This document shows, piece by piece, positions 1 through 58,941 of a stretch of DNA of 58,941 bases. The DNA comes from Candidatus Woesearchaeota archaeon CG_4_10_14_0_2_um_filter_33_13 (lineage in GTDB: Archaea; Nanobdellota; Nanobdellia; Woesearchaeales; GW2011-AR9), in NCBI GenBank assembly GCA_002792115.1, contig PFNQ01000028.1, positions 1 to 58,941 of the forward strand, given 5' to 3'. A program made the position numbers and the translations under genes. How positions within the stretch are numbered: position 1 is the stretch's first letter; every line of letters begins with the position of its first letter. Under the pieces are notes generated by a model. The model did no database searches, had not been told where the DNA came from, and saw only the letters and a list, made by a program, of their open reading frames with translations.

Positions 1-263
1 CAATTATAAAGTTCACAATTCGCTACAATCATTCCTTGTTCTTGGAGAGGTTGTGAAACGAAAGAAACCACTGAATGTAATGTGTGGCCAATCAAACAGT
101 TAGATTTTAGAGATGGAATATCCTTTAGTAATTTAAAATGTTCAATTTTCTTTCCATCACCAACACCAAACCCATCTTTGCCTCGATTCAGCAACATAGC
201 TAAGGCTAAGTCCATTTTCTTTTGTGCATCTGTGCAATTAAAAAATCCTACTATGCCACACAT
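1..263 (-). CDS. Class II (Ntn) glutamine amidotransferase N-terminal fragment, asparagine synthase-like; truncated by window edge
   Basis: Reverse-strand translation from ATG at 261-263 reads MCGIVGFFNCTDAQKKMDLALAMLLNRGKDGFGVGDGKKIEHF...LIGHTLHSVVSFVSQPLQEQGMIVANCELYN. The catalytic Cys directly after Met plus RG.DG and H..L......QP spacing are typical of AsnB/PurF-type GATases. Absent from the ORF track because it runs off the window. TATA-like TTTATAAAATA lies about 20-30 nt upstream (283-295). Confidence 0.6.
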   Translation of the reverse strand, partial: MCGIVGFFNCTDAQKKMDLALAMLLNRGKDGFGVGDGKKIEHFKLLKDIPSLKSNCLIGHTLHSVVSFVSQPLQEQGMIVANCELYN

Positions 264-462
264 GAACCTCTTCTACAAAAGTTATTTTATAAAGGTTTAG
301 ATAGAAAAGTTTAAAAAAGATTCTTTGAAAATGATTTTACAAAATTGTTCAAGCTTGCAGAGTGAGACTGCCGGAGGGGAGGTTGTATCGAAGAACTAAA
401 ATTGGATTTAGGTTGGAAGATAAAGAAACCACTATTTCTATAGTTCCTTTTAAGACGCGCAT

Positions 463-1560
463 TTATTTCAAATGTATTTCCAAGATATCCTGATCTTGAA
501 GAACGTGTGTTAACATTAATTTCTGACCTGGAAATTTAGTAGATTTGCCCCACACTCTAGCAAAGCGAAATCTTCCCTTAAAATCACGGTGTAATTTATC
601 ACAAACATCCTTGATGGTGCTACCGGTTTGTATAATCATTGGATCTTTAGTATCTGCATCTTTTCTCGGCTCTTTCATGAATATCCTCATAAAATCCATC
701 TTTTGAAAGATCATTTCTTTTAACAGATCCATATTAACATCTAACTCTGCGGAAACAACAATGTCTGCATTTAATTCGGCTTTCACTTTATCAACAGTAG
801 CAACATCTGCAAGATCGGCTTTTGTGATACAAATAATTGCAGGCAAATACTTTTTATTACCTTCAATACAATCGATAAAATCATCCACATCTATCGGACT
901 ACGAATTAAAACATCCGCACTAGCAACTTTAAACTCACGTAAAATATTTTTTAAAGTGTTATCATCAACAGCAAGGGGCACGGTTTTTCCCACTTGAATG
1001 CCTCCTTTAGAAGTTTTTTTGATAAAGACCTCTGGTTTTTTCTTATTTAAACGAATATTAGAATCTATTACTTCCCTCATAATTGCAGGATAATGTTCAG
1101 GATGATTAACGTCAATAACCATCAAAACTAAATCTGCGTTCCTAACAACAGCTAAAACTTCTCTTCCTCGCCCAGTGCCAGCTGCAGCTCCACTAACAAT
1201 ACCTGGAACATCTAGAATTTGAATCTTTGCCTGTTTATAATTCAACATTCCTGGAATTACTGTTAGCGTTGTAAAGGCATAAGCACCAACTTCTGAACTT
1301 GCCCCAGTTATTTTGTTTAATAGAGTAGATTTACCTGCAGAGGGAAAGCCCAACAACAAAACAGTACCATCTCCAGATTTCTTTACAGAATATCCGTACT
1401 CTGATCTTCCCGTCTTTTTTTGTGTCCGTTGATCTTGCTTATCCCTTAATTGCGCAATCTTCGCTTTGACTATACCAATGTGACCCTGAGTAGCTTTATT
1501 GTATTTTGTCTTTTTAAGTTCGTCCTCAAATTCTTTAATTTTTTTGTTATAATCAACCAT
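463..1560 (-). CDS. DRG/Rbg-type Obg-family GTPase with C-terminal TGS domain
   Basis: 365 aa. N-terminal TKYNKATQGHIGIVKAKIAQLR (DRG signature), G1 GFPSAGKSTLLN, G3 DVPG, G4 TKAD, and a C-terminal TGS-like segment (IIQTGSTIKDVCDKLHRDF...ARVWG). Confidence 0.88.
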   Translation of the reverse strand: MVDYNKKIKEFEDELKKTKYNKATQGHIGIVKAKIAQLRDKQDQRTQKKTGRSEYGYSVKKSGDGTVLLLGFPSAGKSTLLNKITGASSEVGAYAFTTLTVIPGMLNYKQAKIQILDVPGIVSGAAAGTGRGREVLAVVRNADLVLMVIDVNHPEHYPAIMREVIDSNIRLNKKKPEVFIKKTSKGGIQVGKTVPLAVDDNTLKNILREFKVASADVLIRSPIDVDDFIDCIEGNKKYLPAIICITKADLADVATVDKVKAELNADIVVSAELDVNMDLLKEMIFQKMDFMRIFMKEPRKDADTKDPMIIQTGSTIKDVCDKLHRDFKGRFRFARVWGKSTKFPGQKLMLTHVLQDQDILEIHLK

Positions 1561-1667
1561 TTCTAGTACTCATAAATATTGTTAAGAGTTATTAAACTTG
1601 CTTTCGATGGCTGGGTTTATATATTTTTTCGCAATTTTTATAAAGCAAGTGAAGGAATGATACATTA

Positions 1668-2219
1668 ATGGTTAATGAAACAATAGTTCAAGAAGCAGTA
1701 AACACTGCTTCGTCTTACTTTACAAACATTGCAATTGGAATTGCTATACTACTTATTGGATTTGGAATTGGCATCTTAATTAAGAAACTTGTTCAAAGAT
1801 TACTTGCTGAAATTGAATTAAACAAAATCATGGTTCGGATTGGAATCACCTATGATTTAGAAACAGTAATTAGTTCTAGTATGATGTACTTAATTTATTT
1901 GGCAACAGTAATTGTTTTTTTAGACCATTTCAATATTGGTTCAATCGTACTTTATTTGGTTTTAGGGGCCCTTTTGATGTTAGGCATACTAACTATGATT
2001 GTAGGATTAAAAGATGTTATCCCTAACTTTGTAGGATGGATATATATCCAAAGACACAACAAGATTAAAGAAGGGCATAAAATTGAGGTTAAAGAAATAA
2101 GTGGAATTATTGAAAAGATAGGTTATTTAGAGACGGAAATAAAAACTGAAAGAAATGATATTTTGTACGTGCCCAACTCTTTATTTCTTAAATCAAAATT
2201 TCGCCTTAAGAAAAATTAG
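1668..2219 (+). CDS. Small MscS-like mechanosensitive channel family membrane protein
   Basis: 183 aa with about 4 hydrophobic helices. These are followed by an MscS beta-domain-like motif KEGHKIEVKEISGIIEKIGYLETEIKTERNDILYVPNSLF (G.V..I....T.l...d...v.iPNs). It lacks the usual C-terminal domain. Confidence 0.5.
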   Translation: MVNETIVQEAVNTASSYFTNIAIGIAILLIGFGIGILIKKLVQRLLAEIELNKIMVRIGITYDLETVISSSMMYLIYLATVIVFLDHFNIGSIVLYLVLGALLMLGILTMIVGLKDVIPNFVGWIYIQRHNKIKEGHKIEVKEISGIIEKIGYLETEIKTERNDILYVPNSLFLKSKFRLKKN

Positions 2220-2243
2220 AAAAAACATTCAATAAATAATTAT

Positions 2244-2570
2244 TTATTCTTCACTGTTTTTGTTTTTTAGTTCTTCCATGACTTCTCTTTGTAAATCGTT
2301 AACTTGTTTTTGTAATCTTTCTTCCTGTTGAGCAAAATTTTTTATTCTTAATTCCACAATTTCTCTTTTTTCTTCTAATTGTTTAGTTAACTCTTCTTTA
2401 GAAGCAGCCAGCATAATTTTTCCCACAATCCGATATGCTTGCTTAGTTGTCTTTAACTCGATTAATGCAGAATCTAATTCTAAAACCTGATTTTGCATTT
2501 GTTGCTTTTGGTTTAATAGGTTCTGCACATTTTGTTGAAGAAGTTGCAATTGGTTTATTTTTGTAGACAT
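2244..2570 (-). CDS. pfdB: Prefoldin beta subunit
   Basis: 108 aa with two heptad coiled coils flanking a central YRIVGKIMLAASKEE hairpin. Sits in the conserved archaeal neighbourhood eL43-RpoP-prefoldin beta. Confidence 0.72.
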   Translation of the reverse strand: MSTKINQLQLLQQNVQNLLNQKQQMQNQVLELDSALIELKTTKQAYRIVGKIMLAASKEELTKQLEEKREIVELRIKNFAQQEERLQKQVNDLQREVMEELKNKNSEE

Positions 2571-2577
2571 CTTCTCT

Positions 2578-2712
2578 TTACTTTGCCTTAATCTTAACTA
2601 CTGAACGGCGATCTTTGTAAAGAACTTTACCACCACAATAAGGGCACCTAATCTTAGCAGCTAAATATTCATCTTCTACTTTCTTTCCGCAATCGAAACA
2701 GACATAATACAT
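2578..2712 (-). CDS. rpoP: DNA-directed RNA polymerase subunit P (Rpo12/RpoP)
   Basis: 44-codon ORF below the ORF-track cutoff: MYYVCFDCGKKVEDEYLAAKIRCPYCGGKVLYKDRRSVVKIKAK. A CxxC...CxxC zinc ribbon with a basic tail, lying between eL43 and prefoldin beta as in many archaea. Confidence 0.7.
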   Translation of the reverse strand: MYYVCFDCGKKVEDEYLAAKIRCPYCGGKVLYKDRRSVVKIKAK

Positions 2713-2724
2713 TTTTAAGACCTC

Positions 2725-2916
2725 TTAGATGGTATAAGCTTTACCAGCAAATTTTGCGTTGCATTTAGGACAATTCCAAATACCAGCAGCTAACCTTTTA
2801 ACACCTAGCTTGTTACAATAAGGACATTTGTGTTTTTTCTTTAGTTCTACTTCTACTCTTTTAAGCTTGCTTTTGGGCTTACGCCCATACCGTGGACCAA
2901 ATCTTGTTGTTGGCAT
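2725..2916 (-). CDS. rpl37ae: Ribosomal protein eL43 (L37Ae)
   Basis: 63 aa, GPRYGRK...CPYC...KRLAAGIWNCPKCNAKFAGKAYT; the zinc ribbon and GIW.C motif are typical of eL43. Confidence 0.9.
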   Translation of the reverse strand: MPTTRFGPRYGRKPKSKLKRVEVELKKKHKCPYCNKLGVKRLAAGIWNCPKCNAKFAGKAYTI

Positions 2917-2939
2917 ATGATATTCCTCCTCAATATGAA

Positions 2940-3070
2940 TGGGGCTGCCCGGATTTTCGATGATATATTCGAACCGGGGTTCAATGGTCCCAAACCATTA
3001 GTGATAGATTACTCCTAAGAGCGACCCAAAATTCCTGGATTCTACTTAGACCAAGCTACACTACAGCCCC
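2940..3070 (-). tRNA. tRNA-Pro (anticodon UGG) with two putative non-canonical introns (D-arm about 42 nt, T-loop about 14 nt)
   Basis: Reverse complement reads GGGGCTG TA GTGT AGCTTGGTCTA [42-nt insert] TCAC T AATGG TTTGGGA CCATT GAAC CCCGG TTCGAAT [14-nt insert] CCGGG CAGCCCC A. This gives a 7-bp acceptor stem, a 5-bp anticodon stem with a 7-nt loop (UGG), and a 5-bp T stem with a TTCGAAT loop. Removing the inserts leaves 75 nt. Inserts lie at about 3005-3046 and 2953-2966, with boundaries uncertain by a few nt. CCA is not encoded. Confidence 0.72.
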
Positions 3071-3182
3071 AAAGGTATATTTATAAATGTTTCCAGAGGA
3101 AACAACAAAAACTTTTAGTTTTTGATTGTTATGCTGAAAAGGTAGTTATTTTAAAAGCTTTCGGAAATTTTGCTTGTTTTAC

Positions 3183-4271
3183 TTAACGAGGCAAAATTAT
3201 CAACTCTTTTGGTGACTTTGTTAAAGCTACAACTTTTTTATTAAAAACCACCGTATCTTCTATCCTTATTCCAAATTTGTTATAAAAATAAATACCTGGT
3301 TCTATAGTAAACACCTGGTTTTGTTTAATTTGTTGTTTAGATTCCATTAAAAAGTTTGGTCGCTCATGTATTTCTATTCCTACCCCGTGTCCCAAAGAAT
3401 GAATAAAATTGGAAGAATACTGCCCAAGTTTTTTTCTTACTTCAATGTCTAAATCTCCAAAAAGTAACCCCTCTTTTGCAGAACTAAAAGCAGATTTTTG
3501 AGCCTCAAGTAAAATATTATAAATTTTCTTCTCTTCTTTAGTGGGAATCCCTAAAAATATTGTACGACTCAAATCAGAACAATAATTATCAATTTTTGCA
3601 CCTAAATCAAAAAGTAGAAACCCTCGTTGAAGTTTATCTTTCCCCGTTACATAATGAGGCACGGCAGCATTTTTCCCTCCAGCAACAATTGTAGGAAATG
3701 ACGGTTCAGCACCCTTGCTTCTAATAAAGGCCTCAATATACGTTGCCACTTCTTTTTCAGTATGTAATTTCTTTAAAGAGATCTGCTTTATCGCTCCCTG
3801 AAATGCGTTGTCCGCAATAACACAAGCCTTTTTGATCGCCTTTATCTCATCCCTGGTTTTTATTTCTCTGGTTTCACCTAATTCTTTCGAGAGATCTATA
3901 AATTTGGCTTTAGGAAAAAAGCTTTTAATTTTTTTAAACACACTAACAGTAACGGAAGAATAATTCAAACCAACAACTTTGACACTTTTGGGCAATTTTT
4001 TATTCCAATCTTTTGTTAATTCTTTAACAATAATCCCTTTTATTTTTGGTAATTGATCCAATTTAGTAGTAAATAGTTGAACGTTACTTTGTTTTATCAA
4101 CAATAAAGAGTATGACCATTCTTTCTTTGTAAAGTAGGTAACATATGGGTCTGGATGAACTAAAAAAGCTAAATCTATTCTTTTCTTTTTTAATATTGAT
4201 TGAAAATAACTTGTCCTCATTGATTCAAGGATAACTTCTACGTTTAAAAAACCTTTCTCATATCTCCGCAA
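3183..4271 (-). CDS. M24 family Xaa-Pro peptidase (prolidase/aminopeptidase P-like)
   Basis: 362 aa. Pita-bread metal ligand pattern: VPHYV, LLFDLGAKIDNYCSDLSRT, HSLGHGVGIEIHE, FTIEPGIY, IRIED. Confidence 0.85.
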   Translation of the reverse strand: MRRYEKGFLNVEVILESMRTSYFQSILKKKRIDLAFLVHPDPYVTYFTKKEWSYSLLLIKQSNVQLFTTKLDQLPKIKGIIVKELTKDWNKKLPKSVKVVGLNYSSVTVSVFKKIKSFFPKAKFIDLSKELGETREIKTRDEIKAIKKACVIADNAFQGAIKQISLKKLHTEKEVATYIEAFIRSKGAEPSFPTIVAGGKNAAVPHYVTGKDKLQRGFLLFDLGAKIDNYCSDLSRTIFLGIPTKEEKKIYNILLEAQKSAFSSAKEGLLFGDLDIEVRKKLGQYSSNFIHSLGHGVGIEIHERPNFLMESKQQIKQNQVFTIEPGIYFYNKFGIRIEDTVVFNKKVVALTKSPKELIILPR

Positions 4272-4318
4272 GAAGGCATAACCATAAGCATTATAAACCT
4301 CAAAATATTACTTTTATT

Positions 4319-5521
4319 ATGCAAAAAGAGGTTTTAAATAATGGATTGACTGTGTTGTATCAACATAAGCCAGGGAATTCAGTAGTTATTGAAGTTATGG
4401 TGGCTTCTGGTAGTAATAATGAAGCCAAAAATGAGAAAGGAATTTCTCATTTCATTGAACACATGCTCTTTGAAGGAACAGAAAAAAGACCTACAAATTT
4501 GTTAATTTCCAATGAGATTGAAAAAATTGGTGGAGAATTCAATGCTTACACTACCAATGAACGAACGTGTTATTACATTAAAGTCTTAAAAAAACATTTT
4601 TTAACTGCTGTGGATGTTTTATCTGACATAATTCTTAATCCTTCATTTAAAGATAAAGACCTCAAAAGAGAAAAGGGCATAGTCCTAAAAGAAATTGATC
4701 TTGTAAATGACGAACCACGCTTCTATCAATGGGATTTACTACAAAAAAATATGTTTGTTAATCACCCCGCCAAAAATCCAGTTTATGGAGACAAGAAGGT
4801 CATTAAAAACCTTAGTAGAGAACAAGTGTTAGAATACTTTAACCGCCATTATGTGGCAAAAAATATGGTCCTGTCCATTGTAGGTGATATTAAAGAATGG
4901 AAAAAAGAAATCCGTAAGAAGTTTGCAAAACTACCTTCTGGGAAGACCCTCCCAATTAAAGTGATTGAGCCGGAATCAAGAACCAATAAATCCTGCAAAA
5001 TTAAAAAGAAAATAGTTAATACTTACTTGATCTTAGGATTTAAAACAGTACCTAGAACCCATCCTCATAGTTATGTCCTAGAAGTAATTAATAGTATCTT
5101 AGGACGCGGACAAAGTGGAAGGATGTTTACAGAAATTAGAGCAAAAAAAGGATTAGCGTATGACGTTGGAACCCAAAACATTAATGAAATTACCTTTGGT
5201 TATTTTGCCGCATATGCTACAATTGAGAAAAGTAAAATTGATCAAGTTAAAAGATTAATCTTCCAAGAAATAGAAAAGTTAAAAGATTTGCAGGAACAGG
5301 ACTTAAAAGAAGCTAAAGACTACTTAGAAGGTAGTTACCTTTTAGATTTGGAAGATGGTCAAAAAGTTGCAGACCAAATTCTCTTTTGGGAACAAGCAAA
5401 ACAAGCTAATGAAATTAGAACATATTTACAAAGAATAAAACTTGTAACTATAAATGATATCAAAACAGTCATAAACAAATATTTTCAACATCATGTGTTT
5501 GTCTTAGTAGAAGGAAAATAA
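4319..5521 (+). CDS. M16 (pitrilysin/insulinase) family zinc peptidase
   Basis: 400 aa with the inverted zinc motif HFIEHMLFEGT (HxxEH) near the N-terminus and the two-domain M16 length. Confidence 0.85.
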   Translation: MQKEVLNNGLTVLYQHKPGNSVVIEVMVASGSNNEAKNEKGISHFIEHMLFEGTEKRPTNLLISNEIEKIGGEFNAYTTNERTCYYIKVLKKHFLTAVDVLSDIILNPSFKDKDLKREKGIVLKEIDLVNDEPRFYQWDLLQKNMFVNHPAKNPVYGDKKVIKNLSREQVLEYFNRHYVAKNMVLSIVGDIKEWKKEIRKKFAKLPSGKTLPIKVIEPESRTNKSCKIKKKIVNTYLILGFKTVPRTHPHSYVLEVINSILGRGQSGRMFTEIRAKKGLAYDVGTQNINEITFGYFAAYATIEKSKIDQVKRLIFQEIEKLKDLQEQDLKEAKDYLEGSYLLDLEDGQKVADQILFWEQAKQANEIRTYLQRIKLVTINDIKTVINKYFQHHVFVLVEGK

Positions 5522-5557
5522 ATTTACGTGCCTGATTTTAATTAATTTACCAATTAG

Positions 5558-6595
5558 TTAGGGGTACGCTTCTTGATATAATTTTTTATTCTGCTCAATT
5601 TTTTTCCTTAGTGGAGAGATAAATTTGATTAATTCATCACTAACACCTTGTTTTAAATCAACAGAAGCAAGACTTTTATTGGAAAATGCAGATTCTACTT
5701 CTGCATAAGTCTTAAAAGAGATTCTCCCCCCATATTTCTCTGGTCTTTCAATTACAAAAGAACGCTTTTCCAGCTCAATTTTCTTAAAAATAACATATCT
5801 TAACAAAGATAATAATCCATTATTCTCAATTTGCCCATCAATTGAAAATGCTTTGTTGATCTTCTTCTTAATTTGATCATCAGAATCATCTAAATCAATC
5901 TTTGAATTTGGCTCAGAAGAACTCATTTTCCCATTTTCCCCCAGCCCTGGAATCAGGGGATTCATCAAATGTATTCTCTTTTCATAACCAATTTTTGGCA
6001 AAAATTCTCTGGCAAACATAAAGATTTTTCTTTGGTCTACTCCCCCAAATTGTGCATCTACTTTAAGATGCTCCTCATCAAGAGCTTGAAGAATGGGATA
6101 CAGCAGCCCACTCATCCTAGGATTATCAACTTGTTTAACGACTTCTGCTCCTGCTCTTTGAGCATCTTTGGATGTGGATAGTGCTGATAATTTATATACA
6201 TCTAGAGTATATTTTTCTTTAAGTTGAAATTCTGTTCCCCTAACAAATCTTAATTTATCTAATGGAACCTCAATCAAGTTTAACATTTCTTTAATAATGA
6301 ACTCGTAATACAATGTTCTTTTACTTAACAATTCCCAAGAACTTTTCATGTTATCCAAGTAAGCATGGATGTCTGCAAAAAGGATGGTAACGTGTGCTCC
6401 TGCCTTTAAAAAATCTGCAATCTTTAAAATCGGAACAAAATACCCCACATGTGGCTTGCCTGTAGGTGCGGTCCCCCAATAAATCTTTACTGCCCTTTTT
6501 TGAAGAATCTCCTTCAATTTTTCTTCCCCAACCACTTCTTGTAAGTTTTCTACAATAAGATTGTAATTTTGTTCTGGTTTCATATTAATTAGCAA
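5558..6595 (-). CDS. tyrS: Tyrosyl-tRNA synthetase (archaeal/eukaryal type)
   Basis: 345 aa. [14 protein letters not shown] (HIGH-equivalent), [26 protein letters not shown] (KMSKS-equivalent of archaeal/eukaryal TyrRS). Confidence 0.85.
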
Positions 6596-6733
6596 AACCG
6601 GCCAATATAAATAATTAGCGGTATTTTACAATGATTTCGCAAACTCTTCCTTTCCTTAATGACTATGCTAAACCTACAACTAGGTAAATATTGTAGTAAA
6701 ATATAAATAGAAACAACACAATCATAAAATTAG

Positions 6734-7375
6734 GTGAAAAAAATGGTCAAAGCAATTCTATTTGATTTTTGGGGAACTTTAGTAGAAAACGGAGTTTGGA
6801 GTCCAATCAAACAAGTTCGAAACATTTTAGATTTAAAATTGCCCTTCCCTGAATATGTTGTGCGGATGGAACGTGCGATGATGACTACTGAGTTTAAAGA
6901 ACTAAAAGATGCATTTAATGCTGTTTATCAAGAGTTTAATACAAATGTAAATGAACAAAATATTGAAAAATTAGTGGGGTTATGGAATAAATCTTGGATG
7001 CTAGCAAAACCATACCCTAAAGTAACAGAAATGTTACATCAATTGAAAAGTAAATATAAGTTAATACTTGTTTCAAATTCTGATTGTATTTCTATTGAAA
7101 GAGTTTTGGATAAATTTGAATTACGAAATTTATTTGATAATATTTTTTTATCATATAAAGTAGGTTTAATTAAGACTGACAAGAACTTTTTCAAACACGT
7201 GTTAAGTGAGTTAGGATTGAATGTTGAAGATTGTATTATGGTTGGAGATAGCATACAAAGTGATGTTATGTCCGCTAAACGCATCGGAATGAAGGCTATT
7301 CTAATTGATAGGAAGAATAATCGTGATTTTCAGCCAAAAATAAAAGATTTACGAGAATTGGAGAACATAATTTAA
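6734..7375 (+). CDS. HAD superfamily hydrolase
   Basis: Motif I ILFDFWGTL, motif II VSNSD, motif IV VGDSIQSDV. An ATG at 6743 is a likelier start than GTG at 6734. Confidence 0.8.
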   Translation: MKKMVKAILFDFWGTLVENGVWSPIKQVRNILDLKLPFPEYVVRMERAMMTTEFKELKDAFNAVYQEFNTNVNEQNIEKLVGLWNKSWMLAKPYPKVTEMLHQLKSKYKLILVSNSDCISIERVLDKFELRNLFDNIFLSYKVGLIKTDKNFFKHVLSELGLNVEDCIMVGDSIQSDVMSAKRIGMKAILIDRKNNRDFQPKIKDLRELENII

Positions 7376-7382
7376 TGCAACA

Positions 7383-8273
7383 ATGGTAGAAATAATTTTC
7401 TTGGGAACCTCTTGTATGCAACCAACTAAAGATCGTAACCACTCTGGTTTTTTGTTAAAATACAAAACAGAAAATATACTTTTTGATTGTGGAGAAAATA
7501 TACAAAGACAAATGCGTATTGCTGGAGTTAAACCCGCTAAAATAACTCGTCTTTTGATTAGTCATTGGCATGGAGATCACGTTTTTGGTATCCCTGGATT
7601 GATGAGTAGTATGGGTGCCGACCAATTCGCTAAGAAATTATACATTTATGGACCAAAAGGAAGTGAAAAGTATCTCAAAAATATGTTTAACTCTTTTGCT
7701 GCAAAAGATATAATTGAATACGAAATTAAGGAAATCAATGAAGGAAAAATATTTGAAAACGATGAATTTATTTTAGAAGCACACCCATTAAATCATTCTG
7801 TGCCCTGTATAGGTTATAGTTTCATAGAAAAAGAACGATTGCGGATTAATGTGCCTAAAGCAGAAAAACTGGGTCTAGCTGGACCAATTCTTGGTCAATT
7901 GCAATCAGGAAAAGATGTAATATATAAAGGGAAAAAGATTAAATTTTTGGATCTCACTTACCCCGTCAAACATAAAAAGATCAGTTATATCGCTGACACC
8001 TTGCCTTGTGATGGAGCAAATCTTTTAGCTAAAGGCGCCGATCTTTTGATCTCTGAAGGAACACACCTTAGTGATTTGAGTGAAAAAACAGAAAAGTACA
8101 TGCACTTAACTATTAAAGATGCTGCCCTTATTGCTTCCGAAAATAATGCTAAAAAGTTGATCATTACCCATATTAGTACGCGATATAAAAGTACCGCAGA
8201 TATTGTTGCGGAAGCCAGAACTTATTTTGATGAGTCTATTGTTGCCGAAGACTTCCTGAAAATAAAGGTTTGA
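7383..8273 (+). CDS. rnz: Ribonuclease Z (tRNA 3' endonuclease, metallo-beta-lactamase fold)
   Basis: 296 aa. IIFLGTS...P...RN.S, ILFDCGENIQRQM, HWHGDH histidine motif, C-terminal ITHIS. Confidence 0.85.
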   Translation: MVEIIFLGTSCMQPTKDRNHSGFLLKYKTENILFDCGENIQRQMRIAGVKPAKITRLLISHWHGDHVFGIPGLMSSMGADQFAKKLYIYGPKGSEKYLKNMFNSFAAKDIIEYEIKEINEGKIFENDEFILEAHPLNHSVPCIGYSFIEKERLRINVPKAEKLGLAGPILGQLQSGKDVIYKGKKIKFLDLTYPVKHKKISYIADTLPCDGANLLAKGADLLISEGTHLSDLSEKTEKYMHLTIKDAALIASENNAKKLIITHISTRYKSTADIVAEARTYFDESIVAEDFLKIKV

Positions 8274-8311
8274 TTTAATTTCATTAACGTAATACTCTGA
8301 TTTTAAATGCT

Positions 8312-8725
8312 ATGAAAAATCACAAAGCAAAAGGAACGAAAGGAGAACGAGACTTAGTTAAGGCTTTTAATCTTGCAGGGTGGGGTGCAATTAGAATTGC
8401 GGGCTCTGGTTCTTCACGATATCCCTCTCCTGATATTCTTGCTGGAAACGCAATTAGACGACTAGCAATTGAGTGTAAAGTGACTAAAGAAGAAAAGAAA
8501 TATTTTCAAGATGATGAGATAGTACAATTAGACACTTTTTCAAAGAATTTTGGGGCAGAAGCATGGATTGGAGTAAAATTTCCTAACGACCCCTGGTTTT
8601 TTGTTATTTTAGAAGATTTAGTCAGAACTGGCAAGGGGTTTGTACTATCCTTAGAACAAGCTCAAAGAAAGGGCCTGAAGATAGAAGAATTACTTCAGTT
8701 GAGTAACGAAAACCGAAAGATTTAA
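8312..8725 (+). CDS. hjc: Holliday junction resolvase Hjc
   Basis: 137 aa. KGTKGERDLVKAF...GWGAIRIAGSGSS...PDILAG...AIECK matches the archaeal Hjc nuclease core (E..D...ExK). Confidence 0.85.
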   Translation: MKNHKAKGTKGERDLVKAFNLAGWGAIRIAGSGSSRYPSPDILAGNAIRRLAIECKVTKEEKKYFQDDEIVQLDTFSKNFGAEAWIGVKFPNDPWFFVILEDLVRTGKGFVLSLEQAQRKGLKIEELLQLSNENRKI

Positions 8726-8773
8726 AAGTGTCATCATACAATAAAAATAACAAACTCTTTATAAGGTCCAACC

Positions 8774-9520
8774 ATGCGTTTAACACAAAGTAAAATTGAA
8801 GAAATTGTTTTACCTATCTTAAGTCAAGAAGGATTAATTTTAATAAAATACCTTTATAGCAAAGAGAATGTTTCTGAATTTGACCTTTCTAAAAAAACAA
8901 AATTGGATATCAAGATAGTTAGGAAAATGCTTTACTTACTTTATAACCATAATCTAGTAGGATTTAATCGTAAAAAAGATAAAGAGAAAGGATGGTATAT
9001 TTATTATTGGACTCTTCTTCCAGAAAATGTTAAATTTGCTTATTTCAAAAGAAGGACAGAAACTTTAGCTAAGCTAAAGTATCGTTTAGAAGTAGAAAAA
9101 AAAGAATTGTTTTTTGTCTGTCCGAAAGGTTGTGTGCGGATTAATTTGGATCAAGGATTAGATTTTGAGTTCCATTGTTCTGAGTGCGGAGATTTATTAG
9201 ACCAAGATGATAATCAGAAAATAGTTGCAGGATTAGAAAGGCGCATTCAGGAAATAGAAGCAGAACTTGAAGAATACAAAGAAAAGAAAAAAGAAAAGAA
9301 AGTTGCTGGAAAAGAAAGAAAGAAAGTGGTTAAACAAAAGATTAAAGAAAAGAAACCAGCACCAAAAAAATCTATCGATAAACGCGCCGTTAAAATAAAA
9401 GACATCACTAAAAAAGTTAAAGTTATCAAGCAAAAAAAACCGGCTACTAAAACCACAAAAAAGAAAAAGGTTGATGTTGTTAAAGATAAAACAAAAAATA
9501 AAAGTAAAAAAAAGAAATGA
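8774..9520 (+). CDS. tfe: Transcription factor E (TFE alpha, TFIIE-alpha homolog) with a lysine-rich C-terminal extension
   Basis: N-terminal winged helix (VSEFDLSKKTKLDIKIVRKMLYLLYNHNLV...KEKGWYIYYWTL). Zinc ribbon CPKGC...CSECG. Then about 80 residues with K as the dominant residue. Confidence 0.7.
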   Translation: MRLTQSKIEEIVLPILSQEGLILIKYLYSKENVSEFDLSKKTKLDIKIVRKMLYLLYNHNLVGFNRKKDKEKGWYIYYWTLLPENVKFAYFKRRTETLAKLKYRLEVEKKELFFVCPKGCVRINLDQGLDFEFHCSECGDLLDQDDNQKIVAGLERRIQEIEAELEEYKEKKKEKKVAGKERKKVVKQKIKEKKPAPKKSIDKRAVKIKDITKKVKVIKQKKPATKTTKKKKVDVVKDKTKNKSKKKK

Positions 9521-9748
9521 TTATCTTCTTTTCTTCTTAGAAACCTTTCCTTTGCGAACTTCTTTTTCAATCAGTGTTTCTTCCTTGAGTACTTTAGCGG
9601 TCATCTTTTGGATATTTAGTTCCATAGAAGCAACCCTTCGTTCCATCAAGATTAACACTCTTAAAGAGTACACAATTGCTGCTAATGTTCCAATAATCAC
9701 AGCAAGAATAACTTCAGCTAATTCTAGTCCTGGCATTTTTTGATACAC
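9521..9748 (-). CDS. Small membrane protein: N-terminal TM helix, amphipathic helix, basic tail
   Basis: MPGLELAEVILAVIIGTLAAIVYSL... The likely real start is ATG at 9736, preceded by GAGGTG. No family assignment. Confidence 0.4.
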   Translation of the reverse strand: MYQKMPGLELAEVILAVIIGTLAAIVYSLRVLILMERRVASMELNIQKMTAKVLKEETLIEKEVRKGKVSKKKRR

Positions 9749-9789
9749 CTCTTTTTAATTGTAATAAAAGAAGAGAGATTTAAAAGTAT

Positions 9790-10350
9790 TTAAACGTTTT
9801 GCCTGGTTGAATATATACATCCACAATATCTCTGTCGATGTATTGGCATTTCCTCTTTCCATTCTTTAACCATTTTTCTTGCAGAATTTAAGTGTTTAAA
9901 CCGTTCCTCTTTGCTTAAATAAAAATCCAGATAAGAGACCGCATTTTTTTCGGAAATAGTTTTAGCCATAAAATTAATTGTGATTATATCCTTGTAGGGG
10001 CTGATATTTAAAGTTGTTGAAAAGTGAGTGAATCCTTTATTTTTAGCAACTCTAGCTGTTTCTTCCAATCTGTCTTTAAAACAGACTACACATCGCTTTC
10101 CGTTTTCCGGTTCCGTCTCCAACCCCTTAACTAAAGACAACCATTTTTCTGGTTCATACCTACCTTCAATTAAAGGAAGTCCTAGTTTTTTAGCAATACT
10201 TCTTGTTGTTTCCAACCTTTGCAAGTATTCTTCTTGTGGATGCACATTTGGATTATAAAAAAAAAGTGTTACATTACCGTCTTTAATAAGGGGGGTATAA
10301 CTAAGAAAACAAATTCCACAACAAACATGAAAAAGTATTTTCCGACTCAT
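9790..10350 (-). CDS. queH: Epoxyqueuosine reductase QueH (DUF208)
   Basis: 186 aa. HVCCGIC, FFYNPNVHP.EEY, EPENGKRCVVCFKDRLEETA, FSTTLNISPYKD, RQRYCGCIYS. This is the conserved Cys pattern and motifs of the DUF208/QueH family. Confidence 0.78.
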   Translation of the reverse strand: MSRKILFHVCCGICFLSYTPLIKDGNVTLFFYNPNVHPQEEYLQRLETTRSIAKKLGLPLIEGRYEPEKWLSLVKGLETEPENGKRCVVCFKDRLEETARVAKNKGFTHFSTTLNISPYKDIITINFMAKTISEKNAVSYLDFYLSKEERFKHLNSARKMVKEWKEEMPIHRQRYCGCIYSTRQNV

Positions 10351-10405
10351 TCCTCACAAAAACAAACTAAAGCTTTATAAAATAAACTAAAAACTAAAAT
10401 ATATC

Positions 10406-10813
10406 ATGGAAGATTACGAATCACTATTAAAAAAAGCTGAAGAAGAATTACCAGAAAATGTTTTGGGTTCAGATAGGTTTGTCGTTGAAAAGGTAATGGG
10501 GCACCTAGAGGGGAACAAAACAGTTATTAGTAATCTCCACCAAATTGCCAAAACCATCGGCAGAGATACAACTCATCTTTTGAAATATTTATTGCGGGAA
10601 CTTGCAACCCCTGGAAAGATTGTTGGTGAAAGGGTAATATTTGGAACTAAAGTTTCAGCAGCAAACATTAATAAAAAAATTAAGAAATATGTTTCTGAAT
10701 TTGTGTTTTGTGCTGAATGTGGTAAACCTGATACTAAATTAATTGAAGAAAAAGAAATTATGTATTTAAAATGCTTAGCCTGTGGTGCTAAGAAACCGGT
10801 GAAAAGAGTATGA
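10406..10813 (+). CDS. eif2b: Translation initiation factor aIF2 beta subunit
   Basis: 135 aa. YESLLKKAEEELPE, RF.V.K...H.EGNKTVISN, LLKYLLRELATPG, C-terminal zinc ribbon CAECGKPDT...CLACGA. Confidence 0.9.
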   Translation: MEDYESLLKKAEEELPENVLGSDRFVVEKVMGHLEGNKTVISNLHQIAKTIGRDTTHLLKYLLRELATPGKIVGERVIFGTKVSAANINKKIKKYVSEFVFCAECGKPDTKLIEEKEIMYLKCLACGAKKPVKRV

Positions 10814-11115
10814 GTTTTGTAGTTACAAGAAAAGATCTTCCAGAAGGTTCAATTTTAGTAATTACAGATAAAGAAGTTCTTGGAAAAGTTTTTGTTGAAG
10901 GGAAAAAACAACTTGATCTTTCTAAACCATTTTATCATGGAGAAGAAAAAACCATTGAAAAGATTAAAGAAGAAATTAAATCAACTTACATTCTTCATTT
11001 AAGTGGAGAAAATAGTGTTTCTTTAGGTGTAGAACTTGGTTTAGTTGATAATAATCGAATTATTTGGATTCAAAATGTTCCGCATGCTGAAGTTGTATTA
11101 GAAAAATGGAGTTAA
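10810..11115 (+). CDS. DUF424-like small protein, overlaps the aIF2-beta stop
   Basis: 101 aa. ILVITDKEVLGKVF.EG...LDLSKPFYHGEE...HLSGENSV...IQNVPHAEV resembles the archaeal DUF424 family often found next to aIF2-beta. ATGA overlap with the upstream gene. Confidence 0.55.
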   Translation: MSFVVTRKDLPEGSILVITDKEVLGKVFVEGKKQLDLSKPFYHGEEKTIEKIKEEIKSTYILHLSGENSVSLGVELGLVDNNRIIWIQNVPHAEVVLEKWS

Positions 11116-11654
11116 ATTATTTTTCTGAAGGCCCAAAATCGTATGGACCAAAATTCCCAAATAAAATTTTAACCAGTTTATCTAGAGAGCAAGGAGATCT
11201 AGAAACCGCTCTTCAAAACCCAGATTCACAATTTTCAATTCATGCCTTAATTGGAGAGATTGCTGCACGACCTTTTACTGCAGCACCTTTTGCGGCGTTT
11301 AGTGGTGTATTTAAAGGAAGAATGGCAACAGGAATTTACTTTTTAGCATATAATGTTAGTGCTACTGTTCCTCGTGAAGGTGGTACGATAAAGCACTGGT
11401 TTTTTGGCGCGAACAGAAGTTTAAGTGTTGGTGGCGAAACTCTCACTCCTGATCCAATCAATAGGATAACTCGCCCAGAACATTACGCACAATTAATCAT
11501 AAGTGTAACAGTAGATATCTTAAGACACAAATCCAAGGTAAACCTTCATTCTTATGAGATTGGTACAGAATTATTAACTCATGCTTATTTAACCAAACGG
11601 TTACAAACCGCAGAAGAAGAAAATTCCGATTTATCGATTATTCTTAATTTGTAG
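11106..11654 (+). CDS. Hypothetical protein
   Basis: 182-aa ORF overlapping the previous gene by 10 nt. Ala/Gly/Pro-richer and Lys-poorer than neighbouring proteins. No motif recognised. Confidence 0.45.
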   Translation: MELNYFSEGPKSYGPKFPNKILTSLSREQGDLETALQNPDSQFSIHALIGEIAARPFTAAPFAAFSGVFKGRMATGIYFLAYNVSATVPREGGTIKHWFFGANRSLSVGGETLTPDPINRITRPEHYAQLIISVTVDILRHKSKVNLHSYEIGTELLTHAYLTKRLQTAEEENSDLSIILNL

Positions 11655-11665
11655 GATTTTTTCTT

Positions 11666-14600
11666 TTAACCAAAAAAATCTACCAGACCGGCTTGTTTCT
11701 CCTTCTCTTTCCCAAAAATATTATCTACATTTAGCTTGAGTAATTCTAACGTCTGTTTTAAGTAAGGAGAAAAATCATAATTATCAGATAATCTTAAAGA
11801 ATGTCCTAAATATTTGATCACAGAACCTTCTGAAATTGTAAAGATTAACTTTCCTCCACAATTCGAACATTTTCCGATCAAGGGAGGACGACGATATTTT
11901 TCATTGCACTTCACACAGCGAAAGGTTTGCATAGAATATTTACGTAAGTTTCCCCGAATATCTTTAAGAAAATGCTTTTGGATAACTAATTTAGCCACAT
12001 CATCCATATTAACGGCCCGAACTTTTTGGGCAATGTCCATTTGACCAATTAGTTTATCTTCCATAGTTGGAAGCGTTTTATATGCAGAACATAACACTCC
12101 TTTGTTAAAATTGTCAACTGAATGAGTAAACCCAAATCCTTCGTATTGTTCTGGTTTTCCTAATCTGCTACTTAACTGCTCAACCTTAACCTCCCAGGCT
12201 TTCTTCATTTCTAATGTTGCTTCATAAAATTCTAAAGGATATTTCCACGCAGTATCCATCTCTAAAACTTGATCATCAACTTCAGAAGGATATATTGTTG
12301 AAGTTAATACTAACGGAGCATCCATTGTTTTTGCTCCCCGTCTTTCTGGCAAATATTGTCTAGAAAAATTTAACAATGCATCCATAAACATCATTATTCC
12401 TGCTTCATCCCCATCACAATCTCTACGCATAGCTGCGTGATACATTGGATGTGCCAAAAGTCCTTGTGTTTCTGAATATCCAATAATGCGGCCAATAATC
12501 CCTGCTGAAATGTGGGGAGCTAATCCAATTACTAAATGACCAACTAAATCTTCAGGAGTTTTTGCGCTATAAAATGGTTTTAATTTGTAAAATTTAATTA
12601 ATAATTCATCAATAAATCCAGCCACCCTCAGCATTGCATTTGCTGCAGACTCATCCAAAGAATCAAATCCTGGCAAAACCAAATCTTGTGGCTTTAATTC
12701 TAAAAGTTGATCTTCATCATTTAACTCTTTTCCGTAAATGTCTTTCTTATATCCTAATTCTAGTAGTTTTTTTATTGAAGTACGAATTTCTTTTGGTTTA
12801 AAATGAGTAAGAGGTAATTCTGTTGCATCATATCTAGTTGTACCATCTTTGTTTACACAAATATTAAATTGAGCTCGCAAAATACCTTTAGCAAGGTGTT
12901 CAGGAATATGGTTTTTATTTGAAGTCCCCTTAACTCCTTTGATCAAATCAGGATGGATTGTGACTCCTAACCGCTGTTTAGCTTTTTCAAAATAATAATT
13001 TATGTCAATATCCGCCGTTTTATAAGTATTAGTTGGTCCATGGCGGCAAGTATCCTTATCAGTATCGCCACAAAATCTACAATAATAATGCTGTACACAC
13101 TTCTCCCCGCATTCTTCACAACTTCGATAAATAGATTGTTTTTGACATTTCTGACAATAAAATGTAGGGAAAGTACTATTTATTTTTCCTGCTTGTAATG
13201 CAGATTGGAAGCTTCTTAACCGATCCCCCTCTTCACCAACAGGAAACATTGCTTGTGGAGATCCTTTCAATGCCCGCATTTTAGCTTTTTCTGGTCTACC
13301 CATTCGAGCACCAATAAATATCCCTGCTTTATCTTTAATCTTTATATCACATAATAAATTAATAATATCTAACCCATTTTTATCCTTAACCATGTCCATT
13401 GAAAAATTAACTTTTTCCAACTCTTTCTGATTCTTAAAGTTAAAAGAAAGTGCAAGGATTGTAGCTTCCTTACGATTTATTACTATATTTTCCTTGTTAA
13501 CAATTTGGTGTGTTACTCCTAGCTCTTCCAACACCCTTTTTCCATTAAGATGGGCCTCTTTACTTGCATAATAAGGAAGGATAATTTTTTTAACTCCTTT
13601 TTCATCTATTTTTACTTTCCCCTCACAAAGCCATTCTCTTAACATTAACAAATCTTTTCCACTGACTAATTTCCAATAAAAAATATACTCAGGATGTAGT
13701 GGAACGTCAAGCTCTTTACTAATCTTCCTTGCTTCCTCTAATGTTGGAAGATTTAAAAGTGGATTTTCAATTAATAATGTAATTCTTTCCCCGAGCAAGG
13801 TTGTTTTCTTTGCTGCAATTTTAAGTTGTCCTTTATCAGAAAGATTTTTGATGGATTTATCAACCTCTAACGCCCACCATTCTGGACAATATCCCGCTGG
13901 ACATAAATCATGTCCACTTTCACTAAAGTCTCCGTAAGTAAACATAATATCTCCTAAAAATAAAATTGTTTGAATATCATTATTGACTTCCTTGGCCTCC
14001 TCTTCAGTAAAAAGTTGTCTTACACTACCATCAACAAGTTTAACAATCGGTCCTTCTATGGTATCACAAACCGTAACAGATGCCCCTTTTCTGGGTCGTT
14101 CTACCTTTAATTGTGTACCAATAGCTAAAAATTTGTTTAAAACATACATAGTGGCTGCATGCATTCCAACTGCATACATCCCACACGTTCGTCCCCTTCC
14201 ATATCTTAATCTAAATCCTCCAATCGCCATTGGATGAGTAAGAATTGGTCTACCTGCAACGAGATCCATGATATAAGTATTGTTTGGTTTTATGGTCTTT
14301 TTTTCCGGTTCGTTAGATTTCTTTTCTTTTTTGTTGTCAATTCGAGCATGGATTTCTTCTTTTAACTTAATGAACTGTTCTAAAAAACCCCAATGTTCCA
14401 TCCCAAAATCCTTGCCCCATTTGGCTAACTTTTTCCATAATTTTGGTGATTTTTGTGAAAGGCCTTCTGCTAAAACTAAAGCCACACCCCCCCTAATTTT
14501 ATTAGTTTCAATTCTCGGTAAATCTTTATAATTAGAAACTTCAATCTTTTCTGTTGGGTCACCATCAACTTCAACTGGAAGATGTGAAACCATAAATTTA

Positions 14601-15256
14601 ATTTCTTCATCAGAAGGATGGTATTGTAAATTTGTAACCCTATCATGATAATCATGAACTTCAGAAGCATATCTATTTACTTCTGCTTCTTCTGGATCGT
14701 ATGGTGAATATCCCATTTTAATTCTGATATAATCCGCTAAAAGTACAGAAAATGATGCCCCAGTTCCTCCGGCAGCTCTAATTGGCCCAGCATATTGCAA
14801 GGCAAAATATTCTTTGTTGTCTTTTCTTTTCTTAATTTTTAATCCGATAAATCCTTCCAAGGGAGCAGATACCACCCCTAAAGTGATATAAGAAAATCCA
14901 ATTCTAATGCCTACTTCCATCGCTTCTAATTTATCTTTAAATTTGCAATATTTTTCTTTAGCAACTTCTTCAGCAATAATAAATGCCACTCTCCAATCTA
15001 ACATTCCGTATTCCTTTTCTAATTCAATTATTCTTTCGGGAATAGGTGTTCCTTCAATTTGCGGAGCCACTACTGAAATTAATCCAACTACTCGTTCTGC
15101 CATGTTTTTTGCTACTGGAATTCCTACTTTATCTTCTGGATCAAGACCTAATTTACGAGCCATATTGGCAAGATCATAGCCACGCTTAACTTCATCATTA
15201 ATACTTTTAAAGTAATTCAACATTTCTGGAGAGGTTGTTATTTCCATATTTTTCAT
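11666..15256 (-). CDS. polC: DNA polymerase D (Pol II) large subunit DP2
   Basis: 1196 aa with several Cys clusters (CQKCQK...CEECG, CRFCGD, CVKCNEKYRRPP..GKCSNCGG) and MRRDCDGDE. Length and order (downstream of DP1) match the archaeal PolD catalytic subunit. No intein-sized insertion. Confidence 0.95.
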   Translation of the reverse strand: MKNMEITTSPEMLNYFKSINDEVKRGYDLANMARKLGLDPEDKVGIPVAKNMAERVVGLISVVAPQIEGTPIPERIIELEKEYGMLDWRVAFIIAEEVAKEKYCKFKDKLEAMEVGIRIGFSYITLGVVSAPLEGFIGLKIKKRKDNKEYFALQYAGPIRAAGGTGASFSVLLADYIRIKMGYSPYDPEEAEVNRYASEVHDYHDRVTNLQYHPSDEEIKFMVSHLPVEVDGDPTEKIEVSNYKDLPRIETNKIRGGVALVLAEGLSQKSPKLWKKLAKWGKDFGMEHWGFLEQFIKLKEEIHARIDNKKEKKSNEPEKKTIKPNNTYIMDLVAGRPILTHPMAIGGFRLRYGRGRTCGMYAVGMHAATMYVLNKFLAIGTQLKVERPRKGASVTVCDTIEGPIVKLVDGSVRQLFTEEEAKEVNNDIQTILFLGDIMFTYGDFSESGHDLCPAGYCPEWWALEVDKSIKNLSDKGQLKIAAKKTTLLGERITLLIENPLLNLPTLEEARKISKELDVPLHPEYIFYWKLVSGKDLLMLREWLCEGKVKIDEKGVKKIILPYYASKEAHLNGKRVLEELGVTHQIVNKENIVINRKEATILALSFNFKNQKELEKVNFSMDMVKDKNGLDIINLLCDIKIKDKAGIFIGARMGRPEKAKMRALKGSPQAMFPVGEEGDRLRSFQSALQAGKINSTFPTFYCQKCQKQSIYRSCEECGEKCVQHYYCRFCGDTDKDTCRHGPTNTYKTADIDINYYFEKAKQRLGVTIHPDLIKGVKGTSNKNHIPEHLAKGILRAQFNICVNKDGTTRYDATELPLTHFKPKEIRTSIKKLLELGYKKDIYGKELNDEDQLLELKPQDLVLPGFDSLDESAANAMLRVAGFIDELLIKFYKLKPFYSAKTPEDLVGHLVIGLAPHISAGIIGRIIGYSETQGLLAHPMYHAAMRRDCDGDEAGIMMFMDALLNFSRQYLPERRGAKTMDAPLVLTSTIYPSEVDDQVLEMDTAWKYPLEFYEATLEMKKAWEVKVEQLSSRLGKPEQYEGFGFTHSVDNFNKGVLCSAYKTLPTMEDKLIGQMDIAQKVRAVNMDDVAKLVIQKHFLKDIRGNLRKYSMQTFRCVKCNEKYRRPPLIGKCSNCGGKLIFTISEGSVIKYLGHSLRLSDNYDFSPYLKQTLELLKLNVDNIFGKEKEKQAGLVDFFG

Positions 15257-16962
15257 TAAACAAATTTTAAAATTTTCACTTGTCTTGTTTTTAAATTTAC
15301 TAATGGCACCCTACCAGGTTCTGGCTCGTGCCCCATCTTTTCTTGAAATGATGTTTTGCCTTGCCAACAACTACCACAAATCATCGTAACTCCTTTATAA
15401 TTTGCTACTTTTGAATAATGGATATGCCCAGTGATAAAAAAATCGGGAATAATTTTAATTAAGAGCGGATCTTCTTTATGGCCAGGAAAGTAAGGAGTGG
15501 ATTTAAATGAAGGAGCTAAGTGTCTCCTTCTTAACAAAAATTTCATGATTAAATCTGCACGATGATATCCTCCTCCGTTCCTGATTGTTTCCACATTTGA
15601 AACATAATAATCAAAACTGTATCCATGGTACATCAATACGTCAAACCCGGAAAAACTTTTTGTTTTACCAATATTAACAACGGCTGGATTAGTAACTAAA
15701 GTAACATTAGGCATCAAAAATAAATCGGGGGCATATTGTTTATAAAAAATCGGTTGCGGCTCTGCTAAATGGACCATATCATGATTCCCTGGACAAATTA
15801 TTATTTGTTTGTTTTGAGGAATTTGTTTAATCAAACGACAAAATTCTTTATACTGGCCATCAATTGTTTTAATAGATAATTCCTCTTCTTGTGAAGGATA
15901 TATACCAATGCCATCAACTAAATCTCCGGCAATGATAATGTATTTAACGTTTTCTGCCAACTTTTTTTGTTCATCGTTGCCGACCTCTCCAGAGATCCAG
16001 GAAATAAATTTTTGAAATTCTTCGTGCAAGAAAAGAGAAGAACCAACGTGAACATCGGAAAGGAATATTGCATGCTCCTCTTCATGAGACTTTTTAAATT
16101 CTCGATTTTCAGGAATATCTGGCCAGAGAATTTTTTCAGCAAATATTATTTTATCTCCGCTCTTACCTACAATCCCCAATATTTCATCCGGAACAATCTC
16201 TTGTGCTTCTGCAAAAAGGTCACGATTGTTTTTTGAAATTAGTACTTTAATCATTCCAGTTGGATCTTCTAATGTTAATATTATATGTCCAGTTTTAGTG
16301 TTTCCTACTTCTGCAACTAGTCCAATTATTGAAACTGCTTCTTTTTCACTTTTACTTAAAAGCCTATTTATTGAAAGTGTTCCTTGTAGATCTTGTCTTT
16401 GTCTTAATATTCCTTCTAAAAAACGATATCGTGACAAAAAAATATTAGCAAAGTCCTTTACTTCATATTTTATGGGTTTATTATTAAATGACACTACAAC
16501 ATTTACTCCGGAAATAATGGAAGCTGAATGAGCAAAAATCTCTTCATTTTTAATTTCTGTATCTGGTACAAAAGTAGTTTCATTACTAAAATTACTTTCC
16601 GCTAAATTAAATTTTAATTCTGTTTCTAAAGATGAAATTTCTTGACTATTTTCTTTACTGGTGGTTAAATTTCCTTCTTCTTTCACAACTACTGTCGTAC
16701 GTTTTAAGGTTTGTATTTCACTTTGATATAATTCATTATCTCTCTCTTTTTCAGATTCAACTCTAAACTTATCTAATTCGTACCAATCAACTAAAGAAGT
16801 TTGCTGTTTAATTACTTCAGCATAATCAGAATTAATAACTAGAAGATCTTCTTCTAAAGAAATTTCTTTTGTTTCATTATTGATATCTCCTCGCAAGAAG
16901 TCTTCACTAACCAAAATTCCTTTGGCAAATAGTTCTTCTACGATCTTTGATTTGTCTTTCAT
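15256..16962 (-). CDS. polB: DNA polymerase D small subunit DP1 (Mre11-like phosphoesterase)
   Basis: 568 aa. OB-fold region then calcineurin-like motifs FLSDVHVGS, IIAGDLVDG, PGNHD, GHIH. Its stop overlaps the DP2 start (TAATG). Confidence 0.92.
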   Translation of the reverse strand: MKDKSKIVEELFAKGILVSEDFLRGDINNETKEISLEEDLLVINSDYAEVIKQQTSLVDWYELDKFRVESEKERDNELYQSEIQTLKRTTVVVKEEGNLTTSKENSQEISSLETELKFNLAESNFSNETTFVPDTEIKNEEIFAHSASIISGVNVVVSFNNKPIKYEVKDFANIFLSRYRFLEGILRQRQDLQGTLSINRLLSKSEKEAVSIIGLVAEVGNTKTGHIILTLEDPTGMIKVLISKNNRDLFAEAQEIVPDEILGIVGKSGDKIIFAEKILWPDIPENREFKKSHEEEHAIFLSDVHVGSSLFLHEEFQKFISWISGEVGNDEQKKLAENVKYIIIAGDLVDGIGIYPSQEEELSIKTIDGQYKEFCRLIKQIPQNKQIIICPGNHDMVHLAEPQPIFYKQYAPDLFLMPNVTLVTNPAVVNIGKTKSFSGFDVLMYHGYSFDYYVSNVETIRNGGGYHRADLIMKFLLRRRHLAPSFKSTPYFPGHKEDPLLIKIIPDFFITGHIHYSKVANYKGVTMICGSCWQGKTSFQEKMGHEPEPGRVPLVNLKTRQVKILKFV

Positions 16963-17016
16963 GATTAAAATAGTTTATTTTTTCTTATTAAACAAATTAA
17001 TTTTTACTAACTTAAT

Positions 17017-18216
17017 TTAAGATATATGTAATGATTTTTCAATTATTTCCTTGATTTTTATTATGACGGATTCTTCAATTGACAATGAAACTTCTCTAGT
17101 TCTTCCGTATCTTCCCTTAGAAATAATCTTAGCATTGATTATGCCCAACATATCCAATTCCGCTAAAATATCTGAAACTCTCCTTTGAGTAAGAATATTA
17201 AACTTTGTTTGTTTACATATATTTTTGTATACTTCATAAATTTCTCCGGTATAAAACATCTTTTTTTGTGGAGAAATGAGTAATATAGAATATAATACTC
17301 CCTGAAACTGTTTTGGTTGATTATTTACGGCGTTAATTATTTTGTCTGTTTCGACTTTTTTTTCTGCATCATCTAAGTGTTCAATTTTAATTAAACTTGA
17401 TCCAGATCTTTCAGCAATTTCTCCAGCAACTCTTAAAAGGTCTATTGCTCTTCTAGCATCTCCATGATCTCTAGCAGAATATGCTGCACATTTCTCAATA
17501 ACTCCCAATTCAACTACTTCAGATTTAAATGCTTTTTTTGATCTTTCTCTTAAAATTTCTTGAATTTGAATAGCATTATATGGTGGAAAAATTAGTTCTT
17601 CTTCAGAAAGACTACTTCTTACTCGTGGATCCAAATTTTCAGAAAATATTAAATTATTAGAAATACCAATCAAACAGATCTGTGAATTCTTTAATTCGGA
17701 GTTGATTCGAGTTAGATTATATAATATTTCATCACCGATTTTTTTTGTAAGTTGATCTATTTCATCTAATACTAATAATACCACTGTTTTTTCTTGATCT
17801 AATAATTTGTAAAAAATGCTATATATTTCATCTGTGGGTAAGCCCGTTGAAGGAACATCTTGCCCAAATTCTTTAATCAGTTGAGATATTAATCTATATT
17901 CAGTATCAGCAACTCGTTTTAATTTACAATTTAAATAAATCGGTTTTAAAGGAACTTTATTTTTGAAAGCAATTTCCCCTAAAGACTTTAATATATGTTT
18001 AACAGAAAGGGTTTTACCTGTGCCCGTTTTACCATAAATAAACAAAGTAGATGGTTTTTCAGTTCTGAGTGCAGGAGCAAGAATATTAGCAACTTCTTGA
18101 AGTTGTTCTTCACGATATAATATGTCTTCGGGAATATAAGAGGACAATAAAACGTTTTTATCTAAAAAAATCGATTCTTTATTTAAAAAATTCTCAAAAA
18201 AACTTTCAATTTGCAT
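17017..18216 (-). CDS. orc1: Orc1/Cdc6 origin recognition / initiator protein
   Basis: Walker A GKTGTGKT, Walker B VLDEID, sensor and ISM region, C-terminal winged helix (RVSDILAELDMLGII...GRYGRT). The ORF track starts at GTG 18225. The ATG at 18214-18216 is preferred because the GTG start would overlap the ORB-like box. Confidence 0.95.
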   Translation of the reverse strand: MQIESFFENFLNKESIFLDKNVLLSSYIPEDILYREEQLQEVANILAPALRTEKPSTLFIYGKTGTGKTLSVKHILKSLGEIAFKNKVPLKPIYLNCKLKRVADTEYRLISQLIKEFGQDVPSTGLPTDEIYSIFYKLLDQEKTVVLLVLDEIDQLTKKIGDEILYNLTRINSELKNSQICLIGISNNLIFSENLDPRVRSSLSEEELIFPPYNAIQIQEILRERSKKAFKSEVVELGVIEKCAAYSARDHGDARRAIDLLRVAGEIAERSGSSLIKIEHLDDAEKKVETDKIINAVNNQPKQFQGVLYSILLISPQKKMFYTGEIYEVYKNICKQTKFNILTQRRVSDILAELDMLGIINAKIISKGRYGRTREVSLSIEESVIIKIKEIIEKSLHIS

Positions 18217-18219
18217 ATG

Positions 18220-18246
18220 CCCCACCCCTTAGTTTCCCATGGAAAC
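18220..18246 (-). promoter_or_regulatory. ORB-like origin recognition box (dyad plus G-string)
   Basis: The minus strand reads GTTTCC ATG GGAAAC TAA GGGGTGGGG: a perfect 6-nt-arm dyad followed by a G-string. This is the organisation described for Orc1-binding ORB elements in Sulfolobus and Pyrococcus origins. It lies 4 nt upstream of the orc1 ATG. Confidence 0.6.
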
Positions 18247-18577
18247 CCTCTTTTCTTTTTTGCGTTGTTGTTATCAAAGTATTAATTTGCTCTTAGTTTT
18301 AATTTTGTGAATCAATCTTTATAAGGAAATTGAGTTTTTGAAATATAAATCAATAACTATCCTTTCTTATACCCATACTGCAAGTGGAACTTATATAAAT
18401 AATTATCTCAATTGTATTTTTCCTTTATTTTTAATGATTTTTAACAGTTTTTAATTTAAAAATATAATATTAATAATACTATTTGCTTCTTTCTTCTTTT
18501 TTCCTTTTTAGATTGAAGATAAGAACGTTAAATGTATTTTTTACGATTTTATTAAAACAGATTAAATTAGGTTTAAA

Positions 18578-18610
18578 TTGTTGTTGTTATTGTTATTATT
18601 ATTATTATTA
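18578..18610. repeat. Trinucleotide microsatellite (TTG)3 TTA TTG (TTA)6 in the origin core
   Basis: Read directly: ttgttgttgttattgttattattattattattatta. It lies in the most AT-rich part of the intergenic region and is a candidate unwinding element. Confidence 0.8.
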
Positions 18611-18746
18611 TTTTCAATATAGTAAATAAATAATAGATAAATAATAAATAAACAAAAATTCAAATACAAAAGAATTTATAACTAAAAATGAACACAACAA
18701 TAAATTACATTTAACAATTAATTATTAAATTAGAATTATAATTTTA

Positions 18747-18761
18747 ATTTCCATGAGAAAA
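18747..18761 (+). promoter_or_regulatory. mini-ORB-like box (no G-string)
   Basis: ATTTCC ATG AGAAAA has the same half-site pattern as the two flanking boxes. Confidence 0.4.
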
Positions 18762-18891
18762 ACAATATTAATCAATCGAAGAGATTTCATTTTTTATATA
18801 TTCCCTTGAATAATTATTCTTGTTTTCTATGGTTTTAACTTTATCAAAGTACTATTAATTTTGTAACCACACTCATTTTTTTAATTTAATA

Positions 18892-18919
18892 GTTTCCATA
18901 AGAAATGATAGGGAGGGAG
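18892..18919 (+). promoter_or_regulatory. ORB-like origin recognition box (dyad plus G-string), inverted relative to 18220-18246
   Basis: GTTTCC ATA AGAAAT GATA GGGAGGGAG on the plus strand. Its G-string points away from the AT-rich core, mirroring the left box. Confidence 0.55.
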
Positions 18920-19008
18920 AATATATATTATAATTATAAATATTCAAATAAAACAAGAAAACAAGAGAAGAAATGTTTATATAACCTTTTATACATACTT
19001 TTTAAGGT

Positions 19009-19848
19009 ATGGTACTAGAATCTTTATTTAATCCGTTTATGGTAAAGAAAAAACCATGGGAAATGTTTTTAGCAGGATTTGTATATTCAATTGTGGGACT
19101 TATCTTATCATTTATCGTTTTTAGGGAAATTTCTGGAATATTAACTGTATTTTTGATTGTTATGGCCACAATCCCTTTACTTTATACCACTATTAAAAAT
19201 GAGGAAGAATTAGACTTAAGGTTTGATAAAGAAATTTTTATGTTAAAAGAGCACACCAAAGTTTTAATTTTTTTGATGTTTCTCTTTTTAGGCATAACCA
19301 CCGCATTATCCTTATCTTACATTTTTTTGCCAGAAAGTATTATCAATATTACATTTAACCTACAACAACAAGCCATTATAAACACAAACAATAATGTACA
19401 AGGAAATATTACACAAATAGGATTGCTTACAAAAGTAATTTTAAATAATATTAAAGTACTATTTTTTTGCATAATCTTTTCATTTTTATATGGTACGGGG
19501 GCTATTTTTATTTTAACATGGAACGCTTCTGTAGTATCTGCAGCAATTGGAAACGCATTTAAAGCAGAAATTGCTAAAGGAGCATTATTAGTGGGTTTGC
19601 CGCAGATATCATCTTATTTTGGGGCCGCCTCTTTTAGTGTTTTTAAATATTTAACTCATGGGTTATTAGAAATGGCTGCATATTTTGTGGCAGGATTAGC
19701 GGGGGGAATCATTTCTATTGCGTTGATAAAACACAATTTTAAAGAAGACAAAGTATTTATTGATGCGTTAGACTTAATTTTAATCAGTTTAGGTATTTTA
19801 GTTGTTGCAGGGTTTGTGGAGGTATTTGTAACTCCTTTATTCTTTTAA
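19009..19848 (+). CDS. SpoIIM/DUF95-family integral membrane protein
   Basis: 279 aa, about 6 TM helices. ILNNIKVLFFCIIFSFLYGTGAIFILTWNASVVSAAIG resembles the conserved NN...G..G......NG core of the stage II sporulation protein M family. Confidence 0.55.
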   Translation: MVLESLFNPFMVKKKPWEMFLAGFVYSIVGLILSFIVFREISGILTVFLIVMATIPLLYTTIKNEEELDLRFDKEIFMLKEHTKVLIFLMFLFLGITTALSLSYIFLPESIINITFNLQQQAIINTNNNVQGNITQIGLLTKVILNNIKVLFFCIIFSFLYGTGAIFILTWNASVVSAAIGNAFKAEIAKGALLVGLPQISSYFGAASFSVFKYLTHGLLEMAAYFVAGLAGGIISIALIKHNFKEDKVFIDALDLILISLGILVVAGFVEVFVTPLFF

Positions 19849-19873
19849 ATAAATTTCACAAAAAATAGTGTTT

Positions 19874-20632
19874 TTACAAAACTTTTACTTTCCCCGGAGA
19901 ATTTTGAAAAATTTCTCCTTTTTCTAACATCCTTTCCAACATCTTTTCGGTGTCATTTATTTTAGAACTAGCAATGATCTCTTCTATTAATACACCCTGT
20001 CCTTGGTCCATATCTTTTATTAATTTCAAAATCTTTTCTATCGGCAAGAGGGGTTGGTCGTCAACTTCTTTTATTTCTTCTGTAAAAATATCGACTTCAT
20101 CAATCCTTTCTTCAGAAATTTCAGAAGCAACAACATAAGGAGTAGAAATTTTCTTTATTTCTGTTTTTGTCAAATTTAATTTTAAGATCAAATCTTTTAA
20201 TTCAATTGCCCGTAATTTTAACCAATCAGAATTTATTTTTTTAATTATTTCTGGTGAAACATATTTTTCTTGATTATAGGTTCTTGTTTTTCCAATAATA
20301 AGTACGGAATCCCCCACATCTAATTTATCATACAAAACATTTTCTTCGAAGGAACGAAGAATTATACTTCCAGTACCATCATCTACTAAAAAATTGGTTA
20401 TAGAACCAACCCTTTCTTTTGTAAGAATAATAGCCATTAAATTCAAGCGATATATTTTTTGATTATCCGTTGTCAATAAATAATTTGGTTCATTATCTTT
20501 TTCTTGAAGATATGTTCCTTGTAAAATATTTTTAATGGTGGTTTTCACAGCAGGAGAACGAGAAAAGTCTATTTTTTGTTCTTCTTTTTGTTCCATTTTA
20601 TAATCTTTGTACAACCCCTCTTTTTGGTTCAA
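19874..20632 (-). CDS. OB-fold protein with C-terminal winged helix, RPA32/Rpa2-like
   Basis: Central OB-fold pattern (YRLNLMAIILTKERVGSITNFLVDDGTGSIILRSFEE...VGDSVLIIGKTRTY), an acidic linker, and a C-terminal wH-like LKLIKDMDQGQGVLIEEII...MLEKGEIFQNSPGKVKVL. The likely true start is ATG at 20596, immediately after the MCM stop. Confidence 0.5.
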   Translation of the reverse strand: MNQKEGLYKDYKMEQKEEQKIDFSRSPAVKTTIKNILQGTYLQEKDNEPNYLLTTDNQKIYRLNLMAIILTKERVGSITNFLVDDGTGSIILRSFEENVLYDKLDVGDSVLIIGKTRTYNQEKYVSPEIIKKINSDWLKLRAIELKDLILKLNLTKTEIKKISTPYVVASEISEERIDEVDIFTEEIKEVDDQPLLPIEKILKLIKDMDQGQGVLIEEIIASSKINDTEKMLERMLEKGEIFQNSPGKVKVL

Positions 20633-22619
20633 ATATGTCTCCCGAACGACGTAATTTTTCTAAAACTCCATCAACATCATCTTTAGAAAGATTCTTTTCC
20701 TTTGCTGCTTCATGAATCTCTTCAATTGGAATCATTTTTGTTCCTGTTTGTTCTTCAAGCGTATTAATAATATCTTTTATTATACTAATCCCACTTCTTT
20801 GAGTTGCTGTAATCCTACTACCAATTCGATCAATATCAATCTGCCCAGTGTCTTTATCTTTAGCAATTTGGTTTAAACAATAATCAACTAATTCTATTGC
20901 CTTTTGAGCATCTTTTTTTGTTACTGTTTTTGACAATCTAACTTTTGCTGCGGCTTCGGAAAGCCTAACTAATGCCTCTAATTGCCTAGCCGTTATTGGA
21001 ACACTTTTAATTCCTGCCTCATCAGCCATTCCTGAATTTCTCATACTAATATAGTATTCTTTCAATTCTTCTATTGCCCCGTCTGTCATTTTAGGATTAA
21101 CCTTGCTTCTGAGGTATGAAAAATATTTTTTTAACACTTCTGTTGAAATTTCAGAAATCACTTTCTTGGGATCTTTATGTAAACTTAAGATAAAAGAAGC
21201 AGTTTGTTCATCTTTTTCTCTGTTAGGCATATCTTTAATTGGAAATATTAAATCAAATCTGTTAATTAAGGTTGGGGGTAAATTAATTTGGTTAGCAATT
21301 AAGTCGTAAGGATCAAATCGTCCAAATTTTGGGTTTGCTGCCGCTAAGACAGTAGTTTCACATCGTAAGGTTGCTTGAATATTAGCTTTAGCAATACTGA
21401 TTGTTTGCTGTTCTAATGCCTCGTGCAAGGCAGAACGATCTTCTTTAGTCATCTTGTCCAACTCATCAATAACTGCAAAACCACGGTTGGCTAAAACTAA
21501 TGTTCCTGCTTCTAGACTCCACCCTCCTAAAAACTCATCTTTAACAACTGCTGCAGTTAATCCTGCCCCCGTTGCACCTTTACCACTGGTAAATCTAGCT
21601 TTTGGAGCCACTTTAGTCATTCGTTTCAATAATTGTGATTTCCCAGAACCAGGATCCCCAATCAGAAGCATATGCATATCTCCTCTTGTGACCACACCAT
21701 CTGGACGAACTTTTCTGCATCCACCCGCTAATTGTAAAACTAAGGCTTCCTTCACTTTATCGTGGCCATAAATGGATGGAGCTATATTTTGAGCTAAAAG
21801 ATGAATTGCATTTGGATTTTTTCCGATTTCCTTTATTTGTTCTAAATCTTCTTCGGACATTTTTGAATCTTCTAAATCTTCTTGTACTGGTTCGATATAA
21901 TTACATTCAATAATCAAATCGTACTTTACAGATTGTCCTCCACTTCGCAAAGTAACAGGAACTTCTACTAACCAACCACATAACTTTACTCTCGAACCCG
22001 GACTGCTTTTCCTTTCAGTTAAAGGAGACACCAAATCATCTTTTAAAAAGACATTAATTCTTTTTGGTTGAGATCCATCAAGTTCATCGGGGGCTTCTTC
22101 TAAAACTAATCCTTGTCCATCAACAAGTTCTTTAGAAATTTCTTTGAACTTCCCCTTTCTACCACACCCGCACCGACTTGGCTCTTTGTATTTTTTATCT
22201 AATTGTAAAACATTCAGAATATTTCCACAGGACGGACATTCAAATTTTGCAGCAGTAATATGTGGGCGCACATCTGATTTTTGTCGCACAATCCCTTCTA
22301 AAGCAATCAATTTGTTAAGGTGTTTACTTCTAATTTCACTGACAATTATTTTTTGTGATTCTGGTATGTTTTTAAGTCGGAGATTAAATTTTGAGATCTT
22401 TTTTGGAAGATCAAATTCTTTAACTGCTCTTTCTCCTGCCTTTAAAAGTTCTTCAGGTTGTTCTAATAATTCTTCACAAATTTCTGTGTTAAACTTAATC
22501 AATAATGAGAAGTCTAATACCAAATAAGTTTGTCCCTTACGAACAGCTTCTAATAACTGGGGATAATAATTCTGTTCAATAAACTCTCGAAATACTTTTA
22601 TCTGTTCGTCTACTTCCAT
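20598..22619 (-). CDS. mcm: MCM replicative helicase
   Basis: Zinc finger CPSCGN...CGCG, Walker A GDPGSGKSQ, Walker B VIDELDK, arginine finger NRFDLIF, C-terminal wH. The start is set at MEVDEQIKVF (ATG 22617-22619). The 59 extra N-terminal codons in the ORF track overlap the TBP gene and look like non-coding read-through. Confidence 0.95.
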   Translation of the reverse strand: MEVDEQIKVFREFIEQNYYPQLLEAVRKGQTYLVLDFSLLIKFNTEICEELLEQPEELLKAGERAVKEFDLPKKISKFNLRLKNIPESQKIIVSEIRSKHLNKLIALEGIVRQKSDVRPHITAAKFECPSCGNILNVLQLDKKYKEPSRCGCGRKGKFKEISKELVDGQGLVLEEAPDELDGSQPKRINVFLKDDLVSPLTERKSSPGSRVKLCGWLVEVPVTLRSGGQSVKYDLIIECNYIEPVQEDLEDSKMSEEDLEQIKEIGKNPNAIHLLAQNIAPSIYGHDKVKEALVLQLAGGCRKVRPDGVVTRGDMHMLLIGDPGSGKSQLLKRMTKVAPKARFTSGKGATGAGLTAAVVKDEFLGGWSLEAGTLVLANRGFAVIDELDKMTKEDRSALHEALEQQTISIAKANIQATLRCETTVLAAANPKFGRFDPYDLIANQINLPPTLINRFDLIFPIKDMPNREKDEQTASFILSLHKDPKKVISEISTEVLKKYFSYLRSKVNPKMTDGAIEELKEYYISMRNSGMADEAGIKSVPITARQLEALVRLSEAAAKVRLSKTVTKKDAQKAIELVDYCLNQIAKDKDTGQIDIDRIGSRITATQRSGISIIKDIINTLEEQTGTKMIPIEEIHEAAKEKNLSKDDVDGVLEKLRRSGDIFEPKRGVVQRL

Positions 22620-22695
22620 ATAAAACAAGACCCCCCCCGATTGACTTAATAAAAATAAAAGGAAATAATTTAAAGGTTTATATGTTCCACAACAG

Positions 22696-23256
22696 TTATT
22701 TTTTATCCAACAGTTTTTTAAGATTTTCAATAAGCTTATCTGTTGCTTCATGAACCTGTGCTTCTGTTTTTGTTCCAGTACAAACAATTTTACCATTACT
22801 AAACAATAAGAATGTTGCGTTAGTTCCTTTTAGTTTGTGTACTAACCCAGGAAACTGTTCTGGTTCATATTCCGTGTTTGGTAATTGAACCCCTAAAACG
22901 TTTAAGTTAAGATCCATGCCAATACTACCAGACGCCACGATATTTTGTATAGTAATAACCGGTTTAATAGTTACATTGATATTTAGTTTCTTTAAACTTT
23001 TGATAATACTTTGAATACTTCTATCAACATCCTCTAAAGTTCTTGCCCCGGTACATACCACTTTTCCACTTGAGAAAATCAAAGCAGAAGTTTTAGGTTC
23101 TTTAATTCTTAAGACTAAACCTGGAAACTGTTCGGGATTGTACTCTGTATTTGGCAGAGTTGCTGCCATTTTTTCTAATGGAATTTCTTTTTCTAATCCT
23201 GTAGAAACAACTATATTAACAACGGAAATCTCTTTTTTTGATGTTTTTTTTGCCAT
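22696..23256 (-). CDS. tbp: TATA-box binding protein
   Basis: 186 aa with two direct repeats, each containing NIVVS/NIVAS...EYNPEQFPGLV...SGK.VCTG. Confidence 0.95.
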   Translation of the reverse strand: MAKKTSKKEISVVNIVVSTGLEKEIPLEKMAATLPNTEYNPEQFPGLVLRIKEPKTSALIFSSGKVVCTGARTLEDVDRSIQSIIKSLKKLNINVTIKPVITIQNIVASGSIGMDLNLNVLGVQLPNTEYEPEQFPGLVHKLKGTNATFLLFSNGKIVCTGTKTEAQVHEATDKLIENLKKLLDKK

Positions 23257-23499
23257 GTTTAAACCCCCAAAATCACCTCATCGTCTTTATAAAGCAATCT
23301 TGTTCTTTTTAAATCTTACCTTTATAAATAAACTGAATATACTTAAGTATTAAAAGTATATGTTTTGACTTTTTGTGGTTAAGGTTCTTTTCTAATGGAG
23401 AAATAGACGAAGGTTTAAATATTGATCTGTTGCAAAAGCAATGAAGGGGGTTTAAAAATAAGTAAACTTTTTTAAAACAGAGAAAGTCTGACATTACAA

Positions 23500-24300
23500 A
23501 TGAAATATACCGACATTTTACTTCGATATGGGGAAATCTTCCTTAAAGGTAAAAATAGAGGGGATTTTGAACGAAAACTTTTGGAAAACATTAAAATCTT
23601 AACTGGACAAAAAGTTCAGTTCTTACGCGGTCGGGTTTTAATGGATTTTTTTTTGGGTCACCATAAGTTAAAAACGGTTTTTGGGTTAACTTCTTATTCC
23701 CTTGCTATTAAAACGGAGAAAGAAATAGAAAAGATAAAACAAATAGCTTTAGAAATGTTAAAAGATAAAATTGGTACCTTCAAAGTGAATACTAAACGCT
23801 CCGATAAGCAATTTCCAATAGAATCTCCACAAATTAATTTCCAAGTTGGTAAGTTTGTGGAAGAAAACAGTTCTTTAATCTCAGATTATAAAAATGCAGA
23901 AATAATACTTAGTATTGAAATAAATCAACAAGGAGCATATCTATTTTTTGAGAATATCTCTTGTTTTGGAGGCCTACCTACAGGTAGCGGTGGGAAAGTT
24001 GCAGTTTTATTAGAAAATGAGGCCAGTTTCTTAGCAGGATTGTTATTCATGAAAAGGGGATGTTCCATACTTCCATTTTCCTTTACTAAAAGAGACCTTT
24101 CTCTTTTACAAAAATATTCGCCCCAAAAATTAGAGTTAAAGAAAATTACCAATTTAGATGAATTAAATGTTGACGTTTTAGTTGTTGGCGATACCTTTGA
24201 TAACACAAAAAAATATTCAACACAGCTTTTGGTTTTCAAACCATTAATTGCTTACACTCCAAGGGAGATTAAGGAGCAATTAATTTTTTATGCAGAATGA
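23500..24300 (+). CDS. ThiI-like THUMP-domain protein with a replaced, truncated PP-loop domain
   Basis: N-terminus ILLRYGEIFLKGKNRGDFERKL plus a THUMP region, as in tRNA 4-thiouridine synthase ThiI. Where ThiI has G.LP.G..GKV..LLSGG.DS, this protein has GGLPTGSGGKVAVLLENEAS, and only about 100 residues follow. Confidence 0.65.
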   Translation: MKYTDILLRYGEIFLKGKNRGDFERKLLENIKILTGQKVQFLRGRVLMDFFLGHHKLKTVFGLTSYSLAIKTEKEIEKIKQIALEMLKDKIGTFKVNTKRSDKQFPIESPQINFQVGKFVEENSSLISDYKNAEIILSIEINQQGAYLFFENISCFGGLPTGSGGKVAVLLENEASFLAGLLFMKRGCSILPFSFTKRDLSLLQKYSPQKLELKKITNLDELNVDVLVVGDTFDNTKKYSTQLLVFKPLIAYTPREIKEQLIFYAE

Positions 24301-25026
24301 ACATGTTTTCTTAATCTTTAATCTTTTAAATTCTGTATTCCAAATGTTATAATAATATAAGATTGGGTCAACTGTTTCTTTTAGCAACAGTTTAGTCGCT
24401 AACGTAACTTGTAATGCTGCAATAGATGCAGGAATTGTATTAATAATGCCGGAAGTACATGCTGAATCTAAATCCGCTTGCTTTAAAAAACAACGTAAAC
24501 AGGGCCCTTCTGGAAGAATAGGCATTACATATCCATATGTTTTAACACAAGATGAATAAATCCAAGGTTTTTTATTTTTTTTACAATAATCGTTAATTAA
24601 AAATCTTGTTTCTAAATTATCAGTACAATCCAAAATTAAGTCTGCGTTTTTAAGAATTTCTCTATTATTTTCGTTTAATTCTATTACTTTTGCTTCAATC
24701 TTCACCAAAGAATTTGTTTTTTCTAATTTCTCTTTGGCAATTTCTGCTTTGTTCTTTCCGACATCCTTCTCTACAAACAATGTTTGTCTTTGTAAATTAG
24801 ATTCTTCAATTTGATCCACATCAATTAAAGTTAAAGAACCAATTCCTGCACGGGTTAAAAGTTCCGCAGTGTTAGTGCCTAAGGCGCCCACTCCTATAAT
24901 AATAACCTTTGATTGAGATAATTTTTCTTGACCTTTGTAACCAATCTCTTTCAAAATAGTTTGCCTAGAATACTTTTCTTGCGCAAAAGTGTTTGTTTTA
25001 AGATTACACCCTTTTCTTTTTTCCAT
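24280..25026 (-). CDS. ThiF/MoeB/UbaA-family E1-like adenylyltransferase
   Basis: 248 aa. YSRQ, nucleotide-binding IIGVGALGT, D..DN...R, two CxxC pairs (CLRC, CSFC). Confidence 0.85.
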   Translation of the reverse strand: MEKRKGCNLKTNTFAQEKYSRQTILKEIGYKGQEKLSQSKVIIIGVGALGTNTAELLTRAGIGSLTLIDVDQIEESNLQRQTLFVEKDVGKNKAEIAKEKLEKTNSLVKIEAKVIELNENNREILKNADLILDCTDNLETRFLINDYCKKNKKPWIYSSCVKTYGYVMPILPEGPCLRCFLKQADLDSACTSGIINTIPASIAALQVTLATKLLLKETVDPILYYYNIWNTEFKRLKIKKTCSFCIKN

Positions 25027-25963
25027 TTTTAAGGACCTCTTTTAACTTGCAGGTGTTACAGATCTCTTGGTTTGCCGGCTCTTGACAAATCTTACAAATA
25101 TTTAATGGAGAACTATTAATTTTAATTTGATGTTCTTTGATTAAAGGCAACACTTCTAAAAAGGAATTGATAATACTTTGTTTTGTACCTTTGTACTGAT
25201 TTTCAAAGTCATTCAACATATCTCTTACCTTAGCTCGTAAACCTTCTTGGGCATAAGGGCATTCAGTAAAGTCAACTTGAAATCCTTTTAATAAACAGTA
25301 TAATCTGGTTTCCTTTTCAGCACAAAAATATAGGGGCTTCACTCGTTGAACAAATAAATCATGATCTTCTATCCCAGAAACTGGTCCAAGATGTGCGGAA
25401 AGGCTAGTATTTGCTTTAAACGTGTTCATAATAATTGCCTGAGCTTCATCATCTAAATTGTGACCGGTAACTAATTTTGTTGCTTTGTTCTTTCTAGCAT
25501 ATTTATTGATCAAGTATCTCCTCCATACTCCACAAATATTACATGGTTTCTTTTTTGTTTCTTTATTGATAATTGGATAAGCTCGATCTAAAGTGTACCC
25601 AAACTCTTCTTTTGCTGAAGCAATAACCAATTTAATTTTGTGTTCTTTACAAAACGTTTTTAAATCTTTAATTGTGGTTTTTCTGTAATTAGCAATACCT
25701 TCATCAATCAATAAAGCAAAAAGATTTGTTTTTAAGTCGTATTGTTCTAAATATTTTTTTGTCAAGTAAAGTACGGTTAAAGAATCTTTTCCTCCAGAAG
25801 CAGCTACGCAAATCCTGTCGTTTCTGTCAATTAATTTGTATTTCTTTATGGTTTTGAAAACCTTTTCTTCAAAGTAATTTAAGAAATGTATCTTGCATAG
25901 AGAACCATGTTGTAATTGAATAACTGCTTTTCCGGAACATTTACTACATTGCATCTTATCCAC
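25004..25963 (-). CDS. tRNA 2-thiolation PP-loop ATPase, TtuA/NcsA (Ctu1) family
   Basis: 319 aa. N-terminal zinc finger CSKCSGK...C, PP-loop VAASGGKDS, Fe-S ligand region PCNICG, TGHNLDDEAQ, C-terminal CKIC...CNTC. Confidence 0.85.
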   Translation of the reverse strand: MDKMQCSKCSGKAVIQLQHGSLCKIHFLNYFEEKVFKTIKKYKLIDRNDRICVAASGGKDSLTVLYLTKKYLEQYDLKTNLFALLIDEGIANYRKTTIKDLKTFCKEHKIKLVIASAKEEFGYTLDRAYPIINKETKKKPCNICGVWRRYLINKYARKNKATKLVTGHNLDDEAQAIIMNTFKANTSLSAHLGPVSGIEDHDLFVQRVKPLYFCAEKETRLYCLLKGFQVDFTECPYAQEGLRAKVRDMLNDFENQYKGTKQSIINSFLEVLPLIKEHQIKINSSPLNICKICQEPANQEICNTCKLKEVLKNGKKKRV

Positions 25964-26159
25964 CAGAAACTACGTTTAGAATCTCTAAACTATCTTTGTC
26001 ATTTAATACATCATCTTCAGTTAAAACTTCATTATTTCTAGTAAGGATAACCGTTTCTGGATTAATCTTTAATTGTTCCAAAAGATCTTTAACAGTGTTT
26101 TTCGAAAAGGAAATATTTTTTTGTTTTTGTTCTGTTTCTCGTTTTATTAATATATTCAT
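25956..26159 (-). CDS. Ubiquitin-like sulfur carrier (ThiS/MoaD/TtuB/SAMP-like) ending in Gly-Gly
   Basis: 67 aa with a beta-grasp-sized sequence ending ...LEILNVVSGG before the stop. Overlaps the start of the TtuA-like gene by 8 nt. Confidence 0.75.
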   Translation of the reverse strand: MNILIKRETEQKQKNISFSKNTVKDLLEQLKINPETVILTRNNEVLTEDDVLNDKDSLEILNVVSGG

Positions 26160-26299
26160 TGTATTCCTCTTGCTCCTAATGAGCCATTGGTAAAGATTAA
26201 TTTTGTTAAGTATTTTATAAATCTTTTGAGAATTCTTTTCCCCTTAGTGGTAAATTAAAAGAGAAAATTTTTTAAACAAGTGTTCATTTTACTGAACAA

Positions 26300-26824
26300 A
26301 TGTTCAAAATAATAAACACTCTTGCGCCCTTTTTTGAGGAGCCCGTCCGAGAATTTAATGTCCGCGAGGTATCTAGGATTCTCCACATCTCTCCGGCAAC
26401 AGCCAGCAAAGAATTAATGTTAAGAGCAAAAGAAGGAATATTAAGGGGTAGAAAAGAACGGAACTTACTTTTGTATAAAGCAAATTTAGATGGGCAACCT
26501 TATTTAGACTTAAAGGTTTATTATACCCTTCGAAAAATCAAAGAAAGTGGGTTAGTAGAAGAATTAAATCGGTTTTACTTAAAACCAACTATTGTCTTGT
26601 TTGGTTCCTGTGCTCGCGGGCTAGATACAGAAACTAGTGATATTGACGTTTTAATAATCTCAGAAAAAACGCAGGAATTTTTAAATGTTAAAAAATATGA
26701 GAAAAAACTCAGTCGTAAATTACAGTTTTTTGTTGTTAAAAAGGTTCAGGATCTAAAGAACGAACATCTAATAAACAACGTTTTGAATGGCATTGTCGTC
26801 CAAGGAGCAGTAAAATGGATTTAG
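26300..26824 (+). CDS. Minimal nucleotidyltransferase (MNT) with N-terminal wHTH
   Basis: wHTH FNVREVSRILHISPATASKEL. Polymerase-beta-type NTase motif LFGSCARGLDTETSDIDVLI. Confidence 0.8.
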   Translation: MFKIINTLAPFFEEPVREFNVREVSRILHISPATASKELMLRAKEGILRGRKERNLLLYKANLDGQPYLDLKVYYTLRKIKESGLVEELNRFYLKPTIVLFGSCARGLDTETSDIDVLIISEKTQEFLNVKKYEKKLSRKLQFFVVKKVQDLKNEHLINNVLNGIVVQGAVKWI

Positions 26825-27228
26825 ATGATTGTTTGAGAAAAGGATTGATTAAAAAGACCAGGGTTGATTTAGAGTTAATCCAATCTTTGGTTGAGATGGC
26901 GCAGATAAAAGAAGATGCAGTTAATAACGCAGAAATAAATCAAATTAACATATCTGCCTATGTTTCTTTAGCCTACGATGCGTTAAGAGAAGCACTGGAA
27001 GCGTTCTGCGTTAAGAGTGGGTATAAGGTCTTGTCTCATGTTTGTATTGGAGAATTATTAAAGAAGTTGGTAGATAACCTTTATTTTGAAGAGTTTGATA
27101 GAGTAAGGTGGATTCGTAACAGTATCAATTATTATGGGCAAAAAGTAGATTTTGATCAGGGAACAGAATTAATTAAAAAGATATTTGCAATTAAAAAAGA
27201 AATTTTAGCGAGACTTCAAAGTGGATAA
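26815..27228 (+). CDS. HEPN domain protein, partner of the MNT
   Basis: 137 aa, all-helical, with the conserved RWIRNSINYYG region in the HEPN motif position. Overlaps the MNT gene by 10 nt, the typical MNT-HEPN pair arrangement. Confidence 0.68.
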   Translation: MDLDDCLRKGLIKKTRVDLELIQSLVEMAQIKEDAVNNAEINQINISAYVSLAYDALREALEAFCVKSGYKVLSHVCIGELLKKLVDNLYFEEFDRVRWIRNSINYYGQKVDFDQGTELIKKIFAIKKEILARLQSG

Positions 27229-27721
27229 TTACCTTTTAATGAAGTATAGCAAAGAAGCAGAAGAACTTAGTAAAAAATTAGGTTGGAAAAGAACTTTTTT
27301 TGTTGATAGGGACTTTATTTTTATCCAAACGGACAGTAAGAAGGTTCTTTTGGGTGAAATCAGAAAAGCGGGCAACAAAATTATCATTTTGGAACCAAAG
27401 AGCGAAGAAATTTTACGCCTTGCTTTAGAAAAGAGTGATGTCGATATTGTTGTTGGTTTAGAGAAACTTCACCAAAAAGACTCTTTGCATTTTGTTCGTT
27501 CTGGTTTAGATCAAGTTTTATGTAAGATCGCTACAGATAACGATAAGATAATCGCCTTTTCTTTAAATGATATTTTACATGCAAAAGATCGTGCTAAAAT
27601 ACTGGCAAGAATTGCATTTAACCAAAAACTTTGCAAGAAATATAAAGTTAAAACAATAGTTAGTTGTTTTGCTAAAAAGAAGGAAGAGATTATCTCGGCA
27701 ATATCAAGTTTTCCCCGATAG
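27221..27721 (+). CDS. rnp3: RNase P protein component 3 (Rpp30-like), short form
   Basis: VDIVVGLE...SGLDQVLCKIATDNDKIIAFSLNDILHAKDRAKILARIAFNQKLCKKYKVKTIVSCFAKK parallels the archaeal Rpp30 pattern G.D.VL.K......va.gfSL..lL.....RA..L.......L..KYkV......S.A. It is about 40 aa shorter than typical. Confidence 0.55.
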   Translation: MDNYLLMKYSKEAEELSKKLGWKRTFFVDRDFIFIQTDSKKVLLGEIRKAGNKIIILEPKSEEILRLALEKSDVDIVVGLEKLHQKDSLHFVRSGLDQVLCKIATDNDKIIAFSLNDILHAKDRAKILARIAFNQKLCKKYKVKTIVSCFAKKKEEIISAISSFPR

Positions 27722-28423
27722 CAATTTTGTAATTATAAAAACGACTAAAGTTAAGGATATTATTTGTGCAAAGAAGCAAGGGCTTATTAAAAAAACATTT
27801 TCGCATTTGGGGACGAATATCGAAAACCTTAAAACATTTTCGACCATATAATGGGGGCATGTTCGAAAAAATGTTTCTAATATAAAGTAATATGAAGAGT
27901 GCATGAAAGCAATCACCGAAAAAAATAAAACTAATATCTTATCTTTTTGGTAGTAAATTAAAATTAACGCCCCTATAACACCAGTGGCAAAAAATAAAGT
28001 CAGTTCTGAGATAAAATAACATAATAGCGCTAATGTGAAGATAGGAATGATTACCCCAATCAGCAGGAACTTACGTTTAGCCATCTGAAGTAAATTTATT
28101 TGTATTTCAAAAAGAGATAATAGCCCCCAAAAAACCACGGTGCTCAACATCAAAATAGCTAAACTCCATTTTGTACTAATCATTGCGGCAATTACGCTCA
28201 ACAACAAAAATATGATGATTACCGTCCATACATGTTTTATCCATCTATTGTTTTCATTGTATCTTTTCACAAACCAAAGCCCCAAAACATAAAATGGCAA
28301 CGAGCTTAAACAAGTGGTGCCGCTTATCGCAAGAAATCCAAATAATTTTGCTATAATTAATGTCAACGATAAAATAATTCCAATTACAAATAACAAAACA
28401 ATAAACTTATTTTTTGATAACAT
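27704..28423 (-). CDS. Polytopic membrane protein of unknown function
   Basis: 239 aa, about 7 hydrophobic helices, no catalytic motif recognised. Divergent from the surface-protein block. Confidence 0.5.
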   Translation of the reverse strand: MLSKNKFIVLLFVIGIILSLTLIIAKLFGFLAISGTTCLSSLPFYVLGLWFVKRYNENNRWIKHVWTVIIIFLLLSVIAAMISTKWSLAILMLSTVVFWGLLSLFEIQINLLQMAKRKFLLIGVIIPIFTLALLCYFISELTLFFATGVIGALILIYYQKDKILVLFFSVIAFMHSSYYFILETFFRTCPHYMVENVLRFSIFVPKCENVFLISPCFFAQIISLTLVVFIITKLLSGKT

Positions 28424-28508
28424 TTCAAAACAGAAATGATCTTATCAAATTTAAGGTTTGCCATAAAGTAAGGTTTATATACTATACTAAGGTTATATTA
28501 TCTAAAAA

Positions 28509-31500
28509 ATGCATTCAAACAAAAAGAGGGTTATTTTAATTGGATTGTTTTTTTTAGTTTTAAGTTCTATTTTAACTTTAGCTATTTCAAACTTGCCTTC
28601 GTTAAACTTAAACCAAGAAGCACACGCCAGTTTGGGAAAATATATGGACCCGGGAGGAGCAGTTTGTTATTGTAACCACGGACCGACTGATGATTGTTGG
28701 TATGATAATGATGGCCTTTATGATCATGGGAAAAATTGGGATTATGTTTACGATTGTAGTGGATTGCCAGGACCACAGTCAACTGATCCAGAGAACTTAA
28801 TTTTACCAGATCCTGAGTTTAGACATCGTTGTGGAGATGATGAGGGTCCAGAAGCGGTTGGAATAAATGTCGATGTAACTAATTTAGGAGATGGTAAATA
28901 TTTAAATGTTCCAGAACAACAAGGGTGTTGGTTTGTATTAGAAGAACAAGATGAAGTAACAAGCAATGAGAAGGGTTGGGCGAGAATAAAAGAGGGATTT
29001 ATTTTTGATCATAACTGGAGGGTCTTGTGTTATCAAAGAGAAGATAGTACTGCTCGCGGTCCTTGGTGTTATGATATGGGTGGAGGAAGTGACGCGCAAT
29101 ACGGATTAACTGGTGCGCATTATCGTGCTGCTAAGGATGGAACTCTTTCTTACATCTGTTCAGATGATCAGTTTTGGCATACTTGTAATGAAGGAAATGC
29201 TGGAACAGTTACCTGGGCGAAGAATATTTTATTTAATTGTACAACGGACGAAAACAATAATATTTTGTGGCAACGCCTAGACTTTGATTATGATGGGGAT
29301 GGTTATACTCAATCACAAGGAGATTGTGCCAACACACCTGATGACCTTAGAGTTCAACAAGCAGGATGTCCAGAATTTGGTCACCCTGAAGATTGCGTCT
29401 TGCCGAGAGATTCTCGTTGCGCCATCTGTATTAATCCAATCGCTCCAGAAATTTGTGGAGATGGTATTGGCAGTGGGGTAAATGATCCTACAGATGGATT
29501 AGGAAATGATTGTAATGATGCAACTGATGACAATTGTGATAATTTTAAGGAAGGATGTAATCAAGATACAATAGAACCAACAGAAGGTCCAGATGGAATT
29601 GTAGCAACATTTCAGGATCATGGCAATGTATTTGATAGTTCTTTTCCTTGGGTGCAAACAGGAAAAGAAGGGGAAGGCTTTTGTTGCGGGTTTAAGGGTG
29701 TTGATGATATTGGTAAAAAAGTTAAAGGTACAGAAAGTGCATCAGGAGAATTTATTTGCTTACCTAAAAAAGATACTGGATTAACTGGAACAGAATTAGA
29801 TGAAGTTCCAGGAGGAGATTTATTTTGTAAAGATGATTGGTGTTTAGCTAACGCTATTGGAGTAAGTCCTGCTGGTGGTAAATTTAATATTTTAACCATA
29901 AACAAACCCGGAGAAAAATCCTACGATATTGTATCAAATGGAGAAGAATGGTTTACTTGCGATGCCAACAATTTGGGAGAGTTTAAGAAAACAAACTATC
30001 CACAACAAGGTTTAGACACCGAAGAGGCGTATGGTATTATTCGTCAAATTAACAACCGACTATATTGTTATAATGAAGGAGATCATTATGCTTGGGCAGA
30101 ATGTGCCGGCGATCTAGACAAAAGAAAAAATAAAGAGATTAAAGGAAGATATCCTGGAGAAGGATTGTTTAGTTTACCTTTAGATGTTGGGGAAACAATC
30201 GGAGAGATTAGATCTTCTGTTGGCGGATTTATTGATATCAATTCATTCAAATATTATACAGAATTTTACGGTGAAAACCATTTATTAGATTTTTCAGGTT
30301 ATGACTATTTTAGTTTGATGGTGCAGTTTTGCACTGGTGGATGCACTGACGCAGAAATTTTAACTTTGGAACAATTGCAAAAAGAGAAACTTCTACCTTT
30401 AGATATCACTTTAACTTTCAATGGCCCAAATAAAGAAGTTCTGTTTGAAAAACAAATTCTTAGTGATATCACTAATGGACCAATCGAGGACAGCAAGTGG
30501 TTGCATATAAAAACCAAAATTCCGCAAAACATTTTAGCCATAAAATCTGTATTATTACAATCCCATCCTTCTACTATTGAAATGCGGGTTAGAAATGTGT
30601 ATTTAAGTAAAGAAGAAGACAAAACCCAATTATGTTCTGGGTTAGATTCTGCGGATGAAAATTCTTGGCTTGATGATATTGATAAAGGGACATCTCAATC
30701 AAATATCGTTGGTAAAGATCTTTGTACTACTCTTTATGGGGATAATTCTTGGTTAGGTAAGGATAACGATTTAACTTCCGGATTTGCAAATGCTAATTGT
30801 TGTGGTGACGATCCAAACGAATATTATGTTGGTAAGACTAAAGAAAATGACAATGGTGCAAAATTTGCTTGTTGGAACTCTAAAACAATTGCAGATAAAG
30901 GAACAGTTATGGATGTTGAATTTGATGTTGAGTGGAAAGAATTAGTTTATTCAAGAACAGAAGAAGAAATTGCAGTTAAAGATTTATTGTTAGACTATTA
31001 CACTGAACCTTTTTTAGAGGAAGAATTAACATCGAAGGAAATTTGGGAGTGGGGAGATGATCCCGATAATCTTGTTTCTGAAAGTAGGTTATATGCTGAT
31101 AAATCTGGGGCGGTTCAATTTTGCATTGAAATGGGGTATACTTCTGCCAAGTCATATAAAGAAGAAGCATGTGTGAAAAACCCAAAGGAATTAATTGCAA
31201 CATATTATACTCCTGGAGAACGCGAAAATTATTCAACTCTAAATGATTTTGGATGGTATTCGGAATATTGTGGTCCCGGAGAGTTTGGATCATTAAACTC
31301 AATTTTAACAGAAGTTATATGTCAGGTCGATTTAACTTCTGGATGGAATAATATTCCCAATTCGACTAATATAAATCTCCAAGAACCACTGAAGATTATT
31401 GCCAAAATTTCTCCTTCAAAGATTGCGTCACCTAATTATCTTACTAAGTTTGGGTTAACAATCAATTCTAAACAGGACGATAGAATAGAACTTGAAGCAT

Positions 31501-33926
31501 ACAGCACTGTTTCTTTTCAAAAATTGGGAACGTTTGAAAATGGAAAACTAACAATTAGTCCAAAAGATATTGTAGGAGAGGATGCATATTATTCTTCAAT
31601 TTTAATCGTTGCCAAATTAAATTTAGAAAATGTTAATTTTGATATTTCTTCTCAATTAGTTTCGAACATCTCCACCTTTTCTTACCCCTGTAATGCAGAA
31701 GAATGTCTTTATCCCGTACCTGGAATTCCTGCACAAGGAATAACGATAGAGAATCTTCATCCTAACCTTTACGATCTTTACTACTTATACTACCAAGATG
31801 ATGAAGTTAAAGAGAAGTTTATTGAGAAGAAAGAAACATTCTATCAACCAGGAAATATTGTAGCTAGAAAGGTCTCACAACAAATTGTTTTTAGTGCAGA
31901 AGCGAATGAAACAACTGAAGATCCAAAATTTTATGGTTGTCAAGCGGCAGATTTTATCAAGAGTAACAACAAAATTTCCATTCTACTTGAAGATAAAGGA
32001 TATTGTTCGATTCAAGCTGATCAATTCTGTTCACCTTCTGTGAATAAAGAAGCCGTGGGCAGTCAAGATAGTTATACTTTAATTAATTCGTGGAGTGATG
32101 AACAATTAGAGAAGGTTGGATATGTAGTTCAGGAATCAGAAACAGACGATCTTTCTACATACTTTGCTAATTTGGTTTTAGAATTAAAGGACGCATCTCC
32201 GTTTATAACACCATCACAAAGGAACCATACTTCTACTATCGTTCCGGTTAGAAACTTTGTACCTAATGCCGAGTTTAGATATAGCGGAGTACAAATACCC
32301 CATTGGGAGATTATTAAGGGAGACAAAGTTATTTTAGAAGAGAAGGCCTTTGTTGATGTGTACACCTATTCTATTAAGAAACTTAGTGGCAATGAAGTTT
32401 TACGTTCAGAAAAGATTTCTGTTAACCAATCTAATGATTATTATTTTCAACACAATGGCACGGCTAAAACAACAATCACTTTGTTTGACAATAACGGGAA
32501 AGAAACAGAAAAAATAACAAATACCAAATTATCAGAACCATTTAATTCTAAAAACGCTACTTTCCTAATTATTGAATTTAATCAAGGTACAGTTCAACAA
32601 CCATCTTTACAATTAGTAGATAGTTTAGGCATTGGAAATGATACATTTGTGCATAAAGAATACCCTGATCTGTTTGATTTCAGGACTGGTATAGCTTGTT
32701 GTCCGGAAAATTATTGTTGGAACGGATATACTTGTGCAGAACCAATGCAAGAAATGTCTATGATGACTGAACACTTTGGTGTTGGTAGAGATTATAGGTG
32801 TATAAAGGGAGAATGGACAGCCTTGCCAATTAAGTGGGATTGGAACAATGATAAGTGGGGATTCTGTAGTGAAGAAAATCAATGTTTTATTACTAGTGAA
32901 GGAAGTGCCACTTTTACTTCAGAAGACTTTTATGACGGAAATATGCCAATTTGTGTGAACACCAGCGAATATATCCTTGATCATTATTGTGAAGATGGAA
33001 ATTGGAGTACCAGAACAAAATATCTTTCTAGTAAGTTAGCAGAATTTGCTCAAAATGATGAATACATAATCTATTGCACAAACTATCGTGAAGCTCTACT
33101 AGACTTCAATCCAGAACTTTATCTTGGCGGAGAATGTTTTGCAACAGATGAACAAAAAGCGGGGCTAGAAGAAACGTTTTTAGAAAGTAATGGTCCAGAA
33201 TCTTTACAAAATTGTTTTTGTGAATTAATGACCGAAGAAGGAAAACGATTAGTGCCAAGTAAAGATAACAATTGCATCAACAATGTTTGTGTGGTTAAAT
33301 ACAAAGAAAGTGGTGCATTTAAAACTGCGTTTGGCACTACCTTAAACAAGAATATTTCTGATCCGGATTCTTTCCTCCTAGCTTTAGGAGTGCAACAACA
33401 AGATCTGGCCGAAGTTTGTTCTGGTGAAGGAGATTTGATTGAATGCAACTTTGAAAACAATATCATCTGGTATATCCCAAAATTAAATGCAGTTGTTTAT
33501 GGCAAGGAAGGAATTCAATTAAGTGGAACCGTGGGTCAAAAGATTGTTGATTTCTTTAAAGACTTGTTTGGCATAGAAACAGCGATAACTAACCAATCTA
33601 AGTTTGTAAAGGAGGCACAAAACTTTAACGAGATTTATCTGTTAAGCAAGGATGGCAAGAAAGTAACTGCTATCAAAGAAGTGTATCCAGGAAAGAAACA
33701 AACACTTGTTGCTCAGTATGAAAATTTTGAAACTCCTGTTTGTAGTTATGTTGAGCATTTAGAAGTACCTTTAGAATTACAAACAGAATTATTGGAGGAC
33801 ATTTCAGATATGAAAAAGTTGGAGTGTAGTCAAGAAGGTAGTATCCAAAAAGTTCAGATGATTGCCGGGTTAGATTATTTCTGGCCACAACTTACCGGAA
33901 AGCTACGTGTTGGAGAGATGAAATAA
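28509..33926 (+). CDS. Giant cysteine-rich predicted extracellular protein (1805 aa) with an N-terminal signal or anchor helix
   Basis: MHSNKKRVILIGLFFLVLSSILTLAISNL, then no further TM helix. Cys/Asp/Asn/Gly/Trp-rich. MopE/TSP3-like DFDYDGDGYTQSQGDC...EICGDGIGSGVNDPTDGLGNDCND. Recurrent W-x-x-C modules (DQFWHTCNEGNAG, EEWFTCDANNLG, HYAWAECAGD) are shared with 48283-50220. Confidence 0.85.
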   Translation: MHSNKKRVILIGLFFLVLSSILTLAISNLPSLNLNQEAHASLGKYMDPGGAVCYCNHGPTDDCWYDNDGLYDHGKNWDYVYDCSGLPGPQSTDPENLILPDPEFRHRCGDDEGPEAVGINVDVTNLGDGKYLNVPEQQGCWFVLEEQDEVTSNEKGWARIKEGFIFDHNWRVLCYQREDSTARGPWCYDMGGGSDAQYGLTGAHYRAAKDGTLSYICSDDQFWHTCNEGNAGTVTWAKNILFNCTTDENNNILWQRLDFDYDGDGYTQSQGDCANTPDDLRVQQAGCPEFGHPEDCVLPRDSRCAICINPIAPEICGDGIGSGVNDPTDGLGNDCNDATDDNCDNFKEGCNQDTIEPTEGPDGIVATFQDHGNVFDSSFPWVQTGKEGEGFCCGFKGVDDIGKKVKGTESASGEFICLPKKDTGLTGTELDEVPGGDLFCKDDWCLANAIGVSPAGGKFNILTINKPGEKSYDIVSNGEEWFTCDANNLGEFKKTNYPQQGLDTEEAYGIIRQINNRLYCYNEGDHYAWAECAGDLDKRKNKEIKGRYPGEGLFSLPLDVGETIGEIRSSVGGFIDINSFKYYTEFYGENHLLDFSGYDYFSLMVQFCTGGCTDAEILTLEQLQKEKLLPLDITLTFNGPNKEVLFEKQILSDITNGPIEDSKWLHIKTKIPQNILAIKSVLLQSHPSTIEMRVRNVYLSKEEDKTQLCSGLDSADENSWLDDIDKGTSQSNIVGKDLCTTLYGDNSWLGKDNDLTSGFANANCCGDDPNEYYVGKTKENDNGAKFACWNSKTIADKGTVMDVEFDVEWKELVYSRTEEEIAVKDLLLDYYTEPFLEEELTSKEIWEWGDDPDNLVSESRLYADKSGAVQFCIEMGYTSAKSYKEEACVKNPKELIATYYTPGERENYSTLNDFGWYSEYCGPGEFGSLNSILTEVICQVDLTSGWNNIPNSTNINLQEPLKIIAKISPSKIASPNYLTKFGLTINSKQDDRIELEAYSTVSFQKLGTFENGKLTISPKDIVGEDAYYSSILIVAKLNLENVNFDISSQLVSNISTFSYPCNAEECLYPVPGIPAQGITIENLHPNLYDLYYLYYQDDEVKEKFIEKKETFYQPGNIVARKVSQQIVFSAEANETTEDPKFYGCQAADFIKSNNKISILLEDKGYCSIQADQFCSPSVNKEAVGSQDSYTLINSWSDEQLEKVGYVVQESETDDLSTYFANLVLELKDASPFITPSQRNHTSTIVPVRNFVPNAEFRYSGVQIPHWEIIKGDKVILEEKAFVDVYTYSIKKLSGNEVLRSEKISVNQSNDYYFQHNGTAKTTITLFDNNGKETEKITNTKLSEPFNSKNATFLIIEFNQGTVQQPSLQLVDSLGIGNDTFVHKEYPDLFDFRTGIACCPENYCWNGYTCAEPMQEMSMMTEHFGVGRDYRCIKGEWTALPIKWDWNNDKWGFCSEENQCFITSEGSATFTSEDFYDGNMPICVNTSEYILDHYCEDGNWSTRTKYLSSKLAEFAQNDEYIIYCTNYREALLDFNPELYLGGECFATDEQKAGLEETFLESNGPESLQNCFCELMTEEGKRLVPSKDNNCINNVCVVKYKESGAFKTAFGTTLNKNISDPDSFLLALGVQQQDLAEVCSGEGDLIECNFENNIIWYIPKLNAVVYGKEGIQLSGTVGQKIVDFFKDLFGIETAITNQSKFVKEAQNFNEIYLLSKDGKKVTAIKEVYPGKKQTLVAQYENFETPVCSYVEHLEVPLELQTELLEDISDMKKLECSQEGSIQKVQMIAGLDYFWPQLTGKLRVGEMK

Positions 33927-34050
33927 TTATTCAAACAGACTAAGCAGTTAAACAGATTAAAACGTTTTATTTTTCTAACACCACTCCTTTTTAAAAGTAT
34001 TTAGCTCATTTCTGGATAATTTTATAAGTTATATTATTTTCTTAACGGAT

Positions 34051-37000
34051 ATGATAAAAAAGAGGGCGTCCCTTAAGGCACAGATTACTATTTTCATGAT
34101 TGTTGGTCTGTTGATACTTTTTGTCTTTATCTTTATGTTTCAATTGGTATCTCAGACAACGAAAGGGCAGCTACAAGATGCTAAGGAACAAATTTTAACT
34201 AAAGCTTTCAAAAAAGAAGCTCTTAGAATTTATGTTGATGATTGTCTTAACGATGAATTAGAACAAGGACTCATTCTTTTGGGTCAACAAGGACGTATTT
34301 GGTCTGATCAACCTGGTGGCACCAAGGAATTTTCTAGTGGAATAACTGGCACAGAATCTTTTCCTGGTTCAGAAAATCGGCTTTCTTATGCAATTAGTAA
34401 AGGTGAATATTCCCCTTACTCTAATGCTTATCCTTGTCAAAACAAAACAGATAACTCTCCAGAATTCTGTCAATATTCCTTTCCTGATACAGAAATTGGA
34501 TTTGGAAAATTAGATCTTAAACCCAGCACCTTAACCGACGATCTTAAAAATTATGTTATTAATCGTACAATCGCTTGTATCTATAACTACACTAAAAGTA
34601 ATATCTCTAGTAAAGCAGATGTAGAGATTGAAAACTTGCAATTAGACCTTCAATTGATGGATGATGGAATTAATGTTAAGGCGGAATTTCCTTTAAAATT
34701 CAGTCTTGGACAAGAAGAATTTTTTTACCTTTCTACGTTTGATTTTTTTTATCCTACCCAATTTAAATGGTTGATTGAATCAGCAGTTACCCGACCTTTA
34801 CTTTATGATTGGAAGTATATTGATTTTGATTACAACTCTTCTGTTTTAGAACAACCACTTTTTACGTATGCTTCTTCACTACAATCTGCAAATTGCCAAC
34901 CATTTGACAATTATTTTTCATGTGATCGATCTTTATTTTACGAGAAATATTCTTTATTGGGGGTGCAGATGAATAAAGAAGAAAATGCTAAAGGAGATGA
35001 CGTATTTACCTTTACTTCTCCGCAAATAGTTAATCTTCCCGGTTTTTATGAATTTAAGTTTGCCCGCCAAAATCGTCCACCCGCATTAAATTACATCAAT
35101 AGATCACAGTGTTTAGCTAATAATTATGATTATTTGGTTATCATAGATGATGTTCCAGAAACATTTTACTTAGGTGGTAAAACAACACCTTTCACTATTA
35201 ATAACGGAGCAATAACCGATTTAAATGTATATTCAATAACATCAAGCAATTCTGATTTTGTTGTTTTTCAAGAGGAATTTCCTTTAATTGTTGCACCTGG
35301 ATTCAATCATACTTTATTTGTTGAGTTCAAACCTAGTATTGATGGTAACCAGTCAACAGAGCTTGTTTTAAACACTTCTCTTGGACTTCAATCTTATCTT
35401 CTTGAGGGTACTGGATACTTGCCTCAAGAAGAGATTAATCAAAGTTGTTTAAAGTTTGATGATACATACCATGGAGATGTTAAACTGAGTCTTTGTGCAA
35501 GAGATCCAGACGAAGATAATATCATCTACAGTTTTGCCCAATCTACCTGGAATTTCCCAGAAGTTTTGATTCAACCTTGGTTGTACCTAACAAATGGATT
35601 TTTCCCAACTTCTGGAAGATATAATATTACTGCAATCGCTACAGATCAACATGGATCAAAAGATTATCAAACCATTCGATTGTTAGTTGATCGACCTATG
35701 ATACTTAACGTTTCTTTAGAATTACCATACCCCAATATAACTTCACAATTGGAAGGGGCATATTTTGTTAGCACAGAAGATCCAGTTTTTGTTAACGTAA
35801 CCTTTCCAGTTGAATCTGAAGTGATACCTAGCGATAAGAGAAGTATTGTTTTAAATTATACAAATTATCTGGGCAATGAGTCATTTCAATATCAATTAGG
35901 AACTACTTGGTTTCCTACAAATACTGTCTGTTATGCTCTCCCTTGGAATACACCTAAAACCTGTACTCCAGAATCATATAAAGATGATTTAATAGACTGG
36001 AAAACCAATTTGTTAAATCCACCTTTTAATAACTTCAGAGAAGAAACGGAAAATGCTTGGCTTAATTTATCGTTTGCGTCTAATTATTGTGACAGTTTAG
36101 AAAAAGATAAATCTATGGGTGTTTCTGTCGTTGTTAAATCATGTGTGCCATATCAAAATTCAGAACACCCCTTTGCATTTAATCCAGTTGGGAAGTACCA
36201 TCAATACACTTTTGGCTTAGATAATGAAAGTAAAACTAATTTCAGTGATATTAAACCAAAACAAACAAACTTTAATCCTTTGTTAGCAACACACAGCTGT
36301 TGTGCTGGAGATCCAGATCTTCCGGGAACGTGGGAACTTAAAGAAGAAGGAGAGGTTTGTTTTACTAATCCTATTGTTGGGTGTTATGGTGGTGTAGAGG
36401 GAACAACTTCATTATCGGGGTATAGATCATATATTTTAGAAATTGAAAAAGATACTTGTGATGGTACAAGGGGAAATGTTTGTAGTGGGGGGAAAATTTA
36501 TTCTTATTACAAAAATAAAGATAATCCTCCACAAGAATTAATTTGTGGTGATAATCAACCCGGGTGTGCAGGAATCGCTAATAAATGTCGAGGTCAACCA
36601 GCGTGGAGTTATGTTAATTTAGACGATGATCCAGAAAAAGCAGAGCTATGGTGTTCTGGGAAGATGGGTTGCAGCGATGGAAGTTGTAATACTACTGTAG
36701 TTGCTGAGTATCTAATTGGCAATTATGGAAATTACCGATACCAAAGAATCATTAATGGTCTTATTAATACTAATGAAGATTTTGGTATGCATTGTGGCTG
36801 TAGGGCAGACGATGAGGCTAAACCCTGCGATGCCAATTTAGATGGGACGTTTGAAGGTGCATGCCGGGGCGGAGAATGTGTATTTGGAGAGGCAGTTAAT
36901 GTTGAAGAACCACTAATCGGAGAACCAGAAGAGATCCAACCCATGGAACCATTCTGTACACCAAACCAAAAGATATGTTTAAAGGATGTTTCTTTAGGAG

Positions 37001-37194
37001 ATTATCCTTTTGAGGAATGGGGGCATGACCAGGAGCAGATAGATGATCTCCAAGAACAAATAGATGAAATGTTAAAAGATTATCCAGAAGCAATTATCTC
37101 TTGTAATAAACAAGGAACTAACTTTGATCAGCCGGATAATCTTTGTCAGGGCGGGAGCTGTAACAATGGACAATGTATTTTTGAGGAGGATTAA
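34051..37194 (+). CDS. Large pilin-like-leader protein (1047 aa) with beta-sandwich domains and a Cys-rich C-terminus
   Basis: Leader MIKKRASLKA|QITIFMIVGLLILFVFIFMF (class III-like). ASH/choice-of-anchor-D-like segment NNGAITDLNVYSITSSNSDFVVF...FKPSIDGNQSTELVLNTS. Cadherin/He_PIG-like CARDPDEDNIIYSF...ITAIATDQHGSKDYQTIRLLV. The C-terminal third is Cys-rich. TATA-like TTTTATAAG lies about 25 nt upstream. Confidence 0.85.
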   Translation: MIKKRASLKAQITIFMIVGLLILFVFIFMFQLVSQTTKGQLQDAKEQILTKAFKKEALRIYVDDCLNDELEQGLILLGQQGRIWSDQPGGTKEFSSGITGTESFPGSENRLSYAISKGEYSPYSNAYPCQNKTDNSPEFCQYSFPDTEIGFGKLDLKPSTLTDDLKNYVINRTIACIYNYTKSNISSKADVEIENLQLDLQLMDDGINVKAEFPLKFSLGQEEFFYLSTFDFFYPTQFKWLIESAVTRPLLYDWKYIDFDYNSSVLEQPLFTYASSLQSANCQPFDNYFSCDRSLFYEKYSLLGVQMNKEENAKGDDVFTFTSPQIVNLPGFYEFKFARQNRPPALNYINRSQCLANNYDYLVIIDDVPETFYLGGKTTPFTINNGAITDLNVYSITSSNSDFVVFQEEFPLIVAPGFNHTLFVEFKPSIDGNQSTELVLNTSLGLQSYLLEGTGYLPQEEINQSCLKFDDTYHGDVKLSLCARDPDEDNIIYSFAQSTWNFPEVLIQPWLYLTNGFFPTSGRYNITAIATDQHGSKDYQTIRLLVDRPMILNVSLELPYPNITSQLEGAYFVSTEDPVFVNVTFPVESEVIPSDKRSIVLNYTNYLGNESFQYQLGTTWFPTNTVCYALPWNTPKTCTPESYKDDLIDWKTNLLNPPFNNFREETENAWLNLSFASNYCDSLEKDKSMGVSVVVKSCVPYQNSEHPFAFNPVGKYHQYTFGLDNESKTNFSDIKPKQTNFNPLLATHSCCAGDPDLPGTWELKEEGEVCFTNPIVGCYGGVEGTTSLSGYRSYILEIEKDTCDGTRGNVCSGGKIYSYYKNKDNPPQELICGDNQPGCAGIANKCRGQPAWSYVNLDDDPEKAELWCSGKMGCSDGSCNTTVVAEYLIGNYGNYRYQRIINGLINTNEDFGMHCGCRADDEAKPCDANLDGTFEGACRGGECVFGEAVNVEEPLIGEPEEIQPMEPFCTPNQKICLKDVSLGDYPFEEWGHDQEQIDDLQEQIDEMLKDYPEAIISCNKQGTNFDQPDNLCQGGSCNNGQCIFEED

Positions 37195-37195
37195 G

Positions 37196-38053
37196 ATGAG
37201 TAAAAGTTTGTTATTCTTTTTTCTTTTCTTTCTTTTAGCTAGTTTTTGTCTTGCGGAAAATGGATGTTTTATCAATAAAGATAGTCCCTATTTTTGTTCA
37301 GATATACCAATTGAACTTGCCATAGATGAATGTGGTCTTTATGGTTGTTCTCTTGAAAGTACTTTCTTTTCAGGAAGAAGTTGTTCTGAACAAGAAATGT
37401 TACAAAAATGTCAAGAAAACCCTGCAATCGTCCCCGAACCAGGCATTCTAAATAACAATGATGCTATGCTAAATAAAACCGCGTTAAATCAAACATCAAG
37501 TGATACCAACAAATCCAATTTTTTTCTTATTTTTGGAGCTCTTTTGTTTTTAGGAGCAATAATTTATTTTTTGTACCCAAAATTGAAAGAATATTTTTCT
37601 CCTTTCTTATCCTTTACTAAAAAATTACCCTCTCCGGAACAGTTAAATGCAATCAATACAACACCTTCTTGGTTAAATCCGCAATCTTATAATCCATTAT
37701 CAAGGTGGAAACAAAGGCAATGGCAAAAGAGGCACAAAAAACAGATGGACGACTTTCACCGCGATGAAATTTTATCAGTGTTTGGGCCATCAGAAAAAAA
37801 AGAAAAAACCATTAGAAATAAAGATTTTTATCGTCTTAAAAGTTTATTTAAAGAGTACAAAGATAAACATAAAGATTTTGAAAAAGTAAGAAAAGTGGAC
37901 CATTTTGCGAAATTAGAAGAATTAACTGGAGAGATAAAGAAAAAAGAGGAACAAATTGTTCAGACTTATCAACAGATTGACCCTCAATTATTGGAAAAGC
38001 AAAATAAAGAAGAGTTAATTTTAAAACTAAGAGAAATTGCTAGAGGTCAATAA
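37196..38053 (+). CDS. Type I membrane protein (285 aa): Sec signal, 6-Cys module, TM helix, K/E-rich cytoplasmic tail; short paralog of 38110-44415
   Basis: The start is set at MSKSLLFFFLFFLLASFCLA|ENGCF (ATG 37196, GAGGAGGA 6 nt upstream, 1 nt after the previous stop). TM helix FFLIFGALLFLGAIIYFLY. The tail contains an SVFG motif and coiled-coil-like K/E repeats. Confidence 0.8.
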   Translation: MSKSLLFFFLFFLLASFCLAENGCFINKDSPYFCSDIPIELAIDECGLYGCSLESTFFSGRSCSEQEMLQKCQENPAIVPEPGILNNNDAMLNKTALNQTSSDTNKSNFFLIFGALLFLGAIIYFLYPKLKEYFSPFLSFTKKLPSPEQLNAINTTPSWLNPQSYNPLSRWKQRQWQKRHKKQMDDFHRDEILSVFGPSEKKEKTIRNKDFYRLKSLFKEYKDKHKDFEKVRKVDHFAKLEELTGEIKKKEEQIVQTYQQIDPQLLEKQNKEELILKLREIARGQ

Positions 38054-38109
38054 GCAGATGCTTCCTCGGAAGATTTATAAATATATAAAATTTAATTCTA
38101 TATACTATA

Positions 38110-41100
38110 ATGGTAGTAAAAAAAAGGGGCTCTGTTGTATTAGTCTTAGCTTTATTTGCCTTAATTTTAATTTCAACCCCTATTTCTGCTGAAGTTGCTG
38201 GATGTTATGTGTATCCTACTGCGAGTGAAGACTTGTATTGTGTCCCCGGCGTTTTAGATACCATTGCAAAGGAAGATTGTTTAACTTATCCTGGTTGTGA
38301 CATTAATCAACATTTCCTACCTGGAGCAAATTGTGCAGATTTAACTGAATGTAAAGAAATTACTTGTAATGCTGATTGTCAAATTCATACTTTAGGAAAA
38401 TGTTTACAATTAGGCGGTCAAGCAATTACTGATGCCGAATATGATCTTTGGTGCAGTCCTGGGTGTTGTAAGGTTGCCGATAAATTTTGCCAGTTTAACC
38501 TTTTGAAATTTTCTTGTGAGGATAAAGCTAAGAAATTAGGTGTTACCGATAAGACCAAAATATTTTTTGATAATGCCATTGGTATGAATACCCAGACTTG
38601 TAATCAACAATATTGCCAAATAGATGTGCAACAATCTAATCTGCTTGTTCAAGTTAGTGATGATTTGGGGAATAAACTTTCTGGGGTAAAAGTAACTTTG
38701 GAAGGCACAGGAGTAAATGAGTTAACTGATGATAATGGAGTAAGATTATTTGCTCAGATTAATCCTGGTTCATATTCAGTTAAGGCTACACTTCTTGATT
38801 ATTCTACTGCCATTGCTGTTGTGTCTGTACCTCCAGGAAAAACAACAGCATATAACCTAACTTTGATTAAACAAGCCGGAGTAGCTAAAGTTTTAGGCAC
38901 TGTTAAGAATGACAACATGCAGGTTGTTGCTGACGCCACTATCTCTTGGAAGGGACCAAAAGAAGGGTCAATGAAAACAAATTCCCAAGGTAGTTACGAA
39001 GTATCCCAACTTCCAGCAGGAGATTATCAATTCACTGCTAGCAAAATTGGGTTTAAATCGCAAATTAAACCATTAACATTAACAGCGGGAACATTTCCTA
39101 TAAATTTCCAGTTAGAACCGGCAGGATTGCAAGGTATTAGTGGAAAAGTGTATATTGATACAAACAATAACAAAATTTTTGATTCTGCAGATCAACCAAA
39201 AAATGATGCAGAAATTTATGTAGATGATGTCTTTAAAGGACGTTCCCAATACCCGGGTGGTTCCTTTGCCATTGAAATATCTGTTTCTGCAGAGCAGGAA
39301 GAACACACCATCGCTGCTTCTTTCTTAACTTATCAATTTGAAACAGAAACATTCAAGATAAAAAAAGGAGAATCTATTCAAAATAAGATTTTGTTATTAA
39401 CTGCGTATATTGGAGAATGTACTGAACCAGATACTGAAAAAGAAGCAGAAAACTTTACTGGTAAACCTGTTGTTGGTGAAAAACAAATTCGCTTAGAATG
39501 GACTAAGCCGTGTCCTGAAGTGATTGGTTATGAAATCAAGAAAATTTATGCTGGTCAAGAGATCGATTCACTTTCCGCTCCCCCTTCCGTGAATTATTTA
39601 ATTGATGCTAATGTAGAATGGGGAGAAGAATATAGTTATAGAATTGTTGCTCATTATGATAAAGCAAGAGCAGTTGAAAATACCAATGAAATAACTGTTA
39701 ATGTTGGAGATAAGCGGTGTGAAGGAAGATACAGCCAAAGTAATGGTTGGGAAACATTTTGTATTCTGGGAGATAAAGAACAGCGTAAACAAGTTTACAC
39801 CTGTACAAATTTAAACCAATTATCTATGACGGAAAATTGTGCAGAACGCGATGGTGATGTCGAAGATTACTATTGTTCTCCAATTACTACTGGTTTAGCT
39901 GGCTGTCGTGATGCCGGTGGTTGTGGATTATATGGGCAATCTGCGGATCCTTTTGGGTTGTATTATTCTCGTTCTAGCTGTTATGGTACAGATACTCCAG
40001 AATTAGGAGCTAAGAATTATTGTTATTTTGATTATACTAACACTATCATCGATACTTGTGATGATTGCACTAAAGTTTATAGTTGTTTTGATTACAAAAG
40101 TAAAGATGCCTGCACATTAAACAATTGTTTAGGTGCTAAATGTTCTTGGGTTGATGGTGCGAGTAATGTAAATTTAATTGATTATAGTTTGATAGGATTA
40201 CCTACGCAGGTAACTCCAGAGACTGGAGCAGGGTATTGTGTTGAAGAGAAGTATCCTGAAGAGGATTATTGTGATTTATGTAATCAAGAATCTCCCTTCT
40301 TTGAAAATTATTTCTGTACTGCTGATGTTTGTTCTGGATTAGGAAGATGTTTTTCAACGTTTGAAGTTGATGAATGTAGAACATGTGGCCAATATCCATC
40401 TAAAGAAAAGAATTGTTATGAGTATAGCACGGAGTTAGAATGTGTAAATAATCAAGAGTTTGACCTTAGTCCTTTGGGAGAAATTACTCTTTCAGATGAT
40501 CGATGTGGCTGGGGAAGATGCTTTTGGGATCAACAACCTAATGGTTTCAGTGAGCATGGTTGTTTTAAAGACGGCAATGGTGATTTTAAGGATGATTGTA
40601 TAGAATTTGTCAGCGCTGGAGAAAGACAAGCTTGTGAGATAGACAATTCTGCGCCAAAAACCAAGATTATTCCAGAGGGGATTAATGTAATCTCTTTAGC
40701 AAAATCAAATATTTCCTTTTTAGGAGATGATAGTTATCATCCTCATGGTGGGCAGAAAAATAAAATGGGCGTTTTAGGATTGTGTATCGTTGAAGCTAGC
40801 AGCAATGCCGACAATTATTGTGAAGATGATTTTACTATTTTTCCATATCCTGGAAAAGATGATGCTGAAATTATTGCAATTAATTTGTTAAATACTTCTT
40901 ATTTAGGTAGTGAAGAAATTAATGGAGAAACTCGTCGGGTAAAATATTATTCTGAGGATATTTACTACAACAGAGAATCGTTAAAGGATGCTTTTGTTTA
41001 TGTAGATAATGTTCCCCCTAAATTTGAGATTAAAGAGAGCATCGAAACTTCCGCTGACATAACTACTTTATCTGTTTATTTGGAAAAAACAAATGAGATC

Positions 41101-44100
41101 ATGGCTTGCGATTTTAAATTGAACCAATTAATTCCACAAGGGGAGTCCCAAACTGTTTCTGTACCAAGAGAAGAAGTGGATAAAGCAGCAATTTTTGAAA
41201 ATATGAAAGCGTTAACTGTTAACTTAACAGTAACATGTACTGATGATCAAGGAAATAAGAATACAAAAGAAAAATCTTACACCTTTGATTTACAACAAAA
41301 TATTGATATAATTTCCCCAGAAATGTATGGGGCAGTTTCAACCACAGAAATTTATTTTGAAGTTGAAACATCAGTAGGTGCTACTTGTGGATTATATTTA
41401 AGTGCAAATAATGAAAAGGTTGCTGATTTCGTTAGTGATCCAGAAGGGAAGAAACATAAAACTATTGCTGTCAGTGGATTTGTTGAAGGAGAATATGCAG
41501 CCATATACAAGGTTGCTTGTAGTGATTTGTTGCAACCTGAAAAGGTGTATGAAGACTATTTCCACTTTACTGTTGATTTTACTCCCCCCAAAACACAGAT
41601 TATTTTAACTGAAGGGACTAGAGAAGTTAAACCATTAAACTTTGGTTGGGAAGAATTTTTTATTGAATCTGCTATAGTTAATTTTGAATGTACTGCAGAA
41701 GGGTTTGAGTGTGATAAAACGTATTATTGTTTAGGAGAAGATTGCGATTTTATTGAAAACGAGAAATTCCAGGAATTTTCCGAATTTGTGGAATTGTTAG
41801 AATCAACATATATCTGTTATTACTCTACAGATTTGGGAAATAACACTATTTATCAGCCTTTATGCGGCCAGGTTAATATCGAAGGGTTTGGAATAACTTT
41901 AGAAAAACCGACAGTTCATTATTATCAAGAAGAGCAATGGGGTATTAGCAATGTACCTAAATTTGAGTTTCAGTTCTTTACTAAAGTCCCAACTGTAGAG
42001 TGCCGTATCGACTTTACTTCTGGGTTTGTCTATGAATCTGTTCCAGCGCATAAAATCAGAAGTATCAATGCTGAAGGGAAGTATCTCTTCGTAGATTTCC
42101 CTGAAAGTGTTTTCTCACCATTTGAGGAGGATTGTAATAGTGATGAATGCATTAAGAGAATATACATTAAATGTAAAAACTCCGATAATCAAATTGGTCC
42201 AGAAGCAATTATTAATTTGGAATACGACTTTACTGCTCCAGAAATTTTAGATGCTTACGCAGAACCAGATAAAATTTACGAAGGAATAAGCACTGAATTA
42301 TTTGTTAATACTGATGACAAAACCTTGTGTAAATATAGTGATATTTCTGAGGGAGAAGGAAGCAGTGAATACGGAAATATGGAGTATTCTTTCCCTGGAA
42401 CAGAAGATTTGATCTTAAAGACTTTACATCAAGAAACTTTTAACCTAGGATTTTCTGGTCCTTCAAAAGAATATACTTTGGCCACTCAATGTAAGAATGG
42501 GGCAGGAGGATTATCTACGACTGAAGAGATTAAATTTTTGGTAGATTATTCTCAGAAAGGGTATATTCTTCCAGAATCATTACTGCCACAGGGATTTGTT
42601 TGGACGGAGGATGTTACACTTTCCTTACAAACATCAAAAAATGCCCTTTGTAGTTATAACCTTGAAGGGGAAGGATACCTTCCATTTGAAACAGGAGCGT
42701 ATACTACAACACATTCTTCAAGTGTAATCGGATTGATTGAAGGAGAATACGACATTTTAGTGAAATGCGTTATGGGAGATTATATTGATCATGAAACAAT
42801 TCATTTCATTATTGACCGCACTGCTCCTGAAATAACAAACGTCGAAGATGGAAATTATACTTGTGGAAAAGATCAGATTAATGTGATGGTATATAGCACA
42901 GAATTGAATGGAATTAGTAAGTACATTTATGAAGTTTATGACGCTGGTAATGCTGAAGTTTCTACAACCAACACAACTTTTTATAATACTACTAACTCTT
43001 CTACTTCCTCTGGACAAATGGTTTTAAATGGCGAGTATACGGAAGACTTACCTTTAGAAATATCTACTTCAACACTAACAGCAGGAAAAAAGTATAACAT
43101 TAAAGTTAAAGCCACTGATCTTGCTGGAAATGAAGGGGCCTTTGCTGAGAGTAATGGTGTCTCCGTTGTTGATTCTAATTTTTCAATCTGTGCAGAGGAT
43201 ACACAAAAACCAACAGTAGAATTTATTATGAATAGTTCATCTTGTACGGCTGTTCAAGTCGAACTATTGTGTCAAGATGAAGTTGGTTGTAGTAAACTTC
43301 TTTACGGAAAGCACGGAACTTCCTCATTATGTACTTCCAACATAACCTATTCAGGAAGCAAACTCTCATTTGACCAAAACTCTTGGTTATGTTATTATGC
43401 AGAAGATAATTCTGGAAACAACCATACTGACCAAAAGAAAATCACTTTTGTTGATGAAGATGGAGATGGTGTAGCTGATCATTGTGATGAATGTGCGGGC
43501 ACACCTGGAGGTAAAGAAGTAAATGCTATTGGTTGTGCTGATGGTGAAGTTTCAGCTGAACAAGAGAAAGAAGATACGGATGGTGATAGCTTACCAGACA
43601 TTTGGGAGAAGACTTTTGATGCTTTTGATTGTTCTTTAAATTACGCAAGCGTTGATTCTGACGATAATAGTATCACAGATAATTTGGAAGATTATGATAG
43701 TGATGGGTATAGTAATTATGAAGAATATAAAGTTGGGTATAATCCTTGTATTGCTGATACTCCTGCAGAGATAGTAGAGGAAGAAACAACTACTACAACT
43801 GAAACTGATGAAAAGACAACCGCTTCTGGAGAAGAATTCATTCCTAGTAGCTCTGCTGAAGGAAGCCTTGTTCCATGGATATTTTTCATAATGGGTTTGT
43901 TGATGGTTATAGGCGGTACGGGGTATTTAATTTATTATTACAAATATTCTCCTGCTGCCCAGGGTGGTCCAAAGATTACTGCCTTTACAGGAACTAGAAC
44001 AAATAGGTTCCCGGAAAGACCGGGTGTTAAGCAAGAACAGGTTCCAGGAAAAGATTGGAGTAGTAAGCTAGAACAATTGCGTAAGGGGAGAGAAGGAAAA

Positions 44101-44415
44101 TTAAAAGAGCGTAAGCGTCAAAGTGTTTTTGGTGAATTTAATAAGCAATCCAATGAGATTCCTCACATTGAAGAATTATTAAGCAAGAAAGTCCCTCACC
44201 TAGATAAAGTACAAGATTTGGCCCAAAAATATGTTGAACATAAAGAAGAAATTAAACCGGGGTTAAAACCAGAGGAAAAAAGTATTTTCAACAAGTTGGA
44301 ACAAATTTCTGATAAAACAAAAAATAAAGATATTGCTGAGATTGTTAGCAAGGAAGAAGCTAAAGATATCTTTAGCAAATTAAAAGATATCAGTAAAAAG
44401 AGAAAAGAAAAATGA
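38110..44415 (+). CDS. Giant type I membrane adhesin-like protein (2101 aa)
   Basis: Signal MVVKKRGSVVLVLALFALILISTPISA|EVAGC. The same 6-Cys N-module as 37196-38053. Three CarboxypepD_reg-like beta-sandwiches (e.g. GVKVTLEG...TDDNGVRLF..INPGSYSVKATLLDY). FN3-like IRLEWTKPCPEVIGYEIKK...YSYRIVAHY. A long Cys-rich middle section. TSP3-like DEDGDGVADHCDEC, DTDGDSLPDIWE, DSDGYSNYEEY. TM helix LVPWIFFIMGLLMVIGGTGYLIYYY. A tail of about 170 aa, K/E-rich. TATA-like ATTTATAAATATATAAA lies about 25 nt upstream. Confidence 0.9.
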   Translation: MVVKKRGSVVLVLALFALILISTPISAEVAGCYVYPTASEDLYCVPGVLDTIAKEDCLTYPGCDINQHFLPGANCADLTECKEITCNADCQIHTLGKCLQLGGQAITDAEYDLWCSPGCCKVADKFCQFNLLKFSCEDKAKKLGVTDKTKIFFDNAIGMNTQTCNQQYCQIDVQQSNLLVQVSDDLGNKLSGVKVTLEGTGVNELTDDNGVRLFAQINPGSYSVKATLLDYSTAIAVVSVPPGKTTAYNLTLIKQAGVAKVLGTVKNDNMQVVADATISWKGPKEGSMKTNSQGSYEVSQLPAGDYQFTASKIGFKSQIKPLTLTAGTFPINFQLEPAGLQGISGKVYIDTNNNKIFDSADQPKNDAEIYVDDVFKGRSQYPGGSFAIEISVSAEQEEHTIAASFLTYQFETETFKIKKGESIQNKILLLTAYIGECTEPDTEKEAENFTGKPVVGEKQIRLEWTKPCPEVIGYEIKKIYAGQEIDSLSAPPSVNYLIDANVEWGEEYSYRIVAHYDKARAVENTNEITVNVGDKRCEGRYSQSNGWETFCILGDKEQRKQVYTCTNLNQLSMTENCAERDGDVEDYYCSPITTGLAGCRDAGGCGLYGQSADPFGLYYSRSSCYGTDTPELGAKNYCYFDYTNTIIDTCDDCTKVYSCFDYKSKDACTLNNCLGAKCSWVDGASNVNLIDYSLIGLPTQVTPETGAGYCVEEKYPEEDYCDLCNQESPFFENYFCTADVCSGLGRCFSTFEVDECRTCGQYPSKEKNCYEYSTELECVNNQEFDLSPLGEITLSDDRCGWGRCFWDQQPNGFSEHGCFKDGNGDFKDDCIEFVSAGERQACEIDNSAPKTKIIPEGINVISLAKSNISFLGDDSYHPHGGQKNKMGVLGLCIVEASSNADNYCEDDFTIFPYPGKDDAEIIAINLLNTSYLGSEEINGETRRVKYYSEDIYYNRESLKDAFVYVDNVPPKFEIKESIETSADITTLSVYLEKTNEIMACDFKLNQLIPQGESQTVSVPREEVDKAAIFENMKALTVNLTVTCTDDQGNKNTKEKSYTFDLQQNIDIISPEMYGAVSTTEIYFEVETSVGATCGLYLSANNEKVADFVSDPEGKKHKTIAVSGFVEGEYAAIYKVACSDLLQPEKVYEDYFHFTVDFTPPKTQIILTEGTREVKPLNFGWEEFFIESAIVNFECTAEGFECDKTYYCLGEDCDFIENEKFQEFSEFVELLESTYICYYSTDLGNNTIYQPLCGQVNIEGFGITLEKPTVHYYQEEQWGISNVPKFEFQFFTKVPTVECRIDFTSGFVYESVPAHKIRSINAEGKYLFVDFPESVFSPFEEDCNSDECIKRIYIKCKNSDNQIGPEAIINLEYDFTAPEILDAYAEPDKIYEGISTELFVNTDDKTLCKYSDISEGEGSSEYGNMEYSFPGTEDLILKTLHQETFNLGFSGPSKEYTLATQCKNGAGGLSTTEEIKFLVDYSQKGYILPESLLPQGFVWTEDVTLSLQTSKNALCSYNLEGEGYLPFETGAYTTTHSSSVIGLIEGEYDILVKCVMGDYIDHETIHFIIDRTAPEITNVEDGNYTCGKDQINVMVYSTELNGISKYIYEVYDAGNAEVSTTNTTFYNTTNSSTSSGQMVLNGEYTEDLPLEISTSTLTAGKKYNIKVKATDLAGNEGAFAESNGVSVVDSNFSICAEDTQKPTVEFIMNSSSCTAVQVELLCQDEVGCSKLLYGKHGTSSLCTSNITYSGSKLSFDQNSWLCYYAEDNSGNNHTDQKKITFVDEDGDGVADHCDECAGTPGGKEVNAIGCADGEVSAEQEKEDTDGDSLPDIWEKTFDAFDCSLNYASVDSDDNSITDNLEDYDSDGYSNYEEYKVGYNPCIADTPAEIVEEETTTTTETDEKTTASGEEFIPSSSAEGSLVPWIFFIMGLLMVIGGTGYLIYYYKYSPAAQGGPKITAFTGTRTNRFPERPGVKQEQVPGKDWSSKLEQLRKGREGKLKERKRQSVFGEFNKQSNEIPHIEELLSKKVPHLDKVQDLAQKYVEHKEEIKPGLKPEEKSIFNKLEQISDKTKNKDIAEIVSKEEAKDIFSKLKDISKKRKEK

Positions 44416-44993
44416 TCGTAAACCAAACAAACAAAACCAGAAAAACAGATAAGATAAACCAAATAAATAAGATAAATAAAATAAACAAAAGGGGGATGGG
44501 TGTTGGTCAAGTTTTTGTGTTTATTATTGCGGGAATAACGTTTGCCTTAATTATGATTTTTGGTTATCAATCTATAACACAATTTACTAAAAGTGGAGAG
44601 GATGTAGAGTTTGTTCAATTTAAGACCAGTTTAGAAACATCTGTTAAAAAGATTTATACTGAGTTTGGTTCGGTAAGAATTGAAAGATATAGTCTGCCCC
44701 AAAAGTATGAACAAATTTGTTTTGTTGATTTAGACTCTGAGTATGATCCGGATTTATGTAAAAAAGATCAAATTGCTTGTTCGGTTTGGAAAACTGCTAA
44801 AGAAGAGGGGGGTTATAATGCAGTTGATGAAAATGTATTTATTCAACCAATTGCCCCTGTGCCCCTTAAAGTATACCATATCTCTATAGATAATGAGGGT
44901 AAGAATTTTTTGTGCTTACCAATTGTCAAGGGAGCATTTAGCCTTTATTTGGAAGGTCGCGGTGATTTAACTAGAATATCAACAACAAATTAA
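44412..44993 (+). CDS. Pilin-like-leader protein
   Basis: ...KRGMGVG|QVFVFIIAGITFALIMIFGY. The alternative start is ATG 44496, preceded by AAAGGGGG. The longer form starts at an ATGA overlap and translates an (A/G)ATAAA low-complexity tract as KINQINKINKINK. Confidence 0.65.
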   Translation: MIVNQTNKTRKTDKINQINKINKINKRGMGVGQVFVFIIAGITFALIMIFGYQSITQFTKSGEDVEFVQFKTSLETSVKKIYTEFGSVRIERYSLPQKYEQICFVDLDSEYDPDLCKKDQIACSVWKTAKEEGGYNAVDENVFIQPIAPVPLKVYHISIDNEGKNFLCLPIVKGAFSLYLEGRGDLTRISTTN

Positions 44994-45017
44994 TTTGCTT
45001 CAGAATTTAAGATTATT

Positions 45018-46124
45018 ATGGCAGTAAAAAAAAAAGCCCAAATCGCAGTAACCTTTAATTGGGTATATATTTTAATAGCTGGAGCAGTAATCCTTTTATT
45101 TTTTATTGGAATTGTAGTAAAGCAGAAATCAATTTCAGAAGAAAATTTAGCTACTGATGTAGTTAGAGTAATGGAATCAATTTTTACTGGTGCGGGAGTA
45201 TCAGAAAAAACGAAAAATTTTGTTGACATCAGCGGGTTAGCAGATTATACCCTCTTCTTCGGTTGTAGTGAAGGAGTAACAGAATATGGCATTAGTGGGA
45301 AAGGCAAACCTGTACAAAATAACATTGATCCAATTTTTGCTCCATTGGAACTAAAAGATACAGTTTTAGTGTTGTGGAGTTTACCATATAAACTTCCGTT
45401 TAAGGTTATTGATTTTACTTTTGTTTCCTCTAGAAAAAGCAAGATTTATTTGATGGGCAACACCCCATTTATTAATGAGTTTATCAATGCCACTTCTGGA
45501 TTTGATAATATTGAAAAGATTAATGACGTTTCAGAAATTGATCCCGCTAGGAATTATCAATTTAAAATTGTTGATTTTTCTGGAGGACAATTCATTTCTC
45601 AAGGCATCCCTTCTGCTTTATCTGATGTTGATGACAATAAAGTTACCGCAGTAGTCTTTACTGGACAAGACCAAGTAGACTATTATCAAAAGGAAGGCCA
45701 AATGTGGAAAAAGAAGAATAAACTCCCAGTAAGAATAATTTCTCTTGGAGGAGAAAGAGATTCTGCCCGCTTTGCTACTATTTTTGCTGGGGATGATAAA
45801 ACATATGTCTGCAGTATGGGTAAGGCTTTTTTACGGTTAAGATATTTATTAGAAGTATATCAATCTAAATTAACTGAAATGAAAGAATTTTATGAAACTG
45901 ACCCCCAATTGATGGCAGGGGATTGTTATAATTACATCAGCGATCAGGGGTATGAGGTAAATGTGGAATCTAGTTTGCGTTCTTTAAAAAATAGGTTAGA
46001 TGCCTGTTTAGTTAATTTTCCAATTTCTTATGACTATTGTACTGAAATGGTCGGTGCTGCCGAAAAATTAAGAGAAGCAAACGCCAATTTGGCGGAAAGA
46101 GGAGATTGTCTGACTTTATACTGA
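45018..46124 (+). CDS. Pilin-like-leader protein (368 aa)
   Basis: MAVKKKA|QIAVTFNWVYILIAGAVILLFFIGIVV, then a soluble domain with few Cys. No family recognised. Confidence 0.7.
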   Translation: MAVKKKAQIAVTFNWVYILIAGAVILLFFIGIVVKQKSISEENLATDVVRVMESIFTGAGVSEKTKNFVDISGLADYTLFFGCSEGVTEYGISGKGKPVQNNIDPIFAPLELKDTVLVLWSLPYKLPFKVIDFTFVSSRKSKIYLMGNTPFINEFINATSGFDNIEKINDVSEIDPARNYQFKIVDFSGGQFISQGIPSALSDVDDNKVTAVVFTGQDQVDYYQKEGQMWKKKNKLPVRIISLGGERDSARFATIFAGDDKTYVCSMGKAFLRLRYLLEVYQSKLTEMKEFYETDPQLMAGDCYNYISDQGYEVNVESSLRSLKNRLDACLVNFPISYDYCTEMVGAAEKLREANANLAERGDCLTLY

Positions 46125-46133
46125 TTTTACAAA

Positions 46134-46670
46134 ATGAAAAAAAAGAATTTATGTCCCCGTAAAAGAAAAGGGCAAATGCAAATGACTGAGACGATTGCAG
46201 TTCTGTTCATCTTTTTTATTTTGATTTTATTTGGAATTATGTTTTATTATAAATATCAAGGGGTTGCATTTAAAGAAAAACAGGAAGAGTTGTTAGGAGC
46301 AAGAGCTATGGACACAACATTAAAGGTTTTGTTTCTTCCCGAAATTAGTTGTACTAAAGGAGAGGCTGAACCAGAAGATAATTGTTTTGACATGATGAAA
46401 TTGCGCCATGCTAATGAAACATTTAAAAAATATATCACCAAATATTACTTCAACCTTTTTTCTTACTCCCGGATTTATGTCCAAGAAGTTTATCCAGAAC
46501 AAACACAGTACATTTTGTATGATAAAGAAATCCCTTTTTTAGAAGATGGAACTAAAGGGTGGGAAAAGAAAGAACCAACTTTCTTTACTGTTACATTAAA
46601 GGATGAAAGCAAAAGCGCAATCATCCCTCATTATGGATTTGGTTATGTTGTGGTGGAGGTTTATTTATGA
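46134..46670 (+). CDS. Pilin-like-leader protein (178 aa)
   Basis: MKKKNLCPRKRKG|QMQMTETIAVLFIFFILILFGIMF. A basic leader, Gly at -1, Gln at +1, then a hydrophobic helix. Confidence 0.72.
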   Translation: MKKKNLCPRKRKGQMQMTETIAVLFIFFILILFGIMFYYKYQGVAFKEKQEELLGARAMDTTLKVLFLPEISCTKGEAEPEDNCFDMMKLRHANETFKKYITKYYFNLFSYSRIYVQEVYPEQTQYILYDKEIPFLEDGTKGWEKKEPTFFTVTLKDESKSAIIPHYGFGYVVVEVYL

Positions 46671-47233
46671 GATTGTCTAAATCTCGTTCTGCACAAATGG
46701 AAATGATTGGATTAGTGATAATTGTCATTTTAATTTCATTGGGGATGCTTTTTGCTGCTCAGTTTGCACTTAAAGAGAATCCGCAAAAAAAAATATTTAC
46801 CCGTAAAGGTCTTTCTTATAGTACAATGAGTGCATTGATGAAAACCACAGTATATGAACCTGGATGTGAAGGTGACTTTAAAAGTTCTTTAAATCCACAA
46901 ATTGGCAAAGATCTTTTGGAAGACTGTGCTCGTAACAAAGGTTTTATTCAAGACAATGGGTTTTCTTTGTACAGATGTAGAAATCAGCATACTTGTATTT
47001 TTTTGAGAGAATTTATTAGTGAGATGTTAAATGAAACTCTTGGCGGGTGGAATAAAAACTATGAGTTCACTTCCGAATTGATTCAGGCCGAATCTGATGT
47101 CCCTCAACCTCTTTTTGAAAAGATTGTAGGTAGTCATGGTGGGTGTTATAAGAAAGAGAGAGACAGTTCAGGTTTATTTCCAATACATACAGAATCTGGA
47201 TTAGTACAAAGTCAGCTACTTTTGTGTGATTAA
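46667..47233 (+). CDS. Pilin-like-leader protein (188 aa), Cys-containing
   Basis: MRLSKSRSA|QMEMIGLVIIVILISLGMLFAAQF. ATGA overlap with the previous gene. Confidence 0.72.
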   Translation: MRLSKSRSAQMEMIGLVIIVILISLGMLFAAQFALKENPQKKIFTRKGLSYSTMSALMKTTVYEPGCEGDFKSSLNPQIGKDLLEDCARNKGFIQDNGFSLYRCRNQHTCIFLREFISEMLNETLGGWNKNYEFTSELIQAESDVPQPLFEKIVGSHGGCYKKERDSSGLFPIHTESGLVQSQLLLCD

Positions 47234-47337
47234 ATTTATGACCACGATTGAATTTATAGCAACATTTATATATAAAATTTCTTTCTTTAAGATAAAATAA
47301 TAGTCTATAATAAAGAGAAAAAATGAGGTGTGATAGA

Positions 47338-47682
47338 ATGGTTTCTAAAAAGGGACAAGGACTTTCCTTGACAACAATTATTGTAGCAGCTTTGGCTTTG
47401 ATTGTTTTAGTTGTTTTAGTAATGATTTTTACTGGAAGAATTGGAGTTTTTAATGAGGGATTAAGTAAAGAAGGACAGGCTGAAATAATTAAGATGAAAA
47501 TTCAATATGGCCAATGTAGACCTACTGCTACTAATGAAGTTACTTTTGATCAAAAGTTAACTGCTGCTGAATCAATTGAAACAAAAGAATTAGAGAAGGC
47601 TGCATTTTTAGATCAAATATCCCGATGTAAAGGGTTTTCAGATAAATCTGTTTGTGAAGGAAACGGCTGCATGTGGAGTTGA
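47338..47682 (+). CDS. Small pilin-like protein (114 aa), candidate major subunit
   Basis: MVSKKG|QGLSLTTIIVAALALIVLVVLVMIF. The start is set at ATG 47338 because GAGGTG lies 6 nt upstream. It is preceded by the largest internal intergenic gap among the small pilin-like genes, which contains TATA-like CATTTATATATAAAA (47263-47277). Confidence 0.7.
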   Translation: MVSKKGQGLSLTTIIVAALALIVLVVLVMIFTGRIGVFNEGLSKEGQAEIIKMKIQYGQCRPTATNEVTFDQKLTAAESIETKELEKAAFLDQISRCKGFSDKSVCEGNGCMWS

Positions 47683-47684
47683 AG

Positions 47685-48005
47685 ATGAATTCCAAAGCTG
47701 ATGCAAACATGTGGTGGATTATTATCGGGGCAGTCATTGCTCTGGTAGTAATGATTATCTTGATGGTTATCTTTACAGGAAAAACCGGGACTTTAGAAGG
47801 CGGACTTTCTGATTGTGAGGGCAAAGGTGGTTATTGTACAACAGAATCAGAATGTCCTCTAAACAGTTTTAGTTCTAGCGCCTTTAGTTGTACAGATGGG
47901 AAGAAATGTTGCATTGGCGCTCCAGAAAAATGTGTTGCTGGTACATGCAAAGATGAAAATAAACAAACTTGTAAAGATGGGTATTGTTATACTAAAACTA
48001 GCTAA
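47685..48005 (+). CDS. Small pilin-like protein (106 aa) with a Cys-rich C-terminal knot
   Basis: MNSKA|DANMWWIIIGAVIALVVMIILMVIF, then CEGKGGYCTTESECP...CTDGKKCCIGAPEKCVAGTCKDENKQTCKDGYC. The start is set at ATG 47685 (GGAG 8 nt upstream, 2 nt after the previous stop). Confidence 0.68.
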   Translation: MNSKADANMWWIIIGAVIALVVMIILMVIFTGKTGTLEGGLSDCEGKGGYCTTESECPLNSFSSSAFSCTDGKKCCIGAPEKCVAGTCKDENKQTCKDGYCYTKTS

Positions 48006-48008
48006 ACC

Positions 48009-48140
48009 ATGAACAATAAAGCTCAAGAAGGTTCCTCCCAAACGATTAAAGTAATCTTAATGACATTACTTGCAGTTTTGATGGGAGCTGCTTTTCTTTA
48101 TTTTGTCTGGAAAAAGATGTCCGGAAATTTTGCACCATGA
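48009..48140 (+). CDS. Micro-ORF (43 aa) consisting only of a pilin-like leader plus helix
   Basis: Not in the ORF track. MNNKA|QEGSSQTIKVILMTLLAVLMGAAFLYFVWKKMSGNFAP. Starts 3 nt after the previous stop and its stop overlaps the next start (ATGA). Confidence 0.55.
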   Translation: MNNKAQEGSSQTIKVILMTLLAVLMGAAFLYFVWKKMSGNFAP

Positions 48141-48283
48141 GAATTAACAAAAAAGGGTTGGAGATGCAACAACTGATTTTAATAGTTCTAGCAGTTATTC
48201 TCTTATTGTTTGTTATTGCTTGGTATTCTGGGTTGGGAGATGTAATCAAAGACTTGTTAAATAAATTTGGAAATATGTTATAA
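48137..48283 (+). CDS. Micro-ORF (48 aa) consisting only of a pilin-like leader plus helix
   Basis: Not in the ORF track. MRINKKG|LEMQQLILIVLAVILLLFVIAWYSGLGDVIKDLLNKFGNML. It has the same MRINKKG leader as 53663-54874. Its stop overlaps the next start (TAATG). Confidence 0.55.
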   Translation: MRINKKGLEMQQLILIVLAVILLLFVIAWYSGLGDVIKDLLNKFGNML

Positions 48284-50220
48284 TGGCAATGCAAAATAGG
48301 ATTGTGTTGTACTTGTTATTGTTGATTGTTTTTGTTCTCGTTGCCTATTGGGGGGTTGGTGGTTTGGATAGTGTTAAAGAACTAGTTGCTGGAGCAAAAG
48401 AATATGCCCCCGATATTAAAACAGGGTTAGATGAATTAGGTGCAGCCGAACAAATTCTTCCTCCGGCAATCCGTGACCAAGCTAAGAAATTGGAAGATGG
48501 ACTTTTAGCTATGGTGGCCGAAGGTTCTAGATCAAATTGTTTTCAGGATATTGGGGGATTTAGAGAAAATTTAGGAAAGGATGAAGAAGATACAGTTACA
48601 TTTCTCTTCACCTTTGATCCAAATGCAGAAGGAACTTGGGTAGACATCAACACCTACAAAAGTGTAACTTATAATCGTTTTTTCGTTCCGAAAATGAAAC
48701 CTTGTGTTATTGCTAAAGGAGATTTACCTAAGAAGTTTGTGCAGAAGTTTATTGATAACGATAAAAACATTGACTTAAGTTTAGAAATTGTTTCTGGTGT
48801 GAATATATATTACAATACAAAAAAATTGAATGGCAATGTGTTAAGAGTTATTCAGGAAGGTTGGCCTATTACTGCAGTTAATGACGAAAGTGATAATTAT
48901 CAAAGTGATGGAATTTTGTATAAGGGTAGTGATAATGAAATCTGCTTTATCCCAACAAATAAAGTTTACAATTATGACCAAGACGGAATTGACAATGATT
49001 ATGTAAATGATAAAGCTGATGAGGGAACAATTGCTTGGAAAGTTGCAACTGGAGTTTTGCCATCTTGCACTTCAGTTAACGGTTATGAAGCAATAGAATT
49101 GTTTGCCGATGATGATGCTAGTGCTGGAGAATTTGATTGCGAAATAAAATTCAAAAAAGATTCGCAGAAACAACTTCTTAAACCAATCCCTAATTTTGGA
49201 ACTACTTCGGGACAAGATGGAGATTGTTCTGATATTTTTAAAGACCATTTACTTAAAGAAGGAGTTTTAACTCTTCCCAAAGATGGTTGTTGGGCAATTA
49301 TTTCTGAGGATGACGACAGTGATTATAATGATTGTGGCTGGGTAGAAGTTGGTCCAGGAGAAATAATTCCTGGTAAGAATAAGAAAGGCACAAAACTCTA
49401 TCAACAAAGTGCTCCACGCTATGAAAACACTGATCCGTTATGTTTGTTAGAATTTTATAATTGGCGTATGCCCGATGAACTACAAGGAGAATTATTGTGT
49501 GATGGTTCTTCTCATAAATGGTATCAATGTGAAGATACTACCACAGGGATGGAAAAGAAGATGACAGTAAATGGTAAGGATGTTGTTTACACTTGTAATG
49601 GGGGAGGCGTTTGGTTCGTAAATAACACCGAACATTTGCCTTGGTTTACTTATGGTAGTATAGAACTATTTACGGATAATGATAATAGTTATCCTGGTAG
49701 TTGCGATACTCAAGATGCTAATATATACTTCGCTTGTGATGCTCGTGGAACAATGGGAGTGGTTAAGGAAACAGATTTTGGTTCTGGCACATTTAACTGT
49801 CCGACAGAGGATTATGATTGCAATAATTATGCTAAATCGCATTCTGGGAAAGTGGCTAATAGTTGTAATCTTTTCCTTTCTGAAGATGACAATAGTGGTA
49901 ATGATTGTGCCGATGCATCTGTGCCATTTGGAGAATGGGTAAATATGTACGCAGGAACATTCTATCATTGTGATGGGAATGAAAAGAATTGTGAGAAGGG
50001 GCCAAGTTACGTTGGTAAAGACTCTGATGACCATGGGCTTTGTCTATTAAGAAATAAGTGGATTGTCGAGAGGTATCCTGGAGATCTATTGTGTAGCAAT
50101 GTTGCTAACCAAAACTGGATCTTATGTGATAATAGAAAAGTGGGTAGTTATGTTGTTCTAAATGGAGAAACCCAATATTGTCAAAATAATGATGGTGACT
50201 ATCGGTTTATGAAAAAATGA
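48283..50220 (+). CDS. Cys-rich predicted extracellular protein (645 aa) with an N-terminal anchor and an internal tandem duplication
   Basis: MAMQNRIVLYLLLLIVFVLVAYWG. Two repeats of about 190 aa (about 49081-49650 and 49651-50217) share IELF.D.D.S, [GS]C..[IFL][IL]SEDD.S..DC, LCLL, [GD][ED]LLC, W..C[ED][DN] and NG....Y.C. Confidence 0.8.
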   Translation: MAMQNRIVLYLLLLIVFVLVAYWGVGGLDSVKELVAGAKEYAPDIKTGLDELGAAEQILPPAIRDQAKKLEDGLLAMVAEGSRSNCFQDIGGFRENLGKDEEDTVTFLFTFDPNAEGTWVDINTYKSVTYNRFFVPKMKPCVIAKGDLPKKFVQKFIDNDKNIDLSLEIVSGVNIYYNTKKLNGNVLRVIQEGWPITAVNDESDNYQSDGILYKGSDNEICFIPTNKVYNYDQDGIDNDYVNDKADEGTIAWKVATGVLPSCTSVNGYEAIELFADDDASAGEFDCEIKFKKDSQKQLLKPIPNFGTTSGQDGDCSDIFKDHLLKEGVLTLPKDGCWAIISEDDDSDYNDCGWVEVGPGEIIPGKNKKGTKLYQQSAPRYENTDPLCLLEFYNWRMPDELQGELLCDGSSHKWYQCEDTTTGMEKKMTVNGKDVVYTCNGGGVWFVNNTEHLPWFTYGSIELFTDNDNSYPGSCDTQDANIYFACDARGTMGVVKETDFGSGTFNCPTEDYDCNNYAKSHSGKVANSCNLFLSEDDNSGNDCADASVPFGEWVNMYAGTFYHCDGNEKNCEKGPSYVGKDSDDHGLCLLRNKWIVERYPGDLLCSNVANQNWILCDNRKVGSYVVLNGETQYCQNNDGDYRFMKK

Positions 50221-51422
50221 TTTCAATAATTAAAAAAGGATTGAACAAGAAAGGGATGACTGCAAGTTTTTTAGTAGGTTTAATCATTACGATAGTCTCA
50301 TTTATGATTATTGCTAATGTCATTTTTCAATTCTTAGGCAGTGCTGAAGATAAAGAAGCAGAACTGCTTTGTCATGATAGTCTTGCTTTAAGAGCATCAA
50401 CAACTATCCAGTTAAATCAAGGAAAGGATCAAGATTGGCATGATCTGCTAAGTGGTAATGTGAAAATGTCTCCTGTTTTATGTAAAACAATTGATATTAA
50501 ACTGAAAGGTACTCGAGAAGAGATTAAAAGAGCCTTTGCAGAAAAGATTGCCAGATGTTGGTGGATGTTTGGTGAAGGCAGATATGAAGAGATTCTTGAT
50601 ACCGGGGACTTAAATGTTGCGCCTTTCTTCTTGGGTGTGCATAATGAACCAAACCAATGTTTCAATTGTTACAATATTATGATTGATCAAGATGAGATTG
50701 TTGGGGATGATGAGGTTAAATGTGCAACTGAAGATTGTCCAATCTCTCCACAAGAGTTATTAAGATTTATGTGGGATAAAAGTCCATTAAAAGCAAGAGT
50801 AGAATGTAATAACAAAACAGATAAAAATTGTGTTTTTTGTAATATTGACAAAGAATGTAATTCCAATGGTGGAGACCTAAAATGCATTGATCATATCTGT
50901 GAAAAAGACATTGACATAAATTATTTGCAATATATTCAAAGTTATGGTGGTCCTGGAATGTTTATTAATATCATAGAAGAAGAAGGTCTTCAGGCTAGGC
51001 ACGCGTATTCAATTTCTATTCTTCCAAAAAACAAAGAGAAAGAACAAACTAACTGGTTAGCTTGGGTTGGTGGAGGGGTCGCGGTCTTAGGTATAGGTGC
51101 ATGTATTATTATCTCTGGTGGGGCATGTGCAGCAGCAGTAATCCCATTTATGTCAGTTACAGCTGCAGGAGGGACTGCAGTAGCAGCAGGAGCTGCAACG
51201 GTTGGTGTTGTAGGAGCAAAGGTAGCGGCGGGGGCCATAGCATATGATTACATCACTGCTCCAGATGCAAAATCTCCTCCTCAACTGGGAGCCACACTCA
51301 ATAGTGCAGCAAAAATTTCCATTGAAACTATGTTCAAAGAAAGAGAGCGTACTTCTGTTTATCTTAGTGAAACTAAGTATGGGCAAACTTATTGTGGTTC
51401 AGGAGATCTAGGCGGAGAATAA
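50217..51422 (+). CDS. Pilin-like-leader protein (401 aa) with a Cys-rich ectodomain and Gly/Ala-rich C-terminal membrane segments
   Basis: MISIIKKGLNKKG|MTASFLVGLIITIVSFMIIANVIF. The C-terminal region is WLAWVGGGVAVLGIGACIIISGGACAAAVIPFMSVTAAGGTAVAAGAATVGVVGAKVAAGAIAY. Confidence 0.75.
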   Translation: MISIIKKGLNKKGMTASFLVGLIITIVSFMIIANVIFQFLGSAEDKEAELLCHDSLALRASTTIQLNQGKDQDWHDLLSGNVKMSPVLCKTIDIKLKGTREEIKRAFAEKIARCWWMFGEGRYEEILDTGDLNVAPFFLGVHNEPNQCFNCYNIMIDQDEIVGDDEVKCATEDCPISPQELLRFMWDKSPLKARVECNNKTDKNCVFCNIDKECNSNGGDLKCIDHICEKDIDINYLQYIQSYGGPGMFINIIEEEGLQARHAYSISILPKNKEKEQTNWLAWVGGGVAVLGIGACIIISGGACAAAVIPFMSVTAAGGTAVAAGAATVGVVGAKVAAGAIAYDYITAPDAKSPPQLGATLNSAAKISIETMFKERERTSVYLSETKYGQTYCGSGDLGGE

Positions 51423-51438
51423 AAAGAGGCAAATAATT

Positions 51439-51747
51439 ATGAAACTGATAAAATCTAAAAAAGGCGCAACACAAATATGGTGGATTATTGTTACAGCACT
51501 TATTGCTATTTTAATTATGGTGTTTATCATCGTCTGGTTTAAAGGAAGTGGTGAGAAAGCTTATACTAGTGTTGATGATAAGATCGGCGAGTTAGGAGAT
51601 TGTGATAAAGATAATGTTGCCGGACTGTTTGATAAATGTCCCTGCGAAGCAGGAGATGTGAAGTATGACGGGTGTTCCCAAGGACAGAATGCTACCAGTT
51701 GTGAGGCTTCAAAAACAAGTGGAAAAATAGCAGATGGTTGTAAATAA
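51439..51747 (+). CDS. Small pilin-like protein (102 aa) with a Cys-rich, TSP3-like C-terminus
   Basis: MKLIKSKKG|ATQIWWIIVTALIAILIMVFIIVWF, then GDCDKDNVAGLFDKCPCE... The helix is paralogous to that of 47685-48005 (shared WWII motif). Confidence 0.7.
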   Translation: MKLIKSKKGATQIWWIIVTALIAILIMVFIIVWFKGSGEKAYTSVDDKIGELGDCDKDNVAGLFDKCPCEAGDVKYDGCSQGQNATSCEASKTSGKIADGCK

Positions 51748-51749
51748 AA

Positions 51750-52409
51750 ATGAACCGTAAAGGATTTTTAGCCAAAACATTATTTGTTTTGATTGTATCT
51801 ATTCTTATTTTTTCTACTTCTTGTTCCCTTGGAGCAAAATTCTTTCGTCTAAGTTCGCAAGCGAAAGATAATTTTGTTGCTTTTACAAATGAGATTGAAG
51901 ATTTGCAACAGAATGCTAAGGAAGGGGACAGAAGGAATAGTCTTCTGATAATTGATTCTGGAACTGTCGTTGCGTACTTTTCTGCCCCACAGTTAAAGGT
52001 TCATGTTGATGCTGCCTCTAAACCTGGCCAATATCTTTATGATTATGACATCTACTTAAGCAGGCCGATTGAGTGTGAAGAAGAAGGTATGCCTGGATGT
52101 TTTTGCTTATTCCGAGAAGTAGAAACAAAAGCTTCTTTTTCTGATAAAAGAGTTGACGTTATTCCTTTAAAATCAATCTGTGTGTCTCAAGAATTTTTAA
52201 TAATTTACGATAATTCTAGAAATAGTATTCCTGGTTGTGGAGTTGGTATTCCAAAAGAAGTTAATTCTTATCAATGTGATGGTGGTTTTTTAGTTGATAG
52301 AGGAGTGATCGGTGAAGCCGATTATGTTAAGGCCTTTTACGAAAATGGTAGAAGAATAAATTTTCTCATCCAAAAAGATCCCAACAATATTTTAATCTAC
52401 GAACAATAA
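51750..52409 (+). CDS. Pilin-like-leader protein (219 aa)
   Basis: MNRKG|FLAKTLFVLIVSILIFSTS. Starts 2 nt after the previous stop. Confidence 0.7.
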   Translation: MNRKGFLAKTLFVLIVSILIFSTSCSLGAKFFRLSSQAKDNFVAFTNEIEDLQQNAKEGDRRNSLLIIDSGTVVAYFSAPQLKVHVDAASKPGQYLYDYDIYLSRPIECEEEGMPGCFCLFREVETKASFSDKRVDVIPLKSICVSQEFLIIYDNSRNSIPGCGVGIPKEVNSYQCDGGFLVDRGVIGEADYVKAFYENGRRINFLIQKDPNNILIYEQ

Positions 52410-52410
52410 G

Positions 52411-52815
52411 ATGAACAAGAAAGGTTACGATTTAATCATGGTTATTTTTGAGGTTTTAGTAGTTGCTTCCGTCGTATTTATGTCTTTGCAAGTAGCGAAA
52501 GGTTATGCGGAATCAACTACCGTTGATAAGGTTAATACTGCAACAGATCTTGCTTTGATGGTTAACACTTTTGTAGGTACTCCCGGAGACAGTATTGTAG
52601 AATACCCAAAAAATGTTTCTCAATTTTCCATAGTTTTAAGTGATGGAGGAGTTAAGGTTTTTGTTAAGGGAGAAAGTGAAATAAAACAAGCTTCCCAAAC
52701 ATTTTATCTTCCAGAAAAATATTCCGCTGAAGGAATTACTGAAGAGGCTACTAAAATTTGTTTAAGAAAAGATGGCTATGTAATAACTTTGTTTGAGTGT
52801 GGTGTAAATGGCTGA
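52411..52815 (+). CDS. Pilin-like-leader protein (134 aa)
   Basis: MNKKG|YDLIMVIFEVLVVASVVFM. The DNA leader atgaacaagaaagg is repeated at 53302 and, as ttgaacaagaaagg, at 50244. Confidence 0.7.
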   Translation: MNKKGYDLIMVIFEVLVVASVVFMSLQVAKGYAESTTVDKVNTATDLALMVNTFVGTPGDSIVEYPKNVSQFSIVLSDGGVKVFVKGESEIKQASQTFYLPEKYSAEGITEEATKICLRKDGYVITLFECGVNG

Positions 52816-53287
52816 CGAAGAATTTGGCCCAACGAGGAAAGTAATCTATTGGATGTTGGCAGGTGTAGTTATTACTATGGTTGTTCTTGGATTTGCTATT
52901 ATGCTTGGAAATTATCGTAACAATTTAACACAAACACCAAAGGAAGTTAAGGCCGAGTTAGTGTCTTTAAGATTTGCAAATATCCCCGAATGTTTTGCTT
53001 ATGAAGATCCTGTCAATCTTCGCCCATATCCCGGAGTAATAGATGTGAATAAGTTTACTAAAGAACAGATGGATAAATGTTATCTTACTAATCCAGAGAT
53101 GGGATATAAAGATTTTAATTTTGGTCTAGAATTAAAGGGCCATAATCTAAAAGTGATTACCAACAATTATTATAACCAAGATAGTTTCACAATAGTCAAA
53201 AATGTTTTAGTTAAGGAAAAAGATGGTGCTACTACTGACGATATACTTTACGTATATGTGCAAGAAATAATTGGTGATCCCAAATGA
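52808..53287 (+). CDS. N-terminally anchored small protein (159 aa) of the same block
   Basis: MADEEFGPTRKVIYWMLAGVVITMVVLGFAIML. One N-terminal helix but no G/A at the -1 position. Overlaps the upstream gene by 8 nt. Confidence 0.6.
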   Translation: MADEEFGPTRKVIYWMLAGVVITMVVLGFAIMLGNYRNNLTQTPKEVKAELVSLRFANIPECFAYEDPVNLRPYPGVIDVNKFTKEQMDKCYLTNPEMGYKDFNFGLELKGHNLKVITNNYYNQDSFTIVKNVLVKEKDGATTDDILYVYVQEIIGDPK

Positions 53288-53652
53288 TTCGCCTGAAAAG
53301 AATGAACAAGAAAGGATGGTTTGATGACTTTTTCGACTTTTTATTTACTGTGGTTTCCGCTTTTTTTATTCTTATGTTTATGGGGATGATTTTGGTAGCA
53401 AGTACAGATAGGGTTGCTAAAGAATTGAAGAATCATGTTACCATTGTACAAGATACTGATGATTTCTTGGTTTTGGAAAGATCACAATTAGAGAAAGGTT
53501 ACTACTTAAAGGACTTAGATAGTCGTTACACTAGCATTAAAAGATATGGTTCAATAGAACGACAGATCAAAGAGAAGAGAGATTTTTATGCTGATAATCC
53601 TTATGTTGCGGGAGTAGATAGTGATGGGGATCCAATTCCTATTGTCGGTTAA
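53284..53652 (+). CDS. Pilin-like-leader protein (116-122 aa)
   Basis: (MIRLKR)MNKKG|WFDDFFDFLFTVVSAFFILMFMGMILV. ATG 53302 is an equally good start. Confidence 0.65.
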   Translation: MIRLKRMNKKGWFDDFFDFLFTVVSAFFILMFMGMILVASTDRVAKELKNHVTIVQDTDDFLVLERSQLEKGYYLKDLDSRYTSIKRYGSIERQIKEKRDFYADNPYVAGVDSDGDPIPIVG

Positions 53653-53662
53653 ATCTTAAAAA

Positions 53663-54874
53663 ATGAGAATAAACAAAAAAGGCGCATTTTTTCATTGGAT
53701 CATCTTTGGAGTAGTTGCAGCTATTGGGCTGTATTTTGTTTTATCCATTGATGTTAACGTTACTGGTCAGAACACTAAAGGGGTGTGGCAGTTAAGTTAC
53801 GTAAGAGCTACACAAGATGCACAAAAAGATCTTTTAGAAATAGACCAAACTGCAAGAAATGCAATCGCTCTAGCAGTTAATAACATCGGCAAGGAACAAT
53901 TGGCTAAGGATTTGGGTTGTGGAGTAGTGAAAGGTTACCCCGTGTGGAATAACAAAAAAGGTTTTTGTGAATTGAAGTTAGATGAAACAATAAAAGCCGA
54001 TATTAATAAATTAATAATAAATAAAACAAACGTTCCATATGAAGAAATAATCTATTCTGAAGGAGCAATAATTGGCAAAACAAATGAACGTAAAGTTATT
54101 GGAAGTTCTTTGGGTGTCATTCCAACTTCTACAAAAACAGCGGGTCTCTTTACAACTTATGAATCTTATCTTATCAAACCATTCGAGTTAAGGTATGAAT
54201 ATAACCCTGGATTTAGAGTTAAAGTTGGTTCTTCATTTGGCAAAGCTTATGAAACAATTAAAGAACAAGCTAAATCACTCTTAATTAATTGTAGTACAGA
54301 ACTAAATCTTAAAGATTGTCTTGATAAAAACAAACTCAATACGTGGCATTACACTTATTGTGAAAAAGATTATTTTGCTCAAGAAGGCCGTGTTGTACCT
54401 TTCTGTGTTAAAACTGATGGACAGGGAGACTATAAATTAGCTTTAGATTTCATTTCTGAAGGGACATTAGCAGTTACTGGCATATCTACTGAATTTGATA
54501 AAGACCAAAACTTGACCACCATTAGTTTTGAATTATATCCTGGAATCAAAGACTATACTATTTATTACACAAATTGGTTAATTGCCCAATCACAAATCCC
54601 TCCAGCTAAGAAAGCAGCAGAAATATTTTATACTATGCCTTCAGGAGAAGGATTTGATTATTTCCAAAAAAGTATTAACTTCTCGCTTGCTTCATTTGAC
54701 AACAATTGTCCTGTAAATAAAGAACCAAATAATGTGTACCTGTGTTCAAATATGGTGATGTATTCTTTTATTGATAACTCTCTGAATACTGGGAATTATT
54801 TATTTGCCGTAATCGCAATTCAAGATGCGCAAGAAACTACCATAACATCTTTCACTTCCTTAAATGTTAATTAA
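53663..54874 (+). CDS. Pilin-like-leader protein (403 aa), last gene of the block
   Basis: MRINKKG|AFFHWIIFGVVAAIGLYFVLS, then a soluble domain of about 370 aa with scattered Cys pairs. Confidence 0.72.
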   Translation: MRINKKGAFFHWIIFGVVAAIGLYFVLSIDVNVTGQNTKGVWQLSYVRATQDAQKDLLEIDQTARNAIALAVNNIGKEQLAKDLGCGVVKGYPVWNNKKGFCELKLDETIKADINKLIINKTNVPYEEIIYSEGAIIGKTNERKVIGSSLGVIPTSTKTAGLFTTYESYLIKPFELRYEYNPGFRVKVGSSFGKAYETIKEQAKSLLINCSTELNLKDCLDKNKLNTWHYTYCEKDYFAQEGRVVPFCVKTDGQGDYKLALDFISEGTLAVTGISTEFDKDQNLTTISFELYPGIKDYTIYYTNWLIAQSQIPPAKKAAEIFYTMPSGEGFDYFQKSINFSLASFDNNCPVNKEPNNVYLCSNMVMYSFIDNSLNTGNYLFAVIAIQDAQETTITSFTSLNVN

Positions 54875-55036
54875 ATTTATATTGAAGTTATATTAAAATG
54901 ATATTACTGACTACTCCTTTGAAAAAATTCAAAGAATTTTTCAAAGAATTATCCGTGTAATATATCCTTTACTATCTAAATCCTTATAAATAATTTTTAT
55001 CTCTACATTTTAACTGAAAAGGGTGGTGTTTTCAAA

Positions 55037-56008
55037 ATGTATAAGGTTCCTTTAGCTGAAATTAAAAGTAAGATTATCTCTAGTGGTAAGCTTGATTCTG
55101 AGAAATTAGAAAAGAAAATTAAAGAAAAAATCAATGAATTGTCTGGCTTGATTAGTGAAGAGGGGGCTGCCCACATTATTGCAAATGAGTTTGGCATAGA
55201 ATTAACTAAACCGGATAGTGACAAACTAAAAATCAAAGAAATATATCCTGGAATGCGCAATGTTTCTACTGTTGGAAAAGTGGTTAAAAAATTCGAAGTT
55301 AGAGAGTTCGCAAAAGGAGAATCCAAAGGAAAGGTTTGTTCTATGATGATTGGTGATGATACCGGTACGATTCGTGTAGTCTTTTGGAATGATCAGGTCG
55401 ATGCTGCCAGTAAAGTGAATGAAGATGACATTATCAAAGTTAAAGATGCTTATGTGCGAGAGAATAGAAACAACAAAGAGATTCATTTAGGCGAACGTGG
55501 GGAAATTGAGGTTAATCCAGAAGGGGAGAAGATTGAACGAGTGAGACAAAGTGCTGATTATGAAAGAAAAAAGATCCAAGAATTGGAGAATGGTTCTGAT
55601 GGAGTAGAAATTCTTGGCACAGTAGTTCAAGTCTTTGATCCCCGTTTTTTTAACGTTTGTCCGGATTGTGGCAAAAGAGCAAATGATGAGCAATGTCCGG
55701 AGCACGGAGCTGTTAAATCAGATTTATCATATGTTATGAATTTAGTTTTAGATGATGGAACGGGCACGATTAGGGGAGTTTTCTGGAAGAATCAGGTACA
55801 CCATTTGTTAGGATTAGACAATGATGGTATGGCCAAATTTAAGGATAACCTTTCTTTATTTGAAAACGTCAAGAACGACCTTTTAGGGGAACAGTTTAAG
55901 TTGATTGGCAGAGTTAAGAAGAACGATATGTTTGAACGTCTAGAACTTAATGTTCAATTAGTTGAAAAAGCTGATCCTCAAGCAGAACTTGCCAGATTAG
56001 AAAAATAA
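55037..56008 (+). CDS. rpa: Replication protein A (RPA/RFA) with OB folds and a zinc finger
   Basis: N-terminal helical domain ...LSGLISEEGAAHIIANEFGIEL. OB fold (VSTVGKVVKKFEVREF...GKVCSMMIGDDTGTIRVVFWND). Zinc motif CPDCGKRANDEQCPEHG inside the second OB fold. GGTGGTG lies upstream of the ATG. Confidence 0.85.
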   Translation: MYKVPLAEIKSKIISSGKLDSEKLEKKIKEKINELSGLISEEGAAHIIANEFGIELTKPDSDKLKIKEIYPGMRNVSTVGKVVKKFEVREFAKGESKGKVCSMMIGDDTGTIRVVFWNDQVDAASKVNEDDIIKVKDAYVRENRNNKEIHLGERGEIEVNPEGEKIERVRQSADYERKKIQELENGSDGVEILGTVVQVFDPRFFNVCPDCGKRANDEQCPEHGAVKSDLSYVMNLVLDDGTGTIRGVFWKNQVHHLLGLDNDGMAKFKDNLSLFENVKNDLLGEQFKLIGRVKKNDMFERLELNVQLVEKADPQAELARLEK

Positions 56009-56011
56009 AAA

Positions 56012-56404
56012 ATGAGTTCTTTGGAAGAGTTAAGAGAAAAAGTTAAACAATTCAATCTTGATAGAGATTGGGATCAATTTCATAATCCTAAAGACTTGAT
56101 TATTGCTTTGTTAAGTGAAGTTGGGGAGTTAGCTGAATGTTATCGTTGGTTAAGTTCTGAAGAAGTTTTCAAGATACATTTGGATCCTCTTAAGAAGCAG
56201 AAAGTTTCTGAGGAAGTTGCTGACATTTTGATGTATTTACTAACATTTTCTTATAAGATAGATATTGATCTGTTAAAGGCTGTTGAAGAAAAGTTGGAAA
56301 AAAATAAATTAAAATATCCCGTTGAGAAAAGTAAAGGAATCCATTCTAACCCGTTGATGGGATTTAAAGGAGTTTTAAAAAACTCCAAAGAAGATTTTGA
56401 ATAG
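56012..56404 (+). CDS. MazG-like nucleotide pyrophosphohydrolase (dCTPase/DCTPP1-like)
   Basis: 130 aa. RDWDQFHNPKDLIIALLSEVGELAECYRW and EEVADILMYLL, the E..E and E..D helices typical of all-alpha NTP pyrophosphatases. Confidence 0.8.
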   Translation: MSSLEELREKVKQFNLDRDWDQFHNPKDLIIALLSEVGELAECYRWLSSEEVFKIHLDPLKKQKVSEEVADILMYLLTFSYKIDIDLLKAVEEKLEKNKLKYPVEKSKGIHSNPLMGFKGVLKNSKEDFE

Positions 56405-56455
56405 GTTTTCAAAATCATCTAAAGGAAAAGAATTAAATAAAGAATAAGCGTTTCC

Positions 56456-56917
56456 TTGTTTATGTTGTTTTATACCCATCTCCTATTGGGAATTGTAGGA
56501 TTTCTTCTTCTGAACAAATACTTCAGTGGCGGTTACGAATGGCTATTTTTATTGTTTGTTCTTCTTGGTAGTGTTCTGCCGGATATTGACGATGGGAAAA
56601 GTAAAATCAAGAAAGCATCCGGAATTATTGGTTCTGTAATTAGTTTTTTGTTTAAACATCGAGGAATTCTTCATTCTTTAATCTTTGCATTAGTTTTGTT
56701 TGTTCTTTTGAGTTTGTGGGATATTTATTATGCCTGGGCATTGTTGATTGGTTACACTTCTCATCTTGTTGGAGATGTTATTACCCCCATGGGGATACAA
56801 TTGTTTTATCCTTTTTCAAGGTGGAAGATTCGTGGCCCAATTAGAGTTGGAAAGTTCGGAGAATGGATTATTCTTTTTGGTTTAGTTGTATTAGTAATTA
56901 AAGAATTATTCTTTTGA
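56456..56917 (+). CDS. DUF457/YdjM-family membrane-bound metal-dependent hydrolase
   Basis: HLLLG, LGSVLPDIDD, HRGILHS, YTSHLVGD motifs within 4 TM helices. The likely start is ATG 56462. Its last 29 nt are duplicated at 57379-57407. Confidence 0.75.
   Translation: MFMLFYTHLLLGIVGFLLLNKYFSGGYEWLFLLFVLLGSVLPDIDDGKSKIKKASGIIGSVISFLFKHRGILHSLIFALVLFVLLSLWDIYYAWALLIGYTSHLVGDVITPMGIQLFYPFSRWKIRGPIRVGKFGEWIILFGLVVLVIKELFF
56889..56917 (+). repeat. Left copy of a 29-bp direct repeat (3' end of the DUF457 gene)
   Basis: tattagtaattaaagaattattcttttga. 27/29 identical to 57379-57407, and the last 21 nt are identical. Confidence 0.85.
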
Positions 56918-57144
56918 TTAACCCAGCGAATATGAAATCCCATCAATTGATCGGCGAACAGACTACCAATCTTCATACAAAAATACCCCTCCTCTTAAAA
57001 GACACTATAACATTTAACAATTATCATGCCTTGGAAGGATGTGGAGGAGAGCGTTTTATATCAATAGATCACCAAAACAAATATATACTCTGTTATCTAA
57101 TTTATTTTAAACAAAATTTATGTTGATGGTAAGGGGGGGTAAAA

Positions 57145-57333
57145 ATGGGGTTATTTGGTAAGAAAGTGATTAAAGAGACAGATTTTAAGGCCTTAGCTTT
57201 TGTTGGCAAGCGCTGTATAGAACAGGGTGAATTTATCATTCATCAAGCAAACCGAAAGTCAAAAGAACATCTTGAAGGACACTTGATTATTATGAAGCAA
57301 ATAGTTGCTGAGTTTGAAGCCTTAATGAAATAA
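57145..57333 (+). CDS. Small hypothetical protein (62 aa) inside the repeat-flanked segment
   Basis: Strong purine-rich RBS-like AAGGGGGGGTAAAAATG. No family recognised. Confidence 0.4.
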   Translation: MGLFGKKVIKETDFKALAFVGKRCIEQGEFIIHQANRKSKEHLEGHLIIMKQIVAEFEALMK

Positions 57334-57378
57334 ACTTTTTTTTAATTAAATTATTTTTCAAATATTTTTAACTTTAAC

Positions 57379-57407
57379 TATTGGTGATTAAAGAATTATT
57401 CTTTTGA
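57379..57407 (+). repeat. Right copy of a 29-bp direct repeat
   Basis: tattggtgattaaagaattattcttttga. The two differences are third-position changes that would still encode LLVIKELFF-stop. Confidence 0.85.
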
Positions 57408-57416
57408 AATTAACAT

Positions 57417-58826
57417 CTATTGTAGTTTCATCTCAGAATCAGTTGTAACATTTAATCTTAATTTTTTTATTCCTGCTTCATCTCCATTCTTGGGGATATG
57501 TGTCAAATGCATATTTAAACCCCTTAACTTATCAACATGATCCAAAACCATCTTTGCGTTTCTATCCGTTAAGGCAGATATTCCAATTAATACCATCGTT
57601 TCTTCTACATTTAATGATGCTCCTTCTTCACCCAACTTTTGTTTAAGTAATTGCATTTGCGTGATCATATCTTGATGTAACAGTCTTTTGCTTTTATGAA
57701 CTTTAGACAGTTTCTTTAAAGCTTTAATGATAACTGCTGATTCAGCATGGAACCATCTGGAATTATGTGCACGAACTATTGTGCCATCTCGCAGTTCTAC
57801 GGCCGCACCACAATACACTCCTTTATGTCCTTCTTTTCGTGCTCTCGCCTCTAATGCTCCTTTTCTTGCTTCTTTAACTAAAGGATAATTTGCTTCACTA
57901 ACCTTAGATTTAGCCATAATCTGACCCATATAATCAATGGTTCTCTTTGTTTCAATTCCTAATGTGTACTCCTGTTTGTAACGAAAATATCTTCTAATTA
58001 TCTCTTCTTTGGCACTTTTTCTAACAATTTTATCATCAAGAATTCCAACCTTGGCCATGTTAACTCCCATGTCTGTAGGAGAGAAATAGTTATTCACATA
58101 ATTATCTTTTTTAGTAACTGCCTTCATAATTCTCTTAAGAATCACAAAATTTTCTACATCTCTGTTATAATTAACGCTCTTTGTCTTATACTTTTTGAGA
58201 TGAAATGGGTCGATCATATTATAATCACCTAAATCGGCAGTTGCTGCTTCATAAGCAGTGTTGACGGGATGATTCAATGGTAAGTTCCAAATGGGAAAAG
58301 TCTCAAATTTAGCATAACCAGCATTTACTCCTTTTTTTTGTTCGTGGAATAATTGGGATAAACAAACTGCCATCTTACCACTGCCTCCTCCAGCTCCGGT
58401 AACAATAATCAATGGAGAATAGGTTTTTATGAAAGGTTGTTTAGCAAAACCACCTTTACTTAATATTTTTTTAATGTTATTAGGATAACCCTTTATTTCT
58501 GTATGGACATAAACTGTATGTCCTAAATGTTGTAACTTTCTTTTGAATTTTAAAGCAAGATTTTCTCTTTCATATCTTGTAATAACAATCCCCATGATCT
58601 TCAAACCTTTTTCTTTTATCTCATTAATCTCATTAAGTGTTTGTAAGTCATAAGTAAGACCAGAATCATAACGTACTCTCCCTTTTTGGATGTCTTTCGC
58701 ACTAATACAATATATCACTTCTAAGTCCTTTAATTTACTTATCAGTTGTATTTTTGCATCTGCTTGATAGCCAGGAAGAACCCTTGATGCGTGTCCGTCG
58801 TAAAGAATCTTTCCTCCAAACTCCAA
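57417..58826 (-). CDS. UPF0371/DUF1846 family protein (5' end problematic)
   Basis: LEFGGKILYDGHASRVLPGY, GAGGGSGK and a length of about 500 aa fit UPF0371. A further 29 conserved N-terminal codons (KRGFDTRKYLEAQTAKIKERLSKFDNKLY) continue in frame up to 58913. They are preceded by TAA (58914-58916) and ATG (58917-58919). Confidence 0.8.
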   Translation of the reverse strand: MEFGGKILYDGHASRVLPGYQADAKIQLISKLKDLEVIYCISAKDIQKGRVRYDSGLTYDLQTLNEINEIKEKGLKIMGIVITRYERENLALKFKRKLQHLGHTVYVHTEIKGYPNNIKKILSKGGFAKQPFIKTYSPLIIVTGAGGGSGKMAVCLSQLFHEQKKGVNAGYAKFETFPIWNLPLNHPVNTAYEAATADLGDYNMIDPFHLKKYKTKSVNYNRDVENFVILKRIMKAVTKKDNYVNNYFSPTDMGVNMAKVGILDDKIVRKSAKEEIIRRYFRYKQEYTLGIETKRTIDYMGQIMAKSKVSEANYPLVKEARKGALEARARKEGHKGVYCGAAVELRDGTIVRAHNSRWFHAESAVIIKALKKLSKVHKSKRLLHQDMITQMQLLKQKLGEEGASLNVEETMVLIGISALTDRNAKMVLDHVDKLRGLNMHLTHIPKNGDEAGIKKLRLNVTTDSEMKLQ

Positions 58827-58941
58827 ATATAACTTGTTGTCAAATTTAGAAAGTCTTTCTTTTATCTTTGCTGTTTGTGCCTCAAGATATTTTCTTGTAT
58901 CAAACCCTCTTTTTTACATAAGTAGTGCATTTTTTCTCAAC

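What the first reader, a model, noticed from the sequence alone, without database searches (positions are those of the whole stretch)
28509..54874. 26-kb, 21-gene single-strand block of pilin-like-leader proteins and giant cysteine-rich surface proteins with no recognisable assembly machinery: candidate novel surface filament or adhesion system
Seen directly: every ORF from 28509 to 54874 is on the plus strand, and most junctions are under 15 nt or overlap (44412, 46667, 48137, 48283, 50217, 52808, 53284). Fifteen products start with a short basic leader ending in [K/S]-[G/A], followed directly by a hydrophobic helix of about 20 residues (genes at 34051, 44412, 45018, 46134, 46667, 47338, 47685, 48009, 48137, 50217, 51439, 51750, 52411, 53284, 53663). 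Interleaved are proteins of 1805, 1047, 2101 and 645 aa that are very rich in Cys, Asp, Asn, Gly and Trp. These carry beta-sandwich, FN3-like, CarboxypepD_reg-like and TSP3/MopE-like motifs. Established knowledge: a [KR]-[GA] site before a hydrophobic helix is the class III signal peptide cut by archaeal prepilin peptidases (PibD/FlaK/EppA) in type IV pilin-like proteins. Unusual features: I see no PilB/FlaI-type ATPase (no Walker A in any small ORF), no FlaJ/PilC-like polytopic platform, no A24 peptidase and no enzyme motif at all. The number of distinct pilin-like genes (at least 15) far exceeds the number of pilin genes I would expect in a typical archaeal pilus operon. Heavily disulfide-capable giant ectodomains are atypical for archaea. 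Shared modules across genes argue the block is one functional unit: WxxC repeats in 28509 and 48283, a 6-Cys module and tail in 37196 and 38110, and identical MRINKKG and MNKKG leaders. Inference: a multi-subunit pseudopilus or fibre that displays giant adhesins, plausibly for cell-cell or host attachment in a symbiotic small-genome archaeon.
Basis: partly seen in the sequence, partly recalled or inferred. Interest (0 to 1): 0.9.

Follow-up and report, generated by a model that had tools for sequence, protein, structure and literature searches.

The report
Conserved pilin-like surface operon, Woesearchaeota
A 26-kb run of 20 same-strand genes in a Woesearchaeota (DPANN) archaeon encodes 16 proteins with type-IV-pilin-style N-termini plus giant cysteine-rich surface proteins. 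The genes keep the same order in at least 80 related species and none has a described function, so this is most likely an uncharacterised pilus-type adhesion apparatus whose motor is encoded elsewhere.

Summary
There are 20 ORFs (not 21) at 28509-54874, all on the + strand and tightly packed. Fifteen carry [KR][GA] directly before a hydrophobic helix, against 0 of 32 other window proteins.

The block is real and old. All 80 loci retrieved from 96 matching GTDB species (Woesearchaeota/Nanoarchaeota MAGs) keep the same gene order, between RNase P p30 and RPA, about 10 kb from a probable oriC. It splits into two modules:
- Module A: giant proteins plus four pilin-like proteins. It also occurs alone in distant relatives.
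- Module B: small and tiny pilin-like proteins plus accessory proteins.

In six families the hydrophobic helix is the best-conserved part and the leader varies in length. Both are pilin hallmarks.

Two confident AlphaFold models match no solved pilin. No Pfam, NCBIfam, PHROG or PDB family fits, apart from CarboxypepD_reg domains in the 2101-aa protein.

No ATPase, platform or A24 peptidase lies in the window, in 10 kb either side, or in the related loci. Archaeal pilin sets are often served in trans, and papers report flaI/J/K in Woesearchaeota.

Best reading: a new, lineage-specific variant of a type IV filament and adhesin system. This is not proven.

The parts
28509..33926 (+). First gene of the block. 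An 1805-aa, 63-Cys extracellular giant protein with one N-terminal hydrophobic segment and no KKG motif.
   Evidence: Homologues of 1638-1946 aa, 31-49% identical, are all 'hypothetical', with a weak Cu-binding_MopE hit. Its orthologue sits directly upstream of the 34051 orthologue in L051, L085-L087, L090 and L092.
34051..37194 (+). 1047-aa pilin-like giant protein. N-terminus K-R-A / L-K-A|Q-I-T-I-F plus a hydrophobic helix. The N-terminal ~367 residues are conserved and the Cys-rich C-terminal part varies.
   Evidence: No Pfam, PDB or PHROG match.
37196..38053 (+). 285-aa type I membrane protein: Sec-like signal, Cys module, one TM segment and a K/E-rich cytoplasmic tail. A small paralogue of the two ends of the 2101-aa protein.
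   Evidence: Orthologue-to-38110 hits of E = 1.7e-12 and 2.4e-15.
38110..44415 (+). 2101-aa, 80-Cys surface protein. It has a cleavable-looking signal, two CarboxypepD_reg domains, Asp-rich TSP3-like motifs, a TM segment at about residue 1916 and a 165-residue K/E-rich cytoplasmic tail.
   Evidence: Pfam E = 2.8e-21.. Found in 76 of 80 related loci, median 42% identity.
44412..44993 (+). Module A pilin-like protein 1 (193 aa). Variable leader, then K-[KR]-G|M-G-V-G-Q-V-F-V-F.
   Evidence: Found in 80 of 80 loci, median 54% identity. The motif is present in 93% of orthologues. Majority-residue frequency is 0.80 for the helix, 0.60 for the rest and 0.19 for the leader.
45018..46124 (+). Module A pilin-like protein 2 (368 aa, the largest). 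K-K-[GA]|Q-I-E-V-T-F-N-W, six invariant Cys, invariant C-terminal L-Y.
   Evidence: Alignments A1 and A2. AlphaFold2 pLDDT 93.4, with a helix at 15-61, then a beta-rich domain and a helical bundle. No PDB fold match at E < 0.001. The family has 1725 clusters (50% identity level) at E <= 1e-3.
46134..46670 (+). Module A pilin-like protein 3 (178 aa). K-K-G|Q-x-x-M-T-E-T-I-A-V-L-F.
   Evidence: Found in 77 of 80 loci, median 54% identity..
46667..47233 (+). Module A pilin-like protein 4 (188 aa). The family consensus is K-K-G|Q-M-E-M-I-G-L-V-V; this genome has S-R-S-A|Q.
   Evidence: AlphaFold2 pLDDT 89.2, with a helix at 7-35, a linker and an alpha/beta domain. Best PDB fold hit E = 0.015, to ribosomal proteins and not to pilins.
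47234..47337 (.). Boundary between modules A and B. A 104-nt AT-rich spacer with a TTTATATA box and a GGTG about 8 nt before the ATG. Possibly an internal promoter.
   Evidence: Sequence read. In L033, L036, L041, L063 and L077 the hits to the block end exactly here; in L033, L036 and L063 housekeeping genes follow. The promoter role is inference.
47338..47682 (+). Small pilin-like protein (114 aa). K-K-G|Q-G-L-S-L-N-V-I-I-V-A-A-L-A-L-I-V-L-V-V-L, four invariant Cys. A candidate abundant subunit.
   Evidence: Alignment A3. Motif present in 98% of orthologues. Helix 0.87 against 0.53 for the rest. Paralogous to 47685 and 51439 (hhalign probability 98.5% and 96.7%).
47685..48005 (+). Small pilin-like paralogue (106 aa, 10 Cys). 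K-K-A|S-A-N-M-W-W-I-I-I-G-A.
48009..48140 (+). Tiny pilin-like ORF (43 aa). After the N-K-A|Q site it is essentially one hydrophobic helix.
   Evidence: One or two 30-80-aa ORFs with the same motif lie in this gap in 51 of 52 related loci, and both are present in 39. L011 hit E = 7e-7.
48137..48283 (+). Tiny pilin-like ORF (48 aa). K-K-G|M-E-M-W-Q-L-V-L-I-I-L-A. About the size of an Flp pilin.
48283..50220 (+). 645-aa Cys-, Asp- and Asn-rich extracellular protein with an N-terminal hydrophobic anchor and no KKG motif. It is the least conserved member: median 29% identity in the 47 loci where a homologue was found, and shorter in relatives.
50217..51422 (+). 401-aa protein with a K-K-G site and helix at the N-terminus, a conserved Cys-rich core (ARCWWMFGEGRYEEIL, CFNCY, YIQSYGGPG) and two Gly/Ala-rich hydrophobic segments near the C-terminus.
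51439..51747 (+). Small pilin-like paralogue (102 aa, 6 Cys). K-K-G|x-x-x-M-W-W-I-I.
   Evidence: hhalign probability 99% to the 47685 family.
51750..52409 (+). 219-aa pilin-like protein. N-[KR]-K-G|I-M-V-K-F-L-V.
   Evidence: A faint ComGD hit, E = 0.07, far below the cut-off.
52411..52815 (+). 134-aa pilin-like protein. M-N-K-K-[GA], then a helix.
52808..53287 (+). 159-aa protein with an N-terminal helix. This genome lacks the motif, but 60% of orthologues have [KR][GA]-Q.
53284..53652 (+). 122-aa pilin-like protein (N-K-K-G|M-M-D-D-L-F-D-F-L-F). Poorly conserved.
53663..54874 (+). Last gene of the block. A 403-aa pilin-like protein (M-N-K-K-G|A-x-F-H-W-I), followed by RPA in the window and in relatives.

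Best explanation
The block is the structural-gene set (pilins, accessory pilin-like proteins and adhesins) of a lineage-specific type IV filament-like surface apparatus of Woesearchaeota.

[quoted passage not shown] A short, variable basic leader ends in K-K-[G/A]. A prepilin peptidase of the FlaK/EppA/PibD kind, encoded elsewhere, removes it. This leaves a conserved hydrophobic N-terminal helix. The motif is shown here; the cleavage is inferred.

**Step 2, module A.** The four strongly conserved pilin-like proteins (193, 368, 178 and 188 aa) bundle their helices into a priming or tip complex. That complex carries or positions the giant Cys-rich proteins (1805, 1047 and 2101 aa), much as bacterial minor pilins carry PilY1 or as GspH-I-J-K cap the pseudopilus. 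This step is an analogy and is inferred.

**Step 3, module B.** It supplies the small (102-114 aa) and tiny (43-48 aa) subunits that could polymerise as the fibre, plus further accessory subunits. This is inferred.

**Step 4, anchoring.** The 2101-aa and 285-aa proteins are type I membrane proteins with long K/E-rich cytoplasmic tails. They tie the structure to the cell. The topology is shown from sequence; the role is inferred.

**Step 5, motor and folding.** Assembly would use a FlaI/TadA-type ATPase and a FlaJ/TadC-type platform encoded in trans. Disulfides would be formed outside the cell by the DsbD/VKOR-type proteins encoded nearby.

**Step 6, function.** The likely use is adhesion to surfaces or to partner cells.
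For: - **Motif.** [KR][GA] lies directly before the hydrophobic core in 15 of 20 block proteins and 0 of 32 others. It is present in 60-100% of orthologues in 13 of the 14 families tested; 48283 has none. Q is at +1 in the 45018, 46134, 46667 and 47338 families and in most motif-bearing 52808 orthologues. From memory, that is the site preferred by the Methanococcus pilin peptidase EppA.
- **Leader.** Its length ranges from 3 to 42 residues within families, and strong conservation starts at the K-[GA] site.
- **Helix conservation.** In six families the hydrophobic helix is the most conserved part: 0.80-0.87 majority-residue frequency against 0.44-0.60 for the rest. That is typical of pilins and not of plain membrane anchors.
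- **Shared N-termini only.** Profile comparison links the families through their N-termini and not through their globular parts.
- **Model of the 368-aa protein.** It has a 47-residue N-terminal helix followed by a beta-rich head.
- **Tiny ORFs.** Two very small pilin-like ORFs are kept in 51 of 52 loci.
- **Synteny.** Gene order is the same in all 80 loci retrieved from 96 matching species and in distant relatives, where module A occurs alone.
- **Conservation level.** The best-kept pilin-like families have median identities of 50-55%, close to RPA at 63%. This argues for a multi-subunit machine.
- **No enzyme, ATPase or polytopic protein** is encoded in the block.
- **Motor in trans has precedent.** Pilin sets encoded away from their ATPase/TadC are documented in archaea (PMC4858521). 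Large adhesin-like or S-layer-like proteins in archaeal type IV filament loci are described (bioRxiv 10.64898/2026.04.22.720090). flaI/J/K are reported in Woesearchaeota MAGs (PMC5994134, PMC11606122).
- **Disulfide genes.** DsbD-like and VKOR genes lie 10 kb from the window.
Against: - No secretion ATPase, platform or A24 peptidase is linked to the block. This holds in the window, 10 kb either side, the 80 related loci and three further relatives.
- I could not search the rest of this genome.
- One preprint states that type IV pilus components are missing in DPANN genomes (10.1101/2020.05.14.094862).
- Neither of the two confident structure models matches any solved pilin or pseudopilin. The 188-aa protein has only a membrane-length helix (7-35) joined by a linker to a separate alpha/beta domain.
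- No curated pilin model is reached. Pilin_N is hit by 1 of 33 members at E = 0.018 and Flp1_like by 3 of 33 at E = 0.015. There are no NCBIfam hits.
- A profile of the small subunit finds only generic transmembrane helices in the PDB.
- Fourteen to sixteen distinct, slowly evolving pilin-like families is unusual for a pilus. Major pilins usually evolve fast.
Confidence: 0.5

Rival explanations
1. A surface complex that is not a filament. The pilin-like proteins are processed by a class III signal peptidase, or simply stay anchored by their N-terminal helices. They assemble in the membrane into a fixed multi-subunit scaffold that holds the giant Cys-rich proteins. This would be an attachment plaque or envelope organiser rather than an extended pilus. 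It would be comparable in principle to the Sulfolobus bindosome, where class III signals serve proteins that do not form pili.
For: - Conservation is very high and gene order is strict for about 16 different subunits.
- The globular domains are all different and match no pilin.
- The 188-aa model has a short helix, a linker and a separate domain.
- Two members have long cytoplasmic tails, and one has extra C-terminal hydrophobic segments.
- No motor is linked to the block in more than 80 loci.
- Class III signals on non-pilus proteins have precedent (PMC3047682).
Against: - The helix is conserved more strongly than the rest of the protein, and tiny helix-only subunits exist. Both are what a polymerising fibre core would show.
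- Nothing excludes a short pseudopilus.
- No direct evidence bears on the shape of the assembly.
Confidence: 0.25
2. Ordinary Sec-dependent signal-anchor (type II) membrane proteins and secreted giant proteins form the cell envelope or an S-layer-like coat of Woesearchaeota. The K-K-G before the helix would reflect only the positive-inside rule, with no link to type IV filament biology.
For: - No pilin family or fold is recognised.
- No peptidase, ATPase or platform is present in the locus.
- The 2101-aa protein has Ig-like CarboxypepD_reg domains and a C-terminal anchor, as some archaeal S-layer proteins do.
- The block lies about 10 kb from a probable oriC on the leading strand, which suits highly expressed envelope genes.
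- S-layer genes are among the most expressed Woesearchaeota genes in one metatranscriptome (PMC11606122).
Against: - The positive-inside rule does not explain a Gly or Ala fixed at the last position before the helix in 13 families.
- It does not explain Q fixed at +1 in four families.
- It does not explain conservation that begins exactly at that site after leaders of 3-42 residues.
- It does not explain helices that are more conserved than the ectodomains.
- None of the 32 other window proteins shows the pattern, including several membrane proteins.
Confidence: 0.15
3. An integrated virus or mobile island that encodes structural proteins.
For: The block is a long same-strand run of unannotated genes, some of them giant.
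Against: - GC content matches the flanks.
- There are no integrase, capsid, terminase or other PHROG hits. The single hit is weak, at E = 0.0017.
- No relative is found in 2.9 million viral contigs.
- The chromosomal position between RNase P p30 and RPA is the same in many species.
Confidence: 0.02

Closest known systems
Archaeal type IV pilus systems with pilin sets encoded away from the motor (Haloferax volcanii PilA1-6 with PilB3-PilC3; euryarchaeal 'system 1/2' loci)
   Same: - Several proteins carry a class III signal peptide ([KR]-[GA] before about 20 hydrophobic residues).
- The ATPase/TadC module can be encoded in trans (PMC4858521).
- Large adhesin-like or S-layer-like proteins sit in the same loci (10.64898/2026.04.22.720090).
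   Different: - There are 14-16 distinct pilin-like families here, and none is recognised by existing pilin models.
- The globular domains have no known fold.
- The giant proteins are Cys-rich.
- No motor is linked to the block in any of more than 80 loci.
- Conservation across the order is far higher than is usual for pilins.
Methanococcus maripaludis Epd pili (EpdA-E pilins, peptidase EppA)
   Same: - The cleavage-site context is K-G followed by Q at +1 in the 45018, 46134, 46667 and 47338 families.
- Very small subunits are present.
- System 1 is reported in some DPANN archaea (10.64898/2026.04.22.720090).
- The Epd details are from my own knowledge.
   Different: - No sequence similarity was detected.
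- No eppA, ATPase or twin platform genes lie nearby.
- The number of subunits is much larger, and giant proteins are present.
Bacterial minor-pilin and adhesin tip complexes (FimU-PilV-PilW-PilX with PilY1; T2SS GspH-I-J-K)
   Same: - Module A has four pilin-like genes of unequal size next to very large extracellular proteins. One of the four is much larger (368 aa, compare GspK).
- The module is inherited as a unit.
- Such complexes prime assembly and sit at the tip (established knowledge).
   Different: - This is an analogy only.
- There is no fold or sequence match to GspK, PilX or PilY1.
- The organism is an archaeon with no outer membrane.
Flp/Tad pilins
   Same: The two tiny ORFs (43 and 48 aa) would give mature peptides of about 35-42 residues, consisting of little more than one hydrophobic helix.
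   Different: - There is no G|xxxxEY motif.
- Flp1_like is hit only faintly, and by the 114-aa family rather than by these ORFs.
- No Tad machinery is nearby.
Sulfolobus bindosome (class III signal peptides on sugar-binding proteins; Bas system)
   Same: It shows that class III signals can serve surface proteins that are not classical pili (PMC3047682).
   Different: - The block contains no solute-binding domains.
- Bas has its own linked ATPase and platform.

Membership tests
Type IV filament (type IV pilus-like) systems | [quoted passage not shown] | tested here: met
   15 of 20 block proteins against 0 of 32 others. Present in 60-100% of orthologues in 13 families. Conservation starts at the site. 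The cleavage itself was not shown.
Type IV filament (type IV pilus-like) systems | The N-terminal hydrophobic helix is the most conserved part of the subunit | tested here: met
   True for six families: 0.80-0.87 against 0.44-0.60. Not true for the six later module B families tested.
Type IV filament (type IV pilus-like) systems | Pilin fold: a long N-terminal helix packed on a beta-sheet head, similar to solved pilins | tested here: inconclusive
   The 368-aa model has a 47-residue helix and a beta-rich head but no PDB match at E < 0.001. The 188-aa model has a helix at 7-35, a linker and an alpha/beta domain, and its best hits are ribosomal proteins at E = 0.015. The small subunits were not modelled.
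Type IV filament (type IV pilus-like) systems | PilB/FlaI/TadA-type ATPase | tested here: not met
   Absent from the window, from 10 kb either side, from 80 related loci (the only Walker A hit is an ABC transporter) and from the upstream flanks of relatives. The rest of the genome could not be searched. Papers report flaI in Woesearchaeota (PMC5994134, PMC11606122).
Type IV filament (type IV pilus-like) systems | PilC/FlaJ/TadC-type polytopic platform protein | tested here: not met
   No block protein has more than 3 hydrophobic segments. No T2SSF hit appears in any Pfam listing of the loci. The rest of the genome is not testable with these tools.
Type IV filament (type IV pilus-like) systems | Class III signal peptidase (peptidase A24: PibD/FlaK/EppA) | not testable with these tools
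   Not in the window or its flanks. The neighbouring 239-aa membrane protein (27704-28423) has a single Asp, no GxGD motif and no Pfam hit, and it is absent at this position in L092. flaK is reported in most Woesearchaeota MAGs (PMC11606122).
Curated archaeal pilin families (Pfam Pilin_N PF07790, Class_IIIsignal PF04021; NCBIfam archaeal flagellin/pilin N-terminal models) | A score above the curated cut-off | tested here: not met
   No hit for any block protein. Among 33 members of the 114-aa family, Pilin_N is hit once at E = 0.018 and Flp1_like three times at E = 0.015.
Bacterial minor pilin / pseudopilin tip complex (GspHIJK, FimU-PilVWX-PilY1) | Homology of the subunits by sequence or fold | tested here: not met
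   No Pfam or NCBIfam hits, apart from ComGD at E = 0.07, far below the cut-off. Foldseek finds no pseudopilin. Only the gene count and sizes are similar.
Archaeal S-layer proteins | A recognised S-layer domain or family | tested here: not met
   Only CarboxypepD_reg domains in the 2101-aa protein. No PDB relatives by sequence.
Provirus / mobile element | Viral hallmark genes, or presence in viral contigs | tested here: not met
   The chromosomal position is fixed.

The most novel reading that the evidence does not exclude
The block encodes a previously unseen kind of archaeal cell-surface machine.
- About 16 different subunits with prepilin-type N-termini would assemble into a fixed, membrane-rooted attachment organelle, without any dedicated type IV ATPase or platform, or by borrowing only the peptidase.
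- That organelle would display megadalton-scale disulfide-bonded adhesins.
- It would be coupled to the cytoplasm through the coiled-coil tails of the 2101-aa and 285-aa proteins.
- It would be the host- or partner-contact apparatus of Woesearchaeota and related Nanoarchaeota.
Probability: 0.2. Interest if true: 0.85.

Novelty: new variant of a known kind. Interest (0 to 1): 0.65.

Why it matters
Woesearchaeota are among the most widespread uncultured archaea. How they attach to surfaces or partner cells is unknown.

This operon is one of their best-conserved lineage-specific gene sets. The 368-aa family alone has 1725 clusters (50% identity level) at E <= 1e-3. Yet every gene is annotated 'hypothetical'.

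It gives concrete targets for proteomics, antibodies, structure prediction of complexes, and cryo-ET.

If the motor turns out to be shared with the archaellum or absent altogether, that would change how type IV filament systems are defined and detected in genomes. Current detection is centred on the ATPase and would miss this locus.

Tried and rejected
- **Family libraries.** Pfam, NCBIfam and PHROGs scans of block proteins gave only CarboxypepD_reg and sub-threshold noise.
- **PDB by sequence.** Searches with the four giant proteins and with a profile of the small subunit gave nothing or generic transmembrane helices.
- **PDB by fold.** Foldseek with two confident models found no meaningful match.
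- **Motor next to the block.** I looked in 80 species, in split-block variants (L033, L036, L063) and upstream of the first gene in relatives. Only housekeeping genes turned up.
- **The 239-aa membrane protein at 27704-28423.** I considered it as a hidden peptidase or platform and rejected it. It has one Asp and no family hit, and it is not conserved at this position.
- **Promoter and terminator scan.** The bacterial-type scan is uninformative for an archaeon and found counts at the chance level.
- **Literature.** Searches found no description of this cluster. The attachment-organelle paper on Nanobdellota YN1 names no such genes.
- **Viral origin.** Rejected.
- **RNA genes.** Rfam and tRNA scans of the window were empty.

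Full report
**Organism and setting**

The window comes from a low-GC (about 33%) DPANN archaeon. Its flanks encode PolD DP1 and DP2, Cdc6, MCM, TBP, Hjc, TFE, RPA and similar proteins. Every named homologue of the block proteins comes from Woesearchaeota or Nanoarchaeota MAGs.

The source contig is ena:ERZ27293351:k141_102599 (221 kb). I could read 10 kb beyond each end of the window (L001 and L005).

**Checking the observation**

Between 28509 and 54874 there are 20 ORFs. I could not find a 21st.

I applied a strict test for [KR][GA] no more than 12 residues before an 18-residue hydrophobic core.
- It is positive in 15 of 20 block proteins and in none of the 32 other proteins of the window (Fisher p = 3e-9).
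- 46667 fails only because this genome has S-A. Its family consensus is KKG|Q.

The giant proteins have 3.4-3.8% Cys and 12-18% Asp+Asn.

No block protein has a Walker A motif or more than three hydrophobic segments.

Among the claimed domains:
- CarboxypepD_reg (two copies in the 2101-aa protein) passes Pfam.
- MopE and TSP3 appear only weakly, in orthologues.
- FN3-like domains were not confirmed.
- The 'WxxC repeats' are too few to count.
- The shared module of 37196 and 38110 is marginal in this genome but clear through orthologues.

**Is it a unit? Yes.**

The 368-aa protein (45018) has full-length homologues at 45-70% identity.

A scan of one genome per GTDB species found relatives in 96 species, and I kept 80 loci. 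All are Woesearchaeota or Nanoarchaeota MAGs. Many records titled 'uncultured Methanosarcinales' carry the same genes and look mislabelled.

BLAST of the window's proteins against the six-frame ORFs of those loci shows one invariant order:

34051 - (37196) - 38110 - 44412 - 45018 - 46134 - 46667 - 47338 - 47685 - (two tiny ORFs) - 48283 - 50217 - 51439 - 51750 - 52411 - 52808 - (53284) - 53663 - RPA

The 1805-aa gene precedes 34051 wherever the locus reaches that far.

Upstream in relatives lies the same neighbourhood as in the window: Cdc6, SpoIIM, OB-fold protein, MCM, TBP, THUMP, PP-loop and RNase P p30. The block therefore has fixed ends and a fixed chromosomal place.

It is not viral. There are no PHROG hits, no relatives in IMG/VR, and its GC content matches the flanks.

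**Two modules**

In L033, L036, L041, L063 and L077 the hits to the block stop after the 46667 orthologue. In the three loci I inspected, housekeeping genes follow:
- L063: ORFs the size of PolD DP2, DP1 and Cdc6, on the opposite strand (assigned by size and order only, not scanned).
- L036: an ABC transporter and eRF1.
- L033: an MBL-fold hydrolase, a class I tRNA synthetase and peptidases M16 and M24.

A profile search of 1.84 billion representatives found a much wider family: 1725 clusters at E <= 1e-3 and 465 at E <= 1e-30.

In one distant member (L093), only the giant proteins and four pilin-like genes are present, followed by unrelated genes. Those four begin NKG|Q, KKG|S, KKS|Q and KKA|Q.

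Module A (giant proteins plus the 193-, 368-, 178- and 188-aa proteins) is therefore the old core. Module B starts at 47338, after a 104-nt AT-rich spacer with a TTTATATA box. The promoter role of that spacer is inference.

**Are the N-termini prepilin-like?**

Three independent features say yes.
1. The site. Gly or Ala sits at the last position before the helix, preceded by K or R, in 60-100% of orthologues in 13 of the 14 families tested. Q is at +1 in the 45018, 46134, 46667 and 47338 families.
2. The leader. Its length ranges from 3 to 42 residues within families, and strong conservation begins at the K-[GA] site.
3. The helix. In the four module A families and in 47338 and 47685, the hydrophobic helix is the best-conserved part: 0.80-0.87 majority-residue frequency against 0.44-0.60 for the ectodomain. 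Plain membrane anchors keep their hydrophobicity, not their sequence. Pilins keep the sequence because the helices pack against each other.

Further points:
- Profile-profile comparison links the families only through these N-termini. The families 47338, 47685 and 51439 are true paralogues.
- Two tiny ORFs (43 and 48 aa) with the same site are kept between 47685 and 48283 in 51 of 52 loci. They would yield helix-only peptides of about Flp pilin size.

**What does not fit a textbook pilus?**

- No curated pilin model is reached.
- The AlphaFold2 model of the 368-aa protein (pLDDT 93.4) has a 47-residue N-terminal helix and a beta-rich head. Foldseek finds nothing in the PDB at E < 0.001.
- The 188-aa protein (pLDDT 89.2) has only a membrane-length helix, a linker and a separate alpha/beta domain. 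Its best matches are ribosomal proteins at E = 0.015.
- The globular domains of the families are unrelated to each other.
- Conservation is high. The best-kept pilin-like families have median identities of 50-55% and RPA has 63%. That is more like machine parts than like fast-evolving major pilins.

**The missing motor**

No secretion ATPase, platform or A24 peptidase is present in any of these places:
- the window;
- 10 kb either side;
- the 80 related loci, where the one T2SSE-like Walker A match is an ABC transporter;
- the upstream flanks of relatives.

From the literature:
- Archaeal ATPase/TadC modules often act on pilin sets encoded in trans (PMC4858521).
- flaI, flaJ and flaK are reported in 19 Woesearchaeota genomes and in most MAGs of another study (PMC5994134, PMC11606122).
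- One preprint says type IV pilus components are missing in DPANN genomes (10.1101/2020.05.14.094862).

Absence from the locus is therefore confirmed. Absence from the genome is neither shown nor likely.

**Other anatomy**

- The 2101-aa and 285-aa proteins have Sec-like signals, one late transmembrane segment and K/E-rich cytoplasmic tails of about 160 residues. They are rooted in the cell.
- The 401-aa protein has two Gly/Ala-rich hydrophobic segments near its C-terminus.
- DsbD-like and VKOR genes, with peroxiredoxins and SOD, lie just left of the window. This fits extracellular disulfide formation.

**Interpretation**

The best-supported reading (about 0.5) is a lineage-specific type IV filament-like adhesion apparatus. 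Its parts would be:
- a four-subunit priming or tip complex with giant adhesins (module A);
- small and tiny polymerising subunits with accessories (module B);
- a peptidase, ATPase and platform supplied in trans.

The main rival (about 0.25) keeps the prepilin-type processing but proposes a fixed surface complex rather than a fibre. A Sec-anchored envelope coat (about 0.15) does not explain the fixed Gly/Ala site, the Q at +1, or the helix conservation.

No paper I could find describes this cluster. One study notes only that DPANN lineage-specific families are mostly unannotated and membrane-bound or extracellular (PMC8204110).

I rate it a new variant of a known kind, with interest 0.65.

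Noticed in passing
window 18221-18917: Probable chromosomal replication origin. Inverted ORB-like elements lie at 18221-18246 and 18892-18917, each with a GTTTCC-ATGG-GAAAC dyad and a G-string. A further half-copy is at 18748-18760. They flank a stretch of about 26% GC next to cdc6 (17017-18225, minus strand). GC skew turns positive near 26 kb, so the block lies on the leading strand about 10 kb from the origin.
   Followed up: partly
L001 14865-21098 (about 4-10 kb left of window position 1): A cluster of redox and disulfide genes: FUR, ferredoxin, two peroxiredoxins, Fe-SOD, a P-type ATPase, a DsbD-like protein and VKOR. This is a plausible source of extracellular disulfide bonds for the Cys-rich block proteins.
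   Followed up: no
window 27704-28423 (minus strand): A 239-aa polytopic membrane protein transcribed divergently from the first block gene. It has no family hit and a single Asp, and it is absent at this position in relative L092. It is probably not part of the system.
   Followed up: partly
window 26300-27228: A nucleotidyltransferase plus HEPN-like pair (toxin-antitoxin type) just upstream of the block. It is present in one relative (JGI 3300072015, as NTP_transf_2 plus HepT-like) and absent in another (L092).
   Followed up: partly
window 55037-56008 and relatives: An RPA-like OB-fold ssDNA-binding gene follows the last block gene in 28 of the related loci. Together with Cdc6, MCM and PolD upstream, the surface operon sits inside a conserved replication-gene neighbourhood.
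   Followed up: partly
window 50217-51422, residues about 280-345: A Gly/Ala-rich stretch of two hydrophobic segments (glycine-zipper-like) near the C-terminus of the 401-aa pilin-like protein. Its sequence is poorly conserved and its role is unknown.
   Followed up: partly
L036 18252-19796: The eRF1 gene of a related Woesearchaeota MAG carries an intein (Intein_splicing and Hint hits inside eRF1 domains).
   Followed up: no
Loci L017-L019, L024-L026, L028 and many others: Many GTDB records titled 'uncultured Methanosarcinales archaeon' carry this Woesearchaeota-type block in the same order. Their titles are probably wrong.
   Followed up: no
window 9790-10350 (minus strand): QueH (epoxyqueuosine reductase), a gene of the bacterial queuosine pathway. 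Such genes have been noted before in DPANN archaea (PMC8204110).
   Followed up: no
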